A DNA stretch of 55,690 nt. It comes from an uncultured Candidatus Saccharibacteria bacterium. GTDB lineage: Bacteria > Patescibacteriota > Saccharimonadia > Saccharimonadales > CAZNVG01. Shown here piece after piece: positions 1 to 55,690 of this stretch. The position numbers and the translations under genes are program-made. How positions within the stretch are numbered: the stretch's first letter is position 1; every line of letters begins with the position of its first letter. Location: contig CAZNVG010000005.1 of assembly GCA_964576475.1 (NCBI GenBank), positions 1-55,690 of the forward strand, given 5' to 3'. The notes beneath the pieces were generated by a model. It made no database searches. It was not told where the DNA came from and worked only from the letters and a program-made list of their open reading frames with translations.

Positions 1-834
1 TTCATCACCAGGTAGTGCAACGTTCATTCCATAGAGTCCTGCGAGCATTGTCGGGATTGTGAGTGCAAGCGTAATCACTGTCAGTAATCGAATAGTTTCG
101 TTAAGACGTGTATCCATGACGGCACGGTATGAATCCCGCACATTGGTGATTGTTCGCAGTAAGCTCTTGCTACGCGTAATAACCTGCTGAAACTCAATAA
201 CGAGGTCCTCAACCAAATCTCGGTCGTCCTCGAAAAGCTTAATGAGATGACCGCTGAGAAGTCGCTCGATTATGTCGTTAGTAGGAAACAGTGCATCGAG
301 ATAATCGTTAAGTTTGCGTTCGTATTCGACGAAGATGGATATATCGCCCGGGCGCAAACGTGTAATATCGCTGGTTGCAGCTCTCATTTGACGGTTGATA
401 GTAGCAACTTTTGATTGGTATTCGAACACGATCGATTCCAGCATCTGCAGCATGGTTCTGCTCTGCATAGTTGTTGCAATTTCTGTTTTATCAATAAATG
501 GCTGCCATAAACGGCTCAAGGATTCTTGGGAGAGTGTCACAATATACTTGGGCTTTATGATGAATAGGATTGGTGTAGTGAAATCGTTGAAGTCGTCATC
601 TGTGTCTGGCAATCGAGACATGAAATATAATGTATCGCCAACTGTTTCGACTCGTGGAACTTCATGAGGATCGAGTGCGTCAGTAACGATGTCGGGGTCT
701 AGCGAAAACTGCGTAATAATTGATGCGACCTCATCGGGAGTTGGGCGTTCGACTCGAACCCAACTTCCTTCCTGAAGGTCGGCAATCTTAGTGGCTTTGG
801 GCGACTTGCCCGAACTGTGATAATACTGAATCAT
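1..834 (-). CDS. corA: CorA-family Mg2+/Co2+ transporter (C-terminus runs off the window)
   Basis: Hand translation of the minus strand from ATG at 834 is open to position 1: MIQYYHSSGK...DALDPHEVPRVE...RLNETIRLLTVITLALTIPTMLAGLYGMNVALPGDE. Contains the CorA GMN signature after TM1. Missing from the ORF track because it is truncated. Confidence 0.88.
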   Translation of the reverse strand, partial: MIQYYHSSGKSPKATKIADLQEGSWVRVERPTPDEVASIITQFSLDPDIVTDALDPHEVPRVETVGDTLYFMSRLPDTDDDFNDFTTPILFIIKPKYIVTLSQESLSRLWQPFIDKTEIATTMQSRTMLQMLESIVFEYQSKVATINRQMRAATSDITRLRPGDISIFVEYERKLNDYLDALFPTNDIIERLLSGHLIKLFEDDRDLVEDLVIEFQQVITRSKSLLRTITNVRDSYRAVMDTRLNETIRLLTVITLALTIPTMLAGLYGMNVALPGDE

Positions 835-877
835 TAATCTAAGTCTAACGCGCTCAGCTCAATGATTGAAATTAATA

Positions 878-935
878 TGGGATTGCGCGCCTGACAGTTA
901 GTACCAGAGGCACCAAAGGTCAGGCGGCAATCCCA
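878..935. terminator. Long imperfect inverted repeat downstream of the kinase/vWA/PK-like operon
   Basis: Arms TGGGATTGC(G)CGCCTGAC (878-895) and GTCAGGCGGCAATCCCA (919-935), one bulged base, 23-nt loop. Lies between the operon stop (954) and the corA start. Confidence 0.55.
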
Positions 936-953
936 CTTTTGTTCTCGTCATTC

Positions 954-1955
954 CTAGTGACGAGAGGTCGTTTTTCGTGAACCGAGCAGTCGCTCGCGCA
1001 ACGACAGCTGTACTGTCGAATTGCTAGCTACTGGCGTGTAGTCGTCGGCTACCGCCGCGAAGACGTTGACCGCGAGAGCGAGTTTGTCTTCGAGAAGGCA
1101 AAGATCATCGCAGAGCATGTATCGCTTGTATCCGATCTCTCGGAGCCAAGCAAGCTCGCTCAGATCTGCACACGACGGGCCTGGTTCGTTGACAGTGGAC
1201 AGCAGGATCCGTGAGCCGGCGACGGCGTGAGGATCTTTGCTGATGATGAGCTGTAGTGCCCGAAGAATTCGATGCTCCGGCTTCAGCTCAACAAAAAGAT
1301 CGCCGCGTGCGGCAACAAGCGTGAGATTGTCACGCTTAGAGAATTCCTGCTCGACGAAGCCGAGACCACGCTCGTTCTCGATCTTCAACCAAACCTCAGC
1401 GTTGTCGCCGACAAGCTCCAAGAACTCATCGACATCGCGCATTGATTCGGTATAAGACAAGCACCAGCGAGAAATCCCGGCTGCTTTCGCCATCTCGATT
1501 CGCTTCTTCTCCCAGTCGTTGAACTGTTCGCCTTGGAGGACGAACGAGCTGTCCACGACATGAAGTGATTCTCCTGATCGGACCAGATGTTGAGGTCCGC
1601 CCAAGAAAACCAAGCGAGTGCCGTCCACCACACGGTCAAGCAGCGCACCATCATTGCCGGCCTTGAAAAGCACCAGCGAGTCGGGTTGCGCTGCGATTGG
1701 GTGGTTGATGATGATCTCGAGATGATCACCGCAGTCGATTGCTTCCAGTACACGAAGCTGGCGACCCTTGACGTCGAAAAACGTCTCAGGTGGAGCCGGC
1801 CCCGTGGACAGAAGATCGAACTCCGTCTGCAGTTCTGCTTCGCTCAGCATGGGCGTGTTCAGTCGAACGCCTTGGATACGAGGATCCTTAGCAAAGCGAC
1901 CAAAATAACTCATGCTTGGAAGCAATGTGCAGTACAGCTGTAGATCTGGGTTCAT
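954..1955 (-). CDS. Pyruvate-kinase-like TIM-barrel protein (A and B domains only, no C-terminal allosteric domain)
   Basis: PK motifs recognisable: RLN (RLNTPM vs RLNFSHG), DVKGRQLR (DxKGPxIR), LKIEN (KIE), AARGDLFVE (ARGDLGVE), SRILLS (TQMLES). 333 aa is far shorter than a canonical Pyk. Confidence 0.75.
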   Translation of the reverse strand: MNPDLQLYCTLLPSMSYFGRFAKDPRIQGVRLNTPMLSEAELQTEFDLLSTGPAPPETFFDVKGRQLRVLEAIDCGDHLEIIINHPIAAQPDSLVLFKAGNDGALLDRVVDGTRLVFLGGPQHLVRSGESLHVVDSSFVLQGEQFNDWEKKRIEMAKAAGISRWCLSYTESMRDVDEFLELVGDNAEVWLKIENERGLGFVEQEFSKRDNLTLVAARGDLFVELKPEHRILRALQLIISKDPHAVAGSRILLSTVNEPGPSCADLSELAWLREIGYKRYMLCDDLCLLEDKLALAVNVFAAVADDYTPVASNSTVQLSLRERLLGSRKTTSRH

Positions 1956-1964
1956 GGTCCGTCC

Positions 1965-2957
1965 CTACGCCAGGGGTGTCGAGGCGTCGCCGTCTCCCAG
2001 ATCCTTCAGCATCACCGAATTGCCGCTGCGAAGTGCCTTGCGCGAACCGGCCGTCACCGCGTGGATCGTCTCGAGAGACTTGTACACGGTCTTGACCTGT
2101 CCTGGCTTCTGTCGACCCTCGATCTCCTCTCGGAAGTCGTCGATTCGATCGACTTCTGCCGCGAGGATGCCGAAGATCACATCGACGACGCGGTTGGGGT
2201 CGGGGAGCATGGCGATGTGGCTCTCGCCAACCAGCGGCACCCACTTGTCGTGAGCTCGCTTGGTCTCACCATTCCACGAGTTCCCTGAGCCGGCATCGCT
2301 GCTGCCATATGGCTTCTGGATGAAGTAGACGGATGCGGTTCGCTGCAACTCGGCGAAGACCTGCTTGGTCGTGAGCGAGCGGTCGAGCTTGACGCATGCG
2401 TACTTGGCAGCGTGCTCGACACTGACTGAGTCGAAGCACGGCTCGTCACCGATGAAGATGACGATGGGCTCTGCCATGGCACTGACGCTCAGGTTGTGAG
2501 CGAAGTACAGCGCTGCGAGTTCGTACGTCTCTCCACCGTTACCGCCACCCTTGTTCTCGATGGTCAGCTGCTTGAGTCGGACCTCAAGGTCCTTGCCGGT
2601 GGCGAAGGGTCGAACCTGCAGTGCGTAGGTCTCGTTCTTGTGCGCATCGCCGATCGCCGCGAAGCAGATCTCAGCGTCGTCGCCCAGGTAGTCCCGCACC
2701 TCATGGTCGAGATACGGCAACTTGGAGAACATCGTCGCCGGCCAGTCACCCATCGAGGATGTCTCGTCGATGACGATGATCAGTGGACGCTGCGCCTTGG
2801 ATGACACCTTCTTCTCTCGCTTGGAGTCGAGGGAGGCACCGCTGTCGACCGCTTCTTGGTAGCTACTGCTGACGTGTTGATCGTAACGCGCTCGTGCGCG
2901 TTGGAAGTCATGCCCCTGCCATTGTGGGGCTGGGACATAGTCGTGTGATTCACTCAC
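1965..2957 (-). CDS. von Willebrand factor A (vWA) domain protein
   Basis: MIDAS motif IIVIDETSSMG (DxTxS), GGGNGGE loop, VIFIGDEP. GTG start with AAGGAG SD. Confidence 0.85.
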   Translation of the reverse strand: MSESHDYVPAPQWQGHDFQRARARYDQHVSSSYQEAVDSGASLDSKREKKVSSKAQRPLIIVIDETSSMGDWPATMFSKLPYLDHEVRDYLGDDAEICFAAIGDAHKNETYALQVRPFATGKDLEVRLKQLTIENKGGGNGGETYELAALYFAHNLSVSAMAEPIVIFIGDEPCFDSVSVEHAAKYACVKLDRSLTTKQVFAELQRTASVYFIQKPYGSSDAGSGNSWNGETKRAHDKWVPLVGESHIAMLPDPNRVVDVIFGILAAEVDRIDDFREEIEGRQKPGQVKTVYKSLETIHAVTAGSRKALRSGNSVMLKDLGDGDASTPLA

Positions 2958-2981
2958 GTGATTCTCCTTGGTTGGTTCGGA

Positions 2982-4004
2982 CTAAGACTTGATCTTCTTG
3001 TGACGGATTGGCTTCATGCCAGAGCGACGACGACCAAACGATGCCTGGCGGGCAGCGATCAGTGTGTCGTCGAGAGTTTCGGTCGACCAATTCGGTCGGT
3101 CGAGAGGGTTGGTCTTCAGCAACCTTCGAAGTAGATCGCACAATGGGTCTGGAAGATCGCTTGGGACTCGACGACGAGCAACTGCTTCCAGGTCGTTGCT
3201 AAACGCAAACAGCATGGTTGCTGCCAGCGAGTAGAAGTCGGATTCTGGAATCAGCGGCAAGCCTTTCTTCGATTCCGGGGAGCCGAAGTGTGGTGTGTAG
3301 CCGAGGCTTGCTGCTGTGTCGTCAGGGCGAACCGCTGCCAGGCCGAAGTCAACCAACACTACCTCGTGAGAGCTTGGCTGGACAATGATGTTCTTCGGCT
3401 TGAGGTCGCCGTGGATGATGCCGTTGTAGTGAAGATATTTGAGTGCATTGAGAATGCGCTCGGCAATCCACGCAACATCTTCCGCTTCGATCGGGCCCTT
3501 TTGCTCGACGAGATCGTGTAGGGTTGGCCCCTCCACGAAACCCATGACCAGCGCCACACTGCCGTCATCCAATCGGACGTAGTCACGAATGGCTGGAATG
3601 GCATGGTGGCGGAGGTCCCACATGGCTTGTGCCTCGTGGCTCATCACTTCTTCGTATTCCGGGGAGATCTGCTTGGCGTGTTTGATGCACACAAAACTAC
3701 CCGGCAACTCGATGTGCTCTGCCTTGTAGGTGACACCGATTGCCCCCTCGGCGATCTTGTTCACGATCCGATACTTGCCTCCAATCAATCCGCCGGGCGG
3801 ATGGATGAGAGTGCTGTCGTACTCGGATCGCTTGTCTGGATCGGTCAGGATGCTGTGCGCGTCGTTGACTCGAGCGGCCATGGCTGCGTGCTTGGAACTG
3901 TGATCCGGATGGATCTTCTTCATGCGTGCACGATACGCCGCTTCGATCACCTCGGGGCTTGCTGTTGGCAGAACCTCGAGGACCTGATAGTGCGTGAGGC
4001 CCAT
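2982..4004 (-). CDS. DnaJ (J-domain)-Ser/Thr protein kinase fusion
   Basis: Start moved to ATG 4004 (AAGGAG SD upstream). J-domain THYQVLEV...HPD...LTDPDKRSEYD is followed by Hanks kinase motifs IAEGAIGVTYKA, CIK, HGDLKPKN, DFGLA, SPE, DFYSL. Confidence 0.9.
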   Translation of the reverse strand: MGLTHYQVLEVLPTASPEVIEAAYRARMKKIHPDHSSKHAAMAARVNDAHSILTDPDKRSEYDSTLIHPPGGLIGGKYRIVNKIAEGAIGVTYKAEHIELPGSFVCIKHAKQISPEYEEVMSHEAQAMWDLRHHAIPAIRDYVRLDDGSVALVMGFVEGPTLHDLVEQKGPIEAEDVAWIAERILNALKYLHYNGIIHGDLKPKNIIVQPSSHEVVLVDFGLAAVRPDDTAASLGYTPHFGSPESKKGLPLIPESDFYSLAATMLFAFSNDLEAVARRRVPSDLPDPLCDLLRRLLKTNPLDRPNWSTETLDDTLIAARQASFGRRRSGMKPIRHKKIKS

Positions 4005-4396
4005 TCGGGATACTCCTTGTCTGTTGTCGGTTTTGAAAAACGATGTAAACGAACTACCTACGATGTTAGTCTCGACGCTGTTTTGCGCACGCAGTTCTAT
4101 CGCCGTAAATATACTTAAATTGTACGCTCGACACTTTGTATTGCCATGAGCATTACAAGCTGTATTTAGAATTTTAAGCAAACTTTCATGTTGGCTGAGT
4201 AATATCTCTAGTATCACCTTGTAAGCGTAGCCGGTGCGCAGAGGGCAAGGTGAGCAACAGTTTCGTCACAATACGGCGTATCTTGGCTGAGCAGATATGT
4301 AGAGTAAAAGTGTCAGACGGCATGAAAGACATGTACATACAGCAAAGAAAACCCCGTAGATAATGACGAGCAGTAATACACGTAAACGGAGGATAA

Positions 4397-4882
4397 ATGA
4401 GAAAGAAACTAATCGTACTCAGCGCCATTGCTGCAGTCACTGCAACGACACTTGGTGGTGTGGGTATTGTTTCTGCGCATTCGCAGCTCAATGGATCTTC
4501 TGATCTTGTAGATAAGATCGCTACAACGTTTAAGCTAGACAGGAATGAAGTGCAAAAAGTGTTTGATGAAGATCGTCAAGCACATCAAGCAGAGCGTGAA
4601 CAGGCCATGAAAGATCGTCTTTCTCAGGCTGTTAGCGACGGAACGCTTACTCAGGAACAAGCCGATAAGATAACAGCTAAACAAACTGAGATGAAAGCTT
4701 TTCGTGACACGCTAAAGGACAAGACAGATGATGAACGAAAAGCTGCCATGGACAGCAAGCGTGAGGAGCTAAAACAGTGGGCTAAAGACAACGGGATTAG
4801 CGACGAAGCTGCTCGATTCTTGGGTCCTGCCGGCGGACATGGACCGCGTGGTGAAGGTCATATGATGAAAGGGGGTATGTAG
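4397..4882 (+). CDS. Secreted/membrane-anchored helical hypothetical protein
   Basis: N-terminal signal-like segment, charged helical body (LVDKIATTFKLDRNEVQKVF; GTLTQEQADKI), G/H/M-rich tail, GGAGG SD. Confidence 0.75.
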   Translation: MRKKLIVLSAIAAVTATTLGGVGIVSAHSQLNGSSDLVDKIATTFKLDRNEVQKVFDEDRQAHQAEREQAMKDRLSQAVSDGTLTQEQADKITAKQTEMKAFRDTLKDKTDDERKAAMDSKREELKQWAKDNGISDEAARFLGPAGGHGPRGEGHMMKGGM

Positions 4883-4923
4883 AAATAGATAACGTTATAG
4901 CCTGATAACAAGCCAGCCAAAAA

Positions 4924-4965
4924 AAGAAGTCGCTCATGCTGAACCGCATACGAGCGACTTCTTTG
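4924..4965. terminator. Probable bidirectional intrinsic terminator
   Basis: 13-bp perfect arms AAAGAAGTCGCTC / GAGCGACTTCTTT, with an A-tract on the left and a T-rich end on the right, downstream of 4882. Confidence 0.7.
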
Positions 4966-4976
4966 ATATAAAAAAG

Positions 4977-5005
4977 TTGACAGGATTACAACTCTGTATG
5001 ATAAT
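4977..5005 (+). promoter_or_regulatory. sigma70-type promoter
   Basis: TTGACA (4977-4982), 17 nt, GATAAT (5000-5005). A second TATAAT lies at 5108-5113. Confidence 0.55.
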
Positions 5006-5274
5006 CCATTTACATCAGGAGACGAGCGTGCGGTCTCACCTCTCCACTGATCCGATAAAGGATTTCTACGCACGCACTTAATTGAGCATACTGAAATCTT
5101 GTATTTTTATAATCTGTTCGTCCTTCTAATCTTTGGCCGCACACGACGAGTAACGAGGTAGCGGAGTGATCATGCCGGTCTGGATGATTGTTCCGCTACT
5201 CTCGGTACCGAGTGGAGCCAGCCGCGCGACTGCCTCGCGTTTGAAAGTCTATCCAATCTGGGGATGGAGTGCTC

Positions 5275-5865
5275 ATGAAGATTCAGAAGAAGATTGTGGC
5301 GATTGCGATGTTCGCAGTCGTGGCAATGGTGGTGCCGACAGGTGCTGCTGGAGCAAGCGGTGCTGCGGCACCCAATCGGCTCATCGTGGAGCGCGCATGG
5401 TCGCACACGAAGTCGAACACTTCCAGTCAGCCGACGACATCGCGTTCGTCGTACCGATTCGCGCCGGCGGCGTGGGAGCTTGCCGAAGCGCGTGCGTCGC
5501 GTATCATCGCGGTGACTCCGATGGGTGTGGCAACCTGTGGGCGCATCACGTGCACGTTCACGTGGGATCGTGACGACTGGACGCCTCGGCTCAACCAGTG
5601 GTACGGCGGTGACTACACTGGAACGAAGGCCATCGCCGTCGGTGTGGTGGTTGGGCTCGCATGCTTGCCCTTCACCGGTCCGTATGCAGTTGTGTGTGGC
5701 GGTGTCGGTGCCATCAGTTTCTCCTACGTTCAGGAGACGCTTGCCAAGGCTGTTCGCGAACGCTCGTGCATGGCTGTGAAGTTCATCAACTGGGGTGGTG
5801 TCTGGCTGCCGTACAAGCTGGATGTTGTCCCGGTGTCGTCCTTCGATTGCTGGAGGAACTCCTGA
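5275..5865 (+). CDS. GC-rich secreted Cys-containing protein (possible bacteriocin/toxin-like)
   Basis: Sec signal MKIQKKIVAIAMFAVVAMVVPTGAAGA, CGRITCTFTWDR, Gly-rich hydrophobic segment AVGVVVGLACLPFTGPYAVVCGGVGAI, C-terminal SCMAVKF. GC3-rich codons. Confidence 0.75.
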   Translation: MKIQKKIVAIAMFAVVAMVVPTGAAGASGAAAPNRLIVERAWSHTKSNTSSQPTTSRSSYRFAPAAWELAEARASRIIAVTPMGVATCGRITCTFTWDRDDWTPRLNQWYGGDYTGTKAIAVGVVVGLACLPFTGPYAVVCGGVGAISFSYVQETLAKAVRERSCMAVKFINWGGVWLPYKLDVVPVSSFDCWRNS

Positions 5866-6035
5866 TGAGCAAGCAGATGCGACTTCTCGTCGGCATTGTG
5901 TTGGTGTTGTCCGGCCTCGTCGGCAGCGCTCTCAACGATGCACTCGTCAGCGGCAACTTCATGCTCTTCATCGTGTGTGGATGTGTCGCGCTGGGAGGTA
6001 TCGGCTTGATCGGGGTTTCGCTCCGAACTCGCTGA
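5865..6035 (+). CDS. 56-aa two-TM membrane protein, translationally coupled to the upstream gene
   Basis: TGATG stop/start overlap at 5863-5867, GGAGG SD, MSKQMRLLVGIVLVLSGLVGSALNDALVSGNFMLFIVCGCVALGGIGLIGVSLRTR. Confidence 0.75.
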   Translation: MSKQMRLLVGIVLVLSGLVGSALNDALVSGNFMLFIVCGCVALGGIGLIGVSLRTR

Positions 6036-6053
6036 TGTTCTTCAGCTAAAAAT

Positions 6054-6107
6054 GTTGTCTGGCCAGTGGCTGTGCTCGCTTTTGCGAGAACCCACTGGCC
6101 AGACAAC
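6054..6107. terminator. 16-bp perfect inverted repeat closing the GC-rich two-gene cassette
   Basis: GTTGTCTGGCCAGTGG (6054-6069) / CCACTGGCCAGACAAC (6092-6107), with inner CTCGC-TTTT-GCGAG. Confidence 0.6.
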
Positions 6108-6198
6108 GAGATTATTAAAATTAGTTTTGTTGCACTTTTATAAACAACGCATAGCATACTTAGCATCAGATTTGTTATCGTAAGGACAGAGGAGTTGT

Positions 6199-7074
6199 AT
6201 GATGATGACACCAAAGCAAATGTCCGATCGTATAGAGAGCGAGCTGTTAGCTTGTGGTCTCCCAAAGCGGGAGTTGCAAAAAGCAGAGAGTAAATACCTT
6301 ACACAAATTATTCACGAAGATGAGCACATTATTGGAGCAGTAGGTGGTATGTACGACGATTCCCTACACGCAATGTTAGTAGCCACCGATAAGCGAATCT
6401 TCTTTTTGGACTGTAAGCCAATGTACACAGTTAGCGATGAATTGACCTATGAAGTGGTTAGTGGGGTGAAGCACTCACATCATGGACCAGTAACTAGAGT
6501 GACCTTGCACTCAAGAGTCAGCGATTATTCGTTGGTGCTGACAAATAAGAACGCTGCAGATAATTTCGTACGAGCAGTTGAGACGCGTCGACTCGAGACG
6601 AACGTTTTAAACCAAGATGATAAAGAAAAACCAAAGTCAGAAATGAACCCAAAGTTAGTACTCGATGATGCGGTGGTTGCGTTTTTGCAGTCACGCGAAC
6701 TCGGAGTTTTATCGACAGTCGATAGGACAGGAGTAGTTGCTGGAGCGGCAGTGTATTATGTGCTTGCATCGGATGGTTGTGTGTATCTAATGTCACGTTC
6801 CAATACCCTTAAACTTCACAATGCGGTCGAAACGCATATGGTAGCACTGACGGTTTATGATGAGAAGATTTTGCAGACTGTTCAGCTTCAAGGACATGCA
6901 GAGATTGAGATTGATGATAAGAAAAGAGAGATGATCTTCGAGCGACTTATGCGACCAAGACCGGTTGAGGGTACAGTGTCGCTGCCGCCAATTACGAAAC
7001 AACATAGCGGCACGCCGATGATACTTCGCATTGATCCCTTTGCGGCAAAGTTTACAAACTTCCTAGAAAAATAA
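6199..7074 (+). CDS. Bacterial PH-domain / pyridoxamine-5'-phosphate-oxidase-like (FMN split barrel) fusion protein
   Basis: N-half EDEHII...MLVATDKRIFFLD is bPH-like. C-half FLQSRELGVLSTVDRTG...KLHN...VALTV...QTVQLQGHAEI is PNPOx-like. Confidence 0.7.
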   Translation: MMMTPKQMSDRIESELLACGLPKRELQKAESKYLTQIIHEDEHIIGAVGGMYDDSLHAMLVATDKRIFFLDCKPMYTVSDELTYEVVSGVKHSHHGPVTRVTLHSRVSDYSLVLTNKNAADNFVRAVETRRLETNVLNQDDKEKPKSEMNPKLVLDDAVVAFLQSRELGVLSTVDRTGVVAGAAVYYVLASDGCVYLMSRSNTLKLHNAVETHMVALTVYDEKILQTVQLQGHAEIEIDDKKREMIFERLMRPRPVEGTVSLPPITKQHSGTPMILRIDPFAAKFTNFLEK

Positions 7075-7129
7075 TCAGTGCAGATTGCCGTTAGTAGTAT
7101 GCTGAGGCAATAAGGCCTATTATAGATAC

Positions 7130-7735
7130 ATGACTCAACATGGTTTTAGTGAGGATTTGGAAAAATGGTTAAACGGTAAGCAGAAGAAAACACTGCATAG
7201 TTTAGGCGAAGTTTTTGCTGAAAAGAGCTTTGCTGTTTTGTTTCTCGTTCTTATGTTCTTCCCGTCGTTGCCTATTCCAACTGGTGGTGTAACTCATTTT
7301 GTCATGCTACCTATCGCAATGTTATTGTCGCTTGAACTTATAATAGGCCGTGACCATATTTGGCTTCCCGCCAAAGCAAAACAGCGTCGTTTGGGTGGTC
7401 TCACTGAGAAGCGAGTGTTGCCCTTTATGATGCGCAGGATTCGTTGGTTCGAAAAATTTGCACGACCTCGTTTCACTGGAATCATGACCAATCACCGGTT
7501 TGGGCAGGCTTATGGTCTGACGGTTTTGATATATGCACTTGCTGCTTTCTTTGCACCACCGTTTTCTGGACTCGATACACTACCCGCATTCGGAGTTGTC
7601 GTTATGTCCTTAGGAATAATTCTGGAAGACGGCTTGATTTACGTAATAGGTTTCATAAGTGGGGTCATTGGCATTACGCTAAGTGTTTTGTTTGGCGCTG
7701 CAATAGCTAAAGTCGTCGCCGGTATATTTACCTAA
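7130..7735 (+). CDS. exoD: ExoD-family exopolysaccharide synthesis membrane protein
   Basis: TLHSLGEVFAEKSFAVLFLVLMFFPSLPIP...QLIIGRDHIWLP...PFSGLDTLPAFGVVVMSLGIILEDG matches the ExoD pattern. Confidence 0.8.
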   Translation: MTQHGFSEDLEKWLNGKQKKTLHSLGEVFAEKSFAVLFLVLMFFPSLPIPTGGVTHFVMLPIAMLLSLELIIGRDHIWLPAKAKQRRLGGLTEKRVLPFMMRRIRWFEKFARPRFTGIMTNHRFGQAYGLTVLIYALAAFFAPPFSGLDTLPAFGVVVMSLGIILEDGLIYVIGFISGVIGITLSVLFGAAIAKVVAGIFT

Positions 7736-7792
7736 ATAAATACGGTCAAATGATCAGTTTATAAAGTTAAAGTCAGGTATGAGTGTGGGTCG

Positions 7793-7873
7793 GGGAGGGA
7801 TCGGGTGCGTGCTGGCCAAGGAGTCGAATCGTCGACGTATCCTTAGCGAGCCTTATAGCTCCCGATCCCTCCC
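7793..7873. terminator. 13-bp perfect inverted repeat downstream of the LAxTG gene
   Basis: GGGAGGGATCGGG (7793-7805) / CCCGATCCCTCCC (7861-7873). Confidence 0.5.
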
Positions 7874-7897
7874 AGCTGCGTTCCCCAGCCGCGATGT

Positions 7898-8614
7898 CTA
7901 CCGCTGACGCGGCGTGAAGTACTTGCGCACCAGCTTGTCGCGGTAGGCGAAGATCATCAGGCCGATGCCCAGGACGACGAGGAAGACGCCGAGGTAACCG
8001 AGGGGCTTGGATGCCTTGCCGGTGACGGCGAGCTGGTCACGACGCGGAGTCGTAGACGGCGCGACAGTCGTCGGCGTGACCTTGATGGTCGTCGTGGTGT
8101 CGAGCTTGATCGGCACCGTGGTGCTGGTCGTGCTCGTCGTCGACGGAGCTGCGGTGGTCGTCGTGGCCGGCACCGTGGTGCTGGTCGTGCTCGTCGTGCT
8201 GGTCGTCGACGGAATCGTCGTCGGCGGCGTTGACTCGCAGTTGATCGACTCGTAGCTGGCCTGACGCCCGAGCAGCTGACCCTGGTACTCGACCTCGAAC
8301 CCGATGACACCGCCGAGAATCGAAGTCTCGTTGGTGGTGATCGTGAAGGGGACGAGCTGACCAGGCATGATGACGCCGAGGCTCTTCTTCTCGAAGGGCG
8401 TGACTGCGTCGACCTCCATCTGCGCGTTCGGCTTGCCGATCTTCTCCGAGTTCTTGAAGTAGGACTCGATGATGACCTTGCCGTCGACGCACTTGCTCGT
8501 CGCCTGCTGGTAGGTGTCGCATGCACCCGCCACACCCGCGAGGATGAAGAGGGAGACTGCGGATGCCAACAGGATGAACGGCAATCGCTTGATGGTCTGC
8601 ATTGTGTTGCTCAT
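7898..8614 (-). CDS. GC-rich cell-surface protein with Thr-rich linker and LAxTG sortase-type sorting signal
   Basis: Signal peptide, small Cys-containing domain, TSTTSTT stalk, then LAVTG + hydrophobic TM (LGYLGVFLVVLGIGLMIFAY) + basic tail (RDKLVRKYFTPRQR). Confidence 0.85.
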   Translation of the reverse strand: MSNTMQTIKRLPFILLASAVSLFILAGVAGACDTYQQATSKCVDGKVIIESYFKNSEKIGKPNAQMEVDAVTPFEKKSLGVIMPGQLVPFTITTNETSILGGVIGFEVEYQGQLLGRQASYESINCESTPPTTIPSTTSTTSTTSTTVPATTTTAAPSTTSTTSTTVPIKLDTTTTIKVTPTTVAPSTTPRRDQLAVTGKASKPLGYLGVFLVVLGIGLMIFAYRDKLVRKYFTPRQR

Positions 8615-8689
8615 TTCTGCTTCTGCATGTCAGCGCCATAATGGCACTGAAGGGAACATGCATTAGCTTGGTAGGGAAGTTGCTTGTCG

Positions 8690-8743
8690 GGTACGGTACC
8701 CGTACAGCTTGCGAATGTTCGTAAACTCTACGGGTACCGTACC
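8690..8743. repeat. 15-bp perfect inverted repeat / long hairpin upstream of the LAxTG gene
   Basis: GGTACGGTACCCGTA (8690-8704) / TACGGGTACCGTACC (8729-8743). Inner pairing TTGCGAA/TTCGTAA. Confidence 0.8.
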
Positions 8744-8799
8744 TTCACTTTTCATACCTGACTTGTTAAGGTTCGTTCTGCTCCTAGAGAAAACTCTAG

Positions 8800-8959
8800 A
8801 AAAACAAAACCTCCGAGATCGCTTAGTGGAGCGGACCGGAGGTATGGACAATAAACATATTGCATCCTCGGTTTCGCTACTGACTCCCCGATTGCCCAAG
8901 CGACCAAATACAGGCAAAAGGATCATAGTCCGGATGGTTCTCTCACAATAAGATAACCA
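8800..8959 (-). ncRNA. Putative structured RNA / riboswitch-like leader, copy 1
   Basis: Promoter (8966-8994), then the 77-nt conserved multi-stem element (8939-8863), then hairpin ACCTCCG/CGGAGGT (8809-8843) with a U-tract on the minus strand. Confidence 0.55.
8863..8939. repeat. 77-bp exact direct repeat, copy 1
   Basis: CATCCTCGGTTTCGCTACTGACTCCCCGATTGCCCAAGCGACCAAATACAGGCAAAAGGATCATAGTCCGGATGGTT is identical at 8863-8939 and 9229-9305. Confidence 0.97.
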
Positions 8960-8965
8960 ACCGAC

Positions 8966-8994
8966 ATATTACAACAAAATATCATAAAAGTCAA
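8966..8994 (-). promoter_or_regulatory. sigma70 promoter for RNA copy 1
   Basis: Minus strand TTGACT (8994-8989), 17 nt, TAATAT (8971-8966). Confidence 0.65.
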
Positions 8995-9003
8995 TATTAT
9001 GTA

Positions 9004-9107
9004 TGCTATAATACATATAAGCCAACAGTAGTAGATACGTAAATAGGACCCGTACTAGCTACCTCAAGCGGTCTCTTGAGGTAGCTCATGCGAGCCCTAT
9101 TCTTTTT
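9004..9107 (+). ncRNA. Possible ~90-nt small RNA with extended -10 promoter and intrinsic terminator
   Basis: TGcTATAAT at 9004-9012. 12-bp perfect stem AGCTACCTCAAG/CTTGAGGTAGCT (9057-9086) inside ATAGG/CCTAT, followed by TCTTTTT (9101-9107). No ORF. Confidence 0.4.
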
Positions 9108-9170
9108 ACAGAGGTAGATAGCACTAGCGGTAGCGGGTTGAATGGACCGTACAACCCTAGCCGTAGAGTC

Positions 9171-9316
9171 AAAAAAACCTCTGATCTGGCCACTTATGGA
9201 GCGCAAAACAGAGGTAGACATAGAGATCCATCCTCGGTTTCGCTACTGACTCCCCGATTGCCCAAGCGACCAAATACAGGCAAAAGGATCATAGTCCGGA
9301 TGGTTTGTAATAAACC
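9171..9316 (-). ncRNA. Putative structured RNA / riboswitch-like leader, copy 2
   Basis: Promoter (9323-9351), then the same 77-nt element (9305-9229), then hairpin ACCTCTG/CAGAGGT (9177-9215) with a U-tract on the minus strand. The stem covaries with copy 1. Confidence 0.55.
9229..9305. repeat. 77-bp exact direct repeat, copy 2
   Basis: Identical to 8863-8939. Confidence 0.97.
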
Positions 9317-9322
9317 GAACTT

Positions 9323-9351
9323 ACAATAAACTACTTACAATAATCTGTCAA
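9323..9351 (-). promoter_or_regulatory. sigma70 promoter for RNA copy 2
   Basis: Minus strand TTGACA (9351-9346), 17 nt, TATTGT (9328-9323). Confidence 0.55.
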
Positions 9352-9388
9352 TACTACTTTAACAATAGGCAGTTGTTATACTAAGCAC

Positions 9389-10618
9389 ATGCCAGATACT
9401 ACATCACCAATTGACCAGCAACCATCGACAGATGAGACTTCGGAGACTGCAGTCAAACAGCCAGCGGGCAGATCGAAACGTAAGTTTTTCGTAGCCGGTG
9501 TTGTACTCATTATTGTACTGATCGTAGCCTCGGCTGGGGCCGTAATTATAACCCGCAGGAGCAACGAAACTACTCATTCTTCACTCAAGGCACTAGATTC
9601 AAATGACGCACAAGAAGTATTTGAATTAATAACAGCGAACAAGTGGTGTACGGGTATTACCAATGAGGAGTTTGGAGATCATACCGATACTGCTTACATG
9701 CCAGACGGTAGCTATCTGCAACAAAGCTACTCTGACTATCCAATAGAGCCTGTGAATCTGCAGTGGACGCTAGCTCCAGGCGAGAATCGTGAATGGTACA
9801 TAGTGCTTAGCGACGGAACACGAACTAAAGTTGAGATCGATTCTGCTCAGAATCTTTTCGGCCTAAATAAGTGCGAAAAGATACAGAACAAAGGATATAG
9901 CGCTCGCAGTCTTCCTACGATCGAACCGTCAGACATTCAAAAAAATTTGATGGTAAAACTGCAGAGTACAAAATGGATGAGAACTGATTCGTTTGACACC
10001 GAAAGAGAGCCGATGACAATGGTGTTCGGCGATTCTTATGTCGCGACGGCGACATACAGGAATGAGTCTTGTGTGAATAAGGGCTACTGGTATGTACGGA
10101 ACAATCAGATCGCAGTAAAATTTAATCCCGATAACTGTGACCCAAGAGATAACACAGACACAGCGGACTTTGTGTTTATGTTTGATAGCACAGGAAGGCT
10201 CGTTGAGGACTCGGAAGTCTTGTTTGTGGCGGAGAAGGATTACAATTCATCAAAGTCGACTTTCAGAATGTTTGGAAATGAAGAAATTGAGGTAGAAATT
10301 ACGGTGCCGGCTCCGCTGTTGCTCGATACGGAACAAAAAGCAAAGGTGCGTGTGACCAATAACGTTGCGAAATACAGACAGCAGAAGAGAAGTCTGCGAG
10401 TTACTTCGTTTGGTGTTTCAGATAGTCCTCGGATGAGCGGCGTAATGTCAGATGAGAAAGTCCAGGGTGTCGCGATAGATAAGGGTGAGTCGTATGATTT
10501 TGAAACCACAATTCGTATAGACAGTCAGAAGCTAAAATCAAAACAAGTATACTTTAACCTTTCGGTAGAGATTGATGGTTCGGAAGCTCAGGTAACTGAC
10601 TCAATTGGACTTCCGTGA
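9389..10618 (+). CDS. Membrane-anchored extracellular hypothetical protein
   Basis: 409-aa ORF, basic patch plus a single N-terminal TM (FFVAGVVLIIVLIVASAGAVII). Extended -10 TGtTATACT lies 6 nt before the ATG (leaderless). Confidence 0.8.
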   Translation: MPDTTSPIDQQPSTDETSETAVKQPAGRSKRKFFVAGVVLIIVLIVASAGAVIITRRSNETTHSSLKALDSNDAQEVFELITANKWCTGITNEEFGDHTDTAYMPDGSYLQQSYSDYPIEPVNLQWTLAPGENREWYIVLSDGTRTKVEIDSAQNLFGLNKCEKIQNKGYSARSLPTIEPSDIQKNLMVKLQSTKWMRTDSFDTEREPMTMVFGDSYVATATYRNESCVNKGYWYVRNNQIAVKFNPDNCDPRDNTDTADFVFMFDSTGRLVEDSEVLFVAEKDYNSSKSTFRMFGNEEIEVEITVPAPLLLDTEQKAKVRVTNNVAKYRQQKRSLRVTSFGVSDSPRMSGVMSDEKVQGVAIDKGESYDFETTIRIDSQKLKSKQVYFNLSVEIDGSEAQVTDSIGLP

Positions 10619-10624
10619 TACTGC

Positions 10625-11845
10625 CTATTCTCTCCTAAGGGCGTCGATTGGGTTGATCCTTTGTGCGCGCCGGGCGGGGAAGTAAACTACGGCTAGACCG
10701 ACAACGATCATAAATAGAATAAGTACAACCGCCAGCCAGAATGGCATAGAGAATACGTTGAACATCTCAGTAGAGCGATCGGCAGCGTTTTGGTTGAGCA
10801 ACTTGTTCACGATAGTGGCTCCGAGTAGCGACAGAAGCAGGCCACAAATAGCGCCAACTACCGATAGCATAACGGCCTCAAACATAAACAGCCGACGCAT
10901 ATCTTTTGGTCGACCCCCCATGGTTATCATGAGTCCGATTTCCTTTGTGCGCTCCAAAAGAGAGATGGTAAGTGTGTTAAACATACCTAGTATAGCTACG
11001 ATCATACCAATGCCACCGAAGCTTGCGAGAATAATATTGAAGAATTTAAACAGCTGATTTATCTGATCAAGCGTGTCTATTGGCGAGTTGGTTTGGAAGC
11101 CGCTCCCTTCAATCTGCTTACGTAGTGACGTGACGTTTGCGAGGTCATCGCTGACGACTTTCATCTGCTTGTACGTAGGAACGCCCGCAACGTCAAATAC
11201 CGCACTCGATACGAATATCTCACTGTTATTGCCCGAGTCTACAACACCGATTATTTTGAAGACATCACGGAGTTCTGACTTCTCTAAATTAGCGCCAATT
11301 AGCGGAACTACTACTTTAAGATCTTGACCAACAGCTTTCTTTTGGTCGGCAAGGCCGAGGTTTTTAAGTGCTGACTTGCTGACAACTACCGATTTAGGGT
11401 CTTCGTCCTTCTTGAGCAGTCGACCTTCGATAAGATCTAGTTGTGTCAGTTCTTGAAACGTATAATCCCAGCCGTAGATGACGCTGTCTACTTCGCCACC
11501 TTGCGCAGAGATGCTCGTAGGGAATGAGTATTCTAGTCCGGTTCTAGATACGTGTGGATAGGTTTTGATTTTGTTAACCGCAGCAGCATCGAGCTTTATG
11601 ATGCTAGAGTTGGGGCTTGAGACATCGAGTGCTTTTAGTGATTTGTCGCCAATAACTTGGTTTGTGACGACATTCTGTAAGCCAAGGCCAAATGACACTA
11701 AGAATGCAATTGAGCCAATGCCGATCACAACACCAAACATGGTGAGAAAAGAGCGGAGCTTTCGGCTGACGATATTTCGCCATGCCATATAAAGCAAAGT
11801 GCTAAGTGGAATGTGTGCTTTCTTTGGGCCGGCGTCTTCGATCAT
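10625..11845 (-). CDS. MacB/FtsX-family ABC transporter permease
   Basis: RSFLTMFGVVIGIGSI, large extracytoplasmic domain, MFNTLTISLLERTKEIGLM..MG, YFPARRAQRINPIDALRRE. Confidence 0.93.
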   Translation of the reverse strand: MIEDAGPKKAHIPLSTLLYMAWRNIVSRKLRSFLTMFGVVIGIGSIAFLVSFGLGLQNVVTNQVIGDKSLKALDVSSPNSSIIKLDAAAVNKIKTYPHVSRTGLEYSFPTSISAQGGEVDSVIYGWDYTFQELTQLDLIEGRLLKKDEDPKSVVVSKSALKNLGLADQKKAVGQDLKVVVPLIGANLEKSELRDVFKIIGVVDSGNNSEIFVSSAVFDVAGVPTYKQMKVVSDDLANVTSLRKQIEGSGFQTNSPIDTLDQINQLFKFFNIILASFGGIGMIVAILGMFNTLTISLLERTKEIGLMITMGGRPKDMRRLFMFEAVMLSVVGAICGLLLSLLGATIVNKLLNQNAADRSTEMFNVFSMPFWLAVVLILFMIVVGLAVVYFPARRAQRINPIDALRRE

Positions 11846-12615
11846 TTTTGTTTTACCTTTGATAGTCTTATGATTCTTTGCTTCATCTCGCGCATTAGTC
11901 GGTCGGTCGTTTGCAGGGCGTCCTTATTTTCCAGTAGGGTACCTTGCCCGTCTTGGATATGAATAAGGAAATCTCCCAGCGGTAAATATTCAATGTTGTG
12001 TGTCACTAATATTATGGTGCGGTTAAGGTCGCGGTTATAACTTTCCAGCAACGCCATAATCATGTCGCCATTTTTACTATCGAGGTTTCCAGTTGGCTCA
12101 TCGGCGATTATGTACATTGGGTTATGAACAATTGCTCTCGCCATTGCAACACGTTGTTGTTCTCCGCCAGACAATACGAGTTGGTTTTTCTTAGCATATG
12201 GAGCCATGTCGACTCGCTGCAATGCGTCCATGGCTTGCTTGGCGGCTTGCTTGCGAGAATAGCCGAGGAAGTGCAGGGGGACTGCGACGTTTTCGAGTAC
12301 GCTAAGACTGCTCACCCAGTAATTCTGCTGGTAAACGATACCGATACGATTTGCGCGAAAATGTGCCAACTTCTCGGGACTCAGGGTGTATATATCGTCT
12401 CCCTCGAAATAAACGTCACCTGTTGAAGGCGACTGTATGCCGCTCAGGATATTAAGAAGCGTGGATTTACCGGAGCCAGATGGTCCGTAGATGATATTGA
12501 AAGAACTACTATGGATGTTGAAACTTATCGGTTTCAAAACTTGCAGAGTCTCTTCACCGACCTTAAATGATTGGGTGATATTGGTCGCTTTTATGAGGAT
12601 GTTTTTGTCGTCCAT
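11842..12615 (-). CDS. LolD/MacB-type ABC transporter ATP-binding protein
   Basis: GPSGSGKST, LSGGEQQRVAMARA, IIADEPTGNLD, VTHN. ATGA overlap with the permease. Confidence 0.95.
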   Translation of the reverse strand: MDDKNILIKATNITQSFKVGEETLQVLKPISFNIHSSSFNIIYGPSGSGKSTLLNILSGIQSPSTGDVYFEGDDIYTLSPEKLAHFRANRIGIVYQQNYWVSSLSVLENVAVPLHFLGYSRKQAAKQAMDALQRVDMAPYAKKNQLVLSGGEQQRVAMARAIVHNPMYIIADEPTGNLDSKNGDMIMALLESYNRDLNRTIILVTHNIEYLPLGDFLIHIQDGQGTLLENKDALQTTDRLMREMKQRIIRLSKVKQK

Positions 12616-12618
12616 AGC

Positions 12619-15600
12619 TTAGAAACCAAATACCTTTCTGAGTGTATTTAGCACTATATTGAGGACACTGTCGGACGCACGACCAATGATAGAAGGCTGG
12701 CTCTCGCCTTGGCCGGCATTGCCTGAGCGGTCTTTAGAAATTGGTTTTATGGTATAGACTTTACTAGTTGGCAGATCCGAAATGATCACAATATGGTCAG
12801 TTGTTAGGGCTGCGTCTTCGGCTGTACGACTATTGAATTCAGTCGCGTTTGATCCTTCAGCGAAGGCCACCTGGCTCGTTGATGGTTCATCGGTCTTCCA
12901 GGAGACGACAATCTGTCCTCGTGCCTCAGCTCCCGATCCTCGTACTGTCGGCTCTATCGTTATCGCAGTAACTTTTGGAGGACGTGTATCGAGTGCTGTC
13001 TTGAAAGATTGGCGATCTGAAGCTGCAAGGTTCCCGTCGGCATCACGTCCTTGCGCTAAGAGGAAATACTCACTGTTATCCTCCAGACCCTTGATGATCA
13101 TCTCGTGCGAGGTCTTAAGTTCGTTCAAGCTTACGTCGATTCCATTTGAACCAGATTTACCATAGGTGACAATGCTGTTCGTTGGAATGTTGGTTGACCA
13201 TGTGATTTGCTGTGTGCTTGTTGGTTCGCCAGCAACGGGCTGGAATCTAAGGTTGGCAATGCGCGGACGTTGCGGCGTGGTGAGTGAAAAGATACTGCTT
13301 TGGTATTCTCCGCCCTCAGAATCAAACATGATAATCTTGTAGAAGTATTTTGTTCCGTCATCAAGGCCGTCGAGTGATGTGCTGTAAGTCGACTCGCTCA
13401 TGGAAGTATTGATCGTCTTTACACCACCAAATGAGTCAGACTTACCATATATAAAGTTAACTTTGACAGCATCTTTGACGGTGAACTGAATTGTCGCACC
13501 GCTTAGATTTACCTTCAGCGATTGAACTTCTTTCAGCACAGGAGCGGGTGCTGTCGTGAAAGTGTATTCTTGGCTTGTTCCCGTATTACCGTCCTCGTCA
13601 GTCCAACGTGCTTTGAAGTAATAGGTTGTACCTGCTGCGAGGTTGTCGAGCTCAAGTTTGTGGGCACTCACCTGTGAGCTATTTCCGATTTCTGATGCAC
13701 TATACTCGCCGCTTGTTGTACCTATCTGGATTTTACTGTCTGAAGCGCGGTCGGTGTTCCAGGCGATCGTTGCGCGTTTTGTAGTTATTTCACTCACGAC
13801 TGCGTCGGATGTTTGAGTGGCAGGTGCAGTGAATTTACCTGTAGGGGTTTCTGATACGACAGTACTCTCTGCGCCGCAGTTGTTTGCGCTATCACAGGCT
13901 TTGACTTTGTAGAAATATTCCTGCTGGCTCAGTCCAGTGTCGACATACGAGGCACTAGTGCTCGTTCCGATTTGTGTGAAGTTACTGTTGTCGGTCGAAC
14001 GCATAACTCGGTATTGAGCAATGCCAGCGCCTAGTGATGAAGGCTGGTCCCAAGTGATTGCAAGTCGCCAGTTACTATTTGCTTTGATCGAGACATCGAC
14101 GACATCAGCATTTGTTGGAATTCCTGGCGCAGACGTATTTGCCGTAAAGGTGACCGATGCGAGACTTGAGTAGTTGATTGCACCGAAGTCATCCTTACCA
14201 ACTACGTAGAATGTGTTGTCGCCAGGCTGTGTTGCATAAGCACCTGGTCCGATCGATGTTTGACCCTGTGACGTGTAGTTACAACTATTTACCGTTGGCA
14301 GGGTGTTCACGGTGTAGCAGTAGATCAGTTTGTCGGCATTGCCTGTAGTGGTATTGAACGTTGACGGCGCATCCCAATCAAATGAGAATTCATTAGTGGT
14401 GTTGGTGCTCGGATCGGCAGTTAGGTTTTGTGGCGGGGTAGGCGCACCGCTTGTATTGATCTTTAGGGCGGCAGTGACGTAGTTGGTTGTTACGTTGCCG
14501 GCTTCGTCCCACGTGCGGAAGTAGATCGTATTGATGCCGTCGCTAAGATTGTCGTAGTCTGTAGGATCAACAGTGTCGTAGCTGCCATCGTTATTCAGTA
14601 GATCAGAAGTATTTCCGCTGCCGTTATGGCTGTCGCCATACCATGTGCCGCTTGCACCTATACGATACTGCAGGCCGATAACTCCTGAGTTATTATCTGA
14701 CGCTGCTTGACCGCCACTCGTTGGCCATGTAAGTGTGGCAGCCTTAGAGTTTAAGAATCCGGAAGGAGCGGAGATAAACCCTGGGTTTGATGGCGCAGTG
14801 TTATCAAATCTGAACTGGAATTGCTCGGCAGTAGCGAAGAGGTTTCCCGCGTTGTCGATTGCTTTGATGCGCAGATAATAGGGGTCGCTTGAGCTAGACA
14901 GAGCGGTTCCGAGTAGACCCGCCGTTGCAAGGTCGAGATTAGTCGAGCTTACCGCGAACGGGCAATTGCCACCCGTATTGGCTGTGCCGGTACCAAGCAT
15001 GCCTTTAGTCGTGGCAGGATCGGCACTGGCGGTTTGTCCGAGGTAGAGACAATACCCGAGCACTCCCGCACCGCCGTCAGTAGCGGCATCCCATGAGAAG
15101 TAAGGCGACGCACCGTTTGTCCAGTCGTTGCTACTCAAGGTTGAGCCAGCGTTTGCCTTGAGGGCCGTAATGTTTGTTGCGTTAGTATCTGGGCCGTTGA
15201 CGTCAGATGTTGCAGACAGTGTCACGGAATCTAGTTGTACACGTTGCGTGCCATCGCCCGTCAAGACTGCCTGCCATTTAATGCCATTAAATGTAACGGG
15301 GAAGGTGGCGATGTTTGTATTGATTGTGGCTATCGTGTTCGTGTCGGACGTGGAGTTGGAAGCGCCCCAGGCGCTGCCGGTCCAATACTTCCATGTAGCA
15401 CCGGCGTCATCGCTGAGGCGGTATTTAATTGTTCCACCGTTTGCGGTTTCGCTAGCAGCTAGTCCGTCCCAATGATCCACTCCTGTCGTACGAACCGCGC
15501 TATTCAGTACTATCGACTGGGCAGTATTGGCATAAGGCTTCGTTGTGAAGCTAGACCGCGCAGAGTTACTGAGGCGTATTTCATCAAGCGATCCAGCAAA

Positions 15601-18600
15601 GAAACCTTGGCTCTCACCGGCGTTGTTTGAGCCATAACCAGAACCTATTAAGAGTGGGATGTTTGTGTCGGTTGTGTTTGAGCTTCCTCCAGATGCTTCT
15701 TGGGTGCCATCTATATACAGCTTTGACACTCCACTACCTGAGCTTGCTGCAAAGTGGTGCCATCCGTTATCAAAGCTCGTTGTAGTCGACTCGAGGTAGG
15801 TGTTGTCACCCATTGACCAAACTGAAGCGTCAAAGTCGACCGTGGTGCCTGTTCCAGCATACAATTTGCCCTTAAAAGGAGTGAGTGTGGAAACTCCTTC
15901 TATAGTATTTGCTGCCCAAGCACCATTTAGCCCATCGCCAGCTACTTGCGACCAGCTCGTTCCGTCATAACGCCATACGTCGCCGCTACCAGCGCTAGTG
16001 ATTCCCGTACCTACATAAAGTAGGCCATTATAGACCGCCATTGAACTTATTCGAGAATAGGTGCCATCCGCCCAGCTTCCCCCTGCTGACGCTCCGCCAA
16101 CCTTAGACCACGTACTGCCGTTCCACTTCCACACGGCGCTGTTTGTTGTATTAAGTTCCGCTACCCCTGCATATAAGTTACCATTGTACGAAGCGAGCGC
16201 TCCTACGGCATCTGATACAGATGCGTCCCAGCCACCATTTAAATTAGTCCCACCACCAATCTGTGTCCAGGTGCTGCCGTTCCAGCACCAGACCCCGCTA
16301 AAGCCAGGAGTAGATACAAGCTCAACACCGGCACATATTTGATTATTAAACACTGTCAATGCAGGTACATTTCGAATAGTAGTCGACCACCCATTATTTA
16401 GGCCATCGCCTCCAATCTGTGTCCAGGTACTCCCAGTGAGACGCCACAAGTCTCCAGCATGCAAGCTCGTGCGACCTGTGCCGACATATAAGCTGTCACC
16501 GAGAACCGCCATACTGCTTACCGTGTCATTTCCCGGCCAGCTGCCGTTCAGTCCATCACCTGCTTCCTTCGTCCAACTCGATCCATTCCAGCTCCACAGT
16601 TCAGCATCCAGGGCGTTCCAACCAAGTCCTACATATAGCTTCCCTTTATAAGAGATCATCGAATCAACGGTTTCATAAGTATTTGCTGCCCAGCTACCGT
16701 TTAGGCCTCCGCCTCCAATTCGGGTGGCAGTTGCACCGTTGTATTCATACACTTCAACCGCAGAAGCTACCGTGCCGACACCAAAATATAGTTTGCTATT
16801 GTGTACCGCGCTACTGCCCACGGAACCTATTCGAGCCCCACCCCAACCGCCATTGAGAAACTTTCCACCTATCTGTGTCCAGTTGCCAGTTCCCGACCAT
16901 TCGTAGAAAAAAGAGCCGATATTTGTCGACCAAGCACCTGAGTAAACTTTTGAGTTAGCTACAACAACGGGGCTTGCAATAGAGGAAGACCAAGACCCGT
17001 TAACTGAGCCTCCAGCCACCTGTGTCCACGTAGAGCCGTTCCAGCGCCACAGACCGGCGCCTGAGTTATATAATCCGGCATACAAATATGTTCCGTCCCA
17101 TACCATGGTAGCTATTTCATTTGCCTGGCCACCACCACCCCAACTTCCATTTAGACTAGATCCACCTATCTGTGTCCACGTAGAGCCGTTCCAACGATAA
17201 ATCAAACCATCACCACTGCCAGACCCCATACCGGCATACAAATATGTTCCGTCCCATACCATTGATCGAACGTATTCAAATGTCGTAGTCCAGCTCCCAC
17301 TCAAACCGTCGCCACCTATTTGAGACCAGGTGGTGCCGTTGAACCTCCAGACCTCGGCTTCTGTTGCGGTGTCGCCAAGGCCTGCATACAGGTAGGTACC
17401 GTCACTTGCGAGTGAACGAACAGACTCATATCCTGTATTCCAACTACTGTTCACTGCCGTACCGCCAACTTGCGTCCAGGAAGACCCTCCGTTATATTTC
17501 CATACTAGACCGTCGTTGCCGGTTATGCCGGTACCGATATACAGGGAGCCGCTATGTACAACCATGCTCTGTATAGACTCGATAGTTGATGATGGGCCGT
17601 TGTTGTCGCCACCGATTTTTGACCAACTACTACAGCTATCAGCAAGATTGCACGTCCATATTTCGCCATCTCCTGCAGTAGTTCCAAGTCCGGCATAGAG
17701 CGCGGTACCGTTCACTGCAAGCGTTGTAACTTCTTCGTACGTTTGGTCTGCCCAGCTCCCGCTGACGCCGTCGCCTCCTATTTGACTCCATGCTGTGCCG
17801 TTCCATTTCCATACCTCGGCATCGCCCACCGCCTGACCCAGCCCCGTATAAATATCGCTTCCATATGATGTTGCTGCGGTTGTAGCGTAGTGGCCGTGCG
17901 TCCAGCTCCCGTTCAGACCGTTTCCGAGACGTCGAGTCCAGCTATTGCCTGCACTTGAATTAGTTGCTTCGTACGTTAGTTTTCCGCTGGATCTATCTAG
18001 GCCGACTTTGTAGTTGCCCTTATCAAGAATTGTCATGTTCTGACCTGAACTTGAGTTGAAAGTGGCGGTAGGTTTAAACCAGCCCTCGAGCGAGTGTTGG
18101 CCTGTGAAAGAGAGGCTGCTAGAGTCTGGGACGCTAATCTGCTGAGATGTTCCATCTAAAGTAGCTGCGTTATTCATGTTGCCAGCACCCCACGTTGGTG
18201 ACGTGTTTGCCGTAGCGGTGTTATTGTTGCTCGAACTATCTGTAATTGAGGTGCCGCTCGACTCATTCATATGGAAAAGCGCGGCTGTGTCTGCGTCATT
18301 CGTGTATTCCTGAGCCTTCAAGCGGGCAGATGTGCCACTCGTCTCTATGCCGCTGTCCAGCGTGAAATCGCTCGGTGTGCCGAAGTCCCAGTTATTTGAG
18401 AGGTCGGCTGCAAAGACGACGCTAACAGAGTTGAAAACGATCAGACCAACCAAGAATAAATGCGCACTAAGTGCAGCGACGTGAACATGCTTGTGAAACC
18501 GCCATGTGTGCCATCTGCTGTAGTGCTGGCTCTTTTGCATGAGCGCTTCGTGAGGGCGAACCGCAATATGATAATGAGTTGTTTTAGCGACGCGTTTACT

Positions 18601-18717
18601 GAGGTGAGCGGTCTTTTTGGCAGCGCGAATTCCATGACGAGCAGTATGCTTTGCCGCCTTGCGTGCGATGGTACCGCTGTTTCGTGCTAGTTCACGAACA
18701 GGTTTTGTTTTCCTCAC
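12619..18717 (-). CDS. Giant surface protein A (2032 aa): LamG domain with 14 inserted WxxIGG repeats, then FN3/Ig-like repeats
   Basis: Long basic/His-rich N-terminus plus TM. LamG halves (LFHMNESSG..SLEGWFKP / WHHFA..KLYIDG..GSLDEIRLSN) flank ~50-aa WTQIGG repeats. FN3-like modules follow (YYFKARWTDEDGN, YFYKI). C-terminal amphipathic helix. Confidence 0.85.
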   Translation of the reverse strand: MRKTKPVRELARNSGTIARKAAKHTARHGIRAAKKTAHLSKRVAKTTHYHIAVRPHEALMQKSQHYSRWHTWRFHKHVHVAALSAHLFLVGLIVFNSVSVVFAADLSNNWDFGTPSDFTLDSGIETSGTSARLKAQEYTNDADTAALFHMNESSGTSITDSSSNNNTATANTSPTWGAGNMNNAATLDGTSQQISVPDSSSLSFTGQHSLEGWFKPTATFNSSSGQNMTILDKGNYKVGLDRSSGKLTYEATNSSAGNSWTRRLGNGLNGSWTHGHYATTAATSYGSDIYTGLGQAVGDAEVWKWNGTAWSQIGGDGVSGSWADQTYEEVTTLAVNGTALYAGLGTTAGDGEIWTCNLADSCSSWSKIGGDNNGPSSTIESIQSMVVHSGSLYIGTGITGNDGLVWKYNGGSSWTQVGGTAVNSSWNTGYESVRSLASDGTYLYAGLGDTATEAEVWRFNGTTWSQIGGDGLSGSWTTTFEYVRSMVWDGTYLYAGMGSGSGDGLIYRWNGSTWTQIGGSSLNGSWGGGGQANEIATMVWDGTYLYAGLYNSGAGLWRWNGSTWTQVAGGSVNGSWSSSIASPVVVANSKVYSGAWSTNIGSFFYEWSGTGNWTQIGGKFLNGGWGGARIGSVGSSAVHNSKLYFGVGTVASAVEVYEYNGATATRIGGGGLNGSWAANTYETVDSMISYKGKLYVGLGWNALDAELWSWNGSSWTKEAGDGLNGSWPGNDTVSSMAVLGDSLYVGTGRTSLHAGDLWRLTGSTWTQIGGDGLNNGWSTTIRNVPALTVFNNQICAGVELVSTPGFSGVWCWNGSTWTQIGGGTNLNGGWDASVSDAVGALASYNGNLYAGVAELNTTNSAVWKWNGSTWSKVGGASAGGSWADGTYSRISSMAVYNGLLYVGTGITSAGSGDVWRYDGTSWSQVAGDGLNGAWAANTIEGVSTLTPFKGKLYAGTGTTVDFDASVWSMGDNTYLESTTTSFDNGWHHFAASSGSGVSKLYIDGTQEASGGSSNTTDTNIPLLIGSGYGSNNAGESQGFFAGSLDEIRLSNSARSSFTTKPYANTAQSIVLNSAVRTTGVDHWDGLAASETANGGTIKYRLSDDAGATWKYWTGSAWGASNSTSDTNTIATINTNIATFPVTFNGIKWQAVLTGDGTQRVQLDSVTLSATSDVNGPDTNATNITALKANAGSTLSSNDWTNGASPYFSWDAATDGGAGVLGYCLYLGQTASADPATTKGMLGTGTANTGGNCPFAVSSTNLDLATAGLLGTALSSSSDPYYLRIKAIDNAGNLFATAEQFQFRFDNTAPSNPGFISAPSGFLNSKAATLTWPTSGGQAASDNNSGVIGLQYRIGASGTWYGDSHNGSGNTSDLLNNDGSYDTVDPTDYDNLSDGINTIYFRTWDEAGNVTTNYVTAALKINTSGAPTPPQNLTADPSTNTTNEFSFDWDAPSTFNTTTGNADKLIYCYTVNTLPTVNSCNYTSQGQTSIGPGAYATQPGDNTFYVVGKDDFGAINYSSLASVTFTANTSAPGIPTNADVVDVSIKANSNWRLAITWDQPSSLGAGIAQYRVMRSTDNSNFTQIGTSTSASYVDTGLSQQEYFYKVKACDSANNCGAESTVVSETPTGKFTAPATQTSDAVVSEITTKRATIAWNTDRASDSKIQIGTTSGEYSASEIGNSSQVSAHKLELDNLAAGTTYYFKARWTDEDGNTGTSQEYTFTTAPAPVLKEVQSLKVNLSGATIQFTVKDAVKVNFIYGKSDSFGGVKTINTSMSESTYSTSLDGLDDGTKYFYKIIMFDSEGGEYQSSIFSLTTPQRPRIANLRFQPVAGEPTSTQQITWSTNIPTNSIVTYGKSGSNGIDVSLNELKTSHEMIIKGLEDNSEYFLLAQGRDADGNLAASDRQSFKTALDTRPPKVTAITIEPTVRGSGAEARGQIVVSWKTDEPSTSQVAFAEGSNATEFNSRTAEDAALTTDHIVIISDLPTSKVYTIKPISKDRSGNAGQGESQPSIIGRASDSVLNIVLNTLRKVFGF

Positions 18718-18818
18718 TATGTAGTTTCCTCGAATATTTCTCTAGTAAACCTCAAGATTAGTATAGCAAAAATAAGCATAACCAGTACAGAGAATAAGCA
18801 CTATATTATGTGTATGAA

Positions 18819-20069
18819 CTATTCAAATCGAAGTGCATCGATTGGATTGATGCGAGAAGCTCGGCGAGCAGGGAAGTACACCACAATAAGCCCTAGTACG
18901 CCACTTAGCACAATAACAGCCAGTAATAGGAGGGGTGGGAATGAGAAAGTGCTGACTTTCTCGGTGACACCGCGACTATGTGCGAATCGATTCAGGATGA
19001 AGTCAGCGACACTACCGAGCAAAAATGCCCCGATAATGCCGAGGATACCACCAAGCATAGAAAGCAGTAGCGATTCGACCACAAAGAGTCGTTTTACGTC
19101 ACGTTGTCGTGCGCCAAGAGAAATCATGAGACCTATCTCTCTTGTTCTTTCGAGCAGAGAAATCGTAAGGGTGTTAAACATACCTAAGATGGCAATTAAC
19201 ATTCCGATACCGCCAAAGCCTAGTAAGACAAATTTGAGAAGGGTGAATACTTGGTTAATTTGGTCAAGAGTATCAAGAGGAGATGAGGTCGAGAACCCAA
19301 GTGCTTCAATCTTCTTTCGCACATCAGGTATAGCGGTCTGGTCTTTTACGACTACTTTGACTTGTGAAGCCGCTGCCGAACCAGCATCTTGGAATATCTT
19401 TTGATTGATATAGAGTTCCGATCCTGCGCCACTATCAACAATGCCACTGATGGTAACTTCTTTTGAGACAGGCACCTTATCGCCAGCTTCATTCTCCGTA
19501 TTAAACGAAACAGATAGCTTCTTGCCAACAGCCGCTTGAAAATTATTTATACCTGTAGCGGATAACAGAGAAGTGTTAACAACTGCATTATCCAGCTTGT
19601 CAGATTGAAGCGACTCACCACTAACAAAGTTGAGCGAGCTGAGGTCCATGTATTCTTTGCTAGTGCCGTACACAACCGAATCTAGCTGAGCATTGTTAAC
19701 CTTCAGCTTACCGGCTGCAGTGTAGATTTGAGATATTTGATCTACTGATCCTACGGATTCTATGGATTCTACGTTGACATTTGAAAGCTTAAGAAGTTTA
19801 GAGCGAGCCGATGTAACATCAATTGTATTGACGGAATTTGACCCGATAACCTGACTACTGACAAGGTTCTGTAGACCAAAGGCGAAGGATATCAGAAACA
19901 CGACCGAGCCAATTCCGATGACGACACCTATGACAGTAAGGCTGGTTCGTAGTTTTTTAAATGATAGGTTCTTACGAGCAAGCCTAAACAATATGTGAAG
20001 CTGTACAACGCCGCCCTTGTCTTTCGTGAGTGTTGGCGCAACATTGGTGATTTTTGATTTTGTCGCCAT
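18819..20069 (-). CDS. MacB/FtsX-family ABC transporter permease (paralog 2)
   Basis: RTSLTVIGVVIGIGSV, MFNTLTISLLERTREIGLM, YFPARRASRINPIDALRFE. Confidence 0.93.
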   Translation of the reverse strand: MATKSKITNVAPTLTKDKGGVVQLHILFRLARKNLSFKKLRTSLTVIGVVIGIGSVVFLISFAFGLQNLVSSQVIGSNSVNTIDVTSARSKLLKLSNVNVESIESVGSVDQISQIYTAAGKLKVNNAQLDSVVYGTSKEYMDLSSLNFVSGESLQSDKLDNAVVNTSLLSATGINNFQAAVGKKLSVSFNTENEAGDKVPVSKEVTISGIVDSGAGSELYINQKIFQDAGSAAASQVKVVVKDQTAIPDVRKKIEALGFSTSSPLDTLDQINQVFTLLKFVLLGFGGIGMLIAILGMFNTLTISLLERTREIGLMISLGARQRDVKRLFVVESLLLSMLGGILGIIGAFLLGSVADFILNRFAHSRGVTEKVSTFSFPPLLLLAVIVLSGVLGLIVVYFPARRASRINPIDALRFE

Positions 20070-20818
20070 TACTTCTTGCCTTTCGAATCGACTGCCTTAA
20101 CGAACTCGTTACTTTCCTCTGGTAAGTAGCCGCCGGTGTCTTCCTTCACGATTCCGTCTTTGATAAATAGACGATGATCGCTGAGCGGTAGGTATTCTAG
20201 GTTGTGTGTAACTAGGACGATTGTTGAATTATTGTTGTTCTTAAATCCGGTGATGAGCTGCATGATATCGTCGCCGTTTTTACTATCTAGGTTTCCAGTT
20301 GGCTCATCGGCGACGAGTAGTTCAGGGGTTACGATGGATGCTCGTGCCATGGAGATACGTTGTTGCTGACCCGTTGAAAGCACCGAGGGGCGGTAACGGG
20401 CGTAAATGTCCAAGCCCACACGTTTCAAGCTCGCCATAGCTTGCTCTATAGCGCTCTCATGATTTACACCAGCGAGATACAGTGGCAGGGCGATGTTCTC
20501 GACGACACTTAGGCTGGTGATCCAGTTGTTGGTTTGGCTAACCATGCCAAAGTGGCGGGCGCGAAATTTTGCTCTCTCGTCTTGATTCATGGCGTATATA
20601 TCTACTCCGCCGACAAGTACACGCCCCTTGGTCGGTGGTAGCATTCCTAGAAGCATGTTGAGCACAGTTGTTTTACCACTACCACTGGGTCCGTATATGA
20701 TCGAGAAACTATTTGTTGCGATCTCAAAGTTGACGTCTTTTAAAACGGTCACAAGGCTATCTTGTGCCTGAAACGATACGCTCACGTTGTCAAATTGAAT
20801 GATTGGTCTTGTTGCCAT
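20069..20818 (-). CDS. LolD/MacB-type ABC transporter ATP-binding protein (paralog 2)
   Basis: GPSGSGKTT, variant signature LSTGQQQR, LVADEPTGNLD, VTHN. TAATG overlaps at both ends. Confidence 0.95.
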   Translation of the reverse strand: MATRPIIQFDNVSVSFQAQDSLVTVLKDVNFEIATNSFSIIYGPSGSGKTTVLNMLLGMLPPTKGRVLVGGVDIYAMNQDERAKFRARHFGMVSQTNNWITSLSVVENIALPLYLAGVNHESAIEQAMASLKRVGLDIYARYRPSVLSTGQQQRISMARASIVTPELLVADEPTGNLDSKNGDDIMQLITGFKNNNNSTIVLVTHNLEYLPLSDHRLFIKDGIVKEDTGGYLPEESNEFVKAVDSKGKK

Positions 20819-23800
20819 TAGTTTCCGATCCCGAATATTTTTTGTAGAGCACTATAAATAATGCTAAATACATTTTCCGAGCCTCTTCCGATTATAGCAG
20901 TTATGCTTTCCGACTCACTGCTATTTCCACTCCTATCCCCAGAAACTGCTCGTATTTGGTAAATACTAGATGTCGGTATATCCGACACAACAACAGTATG
21001 CTCGAGCGATAGCCGAGCATCCTCTGCTGTTCTGTTGGTCAAATCGCCACCTTCACCTTGTCCAAATGCTACCTGAGAAGTTGCTGGTTCGTCTGTCTTC
21101 CATGACACAATGATCTGCCCACGTGCTTGTCCACCATTGCCTCGTACACTTGTCTCGATGCTGACGTCGCTAATCTTTGGTGGTCGTGTATCCAGTGCCG
21201 TATGGAATGTCTGTGTATCTGACGTAGCAGTGTTACCAGCACTATCTCGAGATGTAGCCACAAGGGTATAGTCGGTGTCATCTTCTAGTCCCCGAATAGT
21301 CAGGGTGTGTTCGGTGGTGAGGGTGGAGCTGAGTAATTCTGTTGATTTTCCTCCCACTGGTCCATAGGCTATTGCGCTCGTAGAAGCTACGTTTGTATTC
21401 CAGCTCACCTGCAAAGTACTACTCGGTTCTCCTTCAATAGGCTGGAAGCGGAGATTATTAATGCGTGGGCGAGCAAGAGTTGTGAATGTATATGTGTTGC
21501 CAGGGTACTCGTTGCCGTCCGAATCTACGCCATTAATCCTAAAGACATACTTTGTGCCGTCCGATAACTCGCTGAGCGGTATTGAGTAGGTCGATTCTCG
21601 ACTCGCTGTATTTATGGATTTTGAGCCACCGAAGTTAGTGTCGCGACCAAAGTACACGTTCACCTTGCTGGCGTCCTTCGAGCGGAAGTTGATGCTTGCT
21701 GAAGTGATAGAAATGTCAGTAGGCTGTACTTCGCTAATGCTAGGCGGTGGGGCGGTGCGTAGGGTGCGCTCGCCAGATTGGCCAGTGTTTCCGTCTGTGT
21801 CTGTCCATTTTGTGACGAAGTAGTAGGTAGTGTCAGGTTGAAGATTTGACAATGTGACAGCGTGGTTTGAGACCTGAGAGGAGTTGCCGACTTCTTCAGA
21901 GAAGTATTGTCCTGGGCTTGTGCCGTAGGCGACTTTTGAATCGCTTTCACGATCTGTAAACCAGTAGACTGTAGCATTTTTAGTGCCAATGTCCTTAACT
22001 TTAGGCTGGTCAGTGTCTGCCGTTAATTTAGCTGGTTCCGTGAAGCGGCCAGTTGGTCTCATCTCTACGGTGTTGCTCGGTGCGCTACAACTGTTGGCGT
22101 TATCACAAGCCTTAACTCTGTAATAGTAGAGAACCTGATCGAGTCCCGAGTCGATGAAGCTGGTGTTGCTCGCTGAGGTACTTCCTACTTCAGTAAACGT
22201 ACTATTGTCAGTTGATCGGTATATCTTGTAGGAGTCGATGCCGCTACCTGGTAGCGACGGTGCAGTCCAGCTCATTGCAAGCTTCCAGCTGCTCGTCGCC
22301 CGAGTAGACACATCGGAGATATCGAGATCCTGCGGGACACCTGGCGCCGATGTGTTCGTTGTGAATGTGATCGATGTGCTTTGTGAACCATCGAAGTTGC
22401 CAGTGATGTCCTTGGTTGCAATGTAGAGTGTGTTTAGTCCTTGTTGCGTGGCATACGCGCCAGCTGCCAACTGGTAGATTCCTTTGCCGGTCCAGTTACA
22501 GTTACTCCCGTTTGAGGCGATAGTGACGTTTACGGTCCAACAATATTCAATGTCGTTTACTGAGCCGAAACGGGTAGTTGGTGGATCCCAAGTAAATGAG
22601 AAGGAATTTTCATTGTTGGATGTAGGTGTGACGTCAAGATTCTCTGGAGGTCCAGTTGCGGCCTGGGTTATGATAACGATTCCTTCAGCACCACCTCCTG
22701 TAGTCACATTACCAGCATTATCAACCCCAATAATTTTGACCATGTTCGCGAAGGCTACTTGATCATCTAGTCTGTCGGCGTCAGCGATACTGGTCGTAAT
22801 TTCTCCGGCCGCAAAGGGAAATACGTCGGTTGGGTCGTTAGCCCGGCCGCTCGTGTGTAACGCACCATAGAAGTTCTGGTCGCTATTTGGGTCACAGCCG
22901 CTAAATCCAAGGAGAGCATTGGATACGCAGTACTTTAGCCCTGCAGCGCCAGAGTAGTTGTCGAAGAATTGTGCGCCTGATATCGTAAGCCAACTACCAG
23001 TGAAAATCTTAGAGTTTGTTGCTAAAGGAAGGCTGAACACTGTCCCTAGTTGAGGGGGTTCATTGTCGTATTTGAAACTGGCCACTGCACCATCACCCAG
23101 ATTTCCGCTCGCATCTATTGCCTTAATGATTACGAAATACTCGTTACCGTTCTGCAGTGAACCATTAACGATTGCAGCAACATCGAGGTCCTGATCGGTC
23201 TGTGCATAGTGACACGCTCCTTGAGTATTGAGGTTGCTCTGATACGAAATAACTCCGGATGTCGTCGATAGATCAGGGTTGCTGTCGGTTCCAACGTATA
23301 AACAGTAACCAGCGATACCGGATTCTCCGTTATCTGTAGCTGCATCCCACGATACTATTGGGTAGGCGTTCGTAAAGCCCCCATCGCTTATAAATTGGCC
23401 ACTGAGTCCGTTTTTCTCCATGACGATATTAGTCGGTGCGTTCGGTGCTTGAGTGTCTACAATATAATTGAGTGAAATAGATTGTAGCTTGATTTCGGTT
23501 GCATCGTCAGCGCTGAGCATTACCATGTATTGGACGTAGCGTCTGCTGTTGTATAGGCAGCTATTATCAGAAAGTACCGATGTGCCAGAAGGTATGTTTG
23601 AGCAGAAATAGTATCCGCTCGCATTGATCATGCCGGCGTCATCGGCGGTACGATAGAGTACGACACTGTCGCCTGTGCCACTGATGGTGTAGTTAGTAAC
23701 GCCGTATAGCGCAGGACCGCCCGTATCAATAACTCTTGACGTTAAATATCCAGATCGTCCACCGACATGCTCAACTAGGCCGTACGCGGCAAAGTTTACG

Positions 23801-24963
23801 TTTGTGGTTGTGACAGTCATGTTTCCGACATAGAGAGTGCCGTTTGCGCTACCGTTCCATGCAGCGGCGTACGCCTTAAAGTCTTCCGTATTTGCATTAG
23901 TGGCGGGGTAGCTTGCGACTTGGCTGAAGTTTTTGCCCTCGTCGGTACTGTAATAGAAATCATGATTTCCGTTACTTCGTGCCAATACGCGCATAGTGTA
24001 GGTTGTGCCAATCTGAAATGTATTCACCGATGCAGGTGTTGAATGGGTGTCTTGGTATGTTGATGCGTCGATATAACTAGAACAATCACTAGCATTTCCG
24101 CCGCTGTTTATCTCATAGAACTTGTTGTTGGTTGTCGCCAATACGCCAGTTGACCATGAGAACTTATTGCTACATTCATAGCCTTCCCAGCGAGCGTCGA
24201 ACTGGTAGACCCTATCAACGGTTCTATCGAAGGTGGCCGTGGTGTATATCTCGTCAGCGTTATTACTTGTCTCAGGATCAAGAGCGATGAAGCCATTATT
24301 GAACGTGTAGCTGGGTGCCGTGGCCGATAGGTCGGCAGTAGACTCATTATCAAAGTTATCGGCGAACGGCACCGCAGAGCGGCTTGATAGGCTTGAGGCG
24401 GCTGGGTTGCCGAAATACATTGTGGCTGTGTACGCCCCGGCGGTCGTAACGTCCTCTAGGGTCAGCCAGACGCGTGCATGGTCTGAATCAGTTTTATCGA
24501 GCAAGTAAAAGGGGAGTTCAGTTCCATTATTCACAATAAAGCGAAGGTCAGAGAAGTCGGATTTCATTTCCGGCCGATAATCTATATGCAGTAAAACAGA
24601 TGGGTTAGGAACTACTTCGCCTACTGCCAAGTGGACTTCTTGTCGCCTCGTCCAGTCGGTCGTGCAGTTTGCGGTGTTACACCAGTTAGAGATTGGTGTG
24701 TTTCCTAGAACGGCTTCGCCCGAGCTGGTATCTATGTTCTCTGAAGATGCGTATTGATCATTAGCAGTTCCAGTGCCCCCCGACCAATCGTTCTGCGTAA
24801 AGGTGGATGCAAGCGCCTTGTTTCCCGGTGTAGCGAACACAAGCACCAAACAGAGGGTTATTGTAAACAGGCTACTAAATCCAAGAAAGGAGCGGCTTTG
24901 ACGTGCGTCTGAACGAATACGTCGCGCTCGTTTGAGAATGGTGTCTTTTTGGATTTTTTTCAT
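20818..24963 (-). CDS. Giant surface protein B (1381 aa): DUF2341-like domain plus FN3/Ig-like repeats
   Basis: Signal/TM, FTQNDWSGG, WTRRQEV..DFSDLRF..LPFYL..VWL..MYFGNP (DUF2341-like), FN3-like modules, tail NVFSIIYSALQKIFGIGN. Confidence 0.85.
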   Translation of the reverse strand: MKKIQKDTILKRARRIRSDARQSRSFLGFSSLFTITLCLVLVFATPGNKALASTFTQNDWSGGTGTANDQYASSENIDTSSGEAVLGNTPISNWCNTANCTTDWTRRQEVHLAVGEVVPNPSVLLHIDYRPEMKSDFSDLRFIVNNGTELPFYLLDKTDSDHARVWLTLEDVTTAGAYTATMYFGNPAASSLSSRSAVPFADNFDNESTADLSATAPSYTFNNGFIALDPETSNNADEIYTTATFDRTVDRVYQFDARWEGYECSNKFSWSTGVLATTNNKFYEINSGGNASDCSSYIDASTYQDTHSTPASVNTFQIGTTYTMRVLARSNGNHDFYYSTDEGKNFSQVASYPATNANTEDFKAYAAAWNGSANGTLYVGNMTVTTTNVNFAAYGLVEHVGGRSGYLTSRVIDTGGPALYGVTNYTISGTGDSVVLYRTADDAGMINASGYYFCSNIPSGTSVLSDNSCLYNSRRYVQYMVMLSADDATEIKLQSISLNYIVDTQAPNAPTNIVMEKNGLSGQFISDGGFTNAYPIVSWDAATDNGESGIAGYCLYVGTDSNPDLSTTSGVISYQSNLNTQGACHYAQTDQDLDVAAIVNGSLQNGNEYFVIIKAIDASGNLGDGAVASFKYDNEPPQLGTVFSLPLATNSKIFTGSWLTISGAQFFDNYSGAAGLKYCVSNALLGFSGCDPNSDQNFYGALHTSGRANDPTDVFPFAAGEITTSIADADRLDDQVAFANMVKIIGVDNAGNVTTGGGAEGIVIITQAATGPPENLDVTPTSNNENSFSFTWDPPTTRFGSVNDIEYCWTVNVTIASNGSNCNWTGKGIYQLAAGAYATQQGLNTLYIATKDITGNFDGSQSTSITFTTNTSAPGVPQDLDISDVSTRATSSWKLAMSWTAPSLPGSGIDSYKIYRSTDNSTFTEVGSTSASNTSFIDSGLDQVLYYYRVKACDNANSCSAPSNTVEMRPTGRFTEPAKLTADTDQPKVKDIGTKNATVYWFTDRESDSKVAYGTSPGQYFSEEVGNSSQVSNHAVTLSNLQPDTTYYFVTKWTDTDGNTGQSGERTLRTAPPPSISEVQPTDISITSASINFRSKDASKVNVYFGRDTNFGGSKSINTASRESTYSIPLSELSDGTKYVFRINGVDSDGNEYPGNTYTFTTLARPRINNLRFQPIEGEPSSTLQVSWNTNVASTSAIAYGPVGGKSTELLSSTLTTEHTLTIRGLEDDTDYTLVATSRDSAGNTATSDTQTFHTALDTRPPKISDVSIETSVRGNGGQARGQIIVSWKTDEPATSQVAFGQGEGGDLTNRTAEDARLSLEHTVVVSDIPTSSIYQIRAVSGDRSGNSSESESITAIIGRGSENVFSIIYSALQKIFGIGN
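20921..21331. repeat. 411-bp near-identical repeat (3' end of giant gene B)
   Basis: Matches 25068-25478 base for base apart from one synonymous difference (21292 C vs 25439 A). Confidence 0.95.
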
Positions 24964-24964
24964 G

Positions 24965-27900
24965 TTAGTTACCTATTCCAAATATTTTTTGTAATGTGGT
25001 GAATATGATGGTGAATACGTTCTCGGATGCCCTACCAATGATGGCGGTTTGTGGATCTGAGAGTGCACTATTTCCACTCCTATCCCCAGAAACTGCTCGT
25101 ATTTGGTAAATACTAGATGTCGGTATATCCGACACAACAACAGTATGCTCGAGCGATAGCCGAGCATCCTCTGCTGTTCTGTTGGTCAAATCGCCACCTT
25201 CACCTTGTCCAAATGCTACCTGAGAAGTTGCTGGTTCGTCTGTCTTCCATGACACAATGATCTGCCCACGTGCTTGTCCACCATTGCCTCGTACACTTGT
25301 CTCGATGCTGACGTCGCTAATCTTTGGTGGTCGTGTATCCAGTGCCGTATGGAATGTCTGTGTATCTGACGTAGCAGTGTTACCAGCACTATCTCGAGAT
25401 GTAGCCACAAGGGTATAGTCGGTGTCATCTTCTAGTCCACGAATAGTCAGGGTGTGTTCGGTGGTGAGGGTGGAGCTGGTTTCTGCTAACTCCTTTCCGT
25501 TGAGCGCAGTATATGTAGCCGTTGAGGTGGTTGGTACGTTAGTCGTCCAGGTGACTTGTTTAGTGCTGCTTGGCTCACCTTCAACTGTGGAGATTCGTAA
25601 ATTGCTGATGCGGGGGCGAGCTGGTGTAGTGAATGAGTAGATGTCGCCCTGATACTCGTTTCCTTCAGGGTCAAGTCCATTCAGCTTGTAGAAGTACTTG
25701 CTTCCATCGTCTAGCTCGCTAAGTCGCATGCTGTAGGAAGATAGCTCGCTGGATGTGTCTATTTCTTTAACTGCACCGAAGGCTTCTGACTTCCCGTAAT
25801 AGAGCTTTACTTTGCTGGCATTGAGCGAAGTCAGGTTAATAACCGCCCCTGACACAGAAACTTCCGAAGCACTTACTTCGCTGAATGTTGGCGCGGGCAA
25901 TGTAACGAAACTATGTTCCTGCGATGTGCCGGTGTTGCCGTCAGAATCTGTCCAGTGCGCAACGTAATAATATCGAGTGCCAGGCTGGAGGTTGGTAAGA
26001 TTCACCGAATGATTGGACGATTGGATTGAATTACCGATTTCAGCAGGGAAGTAGCTTCCAGGTGTTGTTCCGATAGAGACTTTCGAGTCACTTTCTCGAT
26101 CGGTGAACCAAAACAGTGTTGCTTTCCTGGTGGTGATGTCTTTTTCCCGAGGCTGGTCAGTGTCTGCCGTTAATTTAGCCGGTTCCGTGAAGCGGCCGGT
26201 TGGTCGACGACTAGCGGAAGTCGATGGCACGCTGCAATTACCGGCATTGTCGCAGGCTTTAATTTTGTAGTAATACAGCACTTGGTTTAAGCCAGAGTCA
26301 ACGAAGCTAGTATTCGTTGACGACGTTGAACCTACCTCGTCATACGTAGCGTCGTCAGTAGAACGTAGAATTCTGTACGACGCCACCCCAGAACCTTCCT
26401 GCGAAGGTGGACTCCAAGAGGATGCTAGCTTCCAAGTGCTCGTAGCTCTAATTGAGACATCAGATAGCTCAAGGTTTTGAGGTACGCCTGGAGCGGTTGT
26501 CGTGGCGGTGAAGGTTATGCTGGCGACTTTCGTATTATCGAAGTTGCCTGTGATGTCCTTAGTGGCTATATAAAAGGTGTTGACTCCTTGTTGAGTCGCA
26601 TATGGGCCCGCAGCAAGCTGTGTAATACCCGCGCCAGTTAGATTGCAGTTGCTGCCATCCGCCGCAATAGTGACATTTACCGTCCAGCAATAGTTTGTTT
26701 GGCTCGACGAGCCGTATAGCGTTGTCGGTATGTCCCATGTGAATGAGAATGAGTTCTCGGTATTAGACGACGGGGTAACTGAGAGATTGTTTGGTGCATC
26801 ACTTGCGGTGTGCGTGATAAGGAATATTCCCATGTTGTACGCACCGTTTACGTTCCCTGCATTATCCAAGATGATCATTGTGATAGCGTTTACGCCCGCC
26901 ACAGAGTCATCAAGTCTGTCGAAATCGGCAGGTACCGTAGTGAGGCTACCTGCGCTCACAGGTATGACATCAGATACGTCCCGAGGATTGCCGCTTGTAT
27001 GGTTAGCGCCGTACCAGTTCTGGCTAGATGCATCACATCCACTAAATCCTGTAATTGCACTTGTGACACAGTACTTATACCCCGCGATTCCTGACCCGTT
27101 ATCCTGGAAAGAAGCTTGTGATAACCACGTCAAAGTTATGGTTTTAGAATTCACAGCTGAAGGCAGGTTGTATAGCGTTCCTGCTTGAGGTAGATCATTA
27201 TCATAGGAGAAACTTGATGTTGTAGGTGTGCTCAGATTGCCGAAATTGTCGAGCGCCTGAAGTATAACGTAGTAGGTAGATCCTGTGCTGAATGAAGAGT
27301 TGAGCTGGTTAGCAATTTCTAAGTAGGTGCCGGTAATTGCGTACTGGCACGCACCATTCGTGTTTATCTCGCTGGTTCCGCCAATCATGCCAGCTGTGGA
27401 CGAGAGATCAGGGTTGCTGTCTGTACCAACATATACACAATAGCCGGCGGTCCCAGACTCAGCATCAACTACGGAGTCCCACGAGAAGTACGGAATTGTT
27501 CTTGCCCAACCGCCATCATTGATTATTTCTCCACCGTCGCTGTTACGCATGACCAAGTTTTGCGGAGAGGTGGGCGGTTCTTCGTCAACCAGATATTCAA
27601 TCGACACTGCAGAGACATGGAAATCGTTGCTGGAATTTGATGACATTTGCAACAAATACTGTACGTATCGAGCGCCATTCTCGCCACCGCATCTACTGGT
27701 GCTTAAAGCTTGCCCGCTACTGATAAGTCCACAATATCTGTATTCTCCAGTTGCAGCTTCGGTCGTTCCGGTTCTAGCAAATAAGCCGACATTACCAGTG
27801 CCTGAAGTGTCTATAGTAACGTTTCCGAACATAGTTCCTGTCGTTCCGAGGTCATACACGGGAGACTCGATCTGGCCAGTATAGCCACCTTGGAATTCTT

Positions 27901-29953
27901 CAATTGAAAATGCAGTGTTGTTTACGCGTGCGACTGAGTCGTAACTTATTATGCTCCTCACGGTCAGGAAGCCTCCCCAGGCTCGAAGTCTTGCGAGCAC
28001 ATCTCCCGTCTCTGTAGTGTCCTCTACGTCAACTTCCTCGTAACTTCGGCCAGAGTCGGTACTGATGTAATAGTCACTTCCCCCGTCAACTTTTGCAACT
28101 TGCTTAATGCGAACAAAGCTGCCGAATGGCAGTTTCTTGGGGTTGTTAACCACTGAGCTTGTGTTAGCAGGGTAATGATCGAGGTAGCTTGCCGTGTAGT
28201 ACGGCACGGAATTATCGCACTGCCCCGGTTTCGTAAAGTACAGAGCCTCGGAGTAGCTGACGTCAGCGTCAATCTCAAAAAAGCCCGGCGTATCACCACA
28301 GCTGTAATTGTCGTTAGCCACCGATACATCGTATTCAATAGCACGGGGTTTTGACCGATCCCATGTCGCACTATTTGTGAGCCAGCCGTTTGAGTGGTTA
28401 CGTAGTTCCACAAACCCGTTGCTATCAACAGTGTAATCCCATCGGCTACTCCAGCCGTCACCCAAAGTTGGTTGTGCGTATTTCGTGATGGTGCTGTTTG
28501 CAAAATCTGAGACATAGATATTATTGTCTGGACCAATATCAAGTGTCGCTGCGTTGCTATTCCATTTAGACAGAAAGACACCAGCACTGGTGAAAACCTG
28601 CACTCGTCCGTTGCCTCCGTCGCTGACGAATATTTTTCCTGTTGAATCGACTGCAATAGCACCAGGATGATCAAACTGACCATTTCCAGTGCCGTATGAG
28701 CCAAGTTGGTGGAATGGAATATCTCCAGGATTCATAGTCAGGTCGCCACCGATGATGACTATACGGTTATTACCGTAGTCATTTATACCTACCTGATATC
28801 CGCCATCCTTGGGGATACATGTAGCCATGCGCGGATCGTCAAACTTGCCGTAGTCAGTACCATATTCGCCTGCCGAAGCTATAAAAAATCCACCAGTACT
28901 CCACCACTGGATGCGATTATTTCCATTGTCCACAATATAGAGACTGTTAGAATCGCATACTGCAATGCCAGTAGGATTAATCATCTCGCCGTCACCGGTG
29001 CCCGAACTACCAAAACCAAACTGGTATGAGCCATCACTTCCGGAGTACACCTTTACGAAATTTCCCTGGTCAATCACGTAGAGGTTACCATTTCCGGGGT
29101 GTATAGATATTTGTGAAGGGTCGTTGAGCTCGCCCGCTCCTGTGCCGGCTTCACCGATGAGATCGACGAAGTCGCCGCTGCTGTCATATTTTACGACCCT
29201 TGAATTACCAGAATCAGCCACATATACGTTTCCGCTTGAATCAACCGTCACACCTTTAGGATTTTGTAGATTATTGTTACCAGAACCAGCACCGCCCCAA
29301 CTATCCAGCGTGGCAGTAGTTGAGGTGTTGGTTGGAAAATCACTCTTGAGATTGAGAATAGAATCAGTCGCAGTCGAGTTTGCCCCAGCATTGCCGTAAT
29401 ACATGAAGATTGTCTGGCCAGTTTGTATTGGGACCTGGACCAGCACACTGGCCCATTGACCATCGACTTTGTCTATGAGGTAGTACGGAAGGTCTGTATC
29501 GTTTGTATCAGAGGTAAACCTGAGGTCATCGAAGCTTGATCTCATGGCTGATTTATACTGAACAGTTAGCTGTACGTTTACGTTTGTTTCGGCAGCAGGA
29601 ACGATATCTAATAAAACAGATTGACGCCGTGTCCATGACGTGTCGCAAGCACTCGTGTTACACCAAGCAATAGCACCACCCGAGTCATCGAGCGTTAAGT
29701 CGGTGTCTGCAACAACGCCGGTCTTAGAGGCATATTGGTTTTGTGTATTTGTGCCAACACCCCCAGACCAATCTGTCTGAGATAGCTGTGAGTAGGCACC
29801 TAGTTTTGTGGCAGGCGCAAGCGGAATAAGGAGCACGAACGCAAATGATGCGAGAAAGACAAACGACCATAATCGACGAGAACGCCAAAGAGACGCGATA
29901 CCGCGTCCTCTCATTTCAGACCGATCTGTTTTTGACCTCAGTTTCATGTTCAT
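24965..29953 (-). CDS. Giant surface protein C (1662 aa): DUF2341-like domain, NHL repeats, FN3/Ig-like repeats
   Basis: SQTDWSGG, DUF2341-like block, NHL repeats (LQNPKGVTVDSSGNVYVADSGNSRV; FDHPGAIAVDSTGKIFVSDGGNGRVQVF), FN3-like modules, tail NVFTIIFTTLQKIFGIGN. Confidence 0.88.
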   Translation of the reverse strand: MNMKLRSKTDRSEMRGRGIASLWRSRRLWSFVFLASFAFVLLIPLAPATKLGAYSQLSQTDWSGGVGTNTQNQYASKTGVVADTDLTLDDSGGAIAWCNTSACDTSWTRRQSVLLDIVPAAETNVNVQLTVQYKSAMRSSFDDLRFTSDTNDTDLPYYLIDKVDGQWASVLVQVPIQTGQTIFMYYGNAGANSTATDSILNLKSDFPTNTSTTATLDSWGGAGSGNNNLQNPKGVTVDSSGNVYVADSGNSRVVKYDSSGDFVDLIGEAGTGAGELNDPSQISIHPGNGNLYVIDQGNFVKVYSGSDGSYQFGFGSSGTGDGEMINPTGIAVCDSNSLYIVDNGNNRIQWWSTGGFFIASAGEYGTDYGKFDDPRMATCIPKDGGYQVGINDYGNNRIVIIGGDLTMNPGDIPFHQLGSYGTGNGQFDHPGAIAVDSTGKIFVSDGGNGRVQVFTSAGVFLSKWNSNAATLDIGPDNNIYVSDFANSTITKYAQPTLGDGWSSRWDYTVDSNGFVELRNHSNGWLTNSATWDRSKPRAIEYDVSVANDNYSCGDTPGFFEIDADVSYSEALYFTKPGQCDNSVPYYTASYLDHYPANTSSVVNNPKKLPFGSFVRIKQVAKVDGGSDYYISTDSGRSYEEVDVEDTTETGDVLARLRAWGGFLTVRSIISYDSVARVNNTAFSIEEFQGGYTGQIESPVYDLGTTGTMFGNVTIDTSGTGNVGLFARTGTTEAATGEYRYCGLISSGQALSTSRCGGENGARYVQYLLQMSSNSSNDFHVSAVSIEYLVDEEPPTSPQNLVMRNSDGGEIINDGGWARTIPYFSWDSVVDAESGTAGYCVYVGTDSNPDLSSTAGMIGGTSEINTNGACQYAITGTYLEIANQLNSSFSTGSTYYVILQALDNFGNLSTPTTSSFSYDNDLPQAGTLYNLPSAVNSKTITLTWLSQASFQDNGSGIAGYKYCVTSAITGFSGCDASSQNWYGANHTSGNPRDVSDVIPVSAGSLTTVPADFDRLDDSVAGVNAITMIILDNAGNVNGAYNMGIFLITHTASDAPNNLSVTPSSNTENSFSFTWDIPTTLYGSSSQTNYCWTVNVTIAADGSNCNLTGAGITQLAAGPYATQQGVNTFYIATKDITGNFDNTKVASITFTATTTAPGVPQNLELSDVSIRATSTWKLASSWSPPSQEGSGVASYRILRSTDDATYDEVGSTSSTNTSFVDSGLNQVLYYYKIKACDNAGNCSVPSTSASRRPTGRFTEPAKLTADTDQPREKDITTRKATLFWFTDRESDSKVSIGTTPGSYFPAEIGNSIQSSNHSVNLTNLQPGTRYYYVAHWTDSDGNTGTSQEHSFVTLPAPTFSEVSASEVSVSGAVINLTSLNASKVKLYYGKSEAFGAVKEIDTSSELSSYSMRLSELDDGSKYFYKLNGLDPEGNEYQGDIYSFTTPARPRISNLRISTVEGEPSSTKQVTWTTNVPTTSTATYTALNGKELAETSSTLTTEHTLTIRGLEDDTDYTLVATSRDSAGNTATSDTQTFHTALDTRPPKISDVSIETSVRGNGGQARGQIIVSWKTDEPATSQVAFGQGEGGDLTNRTAEDARLSLEHTVVVSDIPTSSIYQIRAVSGDRSGNSALSDPQTAIIGRASENVFTIIFTTLQKIFGIGN
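25068..25478. repeat. 411-bp near-identical repeat (3' end of giant gene C)
   Basis: Matches 20921-21331 with one mismatch. Confidence 0.95.
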
Positions 29954-30012
29954 AAAATGCTTAAGCTCTTAGCGCTTATTCTAACATGAACACTGCCCCG
30001 AGGGCACCCCTT

Positions 30013-30618
30013 TTAATACTGCTTCAGTGTCACCCCTGTTGCAATGCGGAGTAATTTTCTAGAGCTTTGTTGGTGCATGTACACAGCCACGTAGTGAAAT
30101 GCGGTGTCTCGTTTTTTCTCCACAGGAGTATTCCTATCGGCCATCACTGTGAAGTAGTCTTTAGCTACTGATTCCTCATCAAAATAATCAATGAAATACG
30201 AAGTAGCACCATCAGTGTTTTTGTTGTTTTTGAAAGTTTCGAGAATAGTGTCGTTTAGTGAAATAAGTCGGTCAGTGCGACGTTCCGAAGTAACTACCGA
30301 AATTCGTCCGCTCAACGGTTTACCTTGTTCGGGTTGATTCAGAATGGTGTACTGCAACGGACCGTCAGTAGGACCTGTGTTGTCGTTTGCGGAAATAGTC
30401 AGCGACTGAGGTGTTGTCGTTTGTGTGGTGTCTGGAGCGCTATTGTTCGCATAGACAGCGAGAATAGCTACAACCAGCAACATCAAACTACAAAGAATAA
30501 CTCCGCGAGTTTTTGTAAATGCACGACCTAATATTTTTTTGAGTATTTTAGGCTGAAGCAAAGTTAGCACAAGCCCAGGGAGTGCAATACAAAGCAGTAG
30601 ACCAAGTAGATAGGGCAC
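30013..30618 (-). CDS. Membrane-anchored hypothetical protein
   Basis: Two N-terminal hydrophobic segments, Thr-rich linker, soluble C-domain. Confidence 0.65.
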   Translation of the reverse strand: MPYLLGLLLCIALPGLVLTLLQPKILKKILGRAFTKTRGVILCSLMLLVVAILAVYANNSAPDTTQTTTPQSLTISANDNTGPTDGPLQYTILNQPEQGKPLSGRISVVTSERRTDRLISLNDTILETFKNNKNTDGATSYFIDYFDEESVAKDYFTVMADRNTPVEKKRDTAFHYVAVYMHQQSSRKLLRIATGVTLKQY

Positions 30619-30755
30619 CAGTTAAAACCTTTCGTTACCATATGCAGTATATAGTATTTGGCCTGCATGCATGACGACATCATGGTGTCGTTGAAGCTGC
30701 TGTATGTAAGATTCTGTACAGCAGCTAAGTATCCGATCGCTTATCTTAGTTGGGT

Positions 30756-31202
30756 ATGAAAACTCCATATCCACCAACCTACCAAACAGCAAAACTTCAG
30801 ACGAAAGCATATCGCAATCTTAAGCTCGCGGTCGCAGAATTGCTTAAGCCTCATGGGTTGAGCATGATCCAGTGGGCGGCGCTGGGGGTGATAAAAGACG
30901 CTGGCAAGAGAGGCACGCAGATGAGTGATATTGCGAGTGAACTTTCTACTTCTTTGGCTTTTACGACGAACACTATTGATATATTGGCGTCACGTAGACT
31001 TGTCCGACGCAAAGCCAGTCCTACTGATAAACGCGTTAGGACGGTTATTATCACGACAACGGCAGAGAAGATTATTGACGATTATGAACTGCAACTGCAA
31101 AAGTCAGTACGCACTGATTTGTTCGCAAAAGCAGGTATTAGTAAAGACGAACACGACGCGTATTTACATGTGCTTGCCAAGCTTGCTGATGTAAAACTTT
31201 AG
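30756..31202 (+). CDS. MarR-family transcriptional regulator
   Basis: GLSMIQWAALGVI...SDIASELSTS...LASRRLVRRKASPTDKRVRTVIIT (winged-helix DxR motif). ATG at 30756 preferred to TTG at 30750. Confidence 0.88.
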   Translation: MKTPYPPTYQTAKLQTKAYRNLKLAVAELLKPHGLSMIQWAALGVIKDAGKRGTQMSDIASELSTSLAFTTNTIDILASRRLVRRKASPTDKRVRTVIITTTAEKIIDDYELQLQKSVRTDLFAKAGISKDEHDAYLHVLAKLADVKL

Positions 31203-31963
31203 CGTGGTCGGCGGGGAATAAACTTACTAGTGTGTTTAGCGTATTCGCGAAACTCTGGGTTGTTGGACATTTTCTTCTCAAGCAGCGGCACTCCTGAGAC
31301 ATATAGCAGTAAGCCATTGATAGTAAGTGGGCTCGCCAGCAGCCAGATTGCCCATGGCATACTGCCAAGGCTAATAATCCAGATTCCCCACCACATAGTT
31401 GCCTCACCAAAATAATTAGGGTGGCGGGTGTATTGCCAAAGGCCGGTAGTCATTACTTTGCCTTTATTTTTGGGCTTTGCGACAAAATCTCGAAGTTCTC
31501 TGTCTCCAACAGATTCAAAGAAAAATCCAAATATCCATACCAACACGCCACTCAGTAAAAAGTAGTAACCAAGCGTGCTGACGTCATGAGAGTTTACATA
31601 AATGACAGGCTGCACAATGACCCACATTAGTAGTGCCTGAAGCAGGTACACCTGAAGGTATGCTCGAAACAGTGCAGATTTACCCCATTGTTTGCGCCAC
31701 TCGGCGTATCGCCAGTCCTCGCCACGTCCTCGATTTCTTCGAATAATATGCCACGCGAGTCGTACGCCCCAGACTGTGACTAATAGTGTGACGATGAGAT
31801 GATTGACACTAATAACGTCAGTTTTCATAAAGCTATACCAAGCAACCACTACAAAGCCTAAGCCCCAGAGTGGATCGACGATACTGTTATCCTTCAGTAG
31901 CTGACCGATAATAAATGCTCCGTGGAAGAGCGCCAAAATTATTAGTAGACTTGTCCAGATCAT
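31199..31963 (-). CDS. DUF1295 / steroid 5-alpha-reductase-like membrane protein
   Basis: DNSIVDPLWGLGF, GEDWRY, FFESVGD.EL..F, TGLWQYTRHPNYFGE..MWWG, SGVPLLE. Confidence 0.9.
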   Translation of the reverse strand: MIWTSLLIILALFHGAFIIGQLLKDNSIVDPLWGLGFVVVAWYSFMKTDVISVNHLIVTLLVTVWGVRLAWHIIRRNRGRGEDWRYAEWRKQWGKSALFRAYLQVYLLQALLMWVIVQPVIYVNSHDVSTLGYYFLLSGVLVWIFGFFFESVGDRELRDFVAKPKNKGKVMTTGLWQYTRHPNYFGEATMWWGIWIISLGSMPWAIWLLASPLTINGLLLYVSGVPLLEKKMSNNPEFREYAKHTSKFIPRRPR

Positions 31964-32053
31964 ATTGCTAATAGTTTATCATGTGACGTTTATAAAACGG
32001 CCGACCCTTCGCGAGGCAAAAGGCCGGCCGGTAATTGCTCCTCAGCAAGTAGC

Positions 32054-32623
32054 TTAGTTGGGCATTACCACTGTATCTATTACGTGGATAACACCGTTTT
32101 TAGCGGCAATGTCAGCCTTAGACACAGTGCTCATGCCACCTTTGGCGTCTGTTAGTGTGACTGTGCCGTTAGAAATATTTACCTTAAGTTGACCGCCCTG
32201 GACCGTTGTGAGAACTTGTCCGTCCTTCAAATCAGTACTCATAGCTTTAGCCGGTACAACATGATAGGTCAAAATGCCGGCGAGAGTTGTTTTGTTCTCT
32301 GGTTTCAAAAGTGACTCTACTGTTCCTGCTGGCAATTTTTCAAATGCTGCATTGGTTGGAGCGAAGACGGTAAACGGTCCTTCACCGCTCAGCGTCTCTG
32401 CTAATCCTGCTGCTTTTACAGCAGTAACTAATGTACTAAAGTCTGGATTTCCTGCAGCGATTTCGACAATGTTTTGTGTTGGCGCTTGTTGTTCGCTTGT
32501 CATAGATGAGTCGGCTGTCTTAGGTTCGTCTTTGTCATTGCGACTCATTGCGAACCACACGCCTCCTGCGACGACTACTGCTGCTATAATTACTCCGATA
32601 ACTACGTTTGATGATTTTTCCAT
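32054..32623 (-). CDS. Fasciclin (FAS1) domain protein with N-terminal anchor
   Basis: FSTLVTAVKAAGL...GPFTVFAPTNAAF (H1), ILTYHVV, NGVIHVIDTVVMP (H2). Confidence 0.93.
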   Translation of the reverse strand: MEKSSNVVIGVIIAAVVVAGGVWFAMSRNDKDEPKTADSSMTSEQQAPTQNIVEIAAGNPDFSTLVTAVKAAGLAETLSGEGPFTVFAPTNAAFEKLPAGTVESLLKPENKTTLAGILTYHVVPAKAMSTDLKDGQVLTTVQGGQLKVNISNGTVTLTDAKGGMSTVSKADIAAKNGVIHVIDTVVMPN

Positions 32624-32684
32624 ATATCCCCTTTATTTATAATGCCCTTGTTCTGCCAGGTGTACGCTAGCGAAGCGATTACCG

Positions 32685-33257
32685 CTAGTTTCTCCTTTCT
32701 ATTGATCTATAAATGAACGTGACAATACCGTCTACGAGCTCCTTGCGTTCTTTCCCCTTCGGAGGGTTTGGAAAGTATTCCAGAACAAAGCCGTTGATAG
32801 CATGGGTTATTATCTTTGACTGCTCTTCAATATTGAGATTCGGGTCAAGCTCGCCAGCTTCAAGGCCAAGCTTTAATACTTCTTCGATGTGAAGATATGC
32901 TTTTGCTGGCACGTAGCCGTTTTTGAGTTTTGCGAACGTGGGTCGGAAGTGCAGGTAGTATTTCAAGACAAAAACGACATCTTCTGCATGATCAAACTGA
33001 AAGTTTACTCTTTGAGTCAATGCTTCGAGTGTAGATTTGGGTTTTTTGAGCGCGGCGCGTTCGATGCCTAATTTCGTGTTGGTTGAGTCAAAAATCGACT
33101 TAAGTAGCACGTCTTTATCCTTGAAATGGTGATATGTGACTGAGCTTGCAACCCCGGCACTCTGTGCCAATGTGCGCATACTCAATCCTTCGTAACTGCC
33201 TCGCGCAAATATGGACTTGCCGATATCAATCAAATGCTGTTTGGTGTCTGAACTCAT
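32685..33257 (-). CDS. TetR/AcrR-family transcriptional regulator
   Basis: IFARGSYEGLSMRTLAQSAGVASSVTYHHFKDKDVL helix-turn-helix. Confidence 0.92.
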   Translation of the reverse strand: MSSDTKQHLIDIGKSIFARGSYEGLSMRTLAQSAGVASSVTYHHFKDKDVLLKSIFDSTNTKLGIERAALKKPKSTLEALTQRVNFQFDHAEDVVFVLKYYLHFRPTFAKLKNGYVPAKAYLHIEEVLKLGLEAGELDPNLNIEEQSKIITHAINGFVLEYFPNPPKGKERKELVDGIVTFIYRSIERRN

Positions 33258-33263
33258 ATGAGT

Positions 33264-33280
33264 ATTATATCGAACGTTCG
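33264..33280 (-). promoter_or_regulatory. Leaderless -10 box with adjacent palindromic operator for the TetR gene
   Basis: Minus-strand TATAAT (33269-33264) lies 6 nt before the ATG. Perfect palindrome CGAACGTTCG at 33271-33280. Confidence 0.55.
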
Positions 33281-33550
33281 TTCTAATGCAACTAAATGGT
33301 GCAAATTCTACGACAATAAAAATCTGTAAACAAAAGCCCTATGGTGTCATACTACTTTGTATTGACATTACATATGGTGGAATCACGTGAAATTCGTGAG
33401 CTGTGCCGCAACTGTGAACTGTTTTCTCCGTCGAAACCAGGAGCCAGACACACCAAAGAAACGAAAATCCCGAGCAGGATAAAGCGTACTAACCAGTCTT
33501 TGACTGGTGGTTTACCTACCCTCGCTCGGCAAAAAAGCGAGGGTATTTTA

Positions 33551-34885
33551 ATGACATTTTATGAGGGCACTTCTGCAACTATCGAAGCGAAAACGACTCG
33601 CCCTGAGATAGTTGCCGCTTCTGAAGTTATTGATAGAGGAATGATCGAAGAGACTGCTATGCTGCTCATTAATAATCACGAGCAGCTTGAGCGCAACCCG
33701 TGGCATGGTGAAGCAGAAGACAACGCGCGAACCGCATTATTTGAGGCGCTGACAGCAAGCGGCCATCTGAGTACTATTGAGTTAGGTGGCGCCGCAGCAG
33801 AAGCGAATCGTCAAGTTTTGACACGACTACTCAATGGACTTTCTGATGATCTTCCGGAATGGGAAGCTCGACGCAGGTTTTATGAAATTTGTGAGGAGCT
33901 TATTATTCACGAAGTATTTGACGGCATTGTTTGTGGGCAAATCGACGCAGATCTTATGGTTGCAACAATAAGTGACTTTCCTGAATCTGCGCCAATGCAT
34001 GAGATAGAGGCAGTAGGCTACAGAGGGTTGAATAAGAAAGGCATGTGTCGAGTGACGTATTTTTGGCAAGATGAACTTGGCGAGTGGCACCGAAATGTCG
34101 AGCAGATATCTCGAAGTATGAGCACGGACGGTAGTTCACAGCAGGTTCTTAAGCAGCTGGCACAGCAGCCAGTTGAGTGGAATACAACAAGTGAGCGAGT
34201 GCTCGCTCGACAGCTTCTAGCAAGTCGGACAGCCCTACCAGATGGCGCAGTAAGTTTACAGCAGCACCTCGATGAAGCCTCCGGGTCTAATGTGTTATAT
34301 GGCAACCGACTAATCGGTCATCATACATATCCAAGCTACGATAGGCTCCGCGTTGTATCTGCAGAGCGCGAAAAAGCATTAGAGCGTTATGTTGATAGAC
34401 TGGCGGATTATGAACGAATGTTGGATCTGAAACTAGACGCTGGCGATATTAGTTACGACCAGAAACTTCGGCTGTATCATCAAAAGGTCGACACGATGCT
34501 TAATGAAATATGCTTGCTAGACCCTTCGTATGCACATGATGCTAGGGGTGAGAAATCCGCACAGTACTTTGAAAAAGCAGGCAATGCTATGCTTGCAGGT
34601 GATGATTATGCAGCACAAAACTATTTGAAGATGGCTATATCAAACATAGACCCGCGTGCGGCGGCAATTTGCGGTGGCAATGGCAAGCCAAGCGCAGATT
34701 CTGTAGCAGCCGATGCGGCAGAAGCATATGGAAATGCTAAAGAAGATATTGAAACATGGAGCTATAAACCAGGCTACTGTCGTTTAAAAAGCTGCGTATG
34801 GGAAGGACAGATTACGGAAGTTGGTCCATGCAACGTGTGTAGAAGTTGTCAGAGAAAATTTGATGCGGGGGCAAAACCGGAGTAA
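33551..34885 (+). CDS. Hypothetical protein with C-terminal Cys cluster (putative Zn-binding)
   Basis: Long ORF (track starts at 33341; ATG 33551 MTFYEG preferred). C-terminus CRLKSC...GPCNVCRSC. Confidence 0.75.
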   Translation: MTFYEGTSATIEAKTTRPEIVAASEVIDRGMIEETAMLLINNHEQLERNPWHGEAEDNARTALFEALTASGHLSTIELGGAAAEANRQVLTRLLNGLSDDLPEWEARRRFYEICEELIIHEVFDGIVCGQIDADLMVATISDFPESAPMHEIEAVGYRGLNKKGMCRVTYFWQDELGEWHRNVEQISRSMSTDGSSQQVLKQLAQQPVEWNTTSERVLARQLLASRTALPDGAVSLQQHLDEASGSNVLYGNRLIGHHTYPSYDRLRVVSAEREKALERYVDRLADYERMLDLKLDAGDISYDQKLRLYHQKVDTMLNEICLLDPSYAHDARGEKSAQYFEKAGNAMLAGDDYAAQNYLKMAISNIDPRAAAICGGNGKPSADSVAADAAEAYGNAKEDIETWSYKPGYCRLKSCVWEGQITEVGPCNVCRSCQRKFDAGAKPE

Positions 34886-34887
34886 CT

Positions 34888-35043
34888 ATGAATCAAGAAT
34901 CTACTGATATAAACGCGTGCTCGCTCGAATACTTTTGCGAAGTTTGTGATTATTATCCGCTATATCCTGCCCATGGGCATTATCAGTGTCCACAGTGTGG
35001 CTATAAAACAAAATGTTGTGAAGGTATGGCGCAGGAGCTGTGA
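34888..35043 (+). CDS. 51-aa Cys-rich zinc-ribbon microprotein (CPxCG type), not in the ORF track
   Basis: MNQESTDINACSLEYFCEVCDYYPLYPAHGHYQCPQCGYKTKCCEGMAQEL*. Fills the gap exactly: starts 2 nt after the previous stop, and its stop overlaps the nadD GTG. Confidence 0.75.
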   Translation: MNQESTDINACSLEYFCEVCDYYPLYPAHGHYQCPQCGYKTKCCEGMAQEL

Positions 35044-35612
35044 GTAAAATAGGACTGTATTCCGGTACATTCGACCCTGTTCATAATGGCCACTTACGTC
35101 TCGCAGAGCACGCGATTAAAGAGCTTGGTCTGCAACAGATTTGGTTTCTACCCGAAAGGAAACCTCGTCGCAAGCAGACAGTGAGCGATATATCACACAG
35201 GATTGCAATGCTCGAGATTGCTTCAGCCGACAATGAATCAATAAAGATCGTGCAGTTGGCAGAAGATCAGTTTACCTTGCGAGGCAGTCTAGCATTACTT
35301 CAGTCACAGGCACGGTCTGCAGGATTGGTATTACTGATGGGGTCGGATAATGTACCGCATTTACTTGATGCATGGCCTGATTTGGAGCAGTATCAATCGG
35401 CATTCTCAATCGCTGTCGCGCAGCGAGTTGGTCATAGCCAGGACACAATGGCAATACTTAAGAAGGTTGAGTTGCGATTTCCCGAGCTTGATATCACTCT
35501 TTTGTCACGATCAGCAGATGATATGGCTTCATCAAAAGCTCGTTCACATCAATCAACAGATGTGCCTAGGCAAGTACTTGAGTATATGAAAACACACGCA
35601 TTGTATGCGTAA
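35040..35612 (+). CDS. nadD: Nicotinate-nucleotide adenylyltransferase
   Basis: GLYSGTFDPVHNGHL (HxGH), HRIAML, LLMGSD, ASSKAR (SSxxxR). Confidence 0.85.
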   Translation: MSKIGLYSGTFDPVHNGHLRLAEHAIKELGLQQIWFLPERKPRRKQTVSDISHRIAMLEIASADNESIKIVQLAEDQFTLRGSLALLQSQARSAGLVLLMGSDNVPHLLDAWPDLEQYQSAFSIAVAQRVGHSQDTMAILKKVELRFPELDITLLSRSADDMASSKARSHQSTDVPRQVLEYMKTHALYA

Positions 35613-35618
35613 AGTCTT

Positions 35619-37316
35619 TTAGGCTTCTTCTGCTTCGTCATGTTCGTAGTGGCTCTGAAGATAGAGTAAGTGTTTCTCGCGAAACTTCTTGAACTCTGTC
35701 TTTCCGATACCCTTTCGTTTAATGAAGGCGCTGATTTTCTCGCTACCAATGAAGTGTGGCAACATCACATACGACGCATCTTCTGCATATAGTTCAGATG
35801 CATGTTCGGCGCTGTCGGCCGAGCAGATAAAGACTGCCTTCGGATTCTTGTTGCTAAGCCAGTGAGCTATAAATTTGTTAGTTTCGAAATCGCTCATTGT
35901 TGATATGACCATATGAGCTTTATCAAGGTTTAACTCTTCAATTAGCTCTGGATCCGTGGCGTCGCCATACAGGTAATTGACGTGTTGTCTCTCTAGCGTC
36001 TCAATAGCTTCCGGATTATAGTCGACGACAATAAAGCGTCTCCCCATGTTTTTAAACGTTCGGACAAATTCGTGGCCGCCTTTTTGATATCCGAATAAGA
36101 CGACAGGATAATGCGCGCGAGCATCATGCTGTTCGAGCTTTGTGACTTTACGCTCGAATAGACGCAGTCGCTCTTCGATGCGTGAGTAAATCGCGTTGTC
36201 ATATTTTATAAGGTAGGTTGATAGCGCAAAGGTTATGAGAGCGGTCAGTGTTATCGCCGAAGAGGCACGTTCTGACACGACACCAATACTTAATGCAGCA
36301 GCTATGAAGACCAGCGAGAATTCACTTATCTGACTCATCGATATCGCAGATTTAAAGCTGGCACGTTTTGTGTAGCCCATGACACCCATTGAAACGAGAA
36401 CAACAAGCGGTTTAAGGATGAGTACAACTAAACTGAAAGCGACAGCTATACCAAAAACGCTTGGGAGCTTACCTGGAGTCATTGCTTGCCCGAGGGTAAT
36501 AAAGAATATGACAATGAAGAAGTCTCTTAGTGGTTTAAGTCGAGAAGCCATCTCTCCGCTATATGGCAAGCTGGCAAGGCTTACGCCAGCAAACAGAGCG
36601 CCAGTTTCTATCGAAAAGCCGCTTATCTCAAACAGTGTTGCGAAACCTAGACCCCATGCAAGTGCAAAGATCAGCAACAACTCCTTGTTTCCTTCTAGTA
36701 TCTTTGTCAGTGAAGGGACTATGTATTTTCCAGCAAGGAACAGTATCAACATAAGACAACTGCCACGTATTGCCAGCAACTCAACAGTTACTACCGAGCC
36801 ACTCGTGCTTTTGGCGGCAAGTGCTATTTTTGCTACGGTTGCCACCAAATCTTGTAGCAGTAGGACACCGATGGCTATCTGTGCGTATAGTCGAGTGGTT
36901 TCTTTCTTATCATTAAATAGCTTCACGATTATAATCGTGCTGCTCATTGCGAGCGCAAGTCCCAAGACTGCCGATTCTAATCTGTCAAAGTGGAATAACT
37001 GAGATACGAAGAAGCCTACGGCAGAGATTATGGTTATTTGTGAGAGAGTGGTGAAGAAGACTGTTTTGCCTAGCTTTGAAAAGACCCGAATATTAAGGTC
37101 TAGTCCAATGATAAAGAGCAGCAATGCAACGCCCATGCTACTGAGACCGTTAAATGCGGTGTCGGCGTGGATTATCTTTAAAAAAGAAGGGCCAGCAATA
37201 ACGCCAGTAATGATATGGCCAATAATAAGTGGTTGTCGCAGCAAACGCATTGCGAGAGCAATGACTGCTCCCAACGATATGATGATACTGATTTCGCCAA
37301 ATACGTTGCTATGCAT
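35619..37316 (-). CDS. CPA2 (KefB/KefC-like) cation:proton antiporter with TrkA-N/KTN domain
   Basis: About 12 TMs, GVALLLFIIGLDL, SSTIIIVKL, LLLQDL, QISEFSLV, C-terminal FGYQKGG..VVDYNPE..YGDATD. Confidence 0.9.
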   Translation of the reverse strand: MHSNVFGEISIIISLGAVIALAMRLLRQPLIIGHIITGVIAGPSFLKIIHADTAFNGLSSMGVALLLFIIGLDLNIRVFSKLGKTVFFTTLSQITIISAVGFFVSQLFHFDRLESAVLGLALAMSSTIIIVKLFNDKKETTRLYAQIAIGVLLLQDLVATVAKIALAAKSTSGSVVTVELLAIRGSCLMLILFLAGKYIVPSLTKILEGNKELLLIFALAWGLGFATLFEISGFSIETGALFAGVSLASLPYSGEMASRLKPLRDFFIVIFFITLGQAMTPGKLPSVFGIAVAFSLVVLILKPLVVLVSMGVMGYTKRASFKSAISMSQISEFSLVFIAAALSIGVVSERASSAITLTALITFALSTYLIKYDNAIYSRIEERLRLFERKVTKLEQHDARAHYPVVLFGYQKGGHEFVRTFKNMGRRFIVVDYNPEAIETLERQHVNYLYGDATDPELIEELNLDKAHMVISTMSDFETNKFIAHWLSNKNPKAVFICSADSAEHASELYAEDASYVMLPHFIGSEKISAFIKRKGIGKTEFKKFREKHLLYLQSHYEHDEAEEA

Positions 37317-37370
37317 ATGATTCTTGTATATTGTTTATGCTTTTATTATGCATGAAATCCAGCCTACTTG

Positions 37371-39899
37371 TTAATTTACTTCTCGGGATGTAGTACCGAA
37401 AAGACGCGCTAGTAGTTTATGGATATCAGTACTAATCAACACGACCATCACAGAAATGAGTGCGGCAGGAGCTAACTGGGCGAAAGATAAATGGCTCAGC
37501 TCAAGAAGCCTGTGGGCGGGAGTGAAGAGAACGACATACTGAAGGCCGACGGCGAGTACGAGCCCGAGCAATAGTTTGTAGTTTGGTCTTGTGAATATTC
37601 GTAGAAATGATTGGAACTCATAGTTCGCGCTGATTGCATTTGCCCACTGACTGACTACGAGTACTGTGAAGGCAATGGCCTGGGCATACTCCACGCCATG
37701 ATGGAGATTGCGCTTGAAGAATACGAGAGCCAGGATCGCCATTATGGCCGAGACCATGATTAGTCGACTGATCATACGAAAACCAAGCAGTGGACTGTTG
37801 GGTTTCTGAGGAGGTAGGCGCATTTGTTGAGGTTCTGGGTCGCCGAGGCCCAGCGGGATGACCAGCATGCTGTCAGTGACCAGGTTGATCCATAGGATTT
37901 GAGCAGCAGTAACTGGTAGCGGTAGATCAAGTAGTAGCGCGCTGATCATAGTGAGTGCTTCTCCTAGATTGGTAGCAAGCAGGTAAAACAGGACTTTGCG
38001 TATGTTAGATATGATAGAACGCCCGAGGCGTAAACCTTTTATGATAGTACTGAAATTGTCATCAAGTAGAACTAGATCACTCGCCTCCTTGGCGGCATCT
38101 GTGCCGCTTCCCATAGCCAGCCCAACATCCGCCTCAACAATAGCGGGCACGTCGTTAACGCCATCTCCTGTCATGGCGACTATCTCGTGGCCCTTCAGTG
38201 CTTGCATGAAGCGGTATTTGTGAACGGGGAGTACGCGACCAAAAACGCGTTTAGTCAGGAGTGCATGACGAATTCTCCCTCTGCTTTTATCCAATACCGT
38301 AGAACTTGATACCTGCGATTTCGCACTTATAAGCCCTGCGCTCATGCCTATATGACCTGCTGTTTCGATGTGATCACCGGTTAGCATTACCACGCCGACC
38401 CCGGCCATTCGCGCATCCTTTATGGCGTTTTGGACCTCAGGTCGCAGAGGGTCATTAAGCCCAACAATGCCGTCGATCTCCAGTTTATGAAGTAAAGTAT
38501 CTGAAAGATTTTCAGGTATTTTATGTAACTTTAGATGGCCAATGGCCAATGTGCGGTAGCCTTGTTTGGCATATTCTGCACTTTCGTTCTCTAGTGTTAT
38601 GTCGCCTTTTTCGAGTAATGCCTCAGGAGCTCCCTTTACGTAGAGCGTGTAGCCAGTGGTTTCTTTCCATAGCGCCCCGCTCACTCGAAGTTCTTGGTCA
38701 AAAGGAAAATCCTTTATTTTCTTGCCAAGAAGTCTTGAAGATCCTGCTTTGCTAAAGTTGTTGTGAATTATTGTGTCTATGACATCGGCATGTTTGTCAC
38801 CAAAACTAGTGACGCTTTTTCGTGCCGCGGCAGCAAACTCCGTATCATTATTTAAAACGTGGGATGTCGCAGCAACCGAAAGCCTATTCTTTGTCAGCGT
38901 GCCGGTTTTGTCTGTTGCGATGAGAGTTAGCGCACCAAGCGTCTCAATGCTGGCAAACTTTTTAACAAGCACCTTTGCTCTCGCCATTCGTTTAGCACCT
39001 ATAAATAGCATGACAGTCATCGCGATTGGCAGGCCTTCCGGCACGGCAGATACGATTATCGAAAGACTGAAGCGTAGTGCTTCTTCTGTCTCTATGCCTC
39101 GATATATTGCCAAGCCAAATACTAGGATGGCTAACGCGCAAATAGCGTAGATTAGTTTTCGGGCAAGCCTATCGATTTTGTGCTCGATAGGACTTTTGTC
39201 TATGTGTGCGTCTGTCACCAAAGCATTAATTGCGCCCAAGGCGGTTTTGCTACCGATGGCGCTCACCACCATCTGACCGACACCACTTTGTACAAGTGTG
39301 CCTTTAAATAGCATGTTTTTCTGGTCATATAGTTCAAGGCTGCCGTGGAGTGGTTCAAGAGTTTTATGAACAGGCAAAGATTCTCCAGTCAGGATAGATT
39401 CATCGACGCGCAGTTGTTCAAGAGCGACCAGTCTACCGTCTGCAGGCACTTTCATTCCTTCTTCGATGAGCACGAGGTCGCCAGGCACGAGTTCGGTCGA
39501 ATCAATTCTCGCTACCGTATTTTCTCTGCGAACATGTACCTTCAAAACGTCTTGCGAACGAAGCGCCATAAGCGCTCGCTCTACAGAAAACTGCTGAACA
39601 TAATAGATGCCGACATCGAAGATGATAACTAAGCCAATAATAATGGCGTCTAGCGACTCGCCGGTGAAAAAACTGATGAGTGCCGCAATGATAAGGACGC
39701 AGACAAATACATTTGCAAAAGGTTCTAAGACTCGAGACCAGAACGGGCGCTTGATAATAGGTAGTTCGTTTTTGCCAAACTGAACAGTTCTCTTTTTGAC
39801 TTCACTACTGCTTAAGCCTGACAGACCAGAGTTAAGTTCGTGAAGTGCACTAGCGGCGTCTTTTTCGTAAAGTTTTCTGTTTTCTGTTTTATCTCTCAC
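37371..39899 (-). CDS. Cation-transporting P-type ATPase (type II, Ca2+-like)
   Basis: VDESILTGES, VPEGLP, DKTGTLT, KGAPE, MLTGDH, MTGDGVND, WINLVTD. Confidence 0.95.
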   Translation of the reverse strand: MRDKTENRKLYEKDAASALHELNSGLSGLSSSEVKKRTVQFGKNELPIIKRPFWSRVLEPFANVFVCVLIIAALISFFTGESLDAIIIGLVIIFDVGIYYVQQFSVERALMALRSQDVLKVHVRRENTVARIDSTELVPGDLVLIEEGMKVPADGRLVALEQLRVDESILTGESLPVHKTLEPLHGSLELYDQKNMLFKGTLVQSGVGQMVVSAIGSKTALGAINALVTDAHIDKSPIEHKIDRLARKLIYAICALAILVFGLAIYRGIETEEALRFSLSIIVSAVPEGLPIAMTVMLFIGAKRMARAKVLVKKFASIETLGALTLIATDKTGTLTKNRLSVAATSHVLNNDTEFAAAARKSVTSFGDKHADVIDTIIHNNFSKAGSSRLLGKKIKDFPFDQELRVSGALWKETTGYTLYVKGAPEALLEKGDITLENESAEYAKQGYRTLAIGHLKLHKIPENLSDTLLHKLEIDGIVGLNDPLRPEVQNAIKDARMAGVGVVMLTGDHIETAGHIGMSAGLISAKSQVSSSTVLDKSRGRIRHALLTKRVFGRVLPVHKYRFMQALKGHEIVAMTGDGVNDVPAIVEADVGLAMGSGTDAAKEASDLVLLDDNFSTIIKGLRLGRSIISNIRKVLFYLLATNLGEALTMISALLLDLPLPVTAAQILWINLVTDSMLVIPLGLGDPEPQQMRLPPQKPNSPLLGFRMISRLIMVSAIMAILALVFFKRNLHHGVEYAQAIAFTVLVVSQWANAISANYEFQSFLRIFTRPNYKLLLGLVLAVGLQYVVLFTPAHRLLELSHLSFAQLAPAALISVMVVLISTDIHKLLARLFGTTSREVN

Positions 39900-40062
39900 G
39901 GTCAGTTCAGTCTATCAAATTGCTAGTGGTAGAGAAACCACTAAAGCATATGCAATTTGACACTATGCCAGCATCATGCGAAACTATCTTGGTTTTATGT
40001 GAGTGATTTGCATGCAAAAATTCTTGCGAGTCGCGAAAAATCAAAACAAAGTGGAGAAAAAA

Positions 40063-40326
40063 ATGAGTGGTTTTGCTGTATTGTTTACGGCTGTATTTAC
40101 GTGTACGTGGAGTTCGCTGCGTCTAGTGCAGGGTCCTCGCCCGAGGTTGCGTGCGCGAATGCCGGTAGTCGATAGTATTCAGTTTACTGAAAGAATGGAG
40201 CAATTAACGTTGCCCATAGGGAAGCGTATATCTGTGCATGTTGCCTCGTCACGGAAAAGTCATTTAAAAGTACGGATTGAGCGCCCCCAATGGGCGCAAT
40301 ACATCCAGAGCGATCTACAGACGTAA
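40063..40326 (+). CDS. Possible small hypothetical protein
   Basis: GGAG SD 7 nt before ATG 40063, N-terminal hydrophobic stretch, fills an otherwise empty gap. No recognisable motif. Confidence 0.35.
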   Translation: MSGFAVLFTAVFTCTWSSLRLVQGPRPRLRARMPVVDSIQFTERMEQLTLPIGKRISVHVASSRKSHLKVRIERPQWAQYIQSDLQT

Positions 40327-40393
40327 AAACCGCACCAATTATTGGCAAAAAATACCATTTTAGAGTATGATATGTTTCTTAAAGCTAATTATC

Positions 40394-40840
40394 ATGACGA
40401 ACTTCGCGCATCCAATAGAATTCATCCACTCAGCGGACAGTCGGACACGGCCTGAGCACCGAAGCAGACTGGTGTCTGCTTTAGGCTTCTTGGCCAGAAA
40501 GAAAGTCGAGTTTTCGGAAGCCAATACACCAGATACTATCGAATCGATCGCCGCTGTGTTTGATGCATATATGCATGACGAGGTTGCCGCACCACCACAG
40601 GTGGAAATGGAAGCACGATTGCTGAAGTTCATAGAAGCACAGCCCAAGGGTATTTATGATACGCGCGATATTACTGCTGCCTTAGGCGTTTGCTTTGAAA
40701 ACCGCATGAACCCTTTTAGGCCAGGCGTGTCGCTTGATGACATAGTTGAGACTTCCGACTCTCTACGAGACACATGGTATGTTTCTCACAGAAGCGAAAT
40801 TTCAGAGGCTATTTCGGCTAATCGCGTAGATCAAGACTAG
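40394..40840 (+). CDS. Hypothetical protein
   Basis: Open frame with protein-like composition. Start uncertain (40367 or 40394). Confidence 0.6.
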   Translation: MTNFAHPIEFIHSADSRTRPEHRSRLVSALGFLARKKVEFSEANTPDTIESIAAVFDAYMHDEVAAPPQVEMEARLLKFIEAQPKGIYDTRDITAALGVCFENRMNPFRPGVSLDDIVETSDSLRDTWYVSHRSEISEAISANRVDQD

Positions 40841-40841
40841 A

Positions 40842-41546
40842 TTATTGGGCGGGTGCAGGGGTAGGTTCGCTTACTGGCGCAGGTGTGCTGACGGGGTTTG
40901 CGTCAGCAATGGCTTTATCAATGAGTTGTTTGAACTCCTCGTACGATGCGGGTGAGTCAATTTGTTTACCGTTCACGAAAATAGTTGGCGTGCCAGTTAC
41001 GCCGGTTTTCTTGCCACTCTCTAGGTCATCATTGATAGCAGTGTTGATGGCTTCGCTACTGTAGTCTGATTTGAACTGGTCCATATTTAGACCGAGCTGT
41101 GATGCAAAGTTTTCAAAGATTGCTTGCGCTTCTTTGCTGCCGCTCCATTGCTCTTGTGTTTGGTAGAGCTGTGAGTACATCTGTTCGAATTTACCTTGTT
41201 TTGCAGCGGCTTCTGCAGCCCGGGCCGCAGCTTGAGCGTTTGGATGAATGCTAATGAGCGGGAAGTTACGGAAGACGAATTGAATGTCGTCTTTATACTC
41301 AGCACGAGCCTGCTCAATGATGGGGAAGAATCTTCCACAGCTTGGGCATTGGTAGTCGCCATATTCAATAATTGTTACTTTTTTTGTACCTGCTCCCAGT
41401 TTATGGTCGCTTTCCTTTACTTCAAGTATGTTTCCGTTGCTGTATTTGTTTCCTTGCGGTGTTTTTGCCTTACCTCCACTGAGTGCGAAGATACCGATGA
41501 GTGCTGCAACGACAACGACTAAAATAATCCAAAAGTTTTTCGACAT
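40842..41546 (-). CDS. DsbA/thioredoxin-fold disulfide oxidoreductase
   Basis: N-terminal TM, EYGDYQCPSC, FRNFPL..HPNA, GVTGTPTIFVNG. GGAGG SD before ATG 41546. Confidence 0.92.
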   Translation of the reverse strand: MSKNFWIILVVVVAALIGIFALSGGKAKTPQGNKYSNGNILEVKESDHKLGAGTKKVTIIEYGDYQCPSCGRFFPIIEQARAEYKDDIQFVFRNFPLISIHPNAQAAARAAEAAAKQGKFEQMYSQLYQTQEQWSGSKEAQAIFENFASQLGLNMDQFKSDYSSEAINTAINDDLESGKKTGVTGTPTIFVNGKQIDSPASYEEFKQLIDKAIADANPVSTPAPVSEPTPAPAQ

Positions 41547-41641
41547 GATTCCTCCATAAATTTGCCCTTCTATCATAACTGCTGGCTAGTTTTAATGCTA
41601 GGGCTGGCAAAAAGTTAGACAATCAGGCTATCATAAGTGCA

Positions 41642-42685
41642 ATGAAAGCATTTCTTGTTTTACTTCTTGCACTCACGCTTATCGCAGCACTTACTATAGC
41701 CGCGGCCTTACTGCGAGTATTACGTCGGCAAAGTCTCTTTGAGATGCAACTACGATCTAAAGAGAAAGACGACCCTGCTGCACATTTATTACCATTGTTT
41801 TTAAAAAGAAATCAGACTGCATGGCTAGCACGCGCAGTCGTTGTTGTTTCTGAATTGAGCCTCGTTATAGTACTTGCCTGGAGATGGTGGGCGCCCTTTG
41901 CCGTCGTTGCTACGTCTGCAGGACTTTTGGTCGGTAGCTATATCATAAATTACTTTTTGCCATATGAGCGAGTTGAGTTATTTGCCGCGAAGTCAGCAGC
42001 CTATGTCAACTCGGTGCTTGTGTTTCTAACTCCAGTAACTGCCGTGCTGAGAAGCTGGTTTGTTCGCAAGCCTATTGATGTATCTTTGCCGTTTGTGAGT
42101 AAAGAAGAGTTGATAGAGTTGGTTCGCGCGAGCGAGTCCTCCCACGCGAGTCTTAGTGGCGATGAGCGCAGCATCGCTGTGCATGCACTGAGTTTTAGCG
42201 ACAAAATTATTGCTGATGTTATGGTTCCTCGTCGAGTGGTTAAGGGTGTTGATGTTAAGGCGCAGGTGAACCTGAAACTTATGAGTGAATTGCACGAAAG
42301 TGGGTTTTCACGCTTCCCCGTGTACGAGGAAAATCTCGATCATATAGTTGGCACCCTGTATCTGAAGAATCTGGTTGGTGCGGCAAAAAGTGACACACGT
42401 CGCGTCAAAGATGTATTTGATAAATCGGTTTACTTTGTCAACGAGAGCCAAACACTTAACCACGCGCTTAATGCCTTCCTACGCACCAAGCACCATCTGT
42501 TTATTGTAGTAAATGAGTTTCAAGAAATGACAGGCGTGATTACAATCGAGGATGTTATCGAGCAGCTTATTGGACGCAAAATAGTTGATGAGTTTGATAA
42601 GTACGATGATCTACGTGAAGTCGCAGCTCTCGCTGCAAAAAAAGACAAGAAGTCACATACTGATCCGACAGAAGTAAAAGATTAA
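41642..42685 (+). CDS. CNNM/CBS-pair (TlyC/CorC-like) membrane protein
   Basis: N-terminal TMs, ADVMVPR, SGFSRFPVYE..DHIVG, HLFIVVNEF..MTGVITIEDVIEQLIG. Confidence 0.88.
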   Translation: MKAFLVLLLALTLIAALTIAAALLRVLRRQSLFEMQLRSKEKDDPAAHLLPLFLKRNQTAWLARAVVVVSELSLVIVLAWRWWAPFAVVATSAGLLVGSYIINYFLPYERVELFAAKSAAYVNSVLVFLTPVTAVLRSWFVRKPIDVSLPFVSKEELIELVRASESSHASLSGDERSIAVHALSFSDKIIADVMVPRRVVKGVDVKAQVNLKLMSELHESGFSRFPVYEENLDHIVGTLYLKNLVGAAKSDTRRVKDVFDKSVYFVNESQTLNHALNAFLRTKHHLFIVVNEFQEMTGVITIEDVIEQLIGRKIVDEFDKYDDLREVAALAAKKDKKSHTDPTEVKD

Positions 42686-43581
42686 TCCTCGAGATACTGA
42701 CCAGCCTCAATGAGTCCGAGCGCATCTTCGATTTGCACTAAAATGCTTTTACTTAACGCTCGGTCGCCGATCGCACGTTCGGCCTCAATCTGAATCTCCT
42801 GCTCTATGAGATTTCCAGACATACCAAGAACTTCCCCGGTCTCCTCGTCACGGTCAACTTCTTCAGGCCGGCAATATCGCGCCATACATTCAATGATGCT
42901 TGATGGCCTAATATAGCTCTCTAGATCTCCGGCTTCTGTTCGCTCCAGCTGGTACCGAGTCTCGTCGTAGCTTCTACCAATTCCCAGAGGAGGGTTCATT
43001 GAATCGGTCAGCTTGTACATGGGGTGTCGTGCACCTTGAAACCTTCGTGAGCTAATTTCGACACGACTATCATCACTCAGCCTCCATATCTTTGAGCGAT
43101 CTTCGACACTATGCGCGTCTTCCATGAGCATAGAAAAGAACGATAACACCCGAGAAACACGAGCAATGCCGATATCATGCAGGACGTCTTGCTGTTGTGC
43201 GCAATGAAAAGATGTTTCTAACAACTCATGCATTGGGGTCTCGACTTCAACTCCATCCAGCAACTCACCCAGTCCTATCGGTTGATTGATGTGTCCTCGA
43301 TATATGCCCTTAGTTAGATCCTGAATGCCTGCGAACATAACTGGAGGCGCGTATGTATCGGATTCAGCTTGTTGCCTATGGACATACAGTCTTTGTTGGC
43401 CCGCCATCGCAGAATCAAACAAAGCGTCTAGATGGAGTTCGAATTCATTTGGCAGCTCTATCTTTCTGAAAGCTTGAATTCTCAGGCGCGTAGCCTCGTT
43501 TTGCATAAGTTTAGCTTCTGCTTCTGTGATAAGCGCTTCCGCCATCGACTCAAGTTCGCCAAAACCTTCATGTGATTCCAT
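42682..43581 (-). CDS. Hypothetical acidic protein
   Basis: 299-aa ORF. TATAAT lies 9 nt upstream of the ATG on the minus strand. Confidence 0.65.
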   Translation of the reverse strand: MESHEGFGELESMAEALITEAEAKLMQNEATRLRIQAFRKIELPNEFELHLDALFDSAMAGQQRLYVHRQQAESDTYAPPVMFAGIQDLTKGIYRGHINQPIGLGELLDGVEVETPMHELLETSFHCAQQQDVLHDIGIARVSRVLSFFSMLMEDAHSVEDRSKIWRLSDDSRVEISSRRFQGARHPMYKLTDSMNPPLGIGRSYDETRYQLERTEAGDLESYIRPSSIIECMARYCRPEEVDRDEETGEVLGMSGNLIEQEIQIEAERAIGDRALSKSILVQIEDALGLIEAGQYLED

Positions 43582-43747
43582 AATTTACTTATTATACAAT
43601 AGTTTAGCGTTCGTGACCCCAGATATTTTCCGAACAGTACGATGTGGCAGACGGTCTAAACAGCGTCGTCTCAACGGGCAATCCTTGACCCTGAGGCATA
43701 TACTATATGTAGAGGGTTTTTCTAAAAAAAAGAAGGACAAATAAGCG

Positions 43748-44746
43748 ATGATTGAGCTTTGTATTGAACCTGGCCGTACTGTTACGTGGGAAGAATTTAA
43801 ACTAGAGAGCACTGCACGAGATGTCGGATCTATCGGACTCGATGGATACGTGAAAGGTCAGCCACGCTTTGAGCGCGTCATAAATGAGGCGGGGCACTGT
43901 ATTGGTGTGCAGAACTTTAATCACCACGAGGAAGTGAATCGGCTTGCTACGCTGGCAACTTGTCAGCAAGTAGACATAGCCTTGAAGTCTGGATTTGTTG
44001 ACGGATTTCGTGAGGAACATGGACGGTTTATGGCGAACGTCTATGTTAATGATTCCGATCAGGATGTATGCGCTGCCGTTTGGCTATTGCGCAATAAACA
44101 TCTCGTGCACGACCAGGGCAGCCCGGTGATAAATAGATTTGTTACCGTTGCCGGACTCATGGACATGACCGCAGGAAGTTATCCGTTTGATCAAGACACA
44201 CCTTTCTTGGAAACACTAAACTGGATCAATCAACCATACAATCAAGCACGACTGAATGGCGAAGCGACGTCTAACGATCCAGAAGTGCATCGTATGATTA
44301 TCGATGCGGTAGGCAGTAGGATTGATAAATATATCGTAGGTCGTGATGAAAAGGTGCCGCTTGATACACGCTATACACCTCTCGAAAAAGGAAAGGGGTG
44401 GATGATGATCAGGGAAGTAGGTCCGCAAGGTAAACTAGGCGCGATTAATGACGGAGCTGATGCATTAATTCAGGTACGCGATAACGACCCTGAGCATATG
44501 CACGTAAGTTTCTGGCGCAAGAGCGAATGGATTCCCATAGATTTCCACCACATTATGGAACGATTGAATGAGGCAGAGCTTGCGCGACTTAAAGAGCTGA
44601 AACTTATTGATCACGATGTTGATTCGCTGGATGCGACCAGAGCATGGGGTGGGGGCAATACGACTTTCGGCTCTCCGCGAGTTATAGGCACGCGACTTGA
44701 TCTCTCAGAAATTGCCGAAATTGCCGATGAATTCTCAAACATCTGA
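43748..44746 (+). CDS. Divergent DHH-superfamily-like phosphoesterase (tentative)
   Basis: NFNHH, NDSDQD and DMTAG resemble DHH metal-binding motifs. C-terminal WGGGNTTFGSPR resembles the DHHA1 GGG motif. Confidence 0.5.
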   Translation: MIELCIEPGRTVTWEEFKLESTARDVGSIGLDGYVKGQPRFERVINEAGHCIGVQNFNHHEEVNRLATLATCQQVDIALKSGFVDGFREEHGRFMANVYVNDSDQDVCAAVWLLRNKHLVHDQGSPVINRFVTVAGLMDMTAGSYPFDQDTPFLETLNWINQPYNQARLNGEATSNDPEVHRMIIDAVGSRIDKYIVGRDEKVPLDTRYTPLEKGKGWMMIREVGPQGKLGAINDGADALIQVRDNDPEHMHVSFWRKSEWIPIDFHHIMERLNEAELARLKELKLIDHDVDSLDATRAWGGGNTTFGSPRVIGTRLDLSEIAEIADEFSNI

Positions 44747-44782
44747 ATATACGACATCATCATCTGAGAAATGCGCTCAATC

Positions 44783-44791
44783 TGTTATAAT
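44783..44791 (+). promoter_or_regulatory. Extended -10 promoter of the aspS leader
   Basis: TGtTATAAT, 7 nt upstream of the leader ORF ATG (44799). Confidence 0.65.
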
Positions 44792-44798
44792 CGAGATT

Positions 44799-44873
44799 AT
44801 GATACGTTTTGGCAGCAATAATATGAATCCATGGGTCGATGCAAGCGCGACTCAGGCGCACGCTATTGCATAA
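44799..44873 (+). CDS. Putative leaderless 24-aa leader peptide (Asn-rich) of aspS
   Basis: MIRFGSNNMNPWVDASATQAHAIA*, with three AAT codons in four positions, overlapping hairpin 44831-44882. Confidence 0.55.
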   Translation: MIRFGSNNMNPWVDASATQAHAIA

Positions 44874-44882
44874 ACGACCCAT
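44831..44882 (+). promoter_or_regulatory. Leader hairpin (putative attenuator)
   Basis: ATGGGTCG/CGACCCAT outer stem, ATGCAA/TTGCAT inner stem. Confidence 0.55.
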
Positions 44883-44922
44883 ACGAAGCCAGATCTATTA
44901 GCTAAACAATTAGGAAAAAACA

Positions 44923-46233
44923 ATGAGAATTCTCAGTAAAGATGTTTCGTCCAAGCCTAACGAGACAGTAACGATTCAGGGATGGCTACATAAGAAACGC
45001 TTACTAGGCGGCTTAAACTTCATCAACATTCGAGATCGAAGCGGCCTTACGCAGGTGCTTGTCGAGAAGGGTGAAGAAGTAGAGAAGCTTCGTGGTATGC
45101 AAATAGGGACTGTACTTTCAGTTACTGGCACTGTTTTTGCAGATGAGAGAGCACCGGGTGGCGCAGAATTACACGATCCTGAAATCACTGTGCTTGTGCC
45201 AGTAGTTGACGAGCCGCCAATTGAAATTGATAAGCCACTCAATCACAAATCTGAAAACCTAGATACCCTCTTTGATAATCGCGTACTGGGACTAAGAAAC
45301 CTGCAGGAAAAGGCGATATTTGAAATCCAGTCTACTATTTGCCGCGCAATGCGTGAGTATTTCTATGCAAACGACTTTACTGAAATGCATACGCCAAAAC
45401 TATTAGCCGAGCCAACTGAAGGTGGAGCAGAGGTATTCCAGTTAGACTACTTCGGAAAGACCGCTACGTTGGCGCAAAGTCCGCAGTTCTATAAACAGAT
45501 GATGGTTGGCGTGTTTGAGCGTGCCTTTGAAATAGCTCCGGTGTATCGAGCGGAGCCGAGTGCGACAACCCGACATATGACTGAATATACGTCTGTTGAC
45601 GGAGAGATGGGCTTTATTACACTGGACGATTTGCAGAATTTCCTGTCGGGACTACTAAATGCTGCCTGTGATGCAGTTTGGGAGAAACACGAAACAGAAC
45701 TAAAGCGTTGGAATGCGACAAAGCCTGTTATTCCAAAAGAAATACCAGTCATGAGTATGGCGGAAATCCATGAGCGATACAGTAAAGCCAACGCAACTAG
45801 CACAGTTGGAGAGAAAGACCTCCGCCCTGACGAGGAGCGATGGATTTGTGAATACGCGAAGAAAAATCTCGGCTCAGAAGCGATCTTTGTGAGTGAGTGG
45901 CCTGCAAGCGAGATGAAGTTTTACCATAAAGCCAACGAACAAAATCCCGAAATCGCTGATAGGGTTGATCTACTGTTTCGTGGTGTTGAAATCACCACAG
46001 GATCAATGCGAGAAAACCGTTACGAAGTTGTCGTCGAGCAACTTAGAAAACTTGCCGGTGGCGATCCAGATGATCCCGGATTCACACCTCTGCTTACAGC
46101 TATGAAGTATGGCATGCCGCCTCATGGAGGATTTGGCTTGGGGCTCGAACGAGTTACGCAAAAGCTACTTGGATTCGGCAACATTAAAGAAGCAACATTA
46201 TTCCCTCGTGACCTGAATCGACTTGCACCCTAA
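44923..46233 (+). CDS. aspS: Aspartate--tRNA ligase, archaeal/non-discriminating type
   Basis: OB fold (GWLHKKR..FINIRDRSG), LAQSPQFYKQ, FEIAPVYRAE..RH..EY, GMPPHGGFGLGLER. 436 aa with no bacterial GAD insertion. Confidence 0.93.
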   Translation: MRILSKDVSSKPNETVTIQGWLHKKRLLGGLNFINIRDRSGLTQVLVEKGEEVEKLRGMQIGTVLSVTGTVFADERAPGGAELHDPEITVLVPVVDEPPIEIDKPLNHKSENLDTLFDNRVLGLRNLQEKAIFEIQSTICRAMREYFYANDFTEMHTPKLLAEPTEGGAEVFQLDYFGKTATLAQSPQFYKQMMVGVFERAFEIAPVYRAEPSATTRHMTEYTSVDGEMGFITLDDLQNFLSGLLNAACDAVWEKHETELKRWNATKPVIPKEIPVMSMAEIHERYSKANATSTVGEKDLRPDEERWICEYAKKNLGSEAIFVSEWPASEMKFYHKANEQNPEIADRVDLLFRGVEITTGSMRENRYEVVVEQLRKLAGGDPDDPGFTPLLTAMKYGMPPHGGFGLGLERVTQKLLGFGNIKEATLFPRDLNRLAP

Positions 46234-46712
46234 CAGCGTGCAGAGCGAATCCTGCTTCTTTCCATGGATGGCCATTGCTCGTCGTCGACGTGAAGAATTG
46301 TATGAACCATAGCGTACCGATATTCAGTATGAGCATTGTCGTTGGCGCAGATTTCTTCTAGACCAAGCAGATTTAATGCTCGAGATCCAATAGACTGGCA
46401 GTCAATATTGAAGCTGTCTCGATGGTAACGGACTTCTTCGCCGTCAGCTGGAACAGTGATCCTGTGTGATCGACTCTCCAAAAAGGCCTCAGTAGTGAAC
46501 AGAATCGCTAACCCATTCTCAAGTAATTCGTACTTATAGCTTGATCGTCTCGTCAAGTGATCGGGTCTAGTTCTATCGCAGTACAGCATTGTGTCCATGG
46601 TGTGCGTGGTGGGTTCGTTTGCAATTAAAGGAGCTATGTTCCCTTGAAGCTGCTGTAGAAAGACCCGAGCCGTTTCGACGTTTCGCTCAAAGACGCTTTG
46701 TTGTGATTCCAT
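46230..46712 (-). CDS. Hypothetical protein
   Basis: Open frame convergent on aspS with a 4-nt stop overlap. ATG 46712 preferred. Confidence 0.55.
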   Translation of the reverse strand: MESQQSVFERNVETARVFLQQLQGNIAPLIANEPTTHTMDTMLYCDRTRPDHLTRRSSYKYELLENGLAILFTTEAFLESRSHRITVPADGEEVRYHRDSFNIDCQSIGSRALNLLGLEEICANDNAHTEYRYAMVHTILHVDDEQWPSMERSRIRSARC

Positions 46713-46802
46713 ACGATTGTTATAGCACGACACTATTTGCTAAACATGACCATAATTCCTTTTGCCTATAGGGCGTATACTTAAAGTAGGAAGGAGATCA
46801 AT

Positions 46803-47066
46803 ATGTCAAAACGTGAATTTACTCCCGAGGAAGCAATGCTCATAGGAGAGCGAGTTGGTATTGATTTTACTAAGATTGACCTAGAGCAGTTCCGACTTGG
46901 GCTCGCAGTAGAAATGGAGCATGGTTCGCATGACCCAGAGACCAATGTTACTGACAATAGCGTCAGTTTAACCGCAAAGATTGCATGGGCTCATTTAAAA
47001 GAAATTCCCGATTACTATACACGACTGTCAAAAATGGAAGCCGAGGGAGAAGCAGCCTCAGCGTAA
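46803..47066 (+). CDS. DUF5661-like small protein
   Basis: EQFRLGLAVEMEHG...TAKIAWAHLKEIPDYYTRL. AGGAG SD. Confidence 0.8.
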   Translation: MSKREFTPEEAMLIGERVGIDFTKIDLEQFRLGLAVEMEHGSHDPETNVTDNSVSLTAKIAWAHLKEIPDYYTRLSKMEAEGEAASA

Positions 47067-47141
47067 AGTTGACTAGGTGTTTTTCGTGCGAATTAACCGC
47101 TTCTGATACATAACAAGTTTCTCATTCGTGCCAGATTCGTC

Positions 47142-47684
47142 GTGCTCATGTACAATCAGCGTGTGAGTAACTATGCTTTTATCGATTCACAAAATCTCAA
47201 TGTTGGGATTCGCTCACTTGGATGGCACCTCGACTGGCGTAAATTTCGTCAATTTCTCATCGATCAGCACAATTGCGAGAAAGCCTATATCTTTATTGGA
47301 TTTACTCCCGGTAACGAAGAACTGTACACGTATTTGCAAAAGGCTGGATTTGAAGTTATATTCCGTCACACATTAGAGCATGATGGAACAGTCAAGGGAA
47401 ACACCGATGCTGAGATGGTGTTGCACACCATGATTGAGTACCCAAACTATGAGAAGGCTGTCATTGTGTCCGGAGATGGCGACTTCTTTAGTTTAGTAGA
47501 GTACCTTCATCATAACGATAAGCTTGCTCGCATCCTTGTGCCTAATCGTAAATACTCAGCGCATTTGCGAAATTACGACTCGTTCGTCACTCGTTTGGAT
47601 GAGATGAAGCGCGAACTACAATACAAACCGCACAGACCAAAACCAAAGCAAGATCAAGACGGCGCTAAACCACACCCCCAGTAA
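47142..47684 (+). CDS. NYN domain (LabA/DUF88, PIN-like) protein
   Basis: AFIDSQNL, KGNTDAEM, IVSGDGDF acidic motifs. Confidence 0.88.
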   Translation: MLMYNQRVSNYAFIDSQNLNVGIRSLGWHLDWRKFRQFLIDQHNCEKAYIFIGFTPGNEELYTYLQKAGFEVIFRHTLEHDGTVKGNTDAEMVLHTMIEYPNYEKAVIVSGDGDFFSLVEYLHHNDKLARILVPNRKYSAHLRNYDSFVTRLDEMKRELQYKPHRPKPKQDQDGAKPHPQ

Positions 47685-48231
47685 AGCCATCTGTTGACGC
47701 GCCCGTAGGGGGATTTTTTGAGGTAGGCATAGTAAGTACTTCCGTCTGCGTGTTGTCGTTGAATCCGAGCTCCTCGGCCTCATAGCTTAACTCAATAACT
47801 TTACTGAAATTTAGACCTTCGCCGAGCATGAAAACTCGCCGGTATGTTTCCATGAGCTGTGAAGTGATCAATGGTTTTGGTTGACCCTCAGGCTGCTTTC
47901 GAAGTAAATCCTTTATCATTAAAACCGCAAAACCTACGAGCAATAATGGTGACTCAAGTACTCCAAGCAATCTGTTGTAGGCGCGATACCAAGAGGTTCT
48001 GGTGCGCAAATTGACGTACTCGGACGCCACGTTCAACCCTGTGATAACTAGTAGCACGATTGTAATAATCGGTTGTCTGCCGAGCACATTTGGTTTCTGC
48101 GTGAAAGGATAGCGATTGTAGTCACTCAATGCGAACGCGTACTGAAGACCGATCATCAAAACTACGACCGCAAGTATGCTTGCTGCAATGATGAGTCGGA
48201 TTTGCACGACGCGTTTAGGGTTGGCAGCCAT
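47665..48231 (-). CDS. Hypothetical membrane protein
   Basis: Three hydrophobic segments. TATAAT lies 10 nt upstream. Confidence 0.6.
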   Translation of the reverse strand: MAANPKRVVQIRLIIAASILAVVVLMIGLQYAFALSDYNRYPFTQKPNVLGRQPIITIVLLVITGLNVASEYVNLRTRTSWYRAYNRLLGVLESPLLLVGFAVLMIKDLLRKQPEGQPKPLITSQLMETYRRVFMLGEGLNFSKVIELSYEAEELGFNDNTQTEVLTMPTSKNPPTGASTDGFTGGVV

Positions 48232-48283
48232 ATTGCTTATGATTATAAGCCAAAGCGTCTAAAAATACTGCTTCTGTGGAAAA

Positions 48284-48652
48284 CTACTTCTTTTTCTTAA
48301 TTGCCTGTGTAATTTTCTCTATATCGACATGCCATTGGTCTACTGCAAAAGCAGTTGCCGCAAAAGCGAGAATCATGAACACTGCGATAACTTTTAGAGC
48401 CATCGTTTGGTCAAGTTGTAGCCAAGTAAAGAGAAGCCACAGTGGTCCTACGAACACAACGAAAGCGATAACTGATACAAAGTAACTCTTCGCTCGAGTG
48501 TCAATGTTTACAGGCAACTCTTTATATTGTTTTCCGTCTCGATAGGCGATAAGTCTTCGCAATTTTTCGCGCATGTTCTGTACTTCCCAGAAGTTGTGAA
48601 TTAATTCATTGAGTGAAAGTGCAAGGATAAGGTTTAGTAGTGTTTGGTTCAT
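48284..48652 (-). CDS. Small membrane protein
   Basis: Start reassigned to ATG 48652 (GGAG SD), MNQTLLNLIL..., 2-3 TMs, basic tail. Confidence 0.7.
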   Translation of the reverse strand: MNQTLLNLILALSLNELIHNFWEVQNMREKLRRLIAYRDGKQYKELPVNIDTRAKSYFVSVIAFVVFVGPLWLLFTWLQLDQTMALKVIAVFMILAFAATAFAVDQWHVDIEKITQAIKKKK

Positions 48653-49022
48653 GTGGGTTTCTCCGTTAATGGCTATTAGCATACACCAAAAAAGTTGATA
48701 GCGAGGCAATAGCCATAAATTGAACCACAATGCCCAGACCCGCAAATTGATGGTAGAATACTTTAAGCTGTTCTGGGGATATGTATAGGCGAGCCATCTG
48801 CCGCGCGCGCTAGGTAAGATCGAGATCGAGCGAAAAAGGCGCGCTTCGCTTTGCCTAAAAATCAACTAAACAGCTAGTAAAAAATTATGGATAGTTCTGC
48901 GTATAAAATTCTAGTTCTGGTGTTCGCCTTTTTTCTGGGTACAGTGATTTTGTCTAACATTCTCGCGTTACTGACTACGGCTACTTTAAAACTGGTTGCT
49001 CGACGAAGAGCAAGGCGGATGC

Positions 49023-49664
49023 ATGGTTAAGAAGCGCACAAAACACCTATCACAGAACACGAAGAAGCTGCTGGGGTACGGCATGATGTTTCTTTGCGGC
49101 TTCTTAAGTGTGTATATCTTTGCGGCAAGCTATGAGACAACTTTCAGCGCTGACCTGCCAATCGTAAATTCAGTAAGTAAAGTGACGACACCGCCCGTGT
49201 CTAGGTTGCTAGAAACAGGAAGCAAGACAAATCAACTCGACAGTGGAAATTATGGCAAGCCAGCAGTGTTGAAAATACCGAGTCACAATTCAAAAATAGT
49301 TCTTGCCCCACAGATCGATCGATCGGGCATATTGCTTGCACGCGCCAACACGGCACATTACACCCTGCTTTCAAGTCCCAAGAACGGAAATCTCGGCAAT
49401 ATTTTTGTTTATTTTATGACTAGCTGGCGCACGGACGCCCATATCGAAACACTCAAAGCTGGTGACAATGTATTCATAGATACCGACAGAGATTGGCGAT
49501 ACTTTTTCAGGGTGGACAGCACAAAGAACGTGGACAAAACTCAGACTTTTGTTATGCGAGAAGCTGTCGCCTCTCAGCTGATTCTGGCAGCTCAGAAAAG
49601 CGACAGTAGCTCGTTATTTGTTATAGAGGCATCGCTCGTAAACGTACAGAATGTGAGGCAATAG
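49023..49664 (+). CDS. Sortase-fold protein lacking catalytic His/Cys/Arg (pseudo-sortase)
   Basis: N-terminal TM, PAVLKIPS, GNLGNIFV (GNxVIAGH position without His), LKAGDNVFI, YFFRV, LILAAQ (TLxTC position without Cys), FVIEA. Confidence 0.6.
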   Translation: MVKKRTKHLSQNTKKLLGYGMMFLCGFLSVYIFAASYETTFSADLPIVNSVSKVTTPPVSRLLETGSKTNQLDSGNYGKPAVLKIPSHNSKIVLAPQIDRSGILLARANTAHYTLLSSPKNGNLGNIFVYFMTSWRTDAHIETLKAGDNVFIDTDRDWRYFFRVDSTKNVDKTQTFVMREAVASQLILAAQKSDSSSLFVIEASLVNVQNVRQ

Positions 49665-50936
49665 ATGGACGGAGCATGGTTTTACACTTTTCGAAATATT
49701 GCAGTATTTTTTGCTGCTGTTATGTTACTCAAATACTATGTGTTTCTAATTTTGGCACCTTGGTACGATGTTAAGGATGCTCGTCGTCGTCTCAGGAACT
49801 TGCAACAGTTTTACAATGACCCTAAAAAAGCACCGTATCAACCGCGCGTTTCGGTGATTATTCCAGCCTGGAATGAGGAAGTCGGTATACTGCGCAGCGT
49901 TGAATCAATAATCCGCAGCACATATCACAATATTGAAGTAATCGTTGTAAATGACGGATCAACTGATCGGTCACATAGAATGATGCAGAAGTACATGCTC
50001 AATCAGCGCGCCCATCGGAGAGGCAATGAGGTGCGGGTTCGATATTTCTATAAGAACAACGGCGGTAAGGGCGCGGCATTGAATCATGCACTGGCGCGCG
50101 TGCGCGGAGATATTGTTGTTACTATGGACGCCGACTCGCTATTTTCAAAGTATGCTGTGGAGCGCTTGGTGGGGTACTTTGCCGATCCTGATGTTGACTG
50201 TGTTGTTGGCAATGTCCGCATAGCCAACCGATCGACACTGATAGGAAGACTTCAGGCATTGGAGTATATGTTCGGGTTTTACTACAAGCGCGCTCACTGC
50301 GTACTTGGAGCGGAGTATATATATGGTGGCGCATGCTCTGCGTTTCGCAAGGCAACTACCTTCGATAAATTTGGATTGTTTGACGCTGCGAACAAAACTG
50401 AGGATATCGAGATGAGTATGCGTACAAAATTCTTTGGGCTTAAGAGTTGTTATGCCGAGGACGTCGTCTGTTACACAGAAGGAGCCTCAACGATTCAAGG
50501 GTTACTCAATCAACGCCTGCGATGGAAAAAGGGTCGGTTTGATACGTTTGCGAAGTACCGCACAATGTTCTTTTCCCGTGATAAGCAGCATAAACGCTCA
50601 CTGGGTTGGTTCGTGCTGCCGTTTTCACTTCTCGCCGAGTTGCAGCTTCTGTTCGAACCAATTAGCGTTACCTTGCTTGTAACATACAGCATTATCAGCA
50701 ATGACTTTGTCTCGCTTGCACTTGGTACTCTGTTTATCGCGGTCTCCTATTTGGTTGTCGGGTTGTTCAGTAGAACACTACGACCGTCACTACTGTTTAT
50801 GTACCCTTTTACGTGGCCTTTGTTCTATGTGTTGGTTTGGATAGAATACATTGCACTCATTAGAAGCGCCTACATGTCTCTTCGAGGGAATGACATCGAG
50901 TGGCAACAGTGGGATAGAAAGGGAATTAGCGCCTAA
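49665..50936 (+). CDS. Processive GT2 glycosyltransferase (PgaC/IcaA/cellulose-synthase-like)
   Basis: VIIPAWNEE, VNDGSTD, GGKGAALN, MDAD (DxD), TEDIE, QRLRW (QxxRW), C-terminal TMs. Confidence 0.92.
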   Translation: MDGAWFYTFRNIAVFFAAVMLLKYYVFLILAPWYDVKDARRRLRNLQQFYNDPKKAPYQPRVSVIIPAWNEEVGILRSVESIIRSTYHNIEVIVVNDGSTDRSHRMMQKYMLNQRAHRRGNEVRVRYFYKNNGGKGAALNHALARVRGDIVVTMDADSLFSKYAVERLVGYFADPDVDCVVGNVRIANRSTLIGRLQALEYMFGFYYKRAHCVLGAEYIYGGACSAFRKATTFDKFGLFDAANKTEDIEMSMRTKFFGLKSCYAEDVVCYTEGASTIQGLLNQRLRWKKGRFDTFAKYRTMFFSRDKQHKRSLGWFVLPFSLLAELQLLFEPISVTLLVTYSIISNDFVSLALGTLFIAVSYLVVGLFSRTLRPSLLFMYPFTWPLFYVLVWIEYIALIRSAYMSLRGNDIEWQQWDRKGISA

Positions 50937-50937
50937 T

Positions 50938-52119
50938 ATGAAAACAAAACATATTATTCTAAACACCGCTATCTTTGCTTTTGTTATGTTATTGGCGGTC
51001 CATGTCACCTGCATGGCACTCATTAACCGTTCTCCATTTAGTAATCTTTCCAAATTTAGTTTCCGACGAGAAAAAACATATATTCTAAATGGCCAATGTG
51101 GCGGAGGGAATAGTCTGCAAGGCCTTGCCGAGAGTACTGACCCACAATTATCAAAACTTCTCCAATATCAGGATGTTTGCGGTAGCATGCCGGCAACACG
51201 CACTATGTTGTTTACGGATATGCCAAATAGCGAAACAGACGCACGCGAAAAAGCTACCAAAATGGCGGGCACACTTAAAGAATTTGATCGAGTTAAAATG
51301 GCGCCACTCATAATCATGGAGCCAGTTACTGCATGGGGGTCAATTGACTTTAAGGAGTTCCGGAGTGGGTTGTATGACTCGTGGATTGACACGTACTTTA
51401 TGACGTTAAAGAGCGAGGGAGTGAGTGATGCGCAAATGGGCATGTGGACACCATTCCCTGAAGCGAATCTTCCATACTGGAATCACCAGAACTCTAAACC
51501 TGATGACTTTGCGGTGAATGTGAGCAAGGTAGTTCAGGCTCAGAAAAAATATTTCCCTACCAGCAAAGCAAGTGTGATGCTCAATTCCGCAACGTATGAA
51601 AACGATGATTTTGACTGGGCAACGGGCGACTATACGAGTCTAGTCCCATATCTTAAAGATATTCCTAAAGGACTGATAGACAGTTTTGGATATCAAGGTC
51701 TGCCGTGGTTGCCACCGGCCACGCAGTCTGGTGTTGGTGTGGTTGATACGAATGAATACTTAAACCCTAAACTAGCAAAAGAAGCCGCTGATCAGCTAGG
51801 GGTTAAGGAAATATGGTTCAATACCGGCACCTTTGGAGCGAAGTACACACTAGATGACCTGAAGACAATTCACCCACTTCCTGAGCAGCGCAAAGATCTA
51901 CTTGCCGGAGTTTTAGTGCAAGCCAAGAAACTCAAAGATGATGGTTATAAAGTTTCCATAAACTTATTTGCACAAGATAAGTCTGCAACAGAAGAGGCCA
52001 CAGACTGGTCGTACTGGCAGTCAGATCCCAAGACTTCGCCGGCATCAATAGTATTCAGTGATTTTGCTCGTGACGTTAAAGCAAACAACATGGAGCTGTG
52101 GCTGTTTGACAGGAAATAA
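50938..52119 (+). CDS. Membrane-anchored glycoside-hydrolase-like TIM-barrel protein (GH26-like, tentative)
   Basis: N-terminal TM, IIMEP and PFPEANLPYW resembling GH26/GH-A WEP and HEMNGxWY motifs, IDSFGYQG, IWFN. Start at ATG 50938. Confidence 0.55.
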   Translation: MKTKHIILNTAIFAFVMLLAVHVTCMALINRSPFSNLSKFSFRREKTYILNGQCGGGNSLQGLAESTDPQLSKLLQYQDVCGSMPATRTMLFTDMPNSETDAREKATKMAGTLKEFDRVKMAPLIIMEPVTAWGSIDFKEFRSGLYDSWIDTYFMTLKSEGVSDAQMGMWTPFPEANLPYWNHQNSKPDDFAVNVSKVVQAQKKYFPTSKASVMLNSATYENDDFDWATGDYTSLVPYLKDIPKGLIDSFGYQGLPWLPPATQSGVGVVDTNEYLNPKLAKEAADQLGVKEIWFNTGTFGAKYTLDDLKTIHPLPEQRKDLLAGVLVQAKKLKDDGYKVSINLFAQDKSATEEATDWSYWQSDPKTSPASIVFSDFARDVKANNMELWLFDRK

Positions 52120-52294
52120 TTATTCGCTTTCGTCTTATAAGACTCATCAGTATGAATTTGAGCTTTAGCTCGATTCATAGAGCGAAGTAGACAAGCAGAC
52201 ATCAATGGGGAGAGACGAGGGTGTGCGCTAGGTAAGCGACATGTCTCGTATATCTCTATACCATTCATGCTGCTTGTCTAGAATCGCTTTTCGA

Positions 52295-52783
52295 TCAGCC
52301 TCCGGTGGAGTAGGGGTCGGTGGTGCTCGGAGGGGGCTGCTTCAGGTTGGAACCACCGGCCGAGGCGAGGTCGAGCAGCTCGTTGGCTGCGTTGATCGCA
52401 TCGGCGCTGTTGCCCGAGGCAACGGCGGACTGGTACCTGATGTAGGCGGCGAGCTTGGCCTGATCGATGTTGCCGTTGGTGTCGAAGACGCCGAGGCAGT
52501 AGGGATCCATGAACTGCGGTTCTGCCAGCGAGCCAGCGTTGCCGTCACCCTTGGTCGAGGAGAAGTACGCGGTCGGACCGACACACTTCACGCCAACGTT
52601 CAGGTATCCATCGGCCATCTCGAGTGCCAGATCCATGCTGTCCTGGTTCAGATCGCCGAGCTCGGTGTCGCCTCGACCGCGGTCGGACTCCCAGTTCTCC
52701 TCGATGCCGCAGCCCGAGATGGTGCTGAAGCCGAAGACCAGTAGCACGGCGGCCAGTAGCAGTTGATAGTTTCGTGTACGCAA
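52295..52783 (-). CDS. GC-rich predicted lipoprotein
   Basis: TTG start with GAAAGG SD, signal ending in lipobox-like ISGC, paired Cys (NVGVKC...DPYC), GC3-rich codons. Confidence 0.75.
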   Translation of the reverse strand: MRTRNYQLLLAAVLLVFGFSTISGCGIEENWESDRGRGDTELGDLNQDSMDLALEMADGYLNVGVKCVGPTAYFSSTKGDGNAGSLAEPQFMDPYCLGVFDTNGNIDQAKLAAYIRYQSAVASGNSADAINAANELLDLASAGGSNLKQPPPSTTDPYSTGG

Positions 52784-52969
52784 CAGATTGCCTTTCGTTC
52801 CTCACTCGACCCGAATGTCGAACAGTCATGCGGACTGCCTAATGTCTCCCGACGCTAGATGAGATATAGATATTCAAAAACGACGAAATACCTATAACTC
52901 ACCTAGCTTGTATTGATGTAGCTTGTCAAAAGTCATCTTTGCAAAGTCACCTCAACAAAGACAATCAGG

Positions 52970-52998
52970 ACTATACCATGTTTATGTTAAAAAGTCAA
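52970..52998 (-). promoter_or_regulatory. sigma70 promoter for the lipoprotein gene
   Basis: Minus strand TTGACT (52998-52993), 17 nt, TATAGT (52975-52970), with TG extension. Confidence 0.7.
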
Positions 52999-53068
52999 TA
53001 ATCCTACTCGAGGTGAATAGAGTGTTTGGGCATTTACATTGCCTATGCAACCTTGTATAAAACTAGTA

Positions 53069-53689
53069 ATGAATGAGCGGATATCCCACCACGATAGTTA
53101 CGACGATTGTATTGCCATAACGGCGCGTGCGGTTGTCAGGGAGCTTGAGAATGTCAATGAGCAACAACGCGTAACTCATGAACTTCGCTCGACAGAAGGC
53201 ACTGATCCTGAGTATGTTTTTGGAATAGAGGGTACACACCTTTTACTGAAGTTCATCGAAAACATGGAAGCTCATAACATGCCAGGTTCATCAGTAGTAT
53301 GGACCGAGCTTCCGCACAAAGAAACTACGCCAGTGCGAAGATTTTCACTAAAAACTCCTGAGGTCACTTTGCGAGGAGGAAAATCGGTATTAGGCTACAA
53401 GATTGGTCAGACGGAGTTCTTCGCGCCAGAGAATGATGGTGGCACTATGGTTAGTGCTCGAGTATTCATTTGTAACGACGGTAAACTTCGTTGTAGCTAC
53501 GGTAGTGGCAGTGACGCAGGTCTTGGCCGAAACTTACCTTATCACTCGGTCACTACAGGGAGGATGCATAAGCGAAATTTTGGTGTAAAACATGACGGCT
53601 CACCGGTCGCATTGCCACGCTTTGAGCCGTTACCGCTCGAGCAGACGCTCTATGATATCGAAAAAATGTTGACAGTTCGGAGTGCATAA
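53069..53689 (+). CDS. Hypothetical protein
   Basis: Open frame. ATG 53069 preferred over TTG 53039. Confidence 0.6.
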   Translation: MNERISHHDSYDDCIAITARAVVRELENVNEQQRVTHELRSTEGTDPEYVFGIEGTHLLLKFIENMEAHNMPGSSVVWTELPHKETTPVRRFSLKTPEVTLRGGKSVLGYKIGQTEFFAPENDGGTMVSARVFICNDGKLRCSYGSGSDAGLGRNLPYHSVTTGRMHKRNFGVKHDGSPVALPRFEPLPLEQTLYDIEKMLTVRSA

Positions 53690-53770
53690 AAGCTATTTAA
53701 GCAATGATTCAGCAACATTGACAAATATTTCATCGACATCTATTATGTAGATAATAAACGGAGTTACCAC

Positions 53771-54916
53771 ATGCCTGTTCGAGTGCCTGAAAATCTCATC
53801 GATGTTCCTGAATTTCATCGCCAAAGTGCGCTAGTAATAACTAATTTCGGTGAAGTAGCGCTGAGTAACATTGTGGCGCGAGTCTATGACCCAAGTTCGG
53901 GCGAGTTCGGTGAGCATCTTGATAAGATCTCCTCAGAAATTGGTGAGGTGCTTGATGATGTTAATGACAGGGCACGTGCAAGCACGGTTACCGTCAAGTC
54001 GGTAGTCGACGGATTGGCCGAGGGTGATGTTGGTGAGATTTTTGCAAAAGCACTAAAAGCACCATCTCTGTATTCTGCTCGATCTATCATAGAAGAAGGC
54101 GCAGGCGACGCGGTTCTGCCCTTGAGAGCTGGACTCGATGTACGAGTACTTGGAGAAGCGCTCGGTGCACCTTCTGAGTACAGTGGATCTGATTACATTA
54201 GAAAATATGCATCGCCTCAAGGCAGAAAGATGCTCGCAATGGCTTTTGAACGTCGCGTGTATTTAGCAGGACTGTCTGCGCCTTCGTTGTACAGCGGTGC
54301 GGAAACGATGCAAAAATATGGTCAGCATCCTGAAATTATTCGACAAGGTCTCGATGCAAGAGTATTGCGCGAGGCAGTACATGCACCAAGTCTCTATAGT
54401 GCCAGCGAAGGAATTGAAAAGTACGCGACCAGTAAAGATGTGCGTCGTGCAATGCGCGTAGTGCTAGACGCCCGTGTTGAAACCGAGGCTCAGCATGCGC
54501 CGAGTCTACATTCCGCACGAGAGACAGTTACAAAGTATGGTTCAAGCAATCCTGTGCGTCGAGAAATATTTGAACGCTTAAATCCTAGAGTTGAGGCCGA
54601 AGCGCTGCGTGCAGTAAGTGCGTACAGTGCGCTTAAAACTATTGATGACTATGCGTTCGGTGATGAACGTACACAGATGCGCCGAAAAGTAGCCACACAG
54701 TGGTTGCCGCGAGAACAGAATTCGCTTGCGATTGCCGAAGCTGAACTTCAGTCAATGATAGAAAAAGTAGAAGAACTCGAAGCGAAAACAGGTATTGCTA
54801 AATTTGTAACACGTCGTAAGCTAAAGCGGGCTAGATCTGGTCGTGACTACACGGGGATGATCCGTGATTCGCGTAAACTCTCGGTCGAGCGACTTGAAGA
54901 CATACTTCAACCTTAG
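53771..54916 (+). CDS. Tandem-repeat helical protein (six ~36-aa APSLYSA repeats)
   Basis: APSLYSA, APSEYSG, APSLYSG, APSLYSA, APSLHSA and AVSAYSA, each preceded by LD.RV/LNPRV. GGAG SD. Confidence 0.8.
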   Translation: MPVRVPENLIDVPEFHRQSALVITNFGEVALSNIVARVYDPSSGEFGEHLDKISSEIGEVLDDVNDRARASTVTVKSVVDGLAEGDVGEIFAKALKAPSLYSARSIIEEGAGDAVLPLRAGLDVRVLGEALGAPSEYSGSDYIRKYASPQGRKMLAMAFERRVYLAGLSAPSLYSGAETMQKYGQHPEIIRQGLDARVLREAVHAPSLYSASEGIEKYATSKDVRRAMRVVLDARVETEAQHAPSLHSARETVTKYGSSNPVRREIFERLNPRVEAEALRAVSAYSALKTIDDYAFGDERTQMRRKVATQWLPREQNSLAIAEAELQSMIEKVEELEAKTGIAKFVTRRKLKRARSGRDYTGMIRDSRKLSVERLEDILQP

Positions 54917-54968
54917 TTTCTTTTACGCCAATGAGTCGTTAATTATCATCTTCTTGTAAAATGAAGGC

Positions 54969-55562
54969 ATGATTAATTTTACAGAGAGATTAGATAAGGC
55001 GATTCGGATTTCAGCTTGGGCGCACGAGCAAGCTGGACAACACAGAAAAGGGACAGACATTCCCTATATCATTCATCCTTTTGGCGTCATGATTATTGCG
55101 AGTAACGCAACAGACGATGAAGATGTCTTGATTGCGTGCTTGCTTCATGATGTCCTTGAGGATGTCGGGGATTCCATATACAGCCAAGAAGATATGCTGC
55201 GGGATTTCGGTGAGAGAGTCGTTGGTATCGTTAAAGATGTGACAAAAGATCCAAATCTAAAAGATTGGCATGAGGTATCGCGAGCTTATCTTGATCACCT
55301 TGAGCATCAAGCCAGTGATCAGGCGGTTATCGTCAGCGCGGCCGACAAAATACACAACATCCTATCAGTACATACTGACTTCGATGAACACGGAGATCAG
55401 CTGTGGGAAAGGTTCTCTACTAAGAGCGCAGATGATCAATTATGGTGGTACGGCGAAATAAGTACGTGCGTTGCTAAACGCGAGGCTCCACAAATACTAT
55501 GCGATCAACTATCTGAACAAGTAAGACTATTACGTACGAAATTAGGAGCGATACATGAGTGA
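54969..55562 (+). CDS. HD-domain hydrolase of the RelA/SpoT (Mesh1/small alarmone hydrolase) type
   Basis: AHEQAGQHRKGTDIPYIIHP, ACLLHDVLED, FGERVVGIVKDVT, VSAADKIHN. Confidence 0.85.
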   Translation: MINFTERLDKAIRISAWAHEQAGQHRKGTDIPYIIHPFGVMIIASNATDDEDVLIACLLHDVLEDVGDSIYSQEDMLRDFGERVVGIVKDVTKDPNLKDWHEVSRAYLDHLEHQASDQAVIVSAADKIHNILSVHTDFDEHGDQLWERFSTKSADDQLWWYGEISTCVAKREAPQILCDQLSEQVRLLRTKLGAIHE

Positions 55563-55690
55563 TGACACGATAGATATTAATCAAATAGACACAAGTTTCG
55601 GCGGGGCAAACGAGCCAGAAGATCCGAAACTCATGGAAATACTCCGAAAGGCGTATAGAGGAGAAATTGACTGTCATAACGCAGTTGTGT
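55555..55690 (+). CDS. Partial hypothetical protein (runs off the window)
   Basis: ATG 55555 overlaps the HD stop, AGGAG SD, open to the end (MSDDTIDINQIDTSFGGANEPEDPKLMEILRKAYRGEIDCHNAVV). Confidence 0.6.
   Translation, partial: MSDDTIDINQIDTSFGGANEPEDPKLMEILRKAYRGEIDCHNAVV

What the first reader, a model, noticed from the sequence alone, without database searches (positions are those of the whole stretch)
10625..29953. Two tandem modules of giant surface proteins coupled to MacB/FtsX-type ABC transporters: candidate dedicated CPR adhesin export/anchoring system
Seen: order C-B-ATPase-permease, then a separate extended -10 promoter (TGcTATACT on the minus strand in the 18718-18818 gap), then A-ATPase-permease. 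Genes are joined by overlapping or 1-3-nt junctions. No MacA-type adaptor or TolC is present. All three giant proteins share a C-terminal scaffold (PPQNL/PENL..N.FSF.WD.P, FN3-like modules, ..DTRPPK..RGQI.VSWKTDEP.TSQVAF) with variable N-terminal heads. Established: MacB/FtsX transporters act by mechanotransmission on extracytoplasmic partners, and CPR epibionts rely on large surface proteins for host attachment. Inference: each ABC pair exports, releases or positions its cognate giant adhesins.
Basis: partly seen in the sequence, partly recalled or inferred. Interest (0 to 1): 0.75.

Follow-up and report, generated by a model that had tools for sequence, protein, structure and literature searches.

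The report
Giant surface proteins with dedicated ABC motors
An ultrasmall Saccharibacteria genome carries two neighbouring gene modules in which huge secreted surface proteins ending in one conserved C-terminal helix are always followed by their own MacB-type ABC ATPase and permease; I found no paper describing this pairing, which recurs across the whole Patescibacteria phylum and looks like a new way of sorting or holding surface proteins.

Summary
On the minus strand lie C (1662 aa), B (1381 aa), ATPase1 and permease1, then a 101-nt gap with TGCTATACT, then A (2032 aa), ATPase2 and permease2. Junctions run from a 4-nt overlap to a 3-nt spacer.

All three giants have one N-terminal Sec-type hydrophobic segment, lectin or propeller heads and a shared stalk of about 900 aa. 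All end in an amphipathic helix (AIIGRASDSVLxIIxNTLxKxFG-COOH), found on only these 3 of 3997 ORFs in the genome. The permeases have the full MacB (type VII ABC) fold. The genome has no MacA/HlyD adaptor and no TolC.

In 301 Saccharimonadia genomes, every permease of this subfamily with enough upstream sequence follows a giant gene, and the reverse also holds. The two permease clades map onto a single split of the giant-protein tree. Across 401 Patescibacteria genomes, 73 have both parts, 3 only the giant, 15 only the permease and 309 neither. Gene order varies there, but adjacency is kept in 58% or more of cases.

Best reading: a dedicated type VII ABC machine acts, outside the membrane, on the C-terminal FN3-plus-helix module of Sec-exported giants. 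Whether it anchors, actuates or extracts them is unresolved. The "adhesin" role is untested. No searchable paper describes the pairing.

The parts
24965..29953 (-). Giant protein C (1662 aa): N-terminal Sec-type hydrophobic segment, DUF2341, NHL propeller repeats, LamG-like region, Ig/FN3 stalk, C-terminal helix
20818..24963 (-). Giant protein B (1381 aa): N-terminal Sec-type hydrophobic segment, DUF2341 head, Ig/FN3 stalk, C-terminal helix
20069..20818 (-). ABC ATPase 1 (249 aa), LolD/FtsE/MacB-NBD class. It has Walker A GPSGSGKT, signature LSTGQQQR, Walker B ADEPT and an H-loop THN.
18819..20069 (-). Permease 1 (416 aa), MacB_PCD plus FtsX, belonging to the B/C-type module
18718..18818 (-). 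Intergenic gap with an extended -10-like TGCTATACT (18768..18760) and a GAGGA Shine-Dalgarno sequence before the GTG of A. This is a candidate separate promoter for the A module.
   Evidence: element kept in L066 and L007. It was not flagged by the generic scan and its function is untested.
12619..18717 (-). Giant protein A (2032 aa): basic N-terminal stretch, conserved His/Trp-rich pre-TM motif, one hydrophobic segment, LamG plus propeller-repeat head, Ig/FN3 stalk, C-terminal helix
11842..12615 (-). ABC ATPase 2 (257 aa). It has Walker A GPSGSGKS, signature LSGGEQQR, Walker B ADEPT and an H-loop THN.
10625..11845 (-). Permease 2 (406 aa), MacB_PCD plus FtsX. The AlphaFold2 model (pLDDT 91.5) has 4 TM helices and an extracytoplasmic domain at residues 66-254. 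Its best fold matches are MacB, Spr0695, LolE and YtrF.
12622..15429 (-). Shared C-terminal scaffold of A (residues 1097-2032)
20821..23661 (-). Shared C-terminal scaffold of B (residues 435-1381)
24968..27664 (-). Shared C-terminal scaffold of C (residues 764-1662)
12622..12690 (-). C-terminal tail of A (IIGRASDSVLNIVLNTLRKVFGF), an amphipathic helix that is not TM-like
20821..20895 (-). C-terminal tail of B (IIGRGSENVFSIIYSALQKIFGIGN)
24968..25042 (-). C-terminal tail of C (IIGRASENVFTIIFTTLQKIFGIGN)
20921..21331 (-). 411-nt block in B with at most 1 mismatch to C 25068-25478, while the flanks are 55-70% identical. It marks gene conversion in the last FN3 domains and does not include the tail.
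25068..25478 (-). Partner copy in C of the 411-nt conversion block
30013..30618 (-). 201-aa membrane-protein ORF directly upstream of C. It is kept at that position in only 3 related B/C-type loci, so it is a possible accessory gene and not a core part.

Best explanation
The block holds two paralogous copies of a Patescibacteria-wide surface-protein system.

Each giant protein is exported by Sec through its N-terminal hydrophobic segment. This is inferred from a single segment with Kyte-Doolittle 19-residue mean hydropathy (KD19) of 2.1-2.3, followed by an AxA-like site. Outside the cell it forms a lectin or propeller head on a long Ig/FN3 stalk. It ends in two FN3 domains plus a free amphipathic helix (shown by sequence and by the AlphaFold2 model).

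A dedicated MacB-fold (type VII) ABC complex is encoded next to it. This complex has no transmembrane channel, no adaptor and no outer-membrane duct.

My inference is that the complex recognises the membrane-proximal C-terminal module at the outer face of the membrane. It would then use ATP hydrolysis, by mechanotransmission, to hold and actuate the giant protein, or to pull its helix out of the outer leaflet and pass the protein outward. In other words, it sorts or anchors the protein and does not translocate the polypeptide.

One pair serves C and B, and the other serves A. The genetic coupling is shown. Direct contact, and the choice between anchoring and extraction, are inferred.
For: Architecture and families.

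The permease has the full MacB fold. phmmer matches residues 20-406 to MacB 5lil. The AlphaFold2 model has pLDDT 91.5. Foldseek top hits are MacB, Spr0695, LolE and YtrF with TM-scores of about 0.6-0.68. The ATPase motifs are intact.

Synteny is strict and two-way in Saccharimonadia.

Paralogous modules have co-diverged.

Co-occurrence is phylum-wide. Genome counts are 73/3/15/309 with an odds ratio of about 500. Adjacency is kept under different gene orders, and ATPase-permease fusions occur. This argues against simple operon inheritance.

The tail is conserved at the extreme C-terminus in 79 of 79 homologues. It persists in other classes. It is amphipathic (median muH 0.52 against a control of 0.19) but never TM-like. 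In the model it is a low-confidence free helix after two confident FN3 domains. In this genome it is exclusive to the three giants.

The genome has no adaptor and no TolC. The giants have no LPXTG, although the genome has 5 sortases (sequences).

Established knowledge comes from Greene et al. 2018 (PMC5985334). Type VII ABCs act on extracytoplasmic partners or on outer-leaflet substrates. Examples are FtsEX with its hydrolase activators, LolCDE with lipoproteins, and MacB with Sec-exported STII and dispersin.
Against: There is no direct evidence of contact between the tail or FN3 module and the permease. A complex prediction was not possible with these tools.

The whole 900-aa scaffold is conserved, not only the tail, so the recognised element is not pinned down.

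Outside Saccharimonadia, about 40% of tail-bearing giant genes are not adjacent to an ABC pair. In addition, 15 of 88 permease-bearing genomes lacked a detectable giant C-terminus.

A-type giants also carry a conserved His/Trp-rich motif before the N-terminal TM segment. This could be the real handle in that subfamily.

Expression evidence is only a few exact 151-nt pieces in one RNA-labelled wastewater run.

The co-occurrence statistics are not corrected for phylogeny.
Confidence: 0.55

Rival explanations
1. Indirect functional link. The ABC pair handles a small or lipid-linked substrate that the giant proteins need, such as a cell-wall glycopolymer, a lipid anchor or a modifying group. Alternatively, it protects the cell from a by-product. 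Either way it does not touch the giant protein itself.
For: Many type VII ABCs act on outer-leaflet lipids or small molecules, for example HrtBA, BceAB and MacB with macrolides (PMC5985334; fold matches). The nearest solved relative by sequence, YtrF, belongs to a system tied to cell-wall homeostasis whose substrate is unknown. Unlinked giant genes exist in other classes.
Against: It does not explain why the permease subfamily occurs almost only in genomes with tail-bearing giants, or why paralogous ABC pairs co-diverge with their own giant type inside one genome. No glycosyltransferase or lipid-synthesis gene is a conserved neighbour.
Confidence: 0.2
2. The ABC pair acts on the N-terminal membrane segment. 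As LolCDE extracts an N-terminal lipid anchor, the pair would extract or release the signal-anchor of the giant protein. Under this reading the C-terminal helix has another role, such as oligomerisation or wall binding.
For: A-type giants have a conserved His/Trp-rich juxtamembrane motif and a long basic N-terminal stretch. That is unusual for a plain signal peptide, and the GTG start is conserved.
Against: B/C-type giants lack this motif yet have their own ABC pair. The only element common to all types and classes is the C-terminal module. An AxA-like signal-peptidase site follows the hydrophobic segment.
Confidence: 0.1
3. Type I secretion-like export. The ABC transporter would translocate the whole giant protein across the membrane, using the C-terminal signal as RTX/LapA-type adhesins do.
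For: The proteins are giant adhesin-like proteins with a conserved, uncleaved-looking C-terminal element next to an ABC transporter.
Against: The permease has the MacB fold, not the T1SS exporter fold, and that fold has no transmembrane substrate channel (PMC5985334). All three giants, and 57 of 67 homologues, have an N-terminal Sec-type hydrophobic segment. There are no RTX repeats, no membrane-fusion protein and no TolC.
Confidence: 0.07
4. There is no functional link. The ABC pair merely hitch-hikes in the same operon.
For: None specific. Operons can carry unrelated genes.
Against: Synteny is two-way in about 60 species. Adjacency is kept under at least four different gene orders. Co-occurrence at genome level has an odds ratio of about 500. 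The junctions imply translational coupling.
Confidence: 0.03

Closest known systems
FtsEX with its extracytoplasmic partners (EnvC, PcsB, CwlO, RipC)
   Same: It is a type VII ABC complex with a separate ATPase and a 4-TM permease. It transports nothing. It binds a helical element of a secreted partner on its extracytoplasmic domain and drives that partner by ATP-powered mechanotransmission (PMC5985334; fold matches 8tzk and 8i6o).
   Different: The permeases here score 32-38 bits against FtsX models whose cut-offs are 225-255. They have a full MacB_PCD-type domain, which Pfam matches over its whole length. The partner is a 1400-2000-aa FN3 fibre with a C-terminal amphipathic helix, not a coiled-coil hydrolase activator. 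The system is not universal: it occurs in about 1 in 5 Patescibacteria genomes.
LolCDE lipoprotein extractor
   Same: It has the MacB fold and a LolD-like ATPase, which is the best NCBIfam hit for both ATPases. It extracts a membrane-embedded handle of an already Sec-exported protein from the outer leaflet. LolE and LolC are among the top fold matches.
   Different: TIGR02212 scores 53-77 bits against a cut-off of 362. There is no outer membrane, no TolC and no lipobox on the giants. The presumed handle is a C-terminal amphipathic helix and not N-terminal acyl chains.
MacAB-TolC and the Aat (dispersin) system
   Same: MacB is the best full-length sequence and fold match. MacB-type pumps move Sec-exported proteins (STII, 10-kDa dispersin) from the extracytoplasmic side to the cell surface (PMC5985334).
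   Different: There is no MacA/HlyD adaptor and no TolC anywhere in the genome. The NBD is a separate gene here, although it is fused in some relatives. The partners are 150-220 kDa fibres, far too large to pass through a MacB periplasmic cavity.
YtrEF of Bacillus subtilis
   Same: It is the nearest solved structure by sequence (9o9x, E 3.9e-25). It is a monoderm MacB-type pair without an adaptor and is linked to cell-envelope phenotypes.
   Different: Its function and substrate are still unknown, and no giant-protein partner is described for it.
C-terminal sorting-signal systems (LPXTG/sortase, PEP-CTERM/exosortase, T9SS C-terminal domain)
   Same: The logic is the same. A short conserved C-terminal element sits on many otherwise different surface proteins and co-occurs across genomes with a dedicated processing machine. 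The variable ligand-binding heads are N-terminal and the conserved anchor module is C-terminal.
   Different: There is no LPXTG, no TM-plus-basic tail and no sortase or exosortase partner. The tail is amphipathic and ends the protein. The partner is an ABC ATPase and permease, which has not been described as a sorting machine.

Membership tests
Type VII ABC (MacB/FtsX) superfamily | FtsX-type C-terminal transmembrane domain | tested here: met
   PF02687 scores 69-71 bits against a cut-off of 25.5 for both permeases.
Type VII ABC (MacB/FtsX) superfamily | Large extracytoplasmic domain between TM1 and TM2 (MacB_PCD: Porter plus Sabre) | tested here: met
   PF12704 scores 67-71 bits and matches profile positions 1-207 of 207. 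The AlphaFold2 model has a mixed alpha/beta domain at residues 66-254.
Type VII ABC (MacB/FtsX) superfamily | Four-TM MacB fold | tested here: met
   The model has pLDDT 91.5. Foldseek hits include MacB 5lil (E 5.6e-24, TMq 0.67), 5nik (TMq 0.68), LolE 9rld (0.66) and YtrF 9o9x (0.67).
Type VII ABC (MacB/FtsX) superfamily | Cognate LolD/FtsE/MacB-class ATPase with intact catalytic motifs | tested here: met
   The best NCBIfam hits are LolD, FtsE and the MacB NBD. Walker A, signature, Walker B ADEPT and the H-loop are all present.
MacAB-TolC tripartite efflux pump | MacA-type membrane-fusion adaptor | tested here: not met
   HlyD_D23 has no match in the genome, and the control rings in 9 genomes. 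There is no spare ORF in the locus.
MacAB-TolC tripartite efflux pump | TolC-type outer-membrane duct | tested here: not met
   OEP PF02321 has no match in the genome.
MacAB-TolC tripartite efflux pump | Equivalog-level similarity to MacB | tested here: not met
   NF007826 scores 87-103 bits against a cut-off of 966.
LolCDE | Equivalog-level similarity to LolC/LolE | tested here: not met
   TIGR02212 scores 53-77 bits against a cut-off of 362.
LolCDE | Lipoprotein substrates with a lipobox, and an outer membrane to deliver them to | tested here: not met
   The giants have no lipobox cysteine after the N-terminal segment. The genome has no OEP.
FtsEX | Equivalog-level similarity to FtsX | tested here: not met
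   FtsX models score 32-38 bits against cut-offs of 225-255.
Type I secretion of giant RTX/LapA-type adhesins | T1SS-type ABC exporter, membrane-fusion protein and TolC, with a substrate that lacks a Sec signal | tested here: not met
   The permease has the MacB fold instead. No MFP or TolC is present. N-terminal Sec-type segments are present.
Sortase-anchored LPXTG surface proteins | C-terminal LPXTG motif, hydrophobic segment and basic tail | tested here: not met
   The C-termini are ...IIGRASDSVLNIVLNTLRKVFGF and similar. KD19 is 1.34 or less in 67 of 67 tails. Sortases do exist elsewhere in the genome.
Patescibacterial giant-protein/ABC module (working definition from this analysis) | Giant Sec-type protein ending in two FN3 domains plus the amphipathic helix ...[VL]xx[IL][IV]xxxLxxxFG-COOH | tested here: met
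   All three window proteins have it.
Patescibacterial giant-protein/ABC module (working definition from this analysis) | Adjacent ATPase and MacB-type permease of the matching subfamily | tested here: met

The most novel reading that the evidence does not exclude
The FG-ended C-terminal amphipathic helix is a previously unrecognised protein-sorting signal of Patescibacteria. It would be read by a dedicated type VII ABC complex. That complex would then be both the membrane anchor and an ATP-driven actuator of giant lectin-headed fibres, extending, retracting or releasing them. This would be a third way for monoderm cells to attach surface proteins, besides sortase and lipidation. It could be central to how epibionts grip or let go of host cells.
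Probability: 0.3. Interest if true: 0.85.

Novelty: new variant of a known kind. Interest (0 to 1): 0.7.

Why it matters
How Patescibacteria (CPR) build and control their cell surface is largely unknown, and that surface is what contacts their hosts. So far only type IV pili and a few adhesins have been tested genetically.

This is a conserved three-part module: a giant lectin-headed fibre, a C-terminal helix and a MacB-type ABC pair. It is present in about a fifth of sampled genomes across the phylum.

If the reading is right, it would extend the repertoire of type VII ABC mechanotransmission from hydrolase activators, lipoproteins and small toxins to 200-kDa surface fibres. It would also give a concrete, testable handle (tail deletion, an ATPase-dead mutant) on surface-protein sorting in organisms that lack an outer membrane and do not use LPXTG for these proteins.

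This window is especially useful because it holds two ancient paralogous modules side by side. That allowed co-divergence to be tested largely free of species phylogeny.

Tried and rejected
- Literature. Searches for Saccharibacteria or Patescibacteria with FtsX, MacB, giant, fibronectin, mechanotransmission or adhesin found no description of the pairing. Wang et al. 2023 (PMC10633639) mention FN3/VCBS adhesins, but SEML1_0890 is a 195-aa protein with no MacB-type neighbour. One search was a wasted query.
- Promoter. The generic promoter scan did not pick up the gap promoter, and promoter-like hits were not above the shuffled expectation.
- Transcription. Only one RNA-labelled run held a few exact 151-nt pieces. 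That is too thin to map transcript starts, and DNA carry-over cannot be excluded.
- Upstream ORF. The 201-aa ORF (30013-30618) was tested as a possible fourth component. It is kept in only 3 related loci, so it was rejected as core.
- Specificity positions. A search for specificity-determining positions between A-type and B-type modules gave too few sites to localise an interface: 3 in the permease and 2 in the last 300 aa of the giant.
- Complex prediction. A prediction of the permease with the tail could not be run, because the tool takes single proteins only.
- T1SS, LolCDE, FtsEX, MacAB-TolC and sortase memberships were considered and rejected on tested features (see the membership table).

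Full report
**What is there**

All parts lie on the minus strand of the window:
- C, 29953..24965 (1662 aa)
- B, 24963..20818 (1381 aa)
- an ABC ATPase, 20818..20069
- a permease, 20069..18819
- a 101-nt gap
- A, 18717..12619 (2032 aa, GTG start preceded by GAGGA)
- a second ATPase, 12615..11842
- a second permease, 11845..10625

The junctions run from a 4-nt overlap to a 3-nt spacer. The gap holds TGCTATACT at 18768..18760. The generic promoter scan did not flag it. A TGnTAnAnT element stands at the same relative place upstream of the orthologous A-type gene in L066 and L007. A separate promoter is therefore plausible but untested.

The genome is a 1.47-Mb, 46% GC assembly. Its relatives are almost all labelled Candidatus Saccharibacteria or Saccharimonadales.

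**The ABC pairs**

- Both ATPases match ABC_tran. LolD, FtsE and the MacB NBD are their best NCBIfam hits, all below the equivalog cut-offs.
- Walker A, signature, Walker B (ADEPT) and the H-loop are present in both.
- Both permeases match MacB_PCD over its full length, plus FtsX.
- By sequence, the nearest solved structures are B. subtilis YtrF (9o9x) and MacB (5lil, matched over residues 20-406).
- An AlphaFold2 model of permease 2, built on 62 homologues, has pLDDT 91.5, four long TM helices and a mixed alpha/beta extracytoplasmic domain at residues 66-254.
- Foldseek ranks MacB, Spr0695, LolE/LolC and YtrF first, with TM-scores of 0.6-0.68.
- The permeases score far below the curated cut-offs for MacB, LolCE and FtsX. 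They are therefore type VII ABC proteins but not members of any characterised subfamily.
- The genome has no HlyD-type adaptor and no TolC/OEP, and the controls ring for both families.

**The giant proteins**

- Each has exactly one strongly hydrophobic segment near the N-terminus, with a Kyte-Doolittle 19-residue mean hydropathy (KD19) of 2.1-2.3. An AxA-like site follows it (VFA|AD, ALA|ST, LGA|YS). There is no other TM-like segment.
- The heads differ. A has a LamG-type region with Trp/Gly propeller repeats. B has DUF2341. C has DUF2341 plus NHL repeats.
- The last 900-950 aa are shared at 43-56% identity. They consist of Ig/FN3/PAP_N-type domains.
- An AlphaFold2 model of the last 240 aa of A, built on 74 sequences, has pLDDT 86.7. 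It shows two confident FN3 domains followed by a helix at residues 226-238 with pLDDT of about 60, meaning it is not packed. Foldseek finds tandem FN3 pairs.
- The tail, AIIGRASDSVLxIIxNTLxKxFG[FLI], is among the best-conserved stretches. It sits at the extreme C-terminus in 79 of 79 homologues.
- The tail is not TM-like: KD19 is 1.34 or less in 67 of 67 cases. It is strongly amphipathic, with a median hydrophobic moment of 0.52 against a control median of 0.19 and a 95th percentile of 0.38.
- In this genome, only the three giants carry such a C-terminus, out of 3997 ORFs of 80 aa or more.
- They have no LPXTG, although five sortases are encoded elsewhere.
- B and C share a 411-nt block with at most one mismatch (20921-21331 and 25068-25478). 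The flanks are 55-70% identical, which indicates gene conversion. The tail codons lie outside the block.

**Is the pairing more than chance?**

A scan of GTDB species representatives, seeded only with peptides from the giant C-terminus, returned 74 loci. Every locus with about 1 kb or more of downstream sequence has the giant C-terminus followed by the ATPase and then the permease. They lie on the same strand, with the ATPase starting within about 160 nt. Where two giants stand in tandem, one ABC pair follows them, exactly as with C and B here. The only exceptions end at a contig edge.

In 301 genomes sampled evenly from the class, about 50 carry the full C-terminal module. Searching the same genomes with permease 2 gives a sharp gap in scores. 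Full-length hits score 296 bits or more at 40-59% identity, whereas generic MacB-type hits score 145 bits or less. Every full-length strong hit lies 1.7-2.1 kb downstream of a giant C-terminus on the same strand. The exceptions are three hits that begin within 1 kb of a contig start (compared by coordinates). Within Saccharimonadia, neither part occurs without the other.

**Co-divergence**

The window offers two paralogous modules, so the test is largely free of species phylogeny.
- A-type giants are always followed by ATPase2/permease2-type proteins. B/C-type giants are always followed by ATPase1/permease1-type proteins. This includes genomes that have both types (L016, L066, L007 and the window).
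- Pairwise distances of giant C-termini and permeases correlate as well as those of ATPases and permeases. Spearman is 0.80 against 0.83, and the Mantel r is 0.86 with p of 0.001.
- The permease tree has an A-type clade of 38 and a B-type clade of 11. On the giant-protein tree these two sets need a single change.
- The B-module-then-A-module order of this window recurs in L066, L007 and L016.

**Beyond the class**

In 401 genomes sampled across the phylum, the C-terminal module, aligned through the tail, occurs in 84 genomes from 79 of 320 genera. It sits on ORFs of up to 3740 aa. Of 124 tail-covering hits:
- 72 have the permease within 4.5 kb downstream
- 3 belong to tandem arrays
- 49 do not fit that rule

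Inspection of 16 regions showed why some do not fit. Other gene orders exist: ATPase-permease-giant, ATPase-permease-ORF-giant, and divergent. There is a fused 989-aa ATPase-permease. There are also truly unlinked tandem giants.

At genome level, 73 genomes have both parts, 3 have the giant only, 15 have the permease only and 309 have neither. The odds ratio is about 500 and Fisher's p is about 1e-60, not corrected for phylogeny.

The tail persists in other classes in recognisable variants (TITPKATxxAxxLVxxNLxxxFGFL, SVLDIIVNSLQSTIGW). Database names for at least 426 clusters are only generic: LamG-like, FN3, discoidin, hypothetical. The heads vary among LamG, discoidin, FG-GAP/VCBS and DUF2341. 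A-type orthologues keep their head at 37-61% identity over about 1000 aa in about 30 species. B/C-type heads diverge faster.

**How it most likely works**

Shown:
- the genetic coupling
- the MacB fold without an adaptor or duct
- the Sec-type N-termini
- the free amphipathic C-terminal helix, exclusive to these proteins

Established: type VII ABCs do not carry substrates across the membrane. They transmit ATP-driven movement to extracytoplasmic partners, or they expel outer-leaflet or periplasmic substrates (PMC5985334).

Inferred: the complex engages the membrane-proximal FN3-helix module of the Sec-exported giant. It either holds and actuates it, as FtsEX does with its partners, or it extracts the helix from the outer leaflet and passes the protein outward, as LolCDE does with lipoproteins. 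Several giants per ABC pair occur (C plus B here, and up to five giants with one to three pairs elsewhere). This leans slightly towards a catalytic sorting role but does not exclude anchoring.

Full T1SS-like export is unlikely. The "adhesin" label rests only on the lectin or propeller heads and on what is proposed for large CPR surface proteins (PMC13059738; PMC10633639). The conserved A-type head would fit a structural envelope role equally well.

**Known or new?**

None of the papers found describes a MacB-type ABC pair coupled to giant surface proteins. Earlier notes of this scan reached similar readings on other genomes. These are not independent evidence.

I rate the finding a new variant of a known kind: a type VII ABC with a new class of partner and a new C-terminal signal.

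**Weak points**

- There is no contact evidence.
- Expression evidence is thin.
- The phylum-level statistics are not phylogeny-corrected.
- A-type giants carry an unexplained conserved His/Trp-rich motif before the N-terminal TM segment, which could be a second handle.

Noticed in passing
window 8857-8942 and 9223-9308, minus strand: Two tandem matches to Rfam RF03169 (c-di-GMP-II-GAG riboswitch aptamer) score 40.5 and 43.6 bits, just above the gathering score of 40. They lie upstream of a minus-strand ORF (about 8663/8614..7898) that has no Pfam match.
   Followed up: partly
window 18409-18576 (A residues ~48-103) and orthologues in L007, L066, L008 and others: A-type giants share a conserved His/Trp-rich motif (HHHxAxRPHxxLxxxxxWYxxWHxWxxHxxxH) directly before the N-terminal hydrophobic segment, after a 40-60-aa Lys/Arg/Ala-rich stretch. 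This is more than a plain signal-peptide n-region. In concept it is comparable to the YSIRK-G/S or KxYKxGKxW extended signal peptides. B/C-type giants lack it.
   Followed up: partly
genome contig C18:1475-3292 (loci L001, L080): A third MacB_PCD-type permease (the best MacB_PCD match in the genome, 127 bits) is followed within about 750 nt by a sortase gene on the same strand. This may be another link between a type VII ABC and surface-protein handling.
   Followed up: no
window 20921-21331 and 25068-25478: A 411-nt block has at most 1 mismatch between B and C, inside genes that are otherwise 55-70% identical. This indicates recent gene conversion confined to the last FN3 domains, stopping about 100 nt before the stop codons.
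   Followed up: yes
L058, L059 (665 aa), L074 (783 aa), L095 (989 aa): In several relatives the ATPase and permease are fused into one MacB-like polypeptide. In other classes the permease grows to 520-720 aa, with a larger extracytoplasmic part.
   Followed up: partly
G038:C10:37795-38010; also G077:C1:69198-70100, G219:C3:18487-19389, G054:C1:727566-728465: Some relatives keep the ABC pair next to a giant gene that is reduced to a 72-aa open frame or is interrupted by a single TAA. These are possible pseudogenes, phase variation or assembly errors.
   Followed up: no
window 30013-30618, minus strand: A 201-aa predicted membrane protein lies directly upstream of C. It has homologues at about 30% identity in the same position in L060, L061 and L063 only.
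   Followed up: partly
window 31199-33257, minus strand: Upstream neighbours on the same strand are a DUF1295 membrane protein (steroid-reductase/ICMT-like), a secreted fasciclin-domain protein and a TetR-family regulator. The TetR-fasciclin pair recurs downstream of the A-type module in L007.
   Followed up: no

What the first reader, a model, noticed from the sequence alone, without database searches (positions are those of the whole stretch)
44783..44922. Leaderless Asn-codon leader peptide with overlapping hairpin upstream of non-discriminating aspS: candidate ribosome-mediated attenuator
Seen: TGtTATAAT ends 7 nt before ATG 44799, so the ORF would start at about +1. It encodes MIRFGSNNMNPWVD..., with AAT at codons 7, 8 and 10 and GAT at 14. 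A long hairpin (44831-44882) begins just after the Asn codons and contains the stop. Established: ND-AspRS charges tRNA-Asn for GatCAB transamidation. Leaderless uORF attenuators are known in mycobacteria, while synthetases in Firmicutes use T-boxes. Inference: a ribosome stalled on the Asn codons would cover the 5' arm of the hairpin and switch aspS expression. There is no U-tract, so control may be Rho-dependent or translational.
Basis: partly seen in the sequence, partly recalled or inferred. Interest (0 to 1): 0.7.

Follow-up and report, generated by a model that had tools for sequence, protein, structure and literature searches.

The report
Asparagine-codon leader switch before aspS
A tiny reading frame rich in asparagine codons, starting at the very 5' end of the RNA and followed by a conserved hairpin, precedes the aspartyl-tRNA synthetase gene in many Saccharibacteria; it most likely lets a ribosome report a shortage of charged tRNA, but it has neither a terminator nor a ribosome-binding-site mask, so how it acts is open.

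Summary
It is also conserved. A homologous leader lies directly upstream of aspS in 17 further Saccharibacteria loci, 16 of them distinct, and nowhere else in 422 kb searched.

All 17 distinct copies, the window's included, share these features:
- a -10 box 4-12 nt before an ATG that has no Shine-Dalgarno (SD) sequence;
- a 15-27 codon frame with 0 stops in 158 codons, against 17 and 22 in the other frames;
- clustered Asn and some Asp codons, always in frame;
- the rare AAU codon preferred (37:6, against 50:152 in the aspS genes);
- the last Asn codon 7 nt (8 in one copy) before a covarying hairpin (P2) that holds the stop codon.

I also found a second covarying pairing. The translated 5' segment pairs with the 3' strand of P2 or with the tail behind it (P1).

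Relatives without the leader place the aspS ATG itself where the uORF ATG sits, so a leaderless start is credible.

The output step is unresolved. There is no U-tract, although this genome's riboswitches use U-tract terminators. There is no conserved SD masking. My best guess is that a stalled ribosome keeps the leader from collapsing into a compact fold next to the aspS ribosome-binding site.

I rate it a new variant of leader-peptide control. No expression data could be obtained.

The parts
44764..44791 (+). Promoter: weak -35 (CTGAGA), 16-nt spacer, TG-extended consensus -10 (TGTTATAAT, 44783-44791)
   Evidence: 10 of 12 positions plus TG, the best site in 43000-47000. A -10-like hexamer lies 4-12 nt before the uORF ATG in all 17 distinct leaders.
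44799..44873 (+). Leaderless leader ORF: 24 codons plus TAA, MIRFGSNNMNPWVDASATQAHAIA*
   Evidence: In all 17 distinct leaders the first ATG after the -10 is in frame with the anchor Asn codon. Frame 0 has 0 stops in 158 codons, against 17 and 22 in the other frames. None has an SD.
44817..44828 (+). Sensor codons AAT AAT ATG AAT (Asn at codons 7, 8 and 10). The last Asn codon, 44826-44828, lies 7 nt before the conserved GGGUCG stem.
   Evidence: 43 Asn in 158 leader codons, against 4.7% in the window's ORFs; 25 Asn and 9 Asp in the 68 codons before the anchor (p = 1.5e-21 and 0.011); AAT:AAC is 37:6, against 50:152 in the aspS coding sequences; the spacing is 7 nt in 16 of 17 leaders.
44800..44813 (+). 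5' strand of outer helix P1 (uORF codons 1-5)
   Evidence: -10.6 kcal/mol in the window. Cognate against non-cognate permutation gives p = 0.001 for 5' segment with tail and p = 2e-5 for 5' segment with P2 3' strand plus tail.
44831..44882 (+). Hairpin P2: outer stem 44831-44838/44875-44882, inner stem 44839-44844/44866-44871, 3' bulge AAA, apical stem-loop carrying the conserved GGCG
   Evidence: z = -4.76; 83% of cells paired, 9 of 11 pairs with compensatory changes, 0 of 500 shuffles reach the observed value, and slid controls pair at 32-44%.
44871..44873 (+). uORF stop codon TAA, inside the 3' bulge of P2
   Evidence: the stop lies inside P2 in all 17 distinct leaders, and exactly 7 nt before the end of P2 in 6 of them.
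44887..44900 (+). Tail: conserved AGCC motif (44887-44890) and 3' strand of P1 (44888-44900). It ends 11 nt before the SD.
44901..44922 (+). A-rich, G-poor spacer holding the aspS Shine-Dalgarno AGGA (44912-44915), 7 nt before the ATG
   Evidence: tail plus spacer: C 112, G 61, A 205, leaving out L027. (16 of 17 leader-bearing aspS genes have an SD).
44923..46233 (+). aspS: archaeal-type, non-discriminating aspartyl-tRNA synthetase, 436 aa
   Evidence: PF00152, PF01336. (NF003483 aspartate--tRNA(Asn) ligase, 467 bits, cut-off 353).

Best explanation
This is an old, Saccharibacteria-wide leader of the non-discriminating aspS gene, and a ribosome reads it.

Transcription starts at or within a few bases of ATG 44799. 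A 70S ribosome translates a short leaderless frame whose only conserved coding feature is a cluster of Asn codons, mostly the rare AAU, often with an Asp codon beside them. Asn and Asp are the two amino acids whose tRNAs this synthetase charges.

When Asn-tRNA(Asn) or Asp-tRNA(Asp) is short, the ribosome waits on these codons. In that position it sits on the 5' segment and abuts hairpin P2. The 5' segment then cannot pair with the P2 3' strand or the tail. The G-poor tail and spacer in front of the aspS SD stay single-stranded, and aspS expression goes up.

When charged tRNA is plentiful, the ribosome runs to the stop inside P2 and leaves. The leader then collapses into a compact P1+P2 fold, about -30 kcal/mol. 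That fold buries the uORF start and ends 14-37 nt before the aspS ATG, inside the zone a 30S subunit needs to dock. Expression goes down.

Shown here: the conserved anatomy, the coding signature, the covariation of P2 and of the second pairing, the exclusive link with aspS, and the absence of a terminator and of SD masking.

Inferred: the leaderless start, stalling at the Asn codons, and the sign of regulation.

Guess, about 0.3 on its own: that the output works through RBS-adjacent structure (a standby site), rather than through RNA decay, Rho or a bound protein.
For: - Conservation and specificity. A homologous leader lies upstream of aspS in 18 loci, 17 distinct. A covariance model found only these copies in 422 kb that included the whole window.
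- Translation signature. The first ATG after the -10 is in frame with the anchor Asn codon in 17 of 17. The ATG-to-Asn distance is only ever 24, 27, 30, 33 or 36 nt. Frame 0 has 0 stops in 158 codons, against 17/141 and 22/141. Asn makes up 27% of leader codons against 4.7% background, and Asp is about 2.4-fold enriched next to it. AAU:AAC is 37:6, against 50:152 in the aspS genes of the same loci, p = 6e-14. The peptide is not otherwise conserved.
- Leaderless start. 17 of 17 uORFs have a -10 and none an SD; 16 of 17 leader-bearing aspS genes have an SD; in 19 of 30 leader-free loci the aspS ATG sits 4-12 nt after a -10. Sister loci L005 and L002 share the promoter.
- RNA structure. P2 covaries. 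The 5' segment pairs with the P2 3' strand plus tail at -13.7 kcal/mol for cognate pairs against -10.6 for non-cognate, p = 2e-5.
- Geometry. The last Asn codon lies 7 nt before P2 in 16 of 17, although every other segment varies in length.
- Regulatory logic. A sister Patescibacteria lineage controls its aspS with a T-box-like leader.
Against: - There are no expression data. The TSS, translation of the uORF and any regulation are all unmeasured.
- The output step has no direct support. SD and AUG accessibility does not change in thermodynamic models with a ribosome placed at the first Asn codon, the last Asn codon or the stop. The leader does not pair with its own RBS better than with another locus's RBS.
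- The apical GGCG of P2 and the lower-stem sequence are conserved whether or not they are translated. That points to recognition by some factor, or to a tertiary contact, which the model does not explain.
- The leader has been lost at least 8 times, so it is dispensable.
- The AAU preference could partly reflect AT-rich non-coding composition.
- P1 in the strict sense (5' segment with tail) is present in only 11 of 17 leaders.
Confidence: 0.62

Rival explanations
1. The sensor is the same, but the output is transcriptional. Either Rho terminates on the naked C-containing, G-poor tail and spacer, or P2 acts as a factor-assisted terminator without a U-tract. The stalled ribosome decides which happens.
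For: Tail plus spacer has a C:G ratio of about 1.8 and is largely unstructured. No SD masking was found. In L027, and possibly L095, the leader sits upstream of a second promoter-like site, so only a transcriptional effect could reach aspS there.
Against: The eight bases after P2 hold at most 3 U. The same genome ends its c-di-GMP-II riboswitches with classical hairpin plus U-tract terminators. The free region is short (32-54 nt) and A-rich rather than C-rich. In the simplest model a stalled ribosome exposes more naked RNA, not less, which gives the wrong sign.
Confidence: 0.15
2. The output is RNA fate or a bound protein. The P2 or P1+P2 fold would be a site for a nuclease such as RNase III. 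Alternatively it would bind a repressor, for instance AspRS itself in the way ThrRS binds its own operator. Ribosome occupancy would then protect or destroy that site.
For: P2 keeps sequence as well as pairing: GGGUCGGCAGC...GCUGCGUARUCGACCC, an apical GGCG in almost all copies irrespective of reading frame or of whether it is translated, and a 3' bulge. This is more conservation than a simple steric hairpin needs. The sign of regulation would be right.
Against: No loop resembles an Asp or Asn anticodon loop (GUC or GUU in a 7-nt loop). The helices are interrupted and short for RNase III. Nothing tested here speaks to protein binding.
Confidence: 0.13
3. This is a structured cis-RNA, riboswitch-like or binding tRNA as a T-box does, that is not translated. 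The AAU triplets would be part of an RNA motif such as a specifier.
For: It has a closing helix, an internal loop with conserved AAU triplets, a hairpin with a conserved loop, and a possible 3-bp contact between loop and tail: GGC with GCC in 11 copies, and GGU with ACC in L024 and L018. A T-box-like leader controls aspS in a sister lineage.
Against: The frame signature is hard to explain without translation: the ATG is always in frame, length changes come only in multiples of 3, there are 0 stops against 17 and 22, and AAU/AAC exchanges are synonymous. The ATG sits at the leaderless position. No Rfam family, T-box included, matches at E up to 10. The loop NGGC is not consistently UGGC, as pairing with a tRNA 3' end would require.
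Confidence: 0.07
4. There is no regulation. The element would be a constitutive 5' stabiliser, or a small-protein gene, that happens to sit before aspS.
For: The leader was lost at least 8 times without loss of aspS. The output step cannot be derived from the sequence.
Against: Enrichment of exactly the two cognate amino acids, use of the rare codon, and fixed spacing to the hairpin are all unexpected for a stabiliser. The peptide sequence is not conserved where the stem sequence changes: RVGS against RADYC, RAGK, RTAETA and WVDAS.
Confidence: 0.03

Closest known systems
E. coli pheM-pheST leader-peptide attenuator (own knowledge)
   Same: An aminoacyl-tRNA synthetase gene is preceded by a short leader ORF enriched in codons for its own amino acid. 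A ribosome reads the supply of charged tRNA.
   Different: pheM has an SD-led leader ORF and a classical terminator/antiterminator pair with a U-tract. Here the leader ORF is leaderless and there is no terminator. The codons cover both tRNA substrates (Asn and Asp) of a non-discriminating enzyme.
Mycobacterial polycysteine leaderless short ORFs, e.g. Ms5788A (bioRxiv 10.1101/834739)
   Same: A leaderless sORF is the first cistron, cognate codons act as sensor, regulation does not use an intrinsic terminator, and base pairing in the leader is required.
   Different: In Ms5788A the Cys codons pair with the SD of the downstream gene. Here the leader does not pair with its own SD better than with a foreign one; only the L011/L019/L086 clade shows AAUCUCC:GGAGAU. 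The target here is a synthetase, not a biosynthetic operon.
Classical trpL/hisL/thrL/leuL transcription attenuators (own knowledge; Rfam leader families)
   Same: A short ORF with a run of sensor codons just upstream of RNA helices. The translated region is complementary to a downstream strand (region 1 logic).
   Different: There is no 3:4 terminator with a U-tract, and the helices are largely nested (P1 around P2) rather than a chain of exclusive hairpins. No Rfam leader family matched.
T-box leaders (RF00230)
   Same: They do the same job, raising a synthetase when its tRNA is uncharged. A T-box-like leader sits upstream of the orthologous aspS in L034 (52 bits, E = 1.6e-10, below the gathering score of 93). 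T-box-like sequences also sit before Chloroflexi aspS genes.
   Different: A T-box reads tRNA directly, without translation. The window leader has no T-box sequence or Stem I.
Asn/Asp leader-peptide attenuators of aspS noted by other agents of this scan in Anaerolineae and Deinococcota, and leaderless attenuators in Saccharibacteria (unchecked AI notes)
   Same: Asn/Asp-rich mini-ORF in front of the archaeal-type aspS. Leaderless leader ORFs in Saccharibacteria.
   Different: Those notes describe classical terminator/antiterminator switches, and this leader has none. I did not examine their sequences, and a sequence look-up found no look-alike of this leader.
ermC/cat translational attenuation and the tnaC/speFL/mgtL Rho-dependent leaders (own knowledge)
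   Same: A stalled ribosome on a leader ORF changes the fate of the downstream cistron without an intrinsic terminator.
   Different: Those systems either unmask an SD or mask a rut site under or next to the stalled ribosome. Neither arrangement is evident here.

Membership tests
Leader-peptide (ribosome-mediated) regulators, broad sense | [quoted passage not shown] | tested here: met
   43 Asn in 158 leader codons against 4.7% background. Asp is enriched next to them (9 of 68, p = 0.011). All 17 leaders have at least 2 Asn/Asp in the last 5 codons.
Leader-peptide (ribosome-mediated) regulators, broad sense | The ORF is really translated | tested here: inconclusive
   The comparative coding signature is strong, but there are no ribosome or proteome data.
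Leader-peptide (ribosome-mediated) regulators, broad sense | The translated segment is complementary to a downstream strand, so ribosome position selects the fold | tested here: met
   5' segment with P2 3' strand plus tail: cognate -13.7 against non-cognate -10.6 kcal/mol, p = 2e-5. Components.
Classical transcription attenuator (trpL type) | Intrinsic terminator: G+C-rich hairpin followed by a U-tract before the gene | tested here: not met
   No U-tract follows P2 or P1 in any of the 17 leaders. The scan found no terminator between 44747 and 44923. The same genome does use U-tract terminators.
Classical transcription attenuator (trpL type) | Antiterminator mutually exclusive with the terminator | tested here: not met
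   With no terminator there is nothing to antagonise. An alternative pairing of the 5' segment with the P2 3' strand exists in about half the copies.
Translational attenuator (ermC, cat, mycobacterial Ms5788A type) | SD or start codon of the downstream gene is sequestered by the leader and freed by the stalled ribosome | tested here: not met
   Mean unpaired probability of the SD is 0.61 free, 0.61 and 0.57 stalled, and 0.61 with the ribosome at the stop. Leader-SD duplexes are -7.9 cognate against -7.6 non-cognate. Exceptions are L011, L019, L086 and L010. Pseudoknots were not modelled.
Leaderless mRNA | Start codon at or within a few nt of the TSS, with no SD | tested here: inconclusive
   A -10 lies 4-12 nt before the ATG in 17 of 17 and none has an SD. 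Orthologous leaderless aspS genes use the same promoter. The TSS was not mapped.
T-box riboswitch (RF00230) | Stem I with specifier loop, plus the T-box sequence and antiterminator bulge | tested here: not met
   cmscan at E up to 10 over 44000-45600 gave no T-box hit. The same search finds one in L034.
Rho-dependent leader-peptide attenuators (tnaC, speFL, mgtL) | C-rich, G-poor rut site whose access depends on the ribosome, and Rho present in the organism | not testable with these tools
   The C:G ratio is about 1.8, but the region is short and A-rich. A literature search found nothing on Rho in the Candidate Phyla Radiation.
Synthetase operator that mimics tRNA (thrS type) | Hairpin loop mimicking the cognate anticodon loop next to the RBS | tested here: not met
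   P2 loops carry GGCG, not a GUC or GUU anticodon-like 7-nt loop. There are no tRNA genes in the window to compare stems with.

The most novel reading that the evidence does not exclude
The leader may be a new kind of ribosome-actuated switch. P2 may form a small pseudoknot with the AGCC tail through its conserved GGCG loop. It is placed exactly at the ribosomal helicase (+11) when the last hungry AAU codon is in the A site. There it would act as a roadblock that amplifies stalling. The output would be set not by a terminator or an SD mask but by whether a 70S parked at the 5' end of a leaderless mRNA lets the leader collapse next to the aspS ribosome-binding site. Alternatively the parked ribosome would expose the leader to a factor that recognises P2. 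If so, this would be a minimal charged-tRNA sensor suited to reduced genomes that depend on the transamidation route to Asn-tRNA.
Probability: 0.25. Interest if true: 0.8.

Novelty: new variant of a known kind. Interest (0 to 1): 0.62.

Why it matters
Gene regulation in Saccharibacteria and other ultra-small Candidate Phyla Radiation (CPR) bacteria is almost unknown. These cells cannot make amino acids and, by inference, obtain Asn-tRNA only through ND-AspRS plus GatCAB.

A conserved sensor of Asn/Asp-tRNA charging in front of aspS would show three things:
- that these cells monitor tRNA charging through translation itself;
- that leaderless translation is used for regulation outside Actinobacteria;
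- that synthetase control by leader peptides is wider than the single textbook case, pheST.

The leader has neither a terminator nor an SD mask, so working out its output could reveal a mechanism not yet described. The family also offers a natural experiment. It has been lost at least 8 times, in some lineages leaving a leaderless aspS (in L002 on the promoter that drives the uORF in its sister L005), and a sister lineage uses a T-box-like leader instead.

Tried and rejected
- Rfam at E up to 10 around the site found nothing relevant. The whole window at gathering threshold gave only the two known c-di-GMP-II riboswitches.
- Intrinsic terminator: rejected. No U-tract follows P2, while the genome's riboswitch terminators have one.
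- SD or AUG masking: rejected as a general feature.
- Tail, or P2 3' strand, pairing with the RBS or early aspS: no signal.
- Programmed frameshifting at AAU AAU before a hairpin: rejected. Both shifted frames hit stops at once in the window (UAA UAA, and AUA AUA UGA), and the site is not slippery (reading).
- Repeated or mobile element: rejected. There is one copy per locus and none elsewhere in 422 kb.
- Remnant of the upstream gene: rejected. The window's upstream gene has no homologue in any relative's locus.
- tRNA mimicry: no anticodon-like loop, and GCCA in the tail is not consistent.
- MAFFT plus RNAalifold on the raw leaders gave no structure because the alignment was poor. A hand-set structure and a covariance-model realignment were needed.
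- Other cognate-codon leaderless uORFs in the window: none convincing. Two Asn-containing mini-ORFs lie near a cation ATPase and a Na/H exchanger.
- Asn/Asp mini-ORFs before the Chloroflexi aspS loci I had fetched: none. Most of the ten whose upstream sequence I read carry T-box-like leaders instead.
- Literature: no paper on an Asn-codon leader of aspS, on leaderless regulation in Saccharibacteria, or on Rho in CPR.
Full report
**1. The observation**

- TGTTATAAT lies at 44783-44791.
- Seven bases later, ATG 44799 opens MIRFGSNNMNPWVDASATQAHAIA*, ending at 44873. AAT is at codons 7, 8 and 10, and GAT at codon 14.
- The inverted repeat ATGGGTCG/CGACCCAT (44831-44838 and 44875-44882) is perfect. 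It encloses a second arm pair, ATGCAAGCGCG/CGCTATTGCAT.
- The stop TAA sits in the 3' bulge of the hairpin.
- The hairpin alone folds at -23.7 kcal/mol with z = -4.76, and none of 200 shuffles does as well.
- The promoter match, 10 of 12 positions plus the TG extension, is the best in a 4-kb scan. No terminator-like site lies between the upstream gene and aspS.
- The gene at 44923-46233 is a 436-aa class II synthetase. It scores 467 bits on the NCBIfam equivalog for aspartate--tRNA(Asn) ligase, above the cut-off of 353.
- No Rfam family matches the leader, even at E = 10.

**2. Relatives**

I scanned one genome per species and the metagenome collection with the AspRS protein. This gave about 50 Saccharibacteria-type aspS loci.

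Reading their upstream regions showed the same leader in 17 further loci: L005, L010, L011, L014, L015, L016, L018, L019, L020, L021, L024, L027, L082, L086, L088, L095 and L100. L021 nearly duplicates L020, so counts below use 17 distinct leaders including the window.

A covariance model built from these found only these copies. Each lies directly 5' of aspS on the aspS strand. The search covered 422 kb, including the whole 55.7-kb window. The element is therefore specific to aspS and is not a dispersed repeat.

**3. Evidence that the short frame is read by ribosomes**

- In all 17 distinct leaders the first ATG downstream of the -10 box is in frame with the Asn codon that precedes the hairpin. 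The distance between them is only ever 24, 27, 30, 33 or 36 nt, so every length change has been a multiple of three.
- Between the ATG and that codon, frame 0 has 0 stops in 158 codons. The other two frames have 17 and 22 in 141.
- Frame 0 holds 43 Asn codons, against 2 and 10 in the other frames. Background Asn is 4.7% in the window's ORFs.
- In the four codons before the anchor there are 25 Asn and 9 Asp in 68 codons (p = 1.5e-21 and 0.011). Every leader has at least two Asn/Asp codons in its last five.
- The leaders use AAU 37 times and AAC 6 times. The aspS genes of the same loci use AAU 50 times and AAC 152 times, p = 6e-14. AAU is the wobble-read codon, as expected for a sensor. AT-rich non-coding composition may contribute to this bias.
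- Apart from these codons the peptides are unrelated. The recurring R-V-G-S is simply the 5' arm of the hairpin. Where the arm changes, the peptide changes with it: RADYC, RAGK, RTAETA, WVDAS.

**4. Evidence for a leaderless start**

- Every uORF ATG lies 4-12 nt after a -10-like hexamer, mostly TG-extended, and none has an SD.
- In the same loci, 16 of 17 aspS genes have an SD.
- Of 30 relatives without the leader, 19 place the aspS ATG itself 4-12 nt after a -10, with no SD.
- The sister pair L005 (leader) and L002 (no leader) have nearly identical promoter sequence. It lies in the 3' end of the upstream CBS-domain gene. At the same distance from it, L005 has the uORF ATG and L002 has the aspS ATG.

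So this promoter type drives leaderless translation in the clade, and the uORF occupies the leaderless position.

**5. RNA structure**

Hairpin P2 is present in all copies. It is 39-49 nt long and folds at -11 to -26 kcal/mol.

On the model-based alignment, 83% of cells pair. Nine of 11 pairs show compensatory changes. No shuffle out of 500 reaches the observed values, and sliding the partner strand drops pairing to 32-44%.

Three features go beyond simple pairing:
- The lower stem sequence GGGUCGGCAGC...GCUGCGUARUCGACCC is kept in most copies.
- There is a 3' bulge. In six copies it carries the stop codon exactly 7 nt before the end of the stem.
- The apex carries GGCG (or GGUG) in nearly every copy. 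This holds whatever the reading frame, and whether or not the frame has already ended.

About 6-9 nt after P2 comes a conserved AGCC (or AACC).

The translated 5' segment (codons 1-8) is complementary to what lies 3' of the P2 apex. In 11 copies it pairs with the tail, forming an outer helix P1:
- window: UUUGGC/GCCAGA plus UGAUA/UAUUA;
- L011: UGCAGACGGUU/AGCCGUUUGCA;
- L024: GAUCUG/CAGAUC;
- L014, L086, L088 and L100 each have a different sequence.

In the others it pairs with the 3' strand of P2 itself.

I tested each 5' segment against its own and against foreign partners. The cognate mean is -13.7 kcal/mol and the non-cognate mean -10.6, permutation p = 2e-5. Controls (5' segment with P2 5' strand; P2 strands with tail) show nothing.

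The last Asn codon lies 7 nt before P2 in 16 of 17 copies, although every other segment varies in length. With that codon in the A site, the stem starts at +11 from the P site. That is where the ribosome's helicase meets a duplex (own knowledge). A waiting ribosome would therefore sit on the 5' segment and abut P2, or open only its first pairs.

**6. What the output is not**

*Not an intrinsic terminator.* The eight bases after P2 contain at most three U in any copy. This genome's two c-di-GMP-II riboswitches are followed by textbook hairpin plus U-tract terminators.

*Not a general SD mask.* The mean unpaired probability of the SD is 0.61 in the free leader. It is 0.61 and 0.57 with a ribosome fixed at the last or first Asn codon, and 0.61 with a ribosome at the stop (a harsher constraint gives the same answer). 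Leaders do not pair with their own RBS better than with foreign ones. Only one clade (L011, L019, L086) has AAUCUCC complementary to GGAGAU, and L010 pairs its 5' segment with the aspS start. Pseudoknots were not modelled.

*Not frameshifting.* Both shifted frames stop at once in the window.

*Rho.* The tail and spacer are G-poor (C 112, G 61, A 205), but short and A-rich. A stalled ribosome would expose more RNA, not less, which gives the wrong sign. Whether the organism has Rho could not be checked.

**7. Most likely working**

The sensor half is well supported: a leaderless ribosome waits at hungry Asn or Asp codons.

What differs downstream between a waiting ribosome and one that has finished is whether the 5' segment is free to pair. 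If it is free, the tail is drawn into a compact P1+P2 fold of about -30 kcal/mol. The 3' edge of that fold lies 14-37 nt before the aspS ATG, inside the region a 30S subunit contacts. The fold also buries the uORF start.

I therefore take the folded leader as the low state, and the ribosome-held open leader, with a long single-stranded landing region before the SD, as the high state. This sign matches the T-box-like leader that controls the orthologous aspS in a sister Patescibacteria lineage. T-box-like sequences also precede most of the Chloroflexi aspS genes I read.

The output step is a guess, about 0.3. The sequence conservation in P2 points equally to a nuclease or a bound protein.

**8. 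Evolution**

On an AspRS tree of 48 sequences the leader is scattered across both deepest clades. It needs about 10 gains or losses, and at least 8 are forced by well-supported branches. The copies are clearly homologous, so the simplest reading is one old origin and many losses. Most losses left a leaderless aspS (19 of 30 loci). In L002 the aspS ATG sits on the promoter that drives the uORF in its sister L005.

In the window the conserved CBS-gene/aspS neighbourhood is interrupted by two unannotated genes. The leader has stayed with aspS.

**9. Comparison with known systems and novelty**

It works like a leader-peptide regulator.
- The closest in target is pheM-pheST of E. coli.
- The closest in form are the mycobacterial leaderless polycysteine sORFs, which act translationally by pairing the sensor codons with the SD.

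It fails the defining tests of a trp-type attenuator (no terminator), of an erm/Ms5788A-type translational attenuator (no conserved SD pairing), and of a T-box.

I found no paper describing an Asn-codon leader of aspS or leaderless regulation in Saccharibacteria. Notes from other agents of this scan report Asn/Asp leader attenuators with classical terminators before aspS in Anaerolineae and Deinococcota, and leaderless attenuators in Saccharibacteria. I treat those as leads only, and none matches this sequence.

My verdict is a real, conserved element: a new variant of a known kind, with an unresolved and possibly new output step.

Noticed in passing
L034:2763-2915; similar sequence upstream of aspS in L091 and L097: A sister Patescibacteria lineage has a T-box-like leader with a much shortened Stem I in front of its orthologous aspS. 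It scores 52 bits, E = 1.6e-10, below Rfam's gathering score of 93. Its specifier codon was not worked out.
   Followed up: partly
L038, L040, L043, L051, L053, L056, L061, L072 (200 nt upstream of aspS): Chloroflexi and Thermomicrobiales archaeal-type aspS genes carry GGTGGCACCACG-type T-box sequences followed by hairpin plus U-tract terminators. The same gene is therefore controlled by different leader types in different phyla.
   Followed up: no
L001-L003, L006-L009, L023, L026, L029, L030, L084, L089, L093, L096 and others (aspS start): In 19 of 30 leader-free relatives aspS itself is leaderless. Its ATG lies 4-12 nt after a -10 that is TG-extended in 12 of them and, in several, embedded in the last codons of the upstream CBS-domain gene (e.g. 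gtggTAGAATag). This suggests leaderless mRNAs are common in this clade.
   Followed up: partly
window 42682-43581 (-) and 43748-44746 (+): Two genes with no Pfam or NCBIfam match are inserted between the CBS-domain gene (41642-42685) and the aspS leader. The CBS-domain gene is the orthologue of the relatives' upstream gene, at 25-48% identity over full-length matches. The 332-aa gene has no homologue in any fetched locus.
   Followed up: partly
L027:2862-2980: A near-perfect hairpin of about 100 nt (CCCGCTGCTTGTCCAAGGTCCGACCTTGG...) and a second promoter-like site (TGATACACT, then 8 nt, then ATG) lie between the leader and aspS. In this lineage the leader seems uncoupled from aspS. L095 has a similar TGATACACT site.
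   Followed up: no
L014 (contig DATLJN010000029.1): The contig is labelled Magnetospirillaceae, but it carries a Saccharibacteria-type aspS (67% identity) with the Saccharibacteria leader, and it nests inside Saccharibacteria on the AspRS tree. It is probably mis-binned.
   Followed up: no
P2 apex and tail of all leaders; window 44855-44858 (GGCG) and 44887-44890 (AGCC): Loop GGC goes with tail GCC in 11 copies. Loop GGU goes with tail ACC in L024 and L018, which lie in different AspRS clades, and possibly in L088. L020 mismatches, and L095 and L100 lack the tail motif. This could be a 3-bp pseudoknot or an alternative partner for the tail. It is too short to judge.
   Followed up: partly
L087:1370-1500: The sister of the L016/L018/L020 clade keeps the promoter, a 7-codon ORF (MEFSANS*) and a 130-nt SD-led 5' UTR. 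The covariance model does not detect it. It may be a decayed leader.
   Followed up: no
window 8790-8840 and 9160-9210 (minus strand): The two c-di-GMP-II riboswitches are each followed, on the minus strand, by a classical hairpin plus U-tract terminator (CCTCCGG...CTCGGAGGTTTTGTTTTT and CCTCTG...CAGAGGTTTTTTTG). I used these as the yardstick for what terminators look like in this genome.
   Followed up: partly
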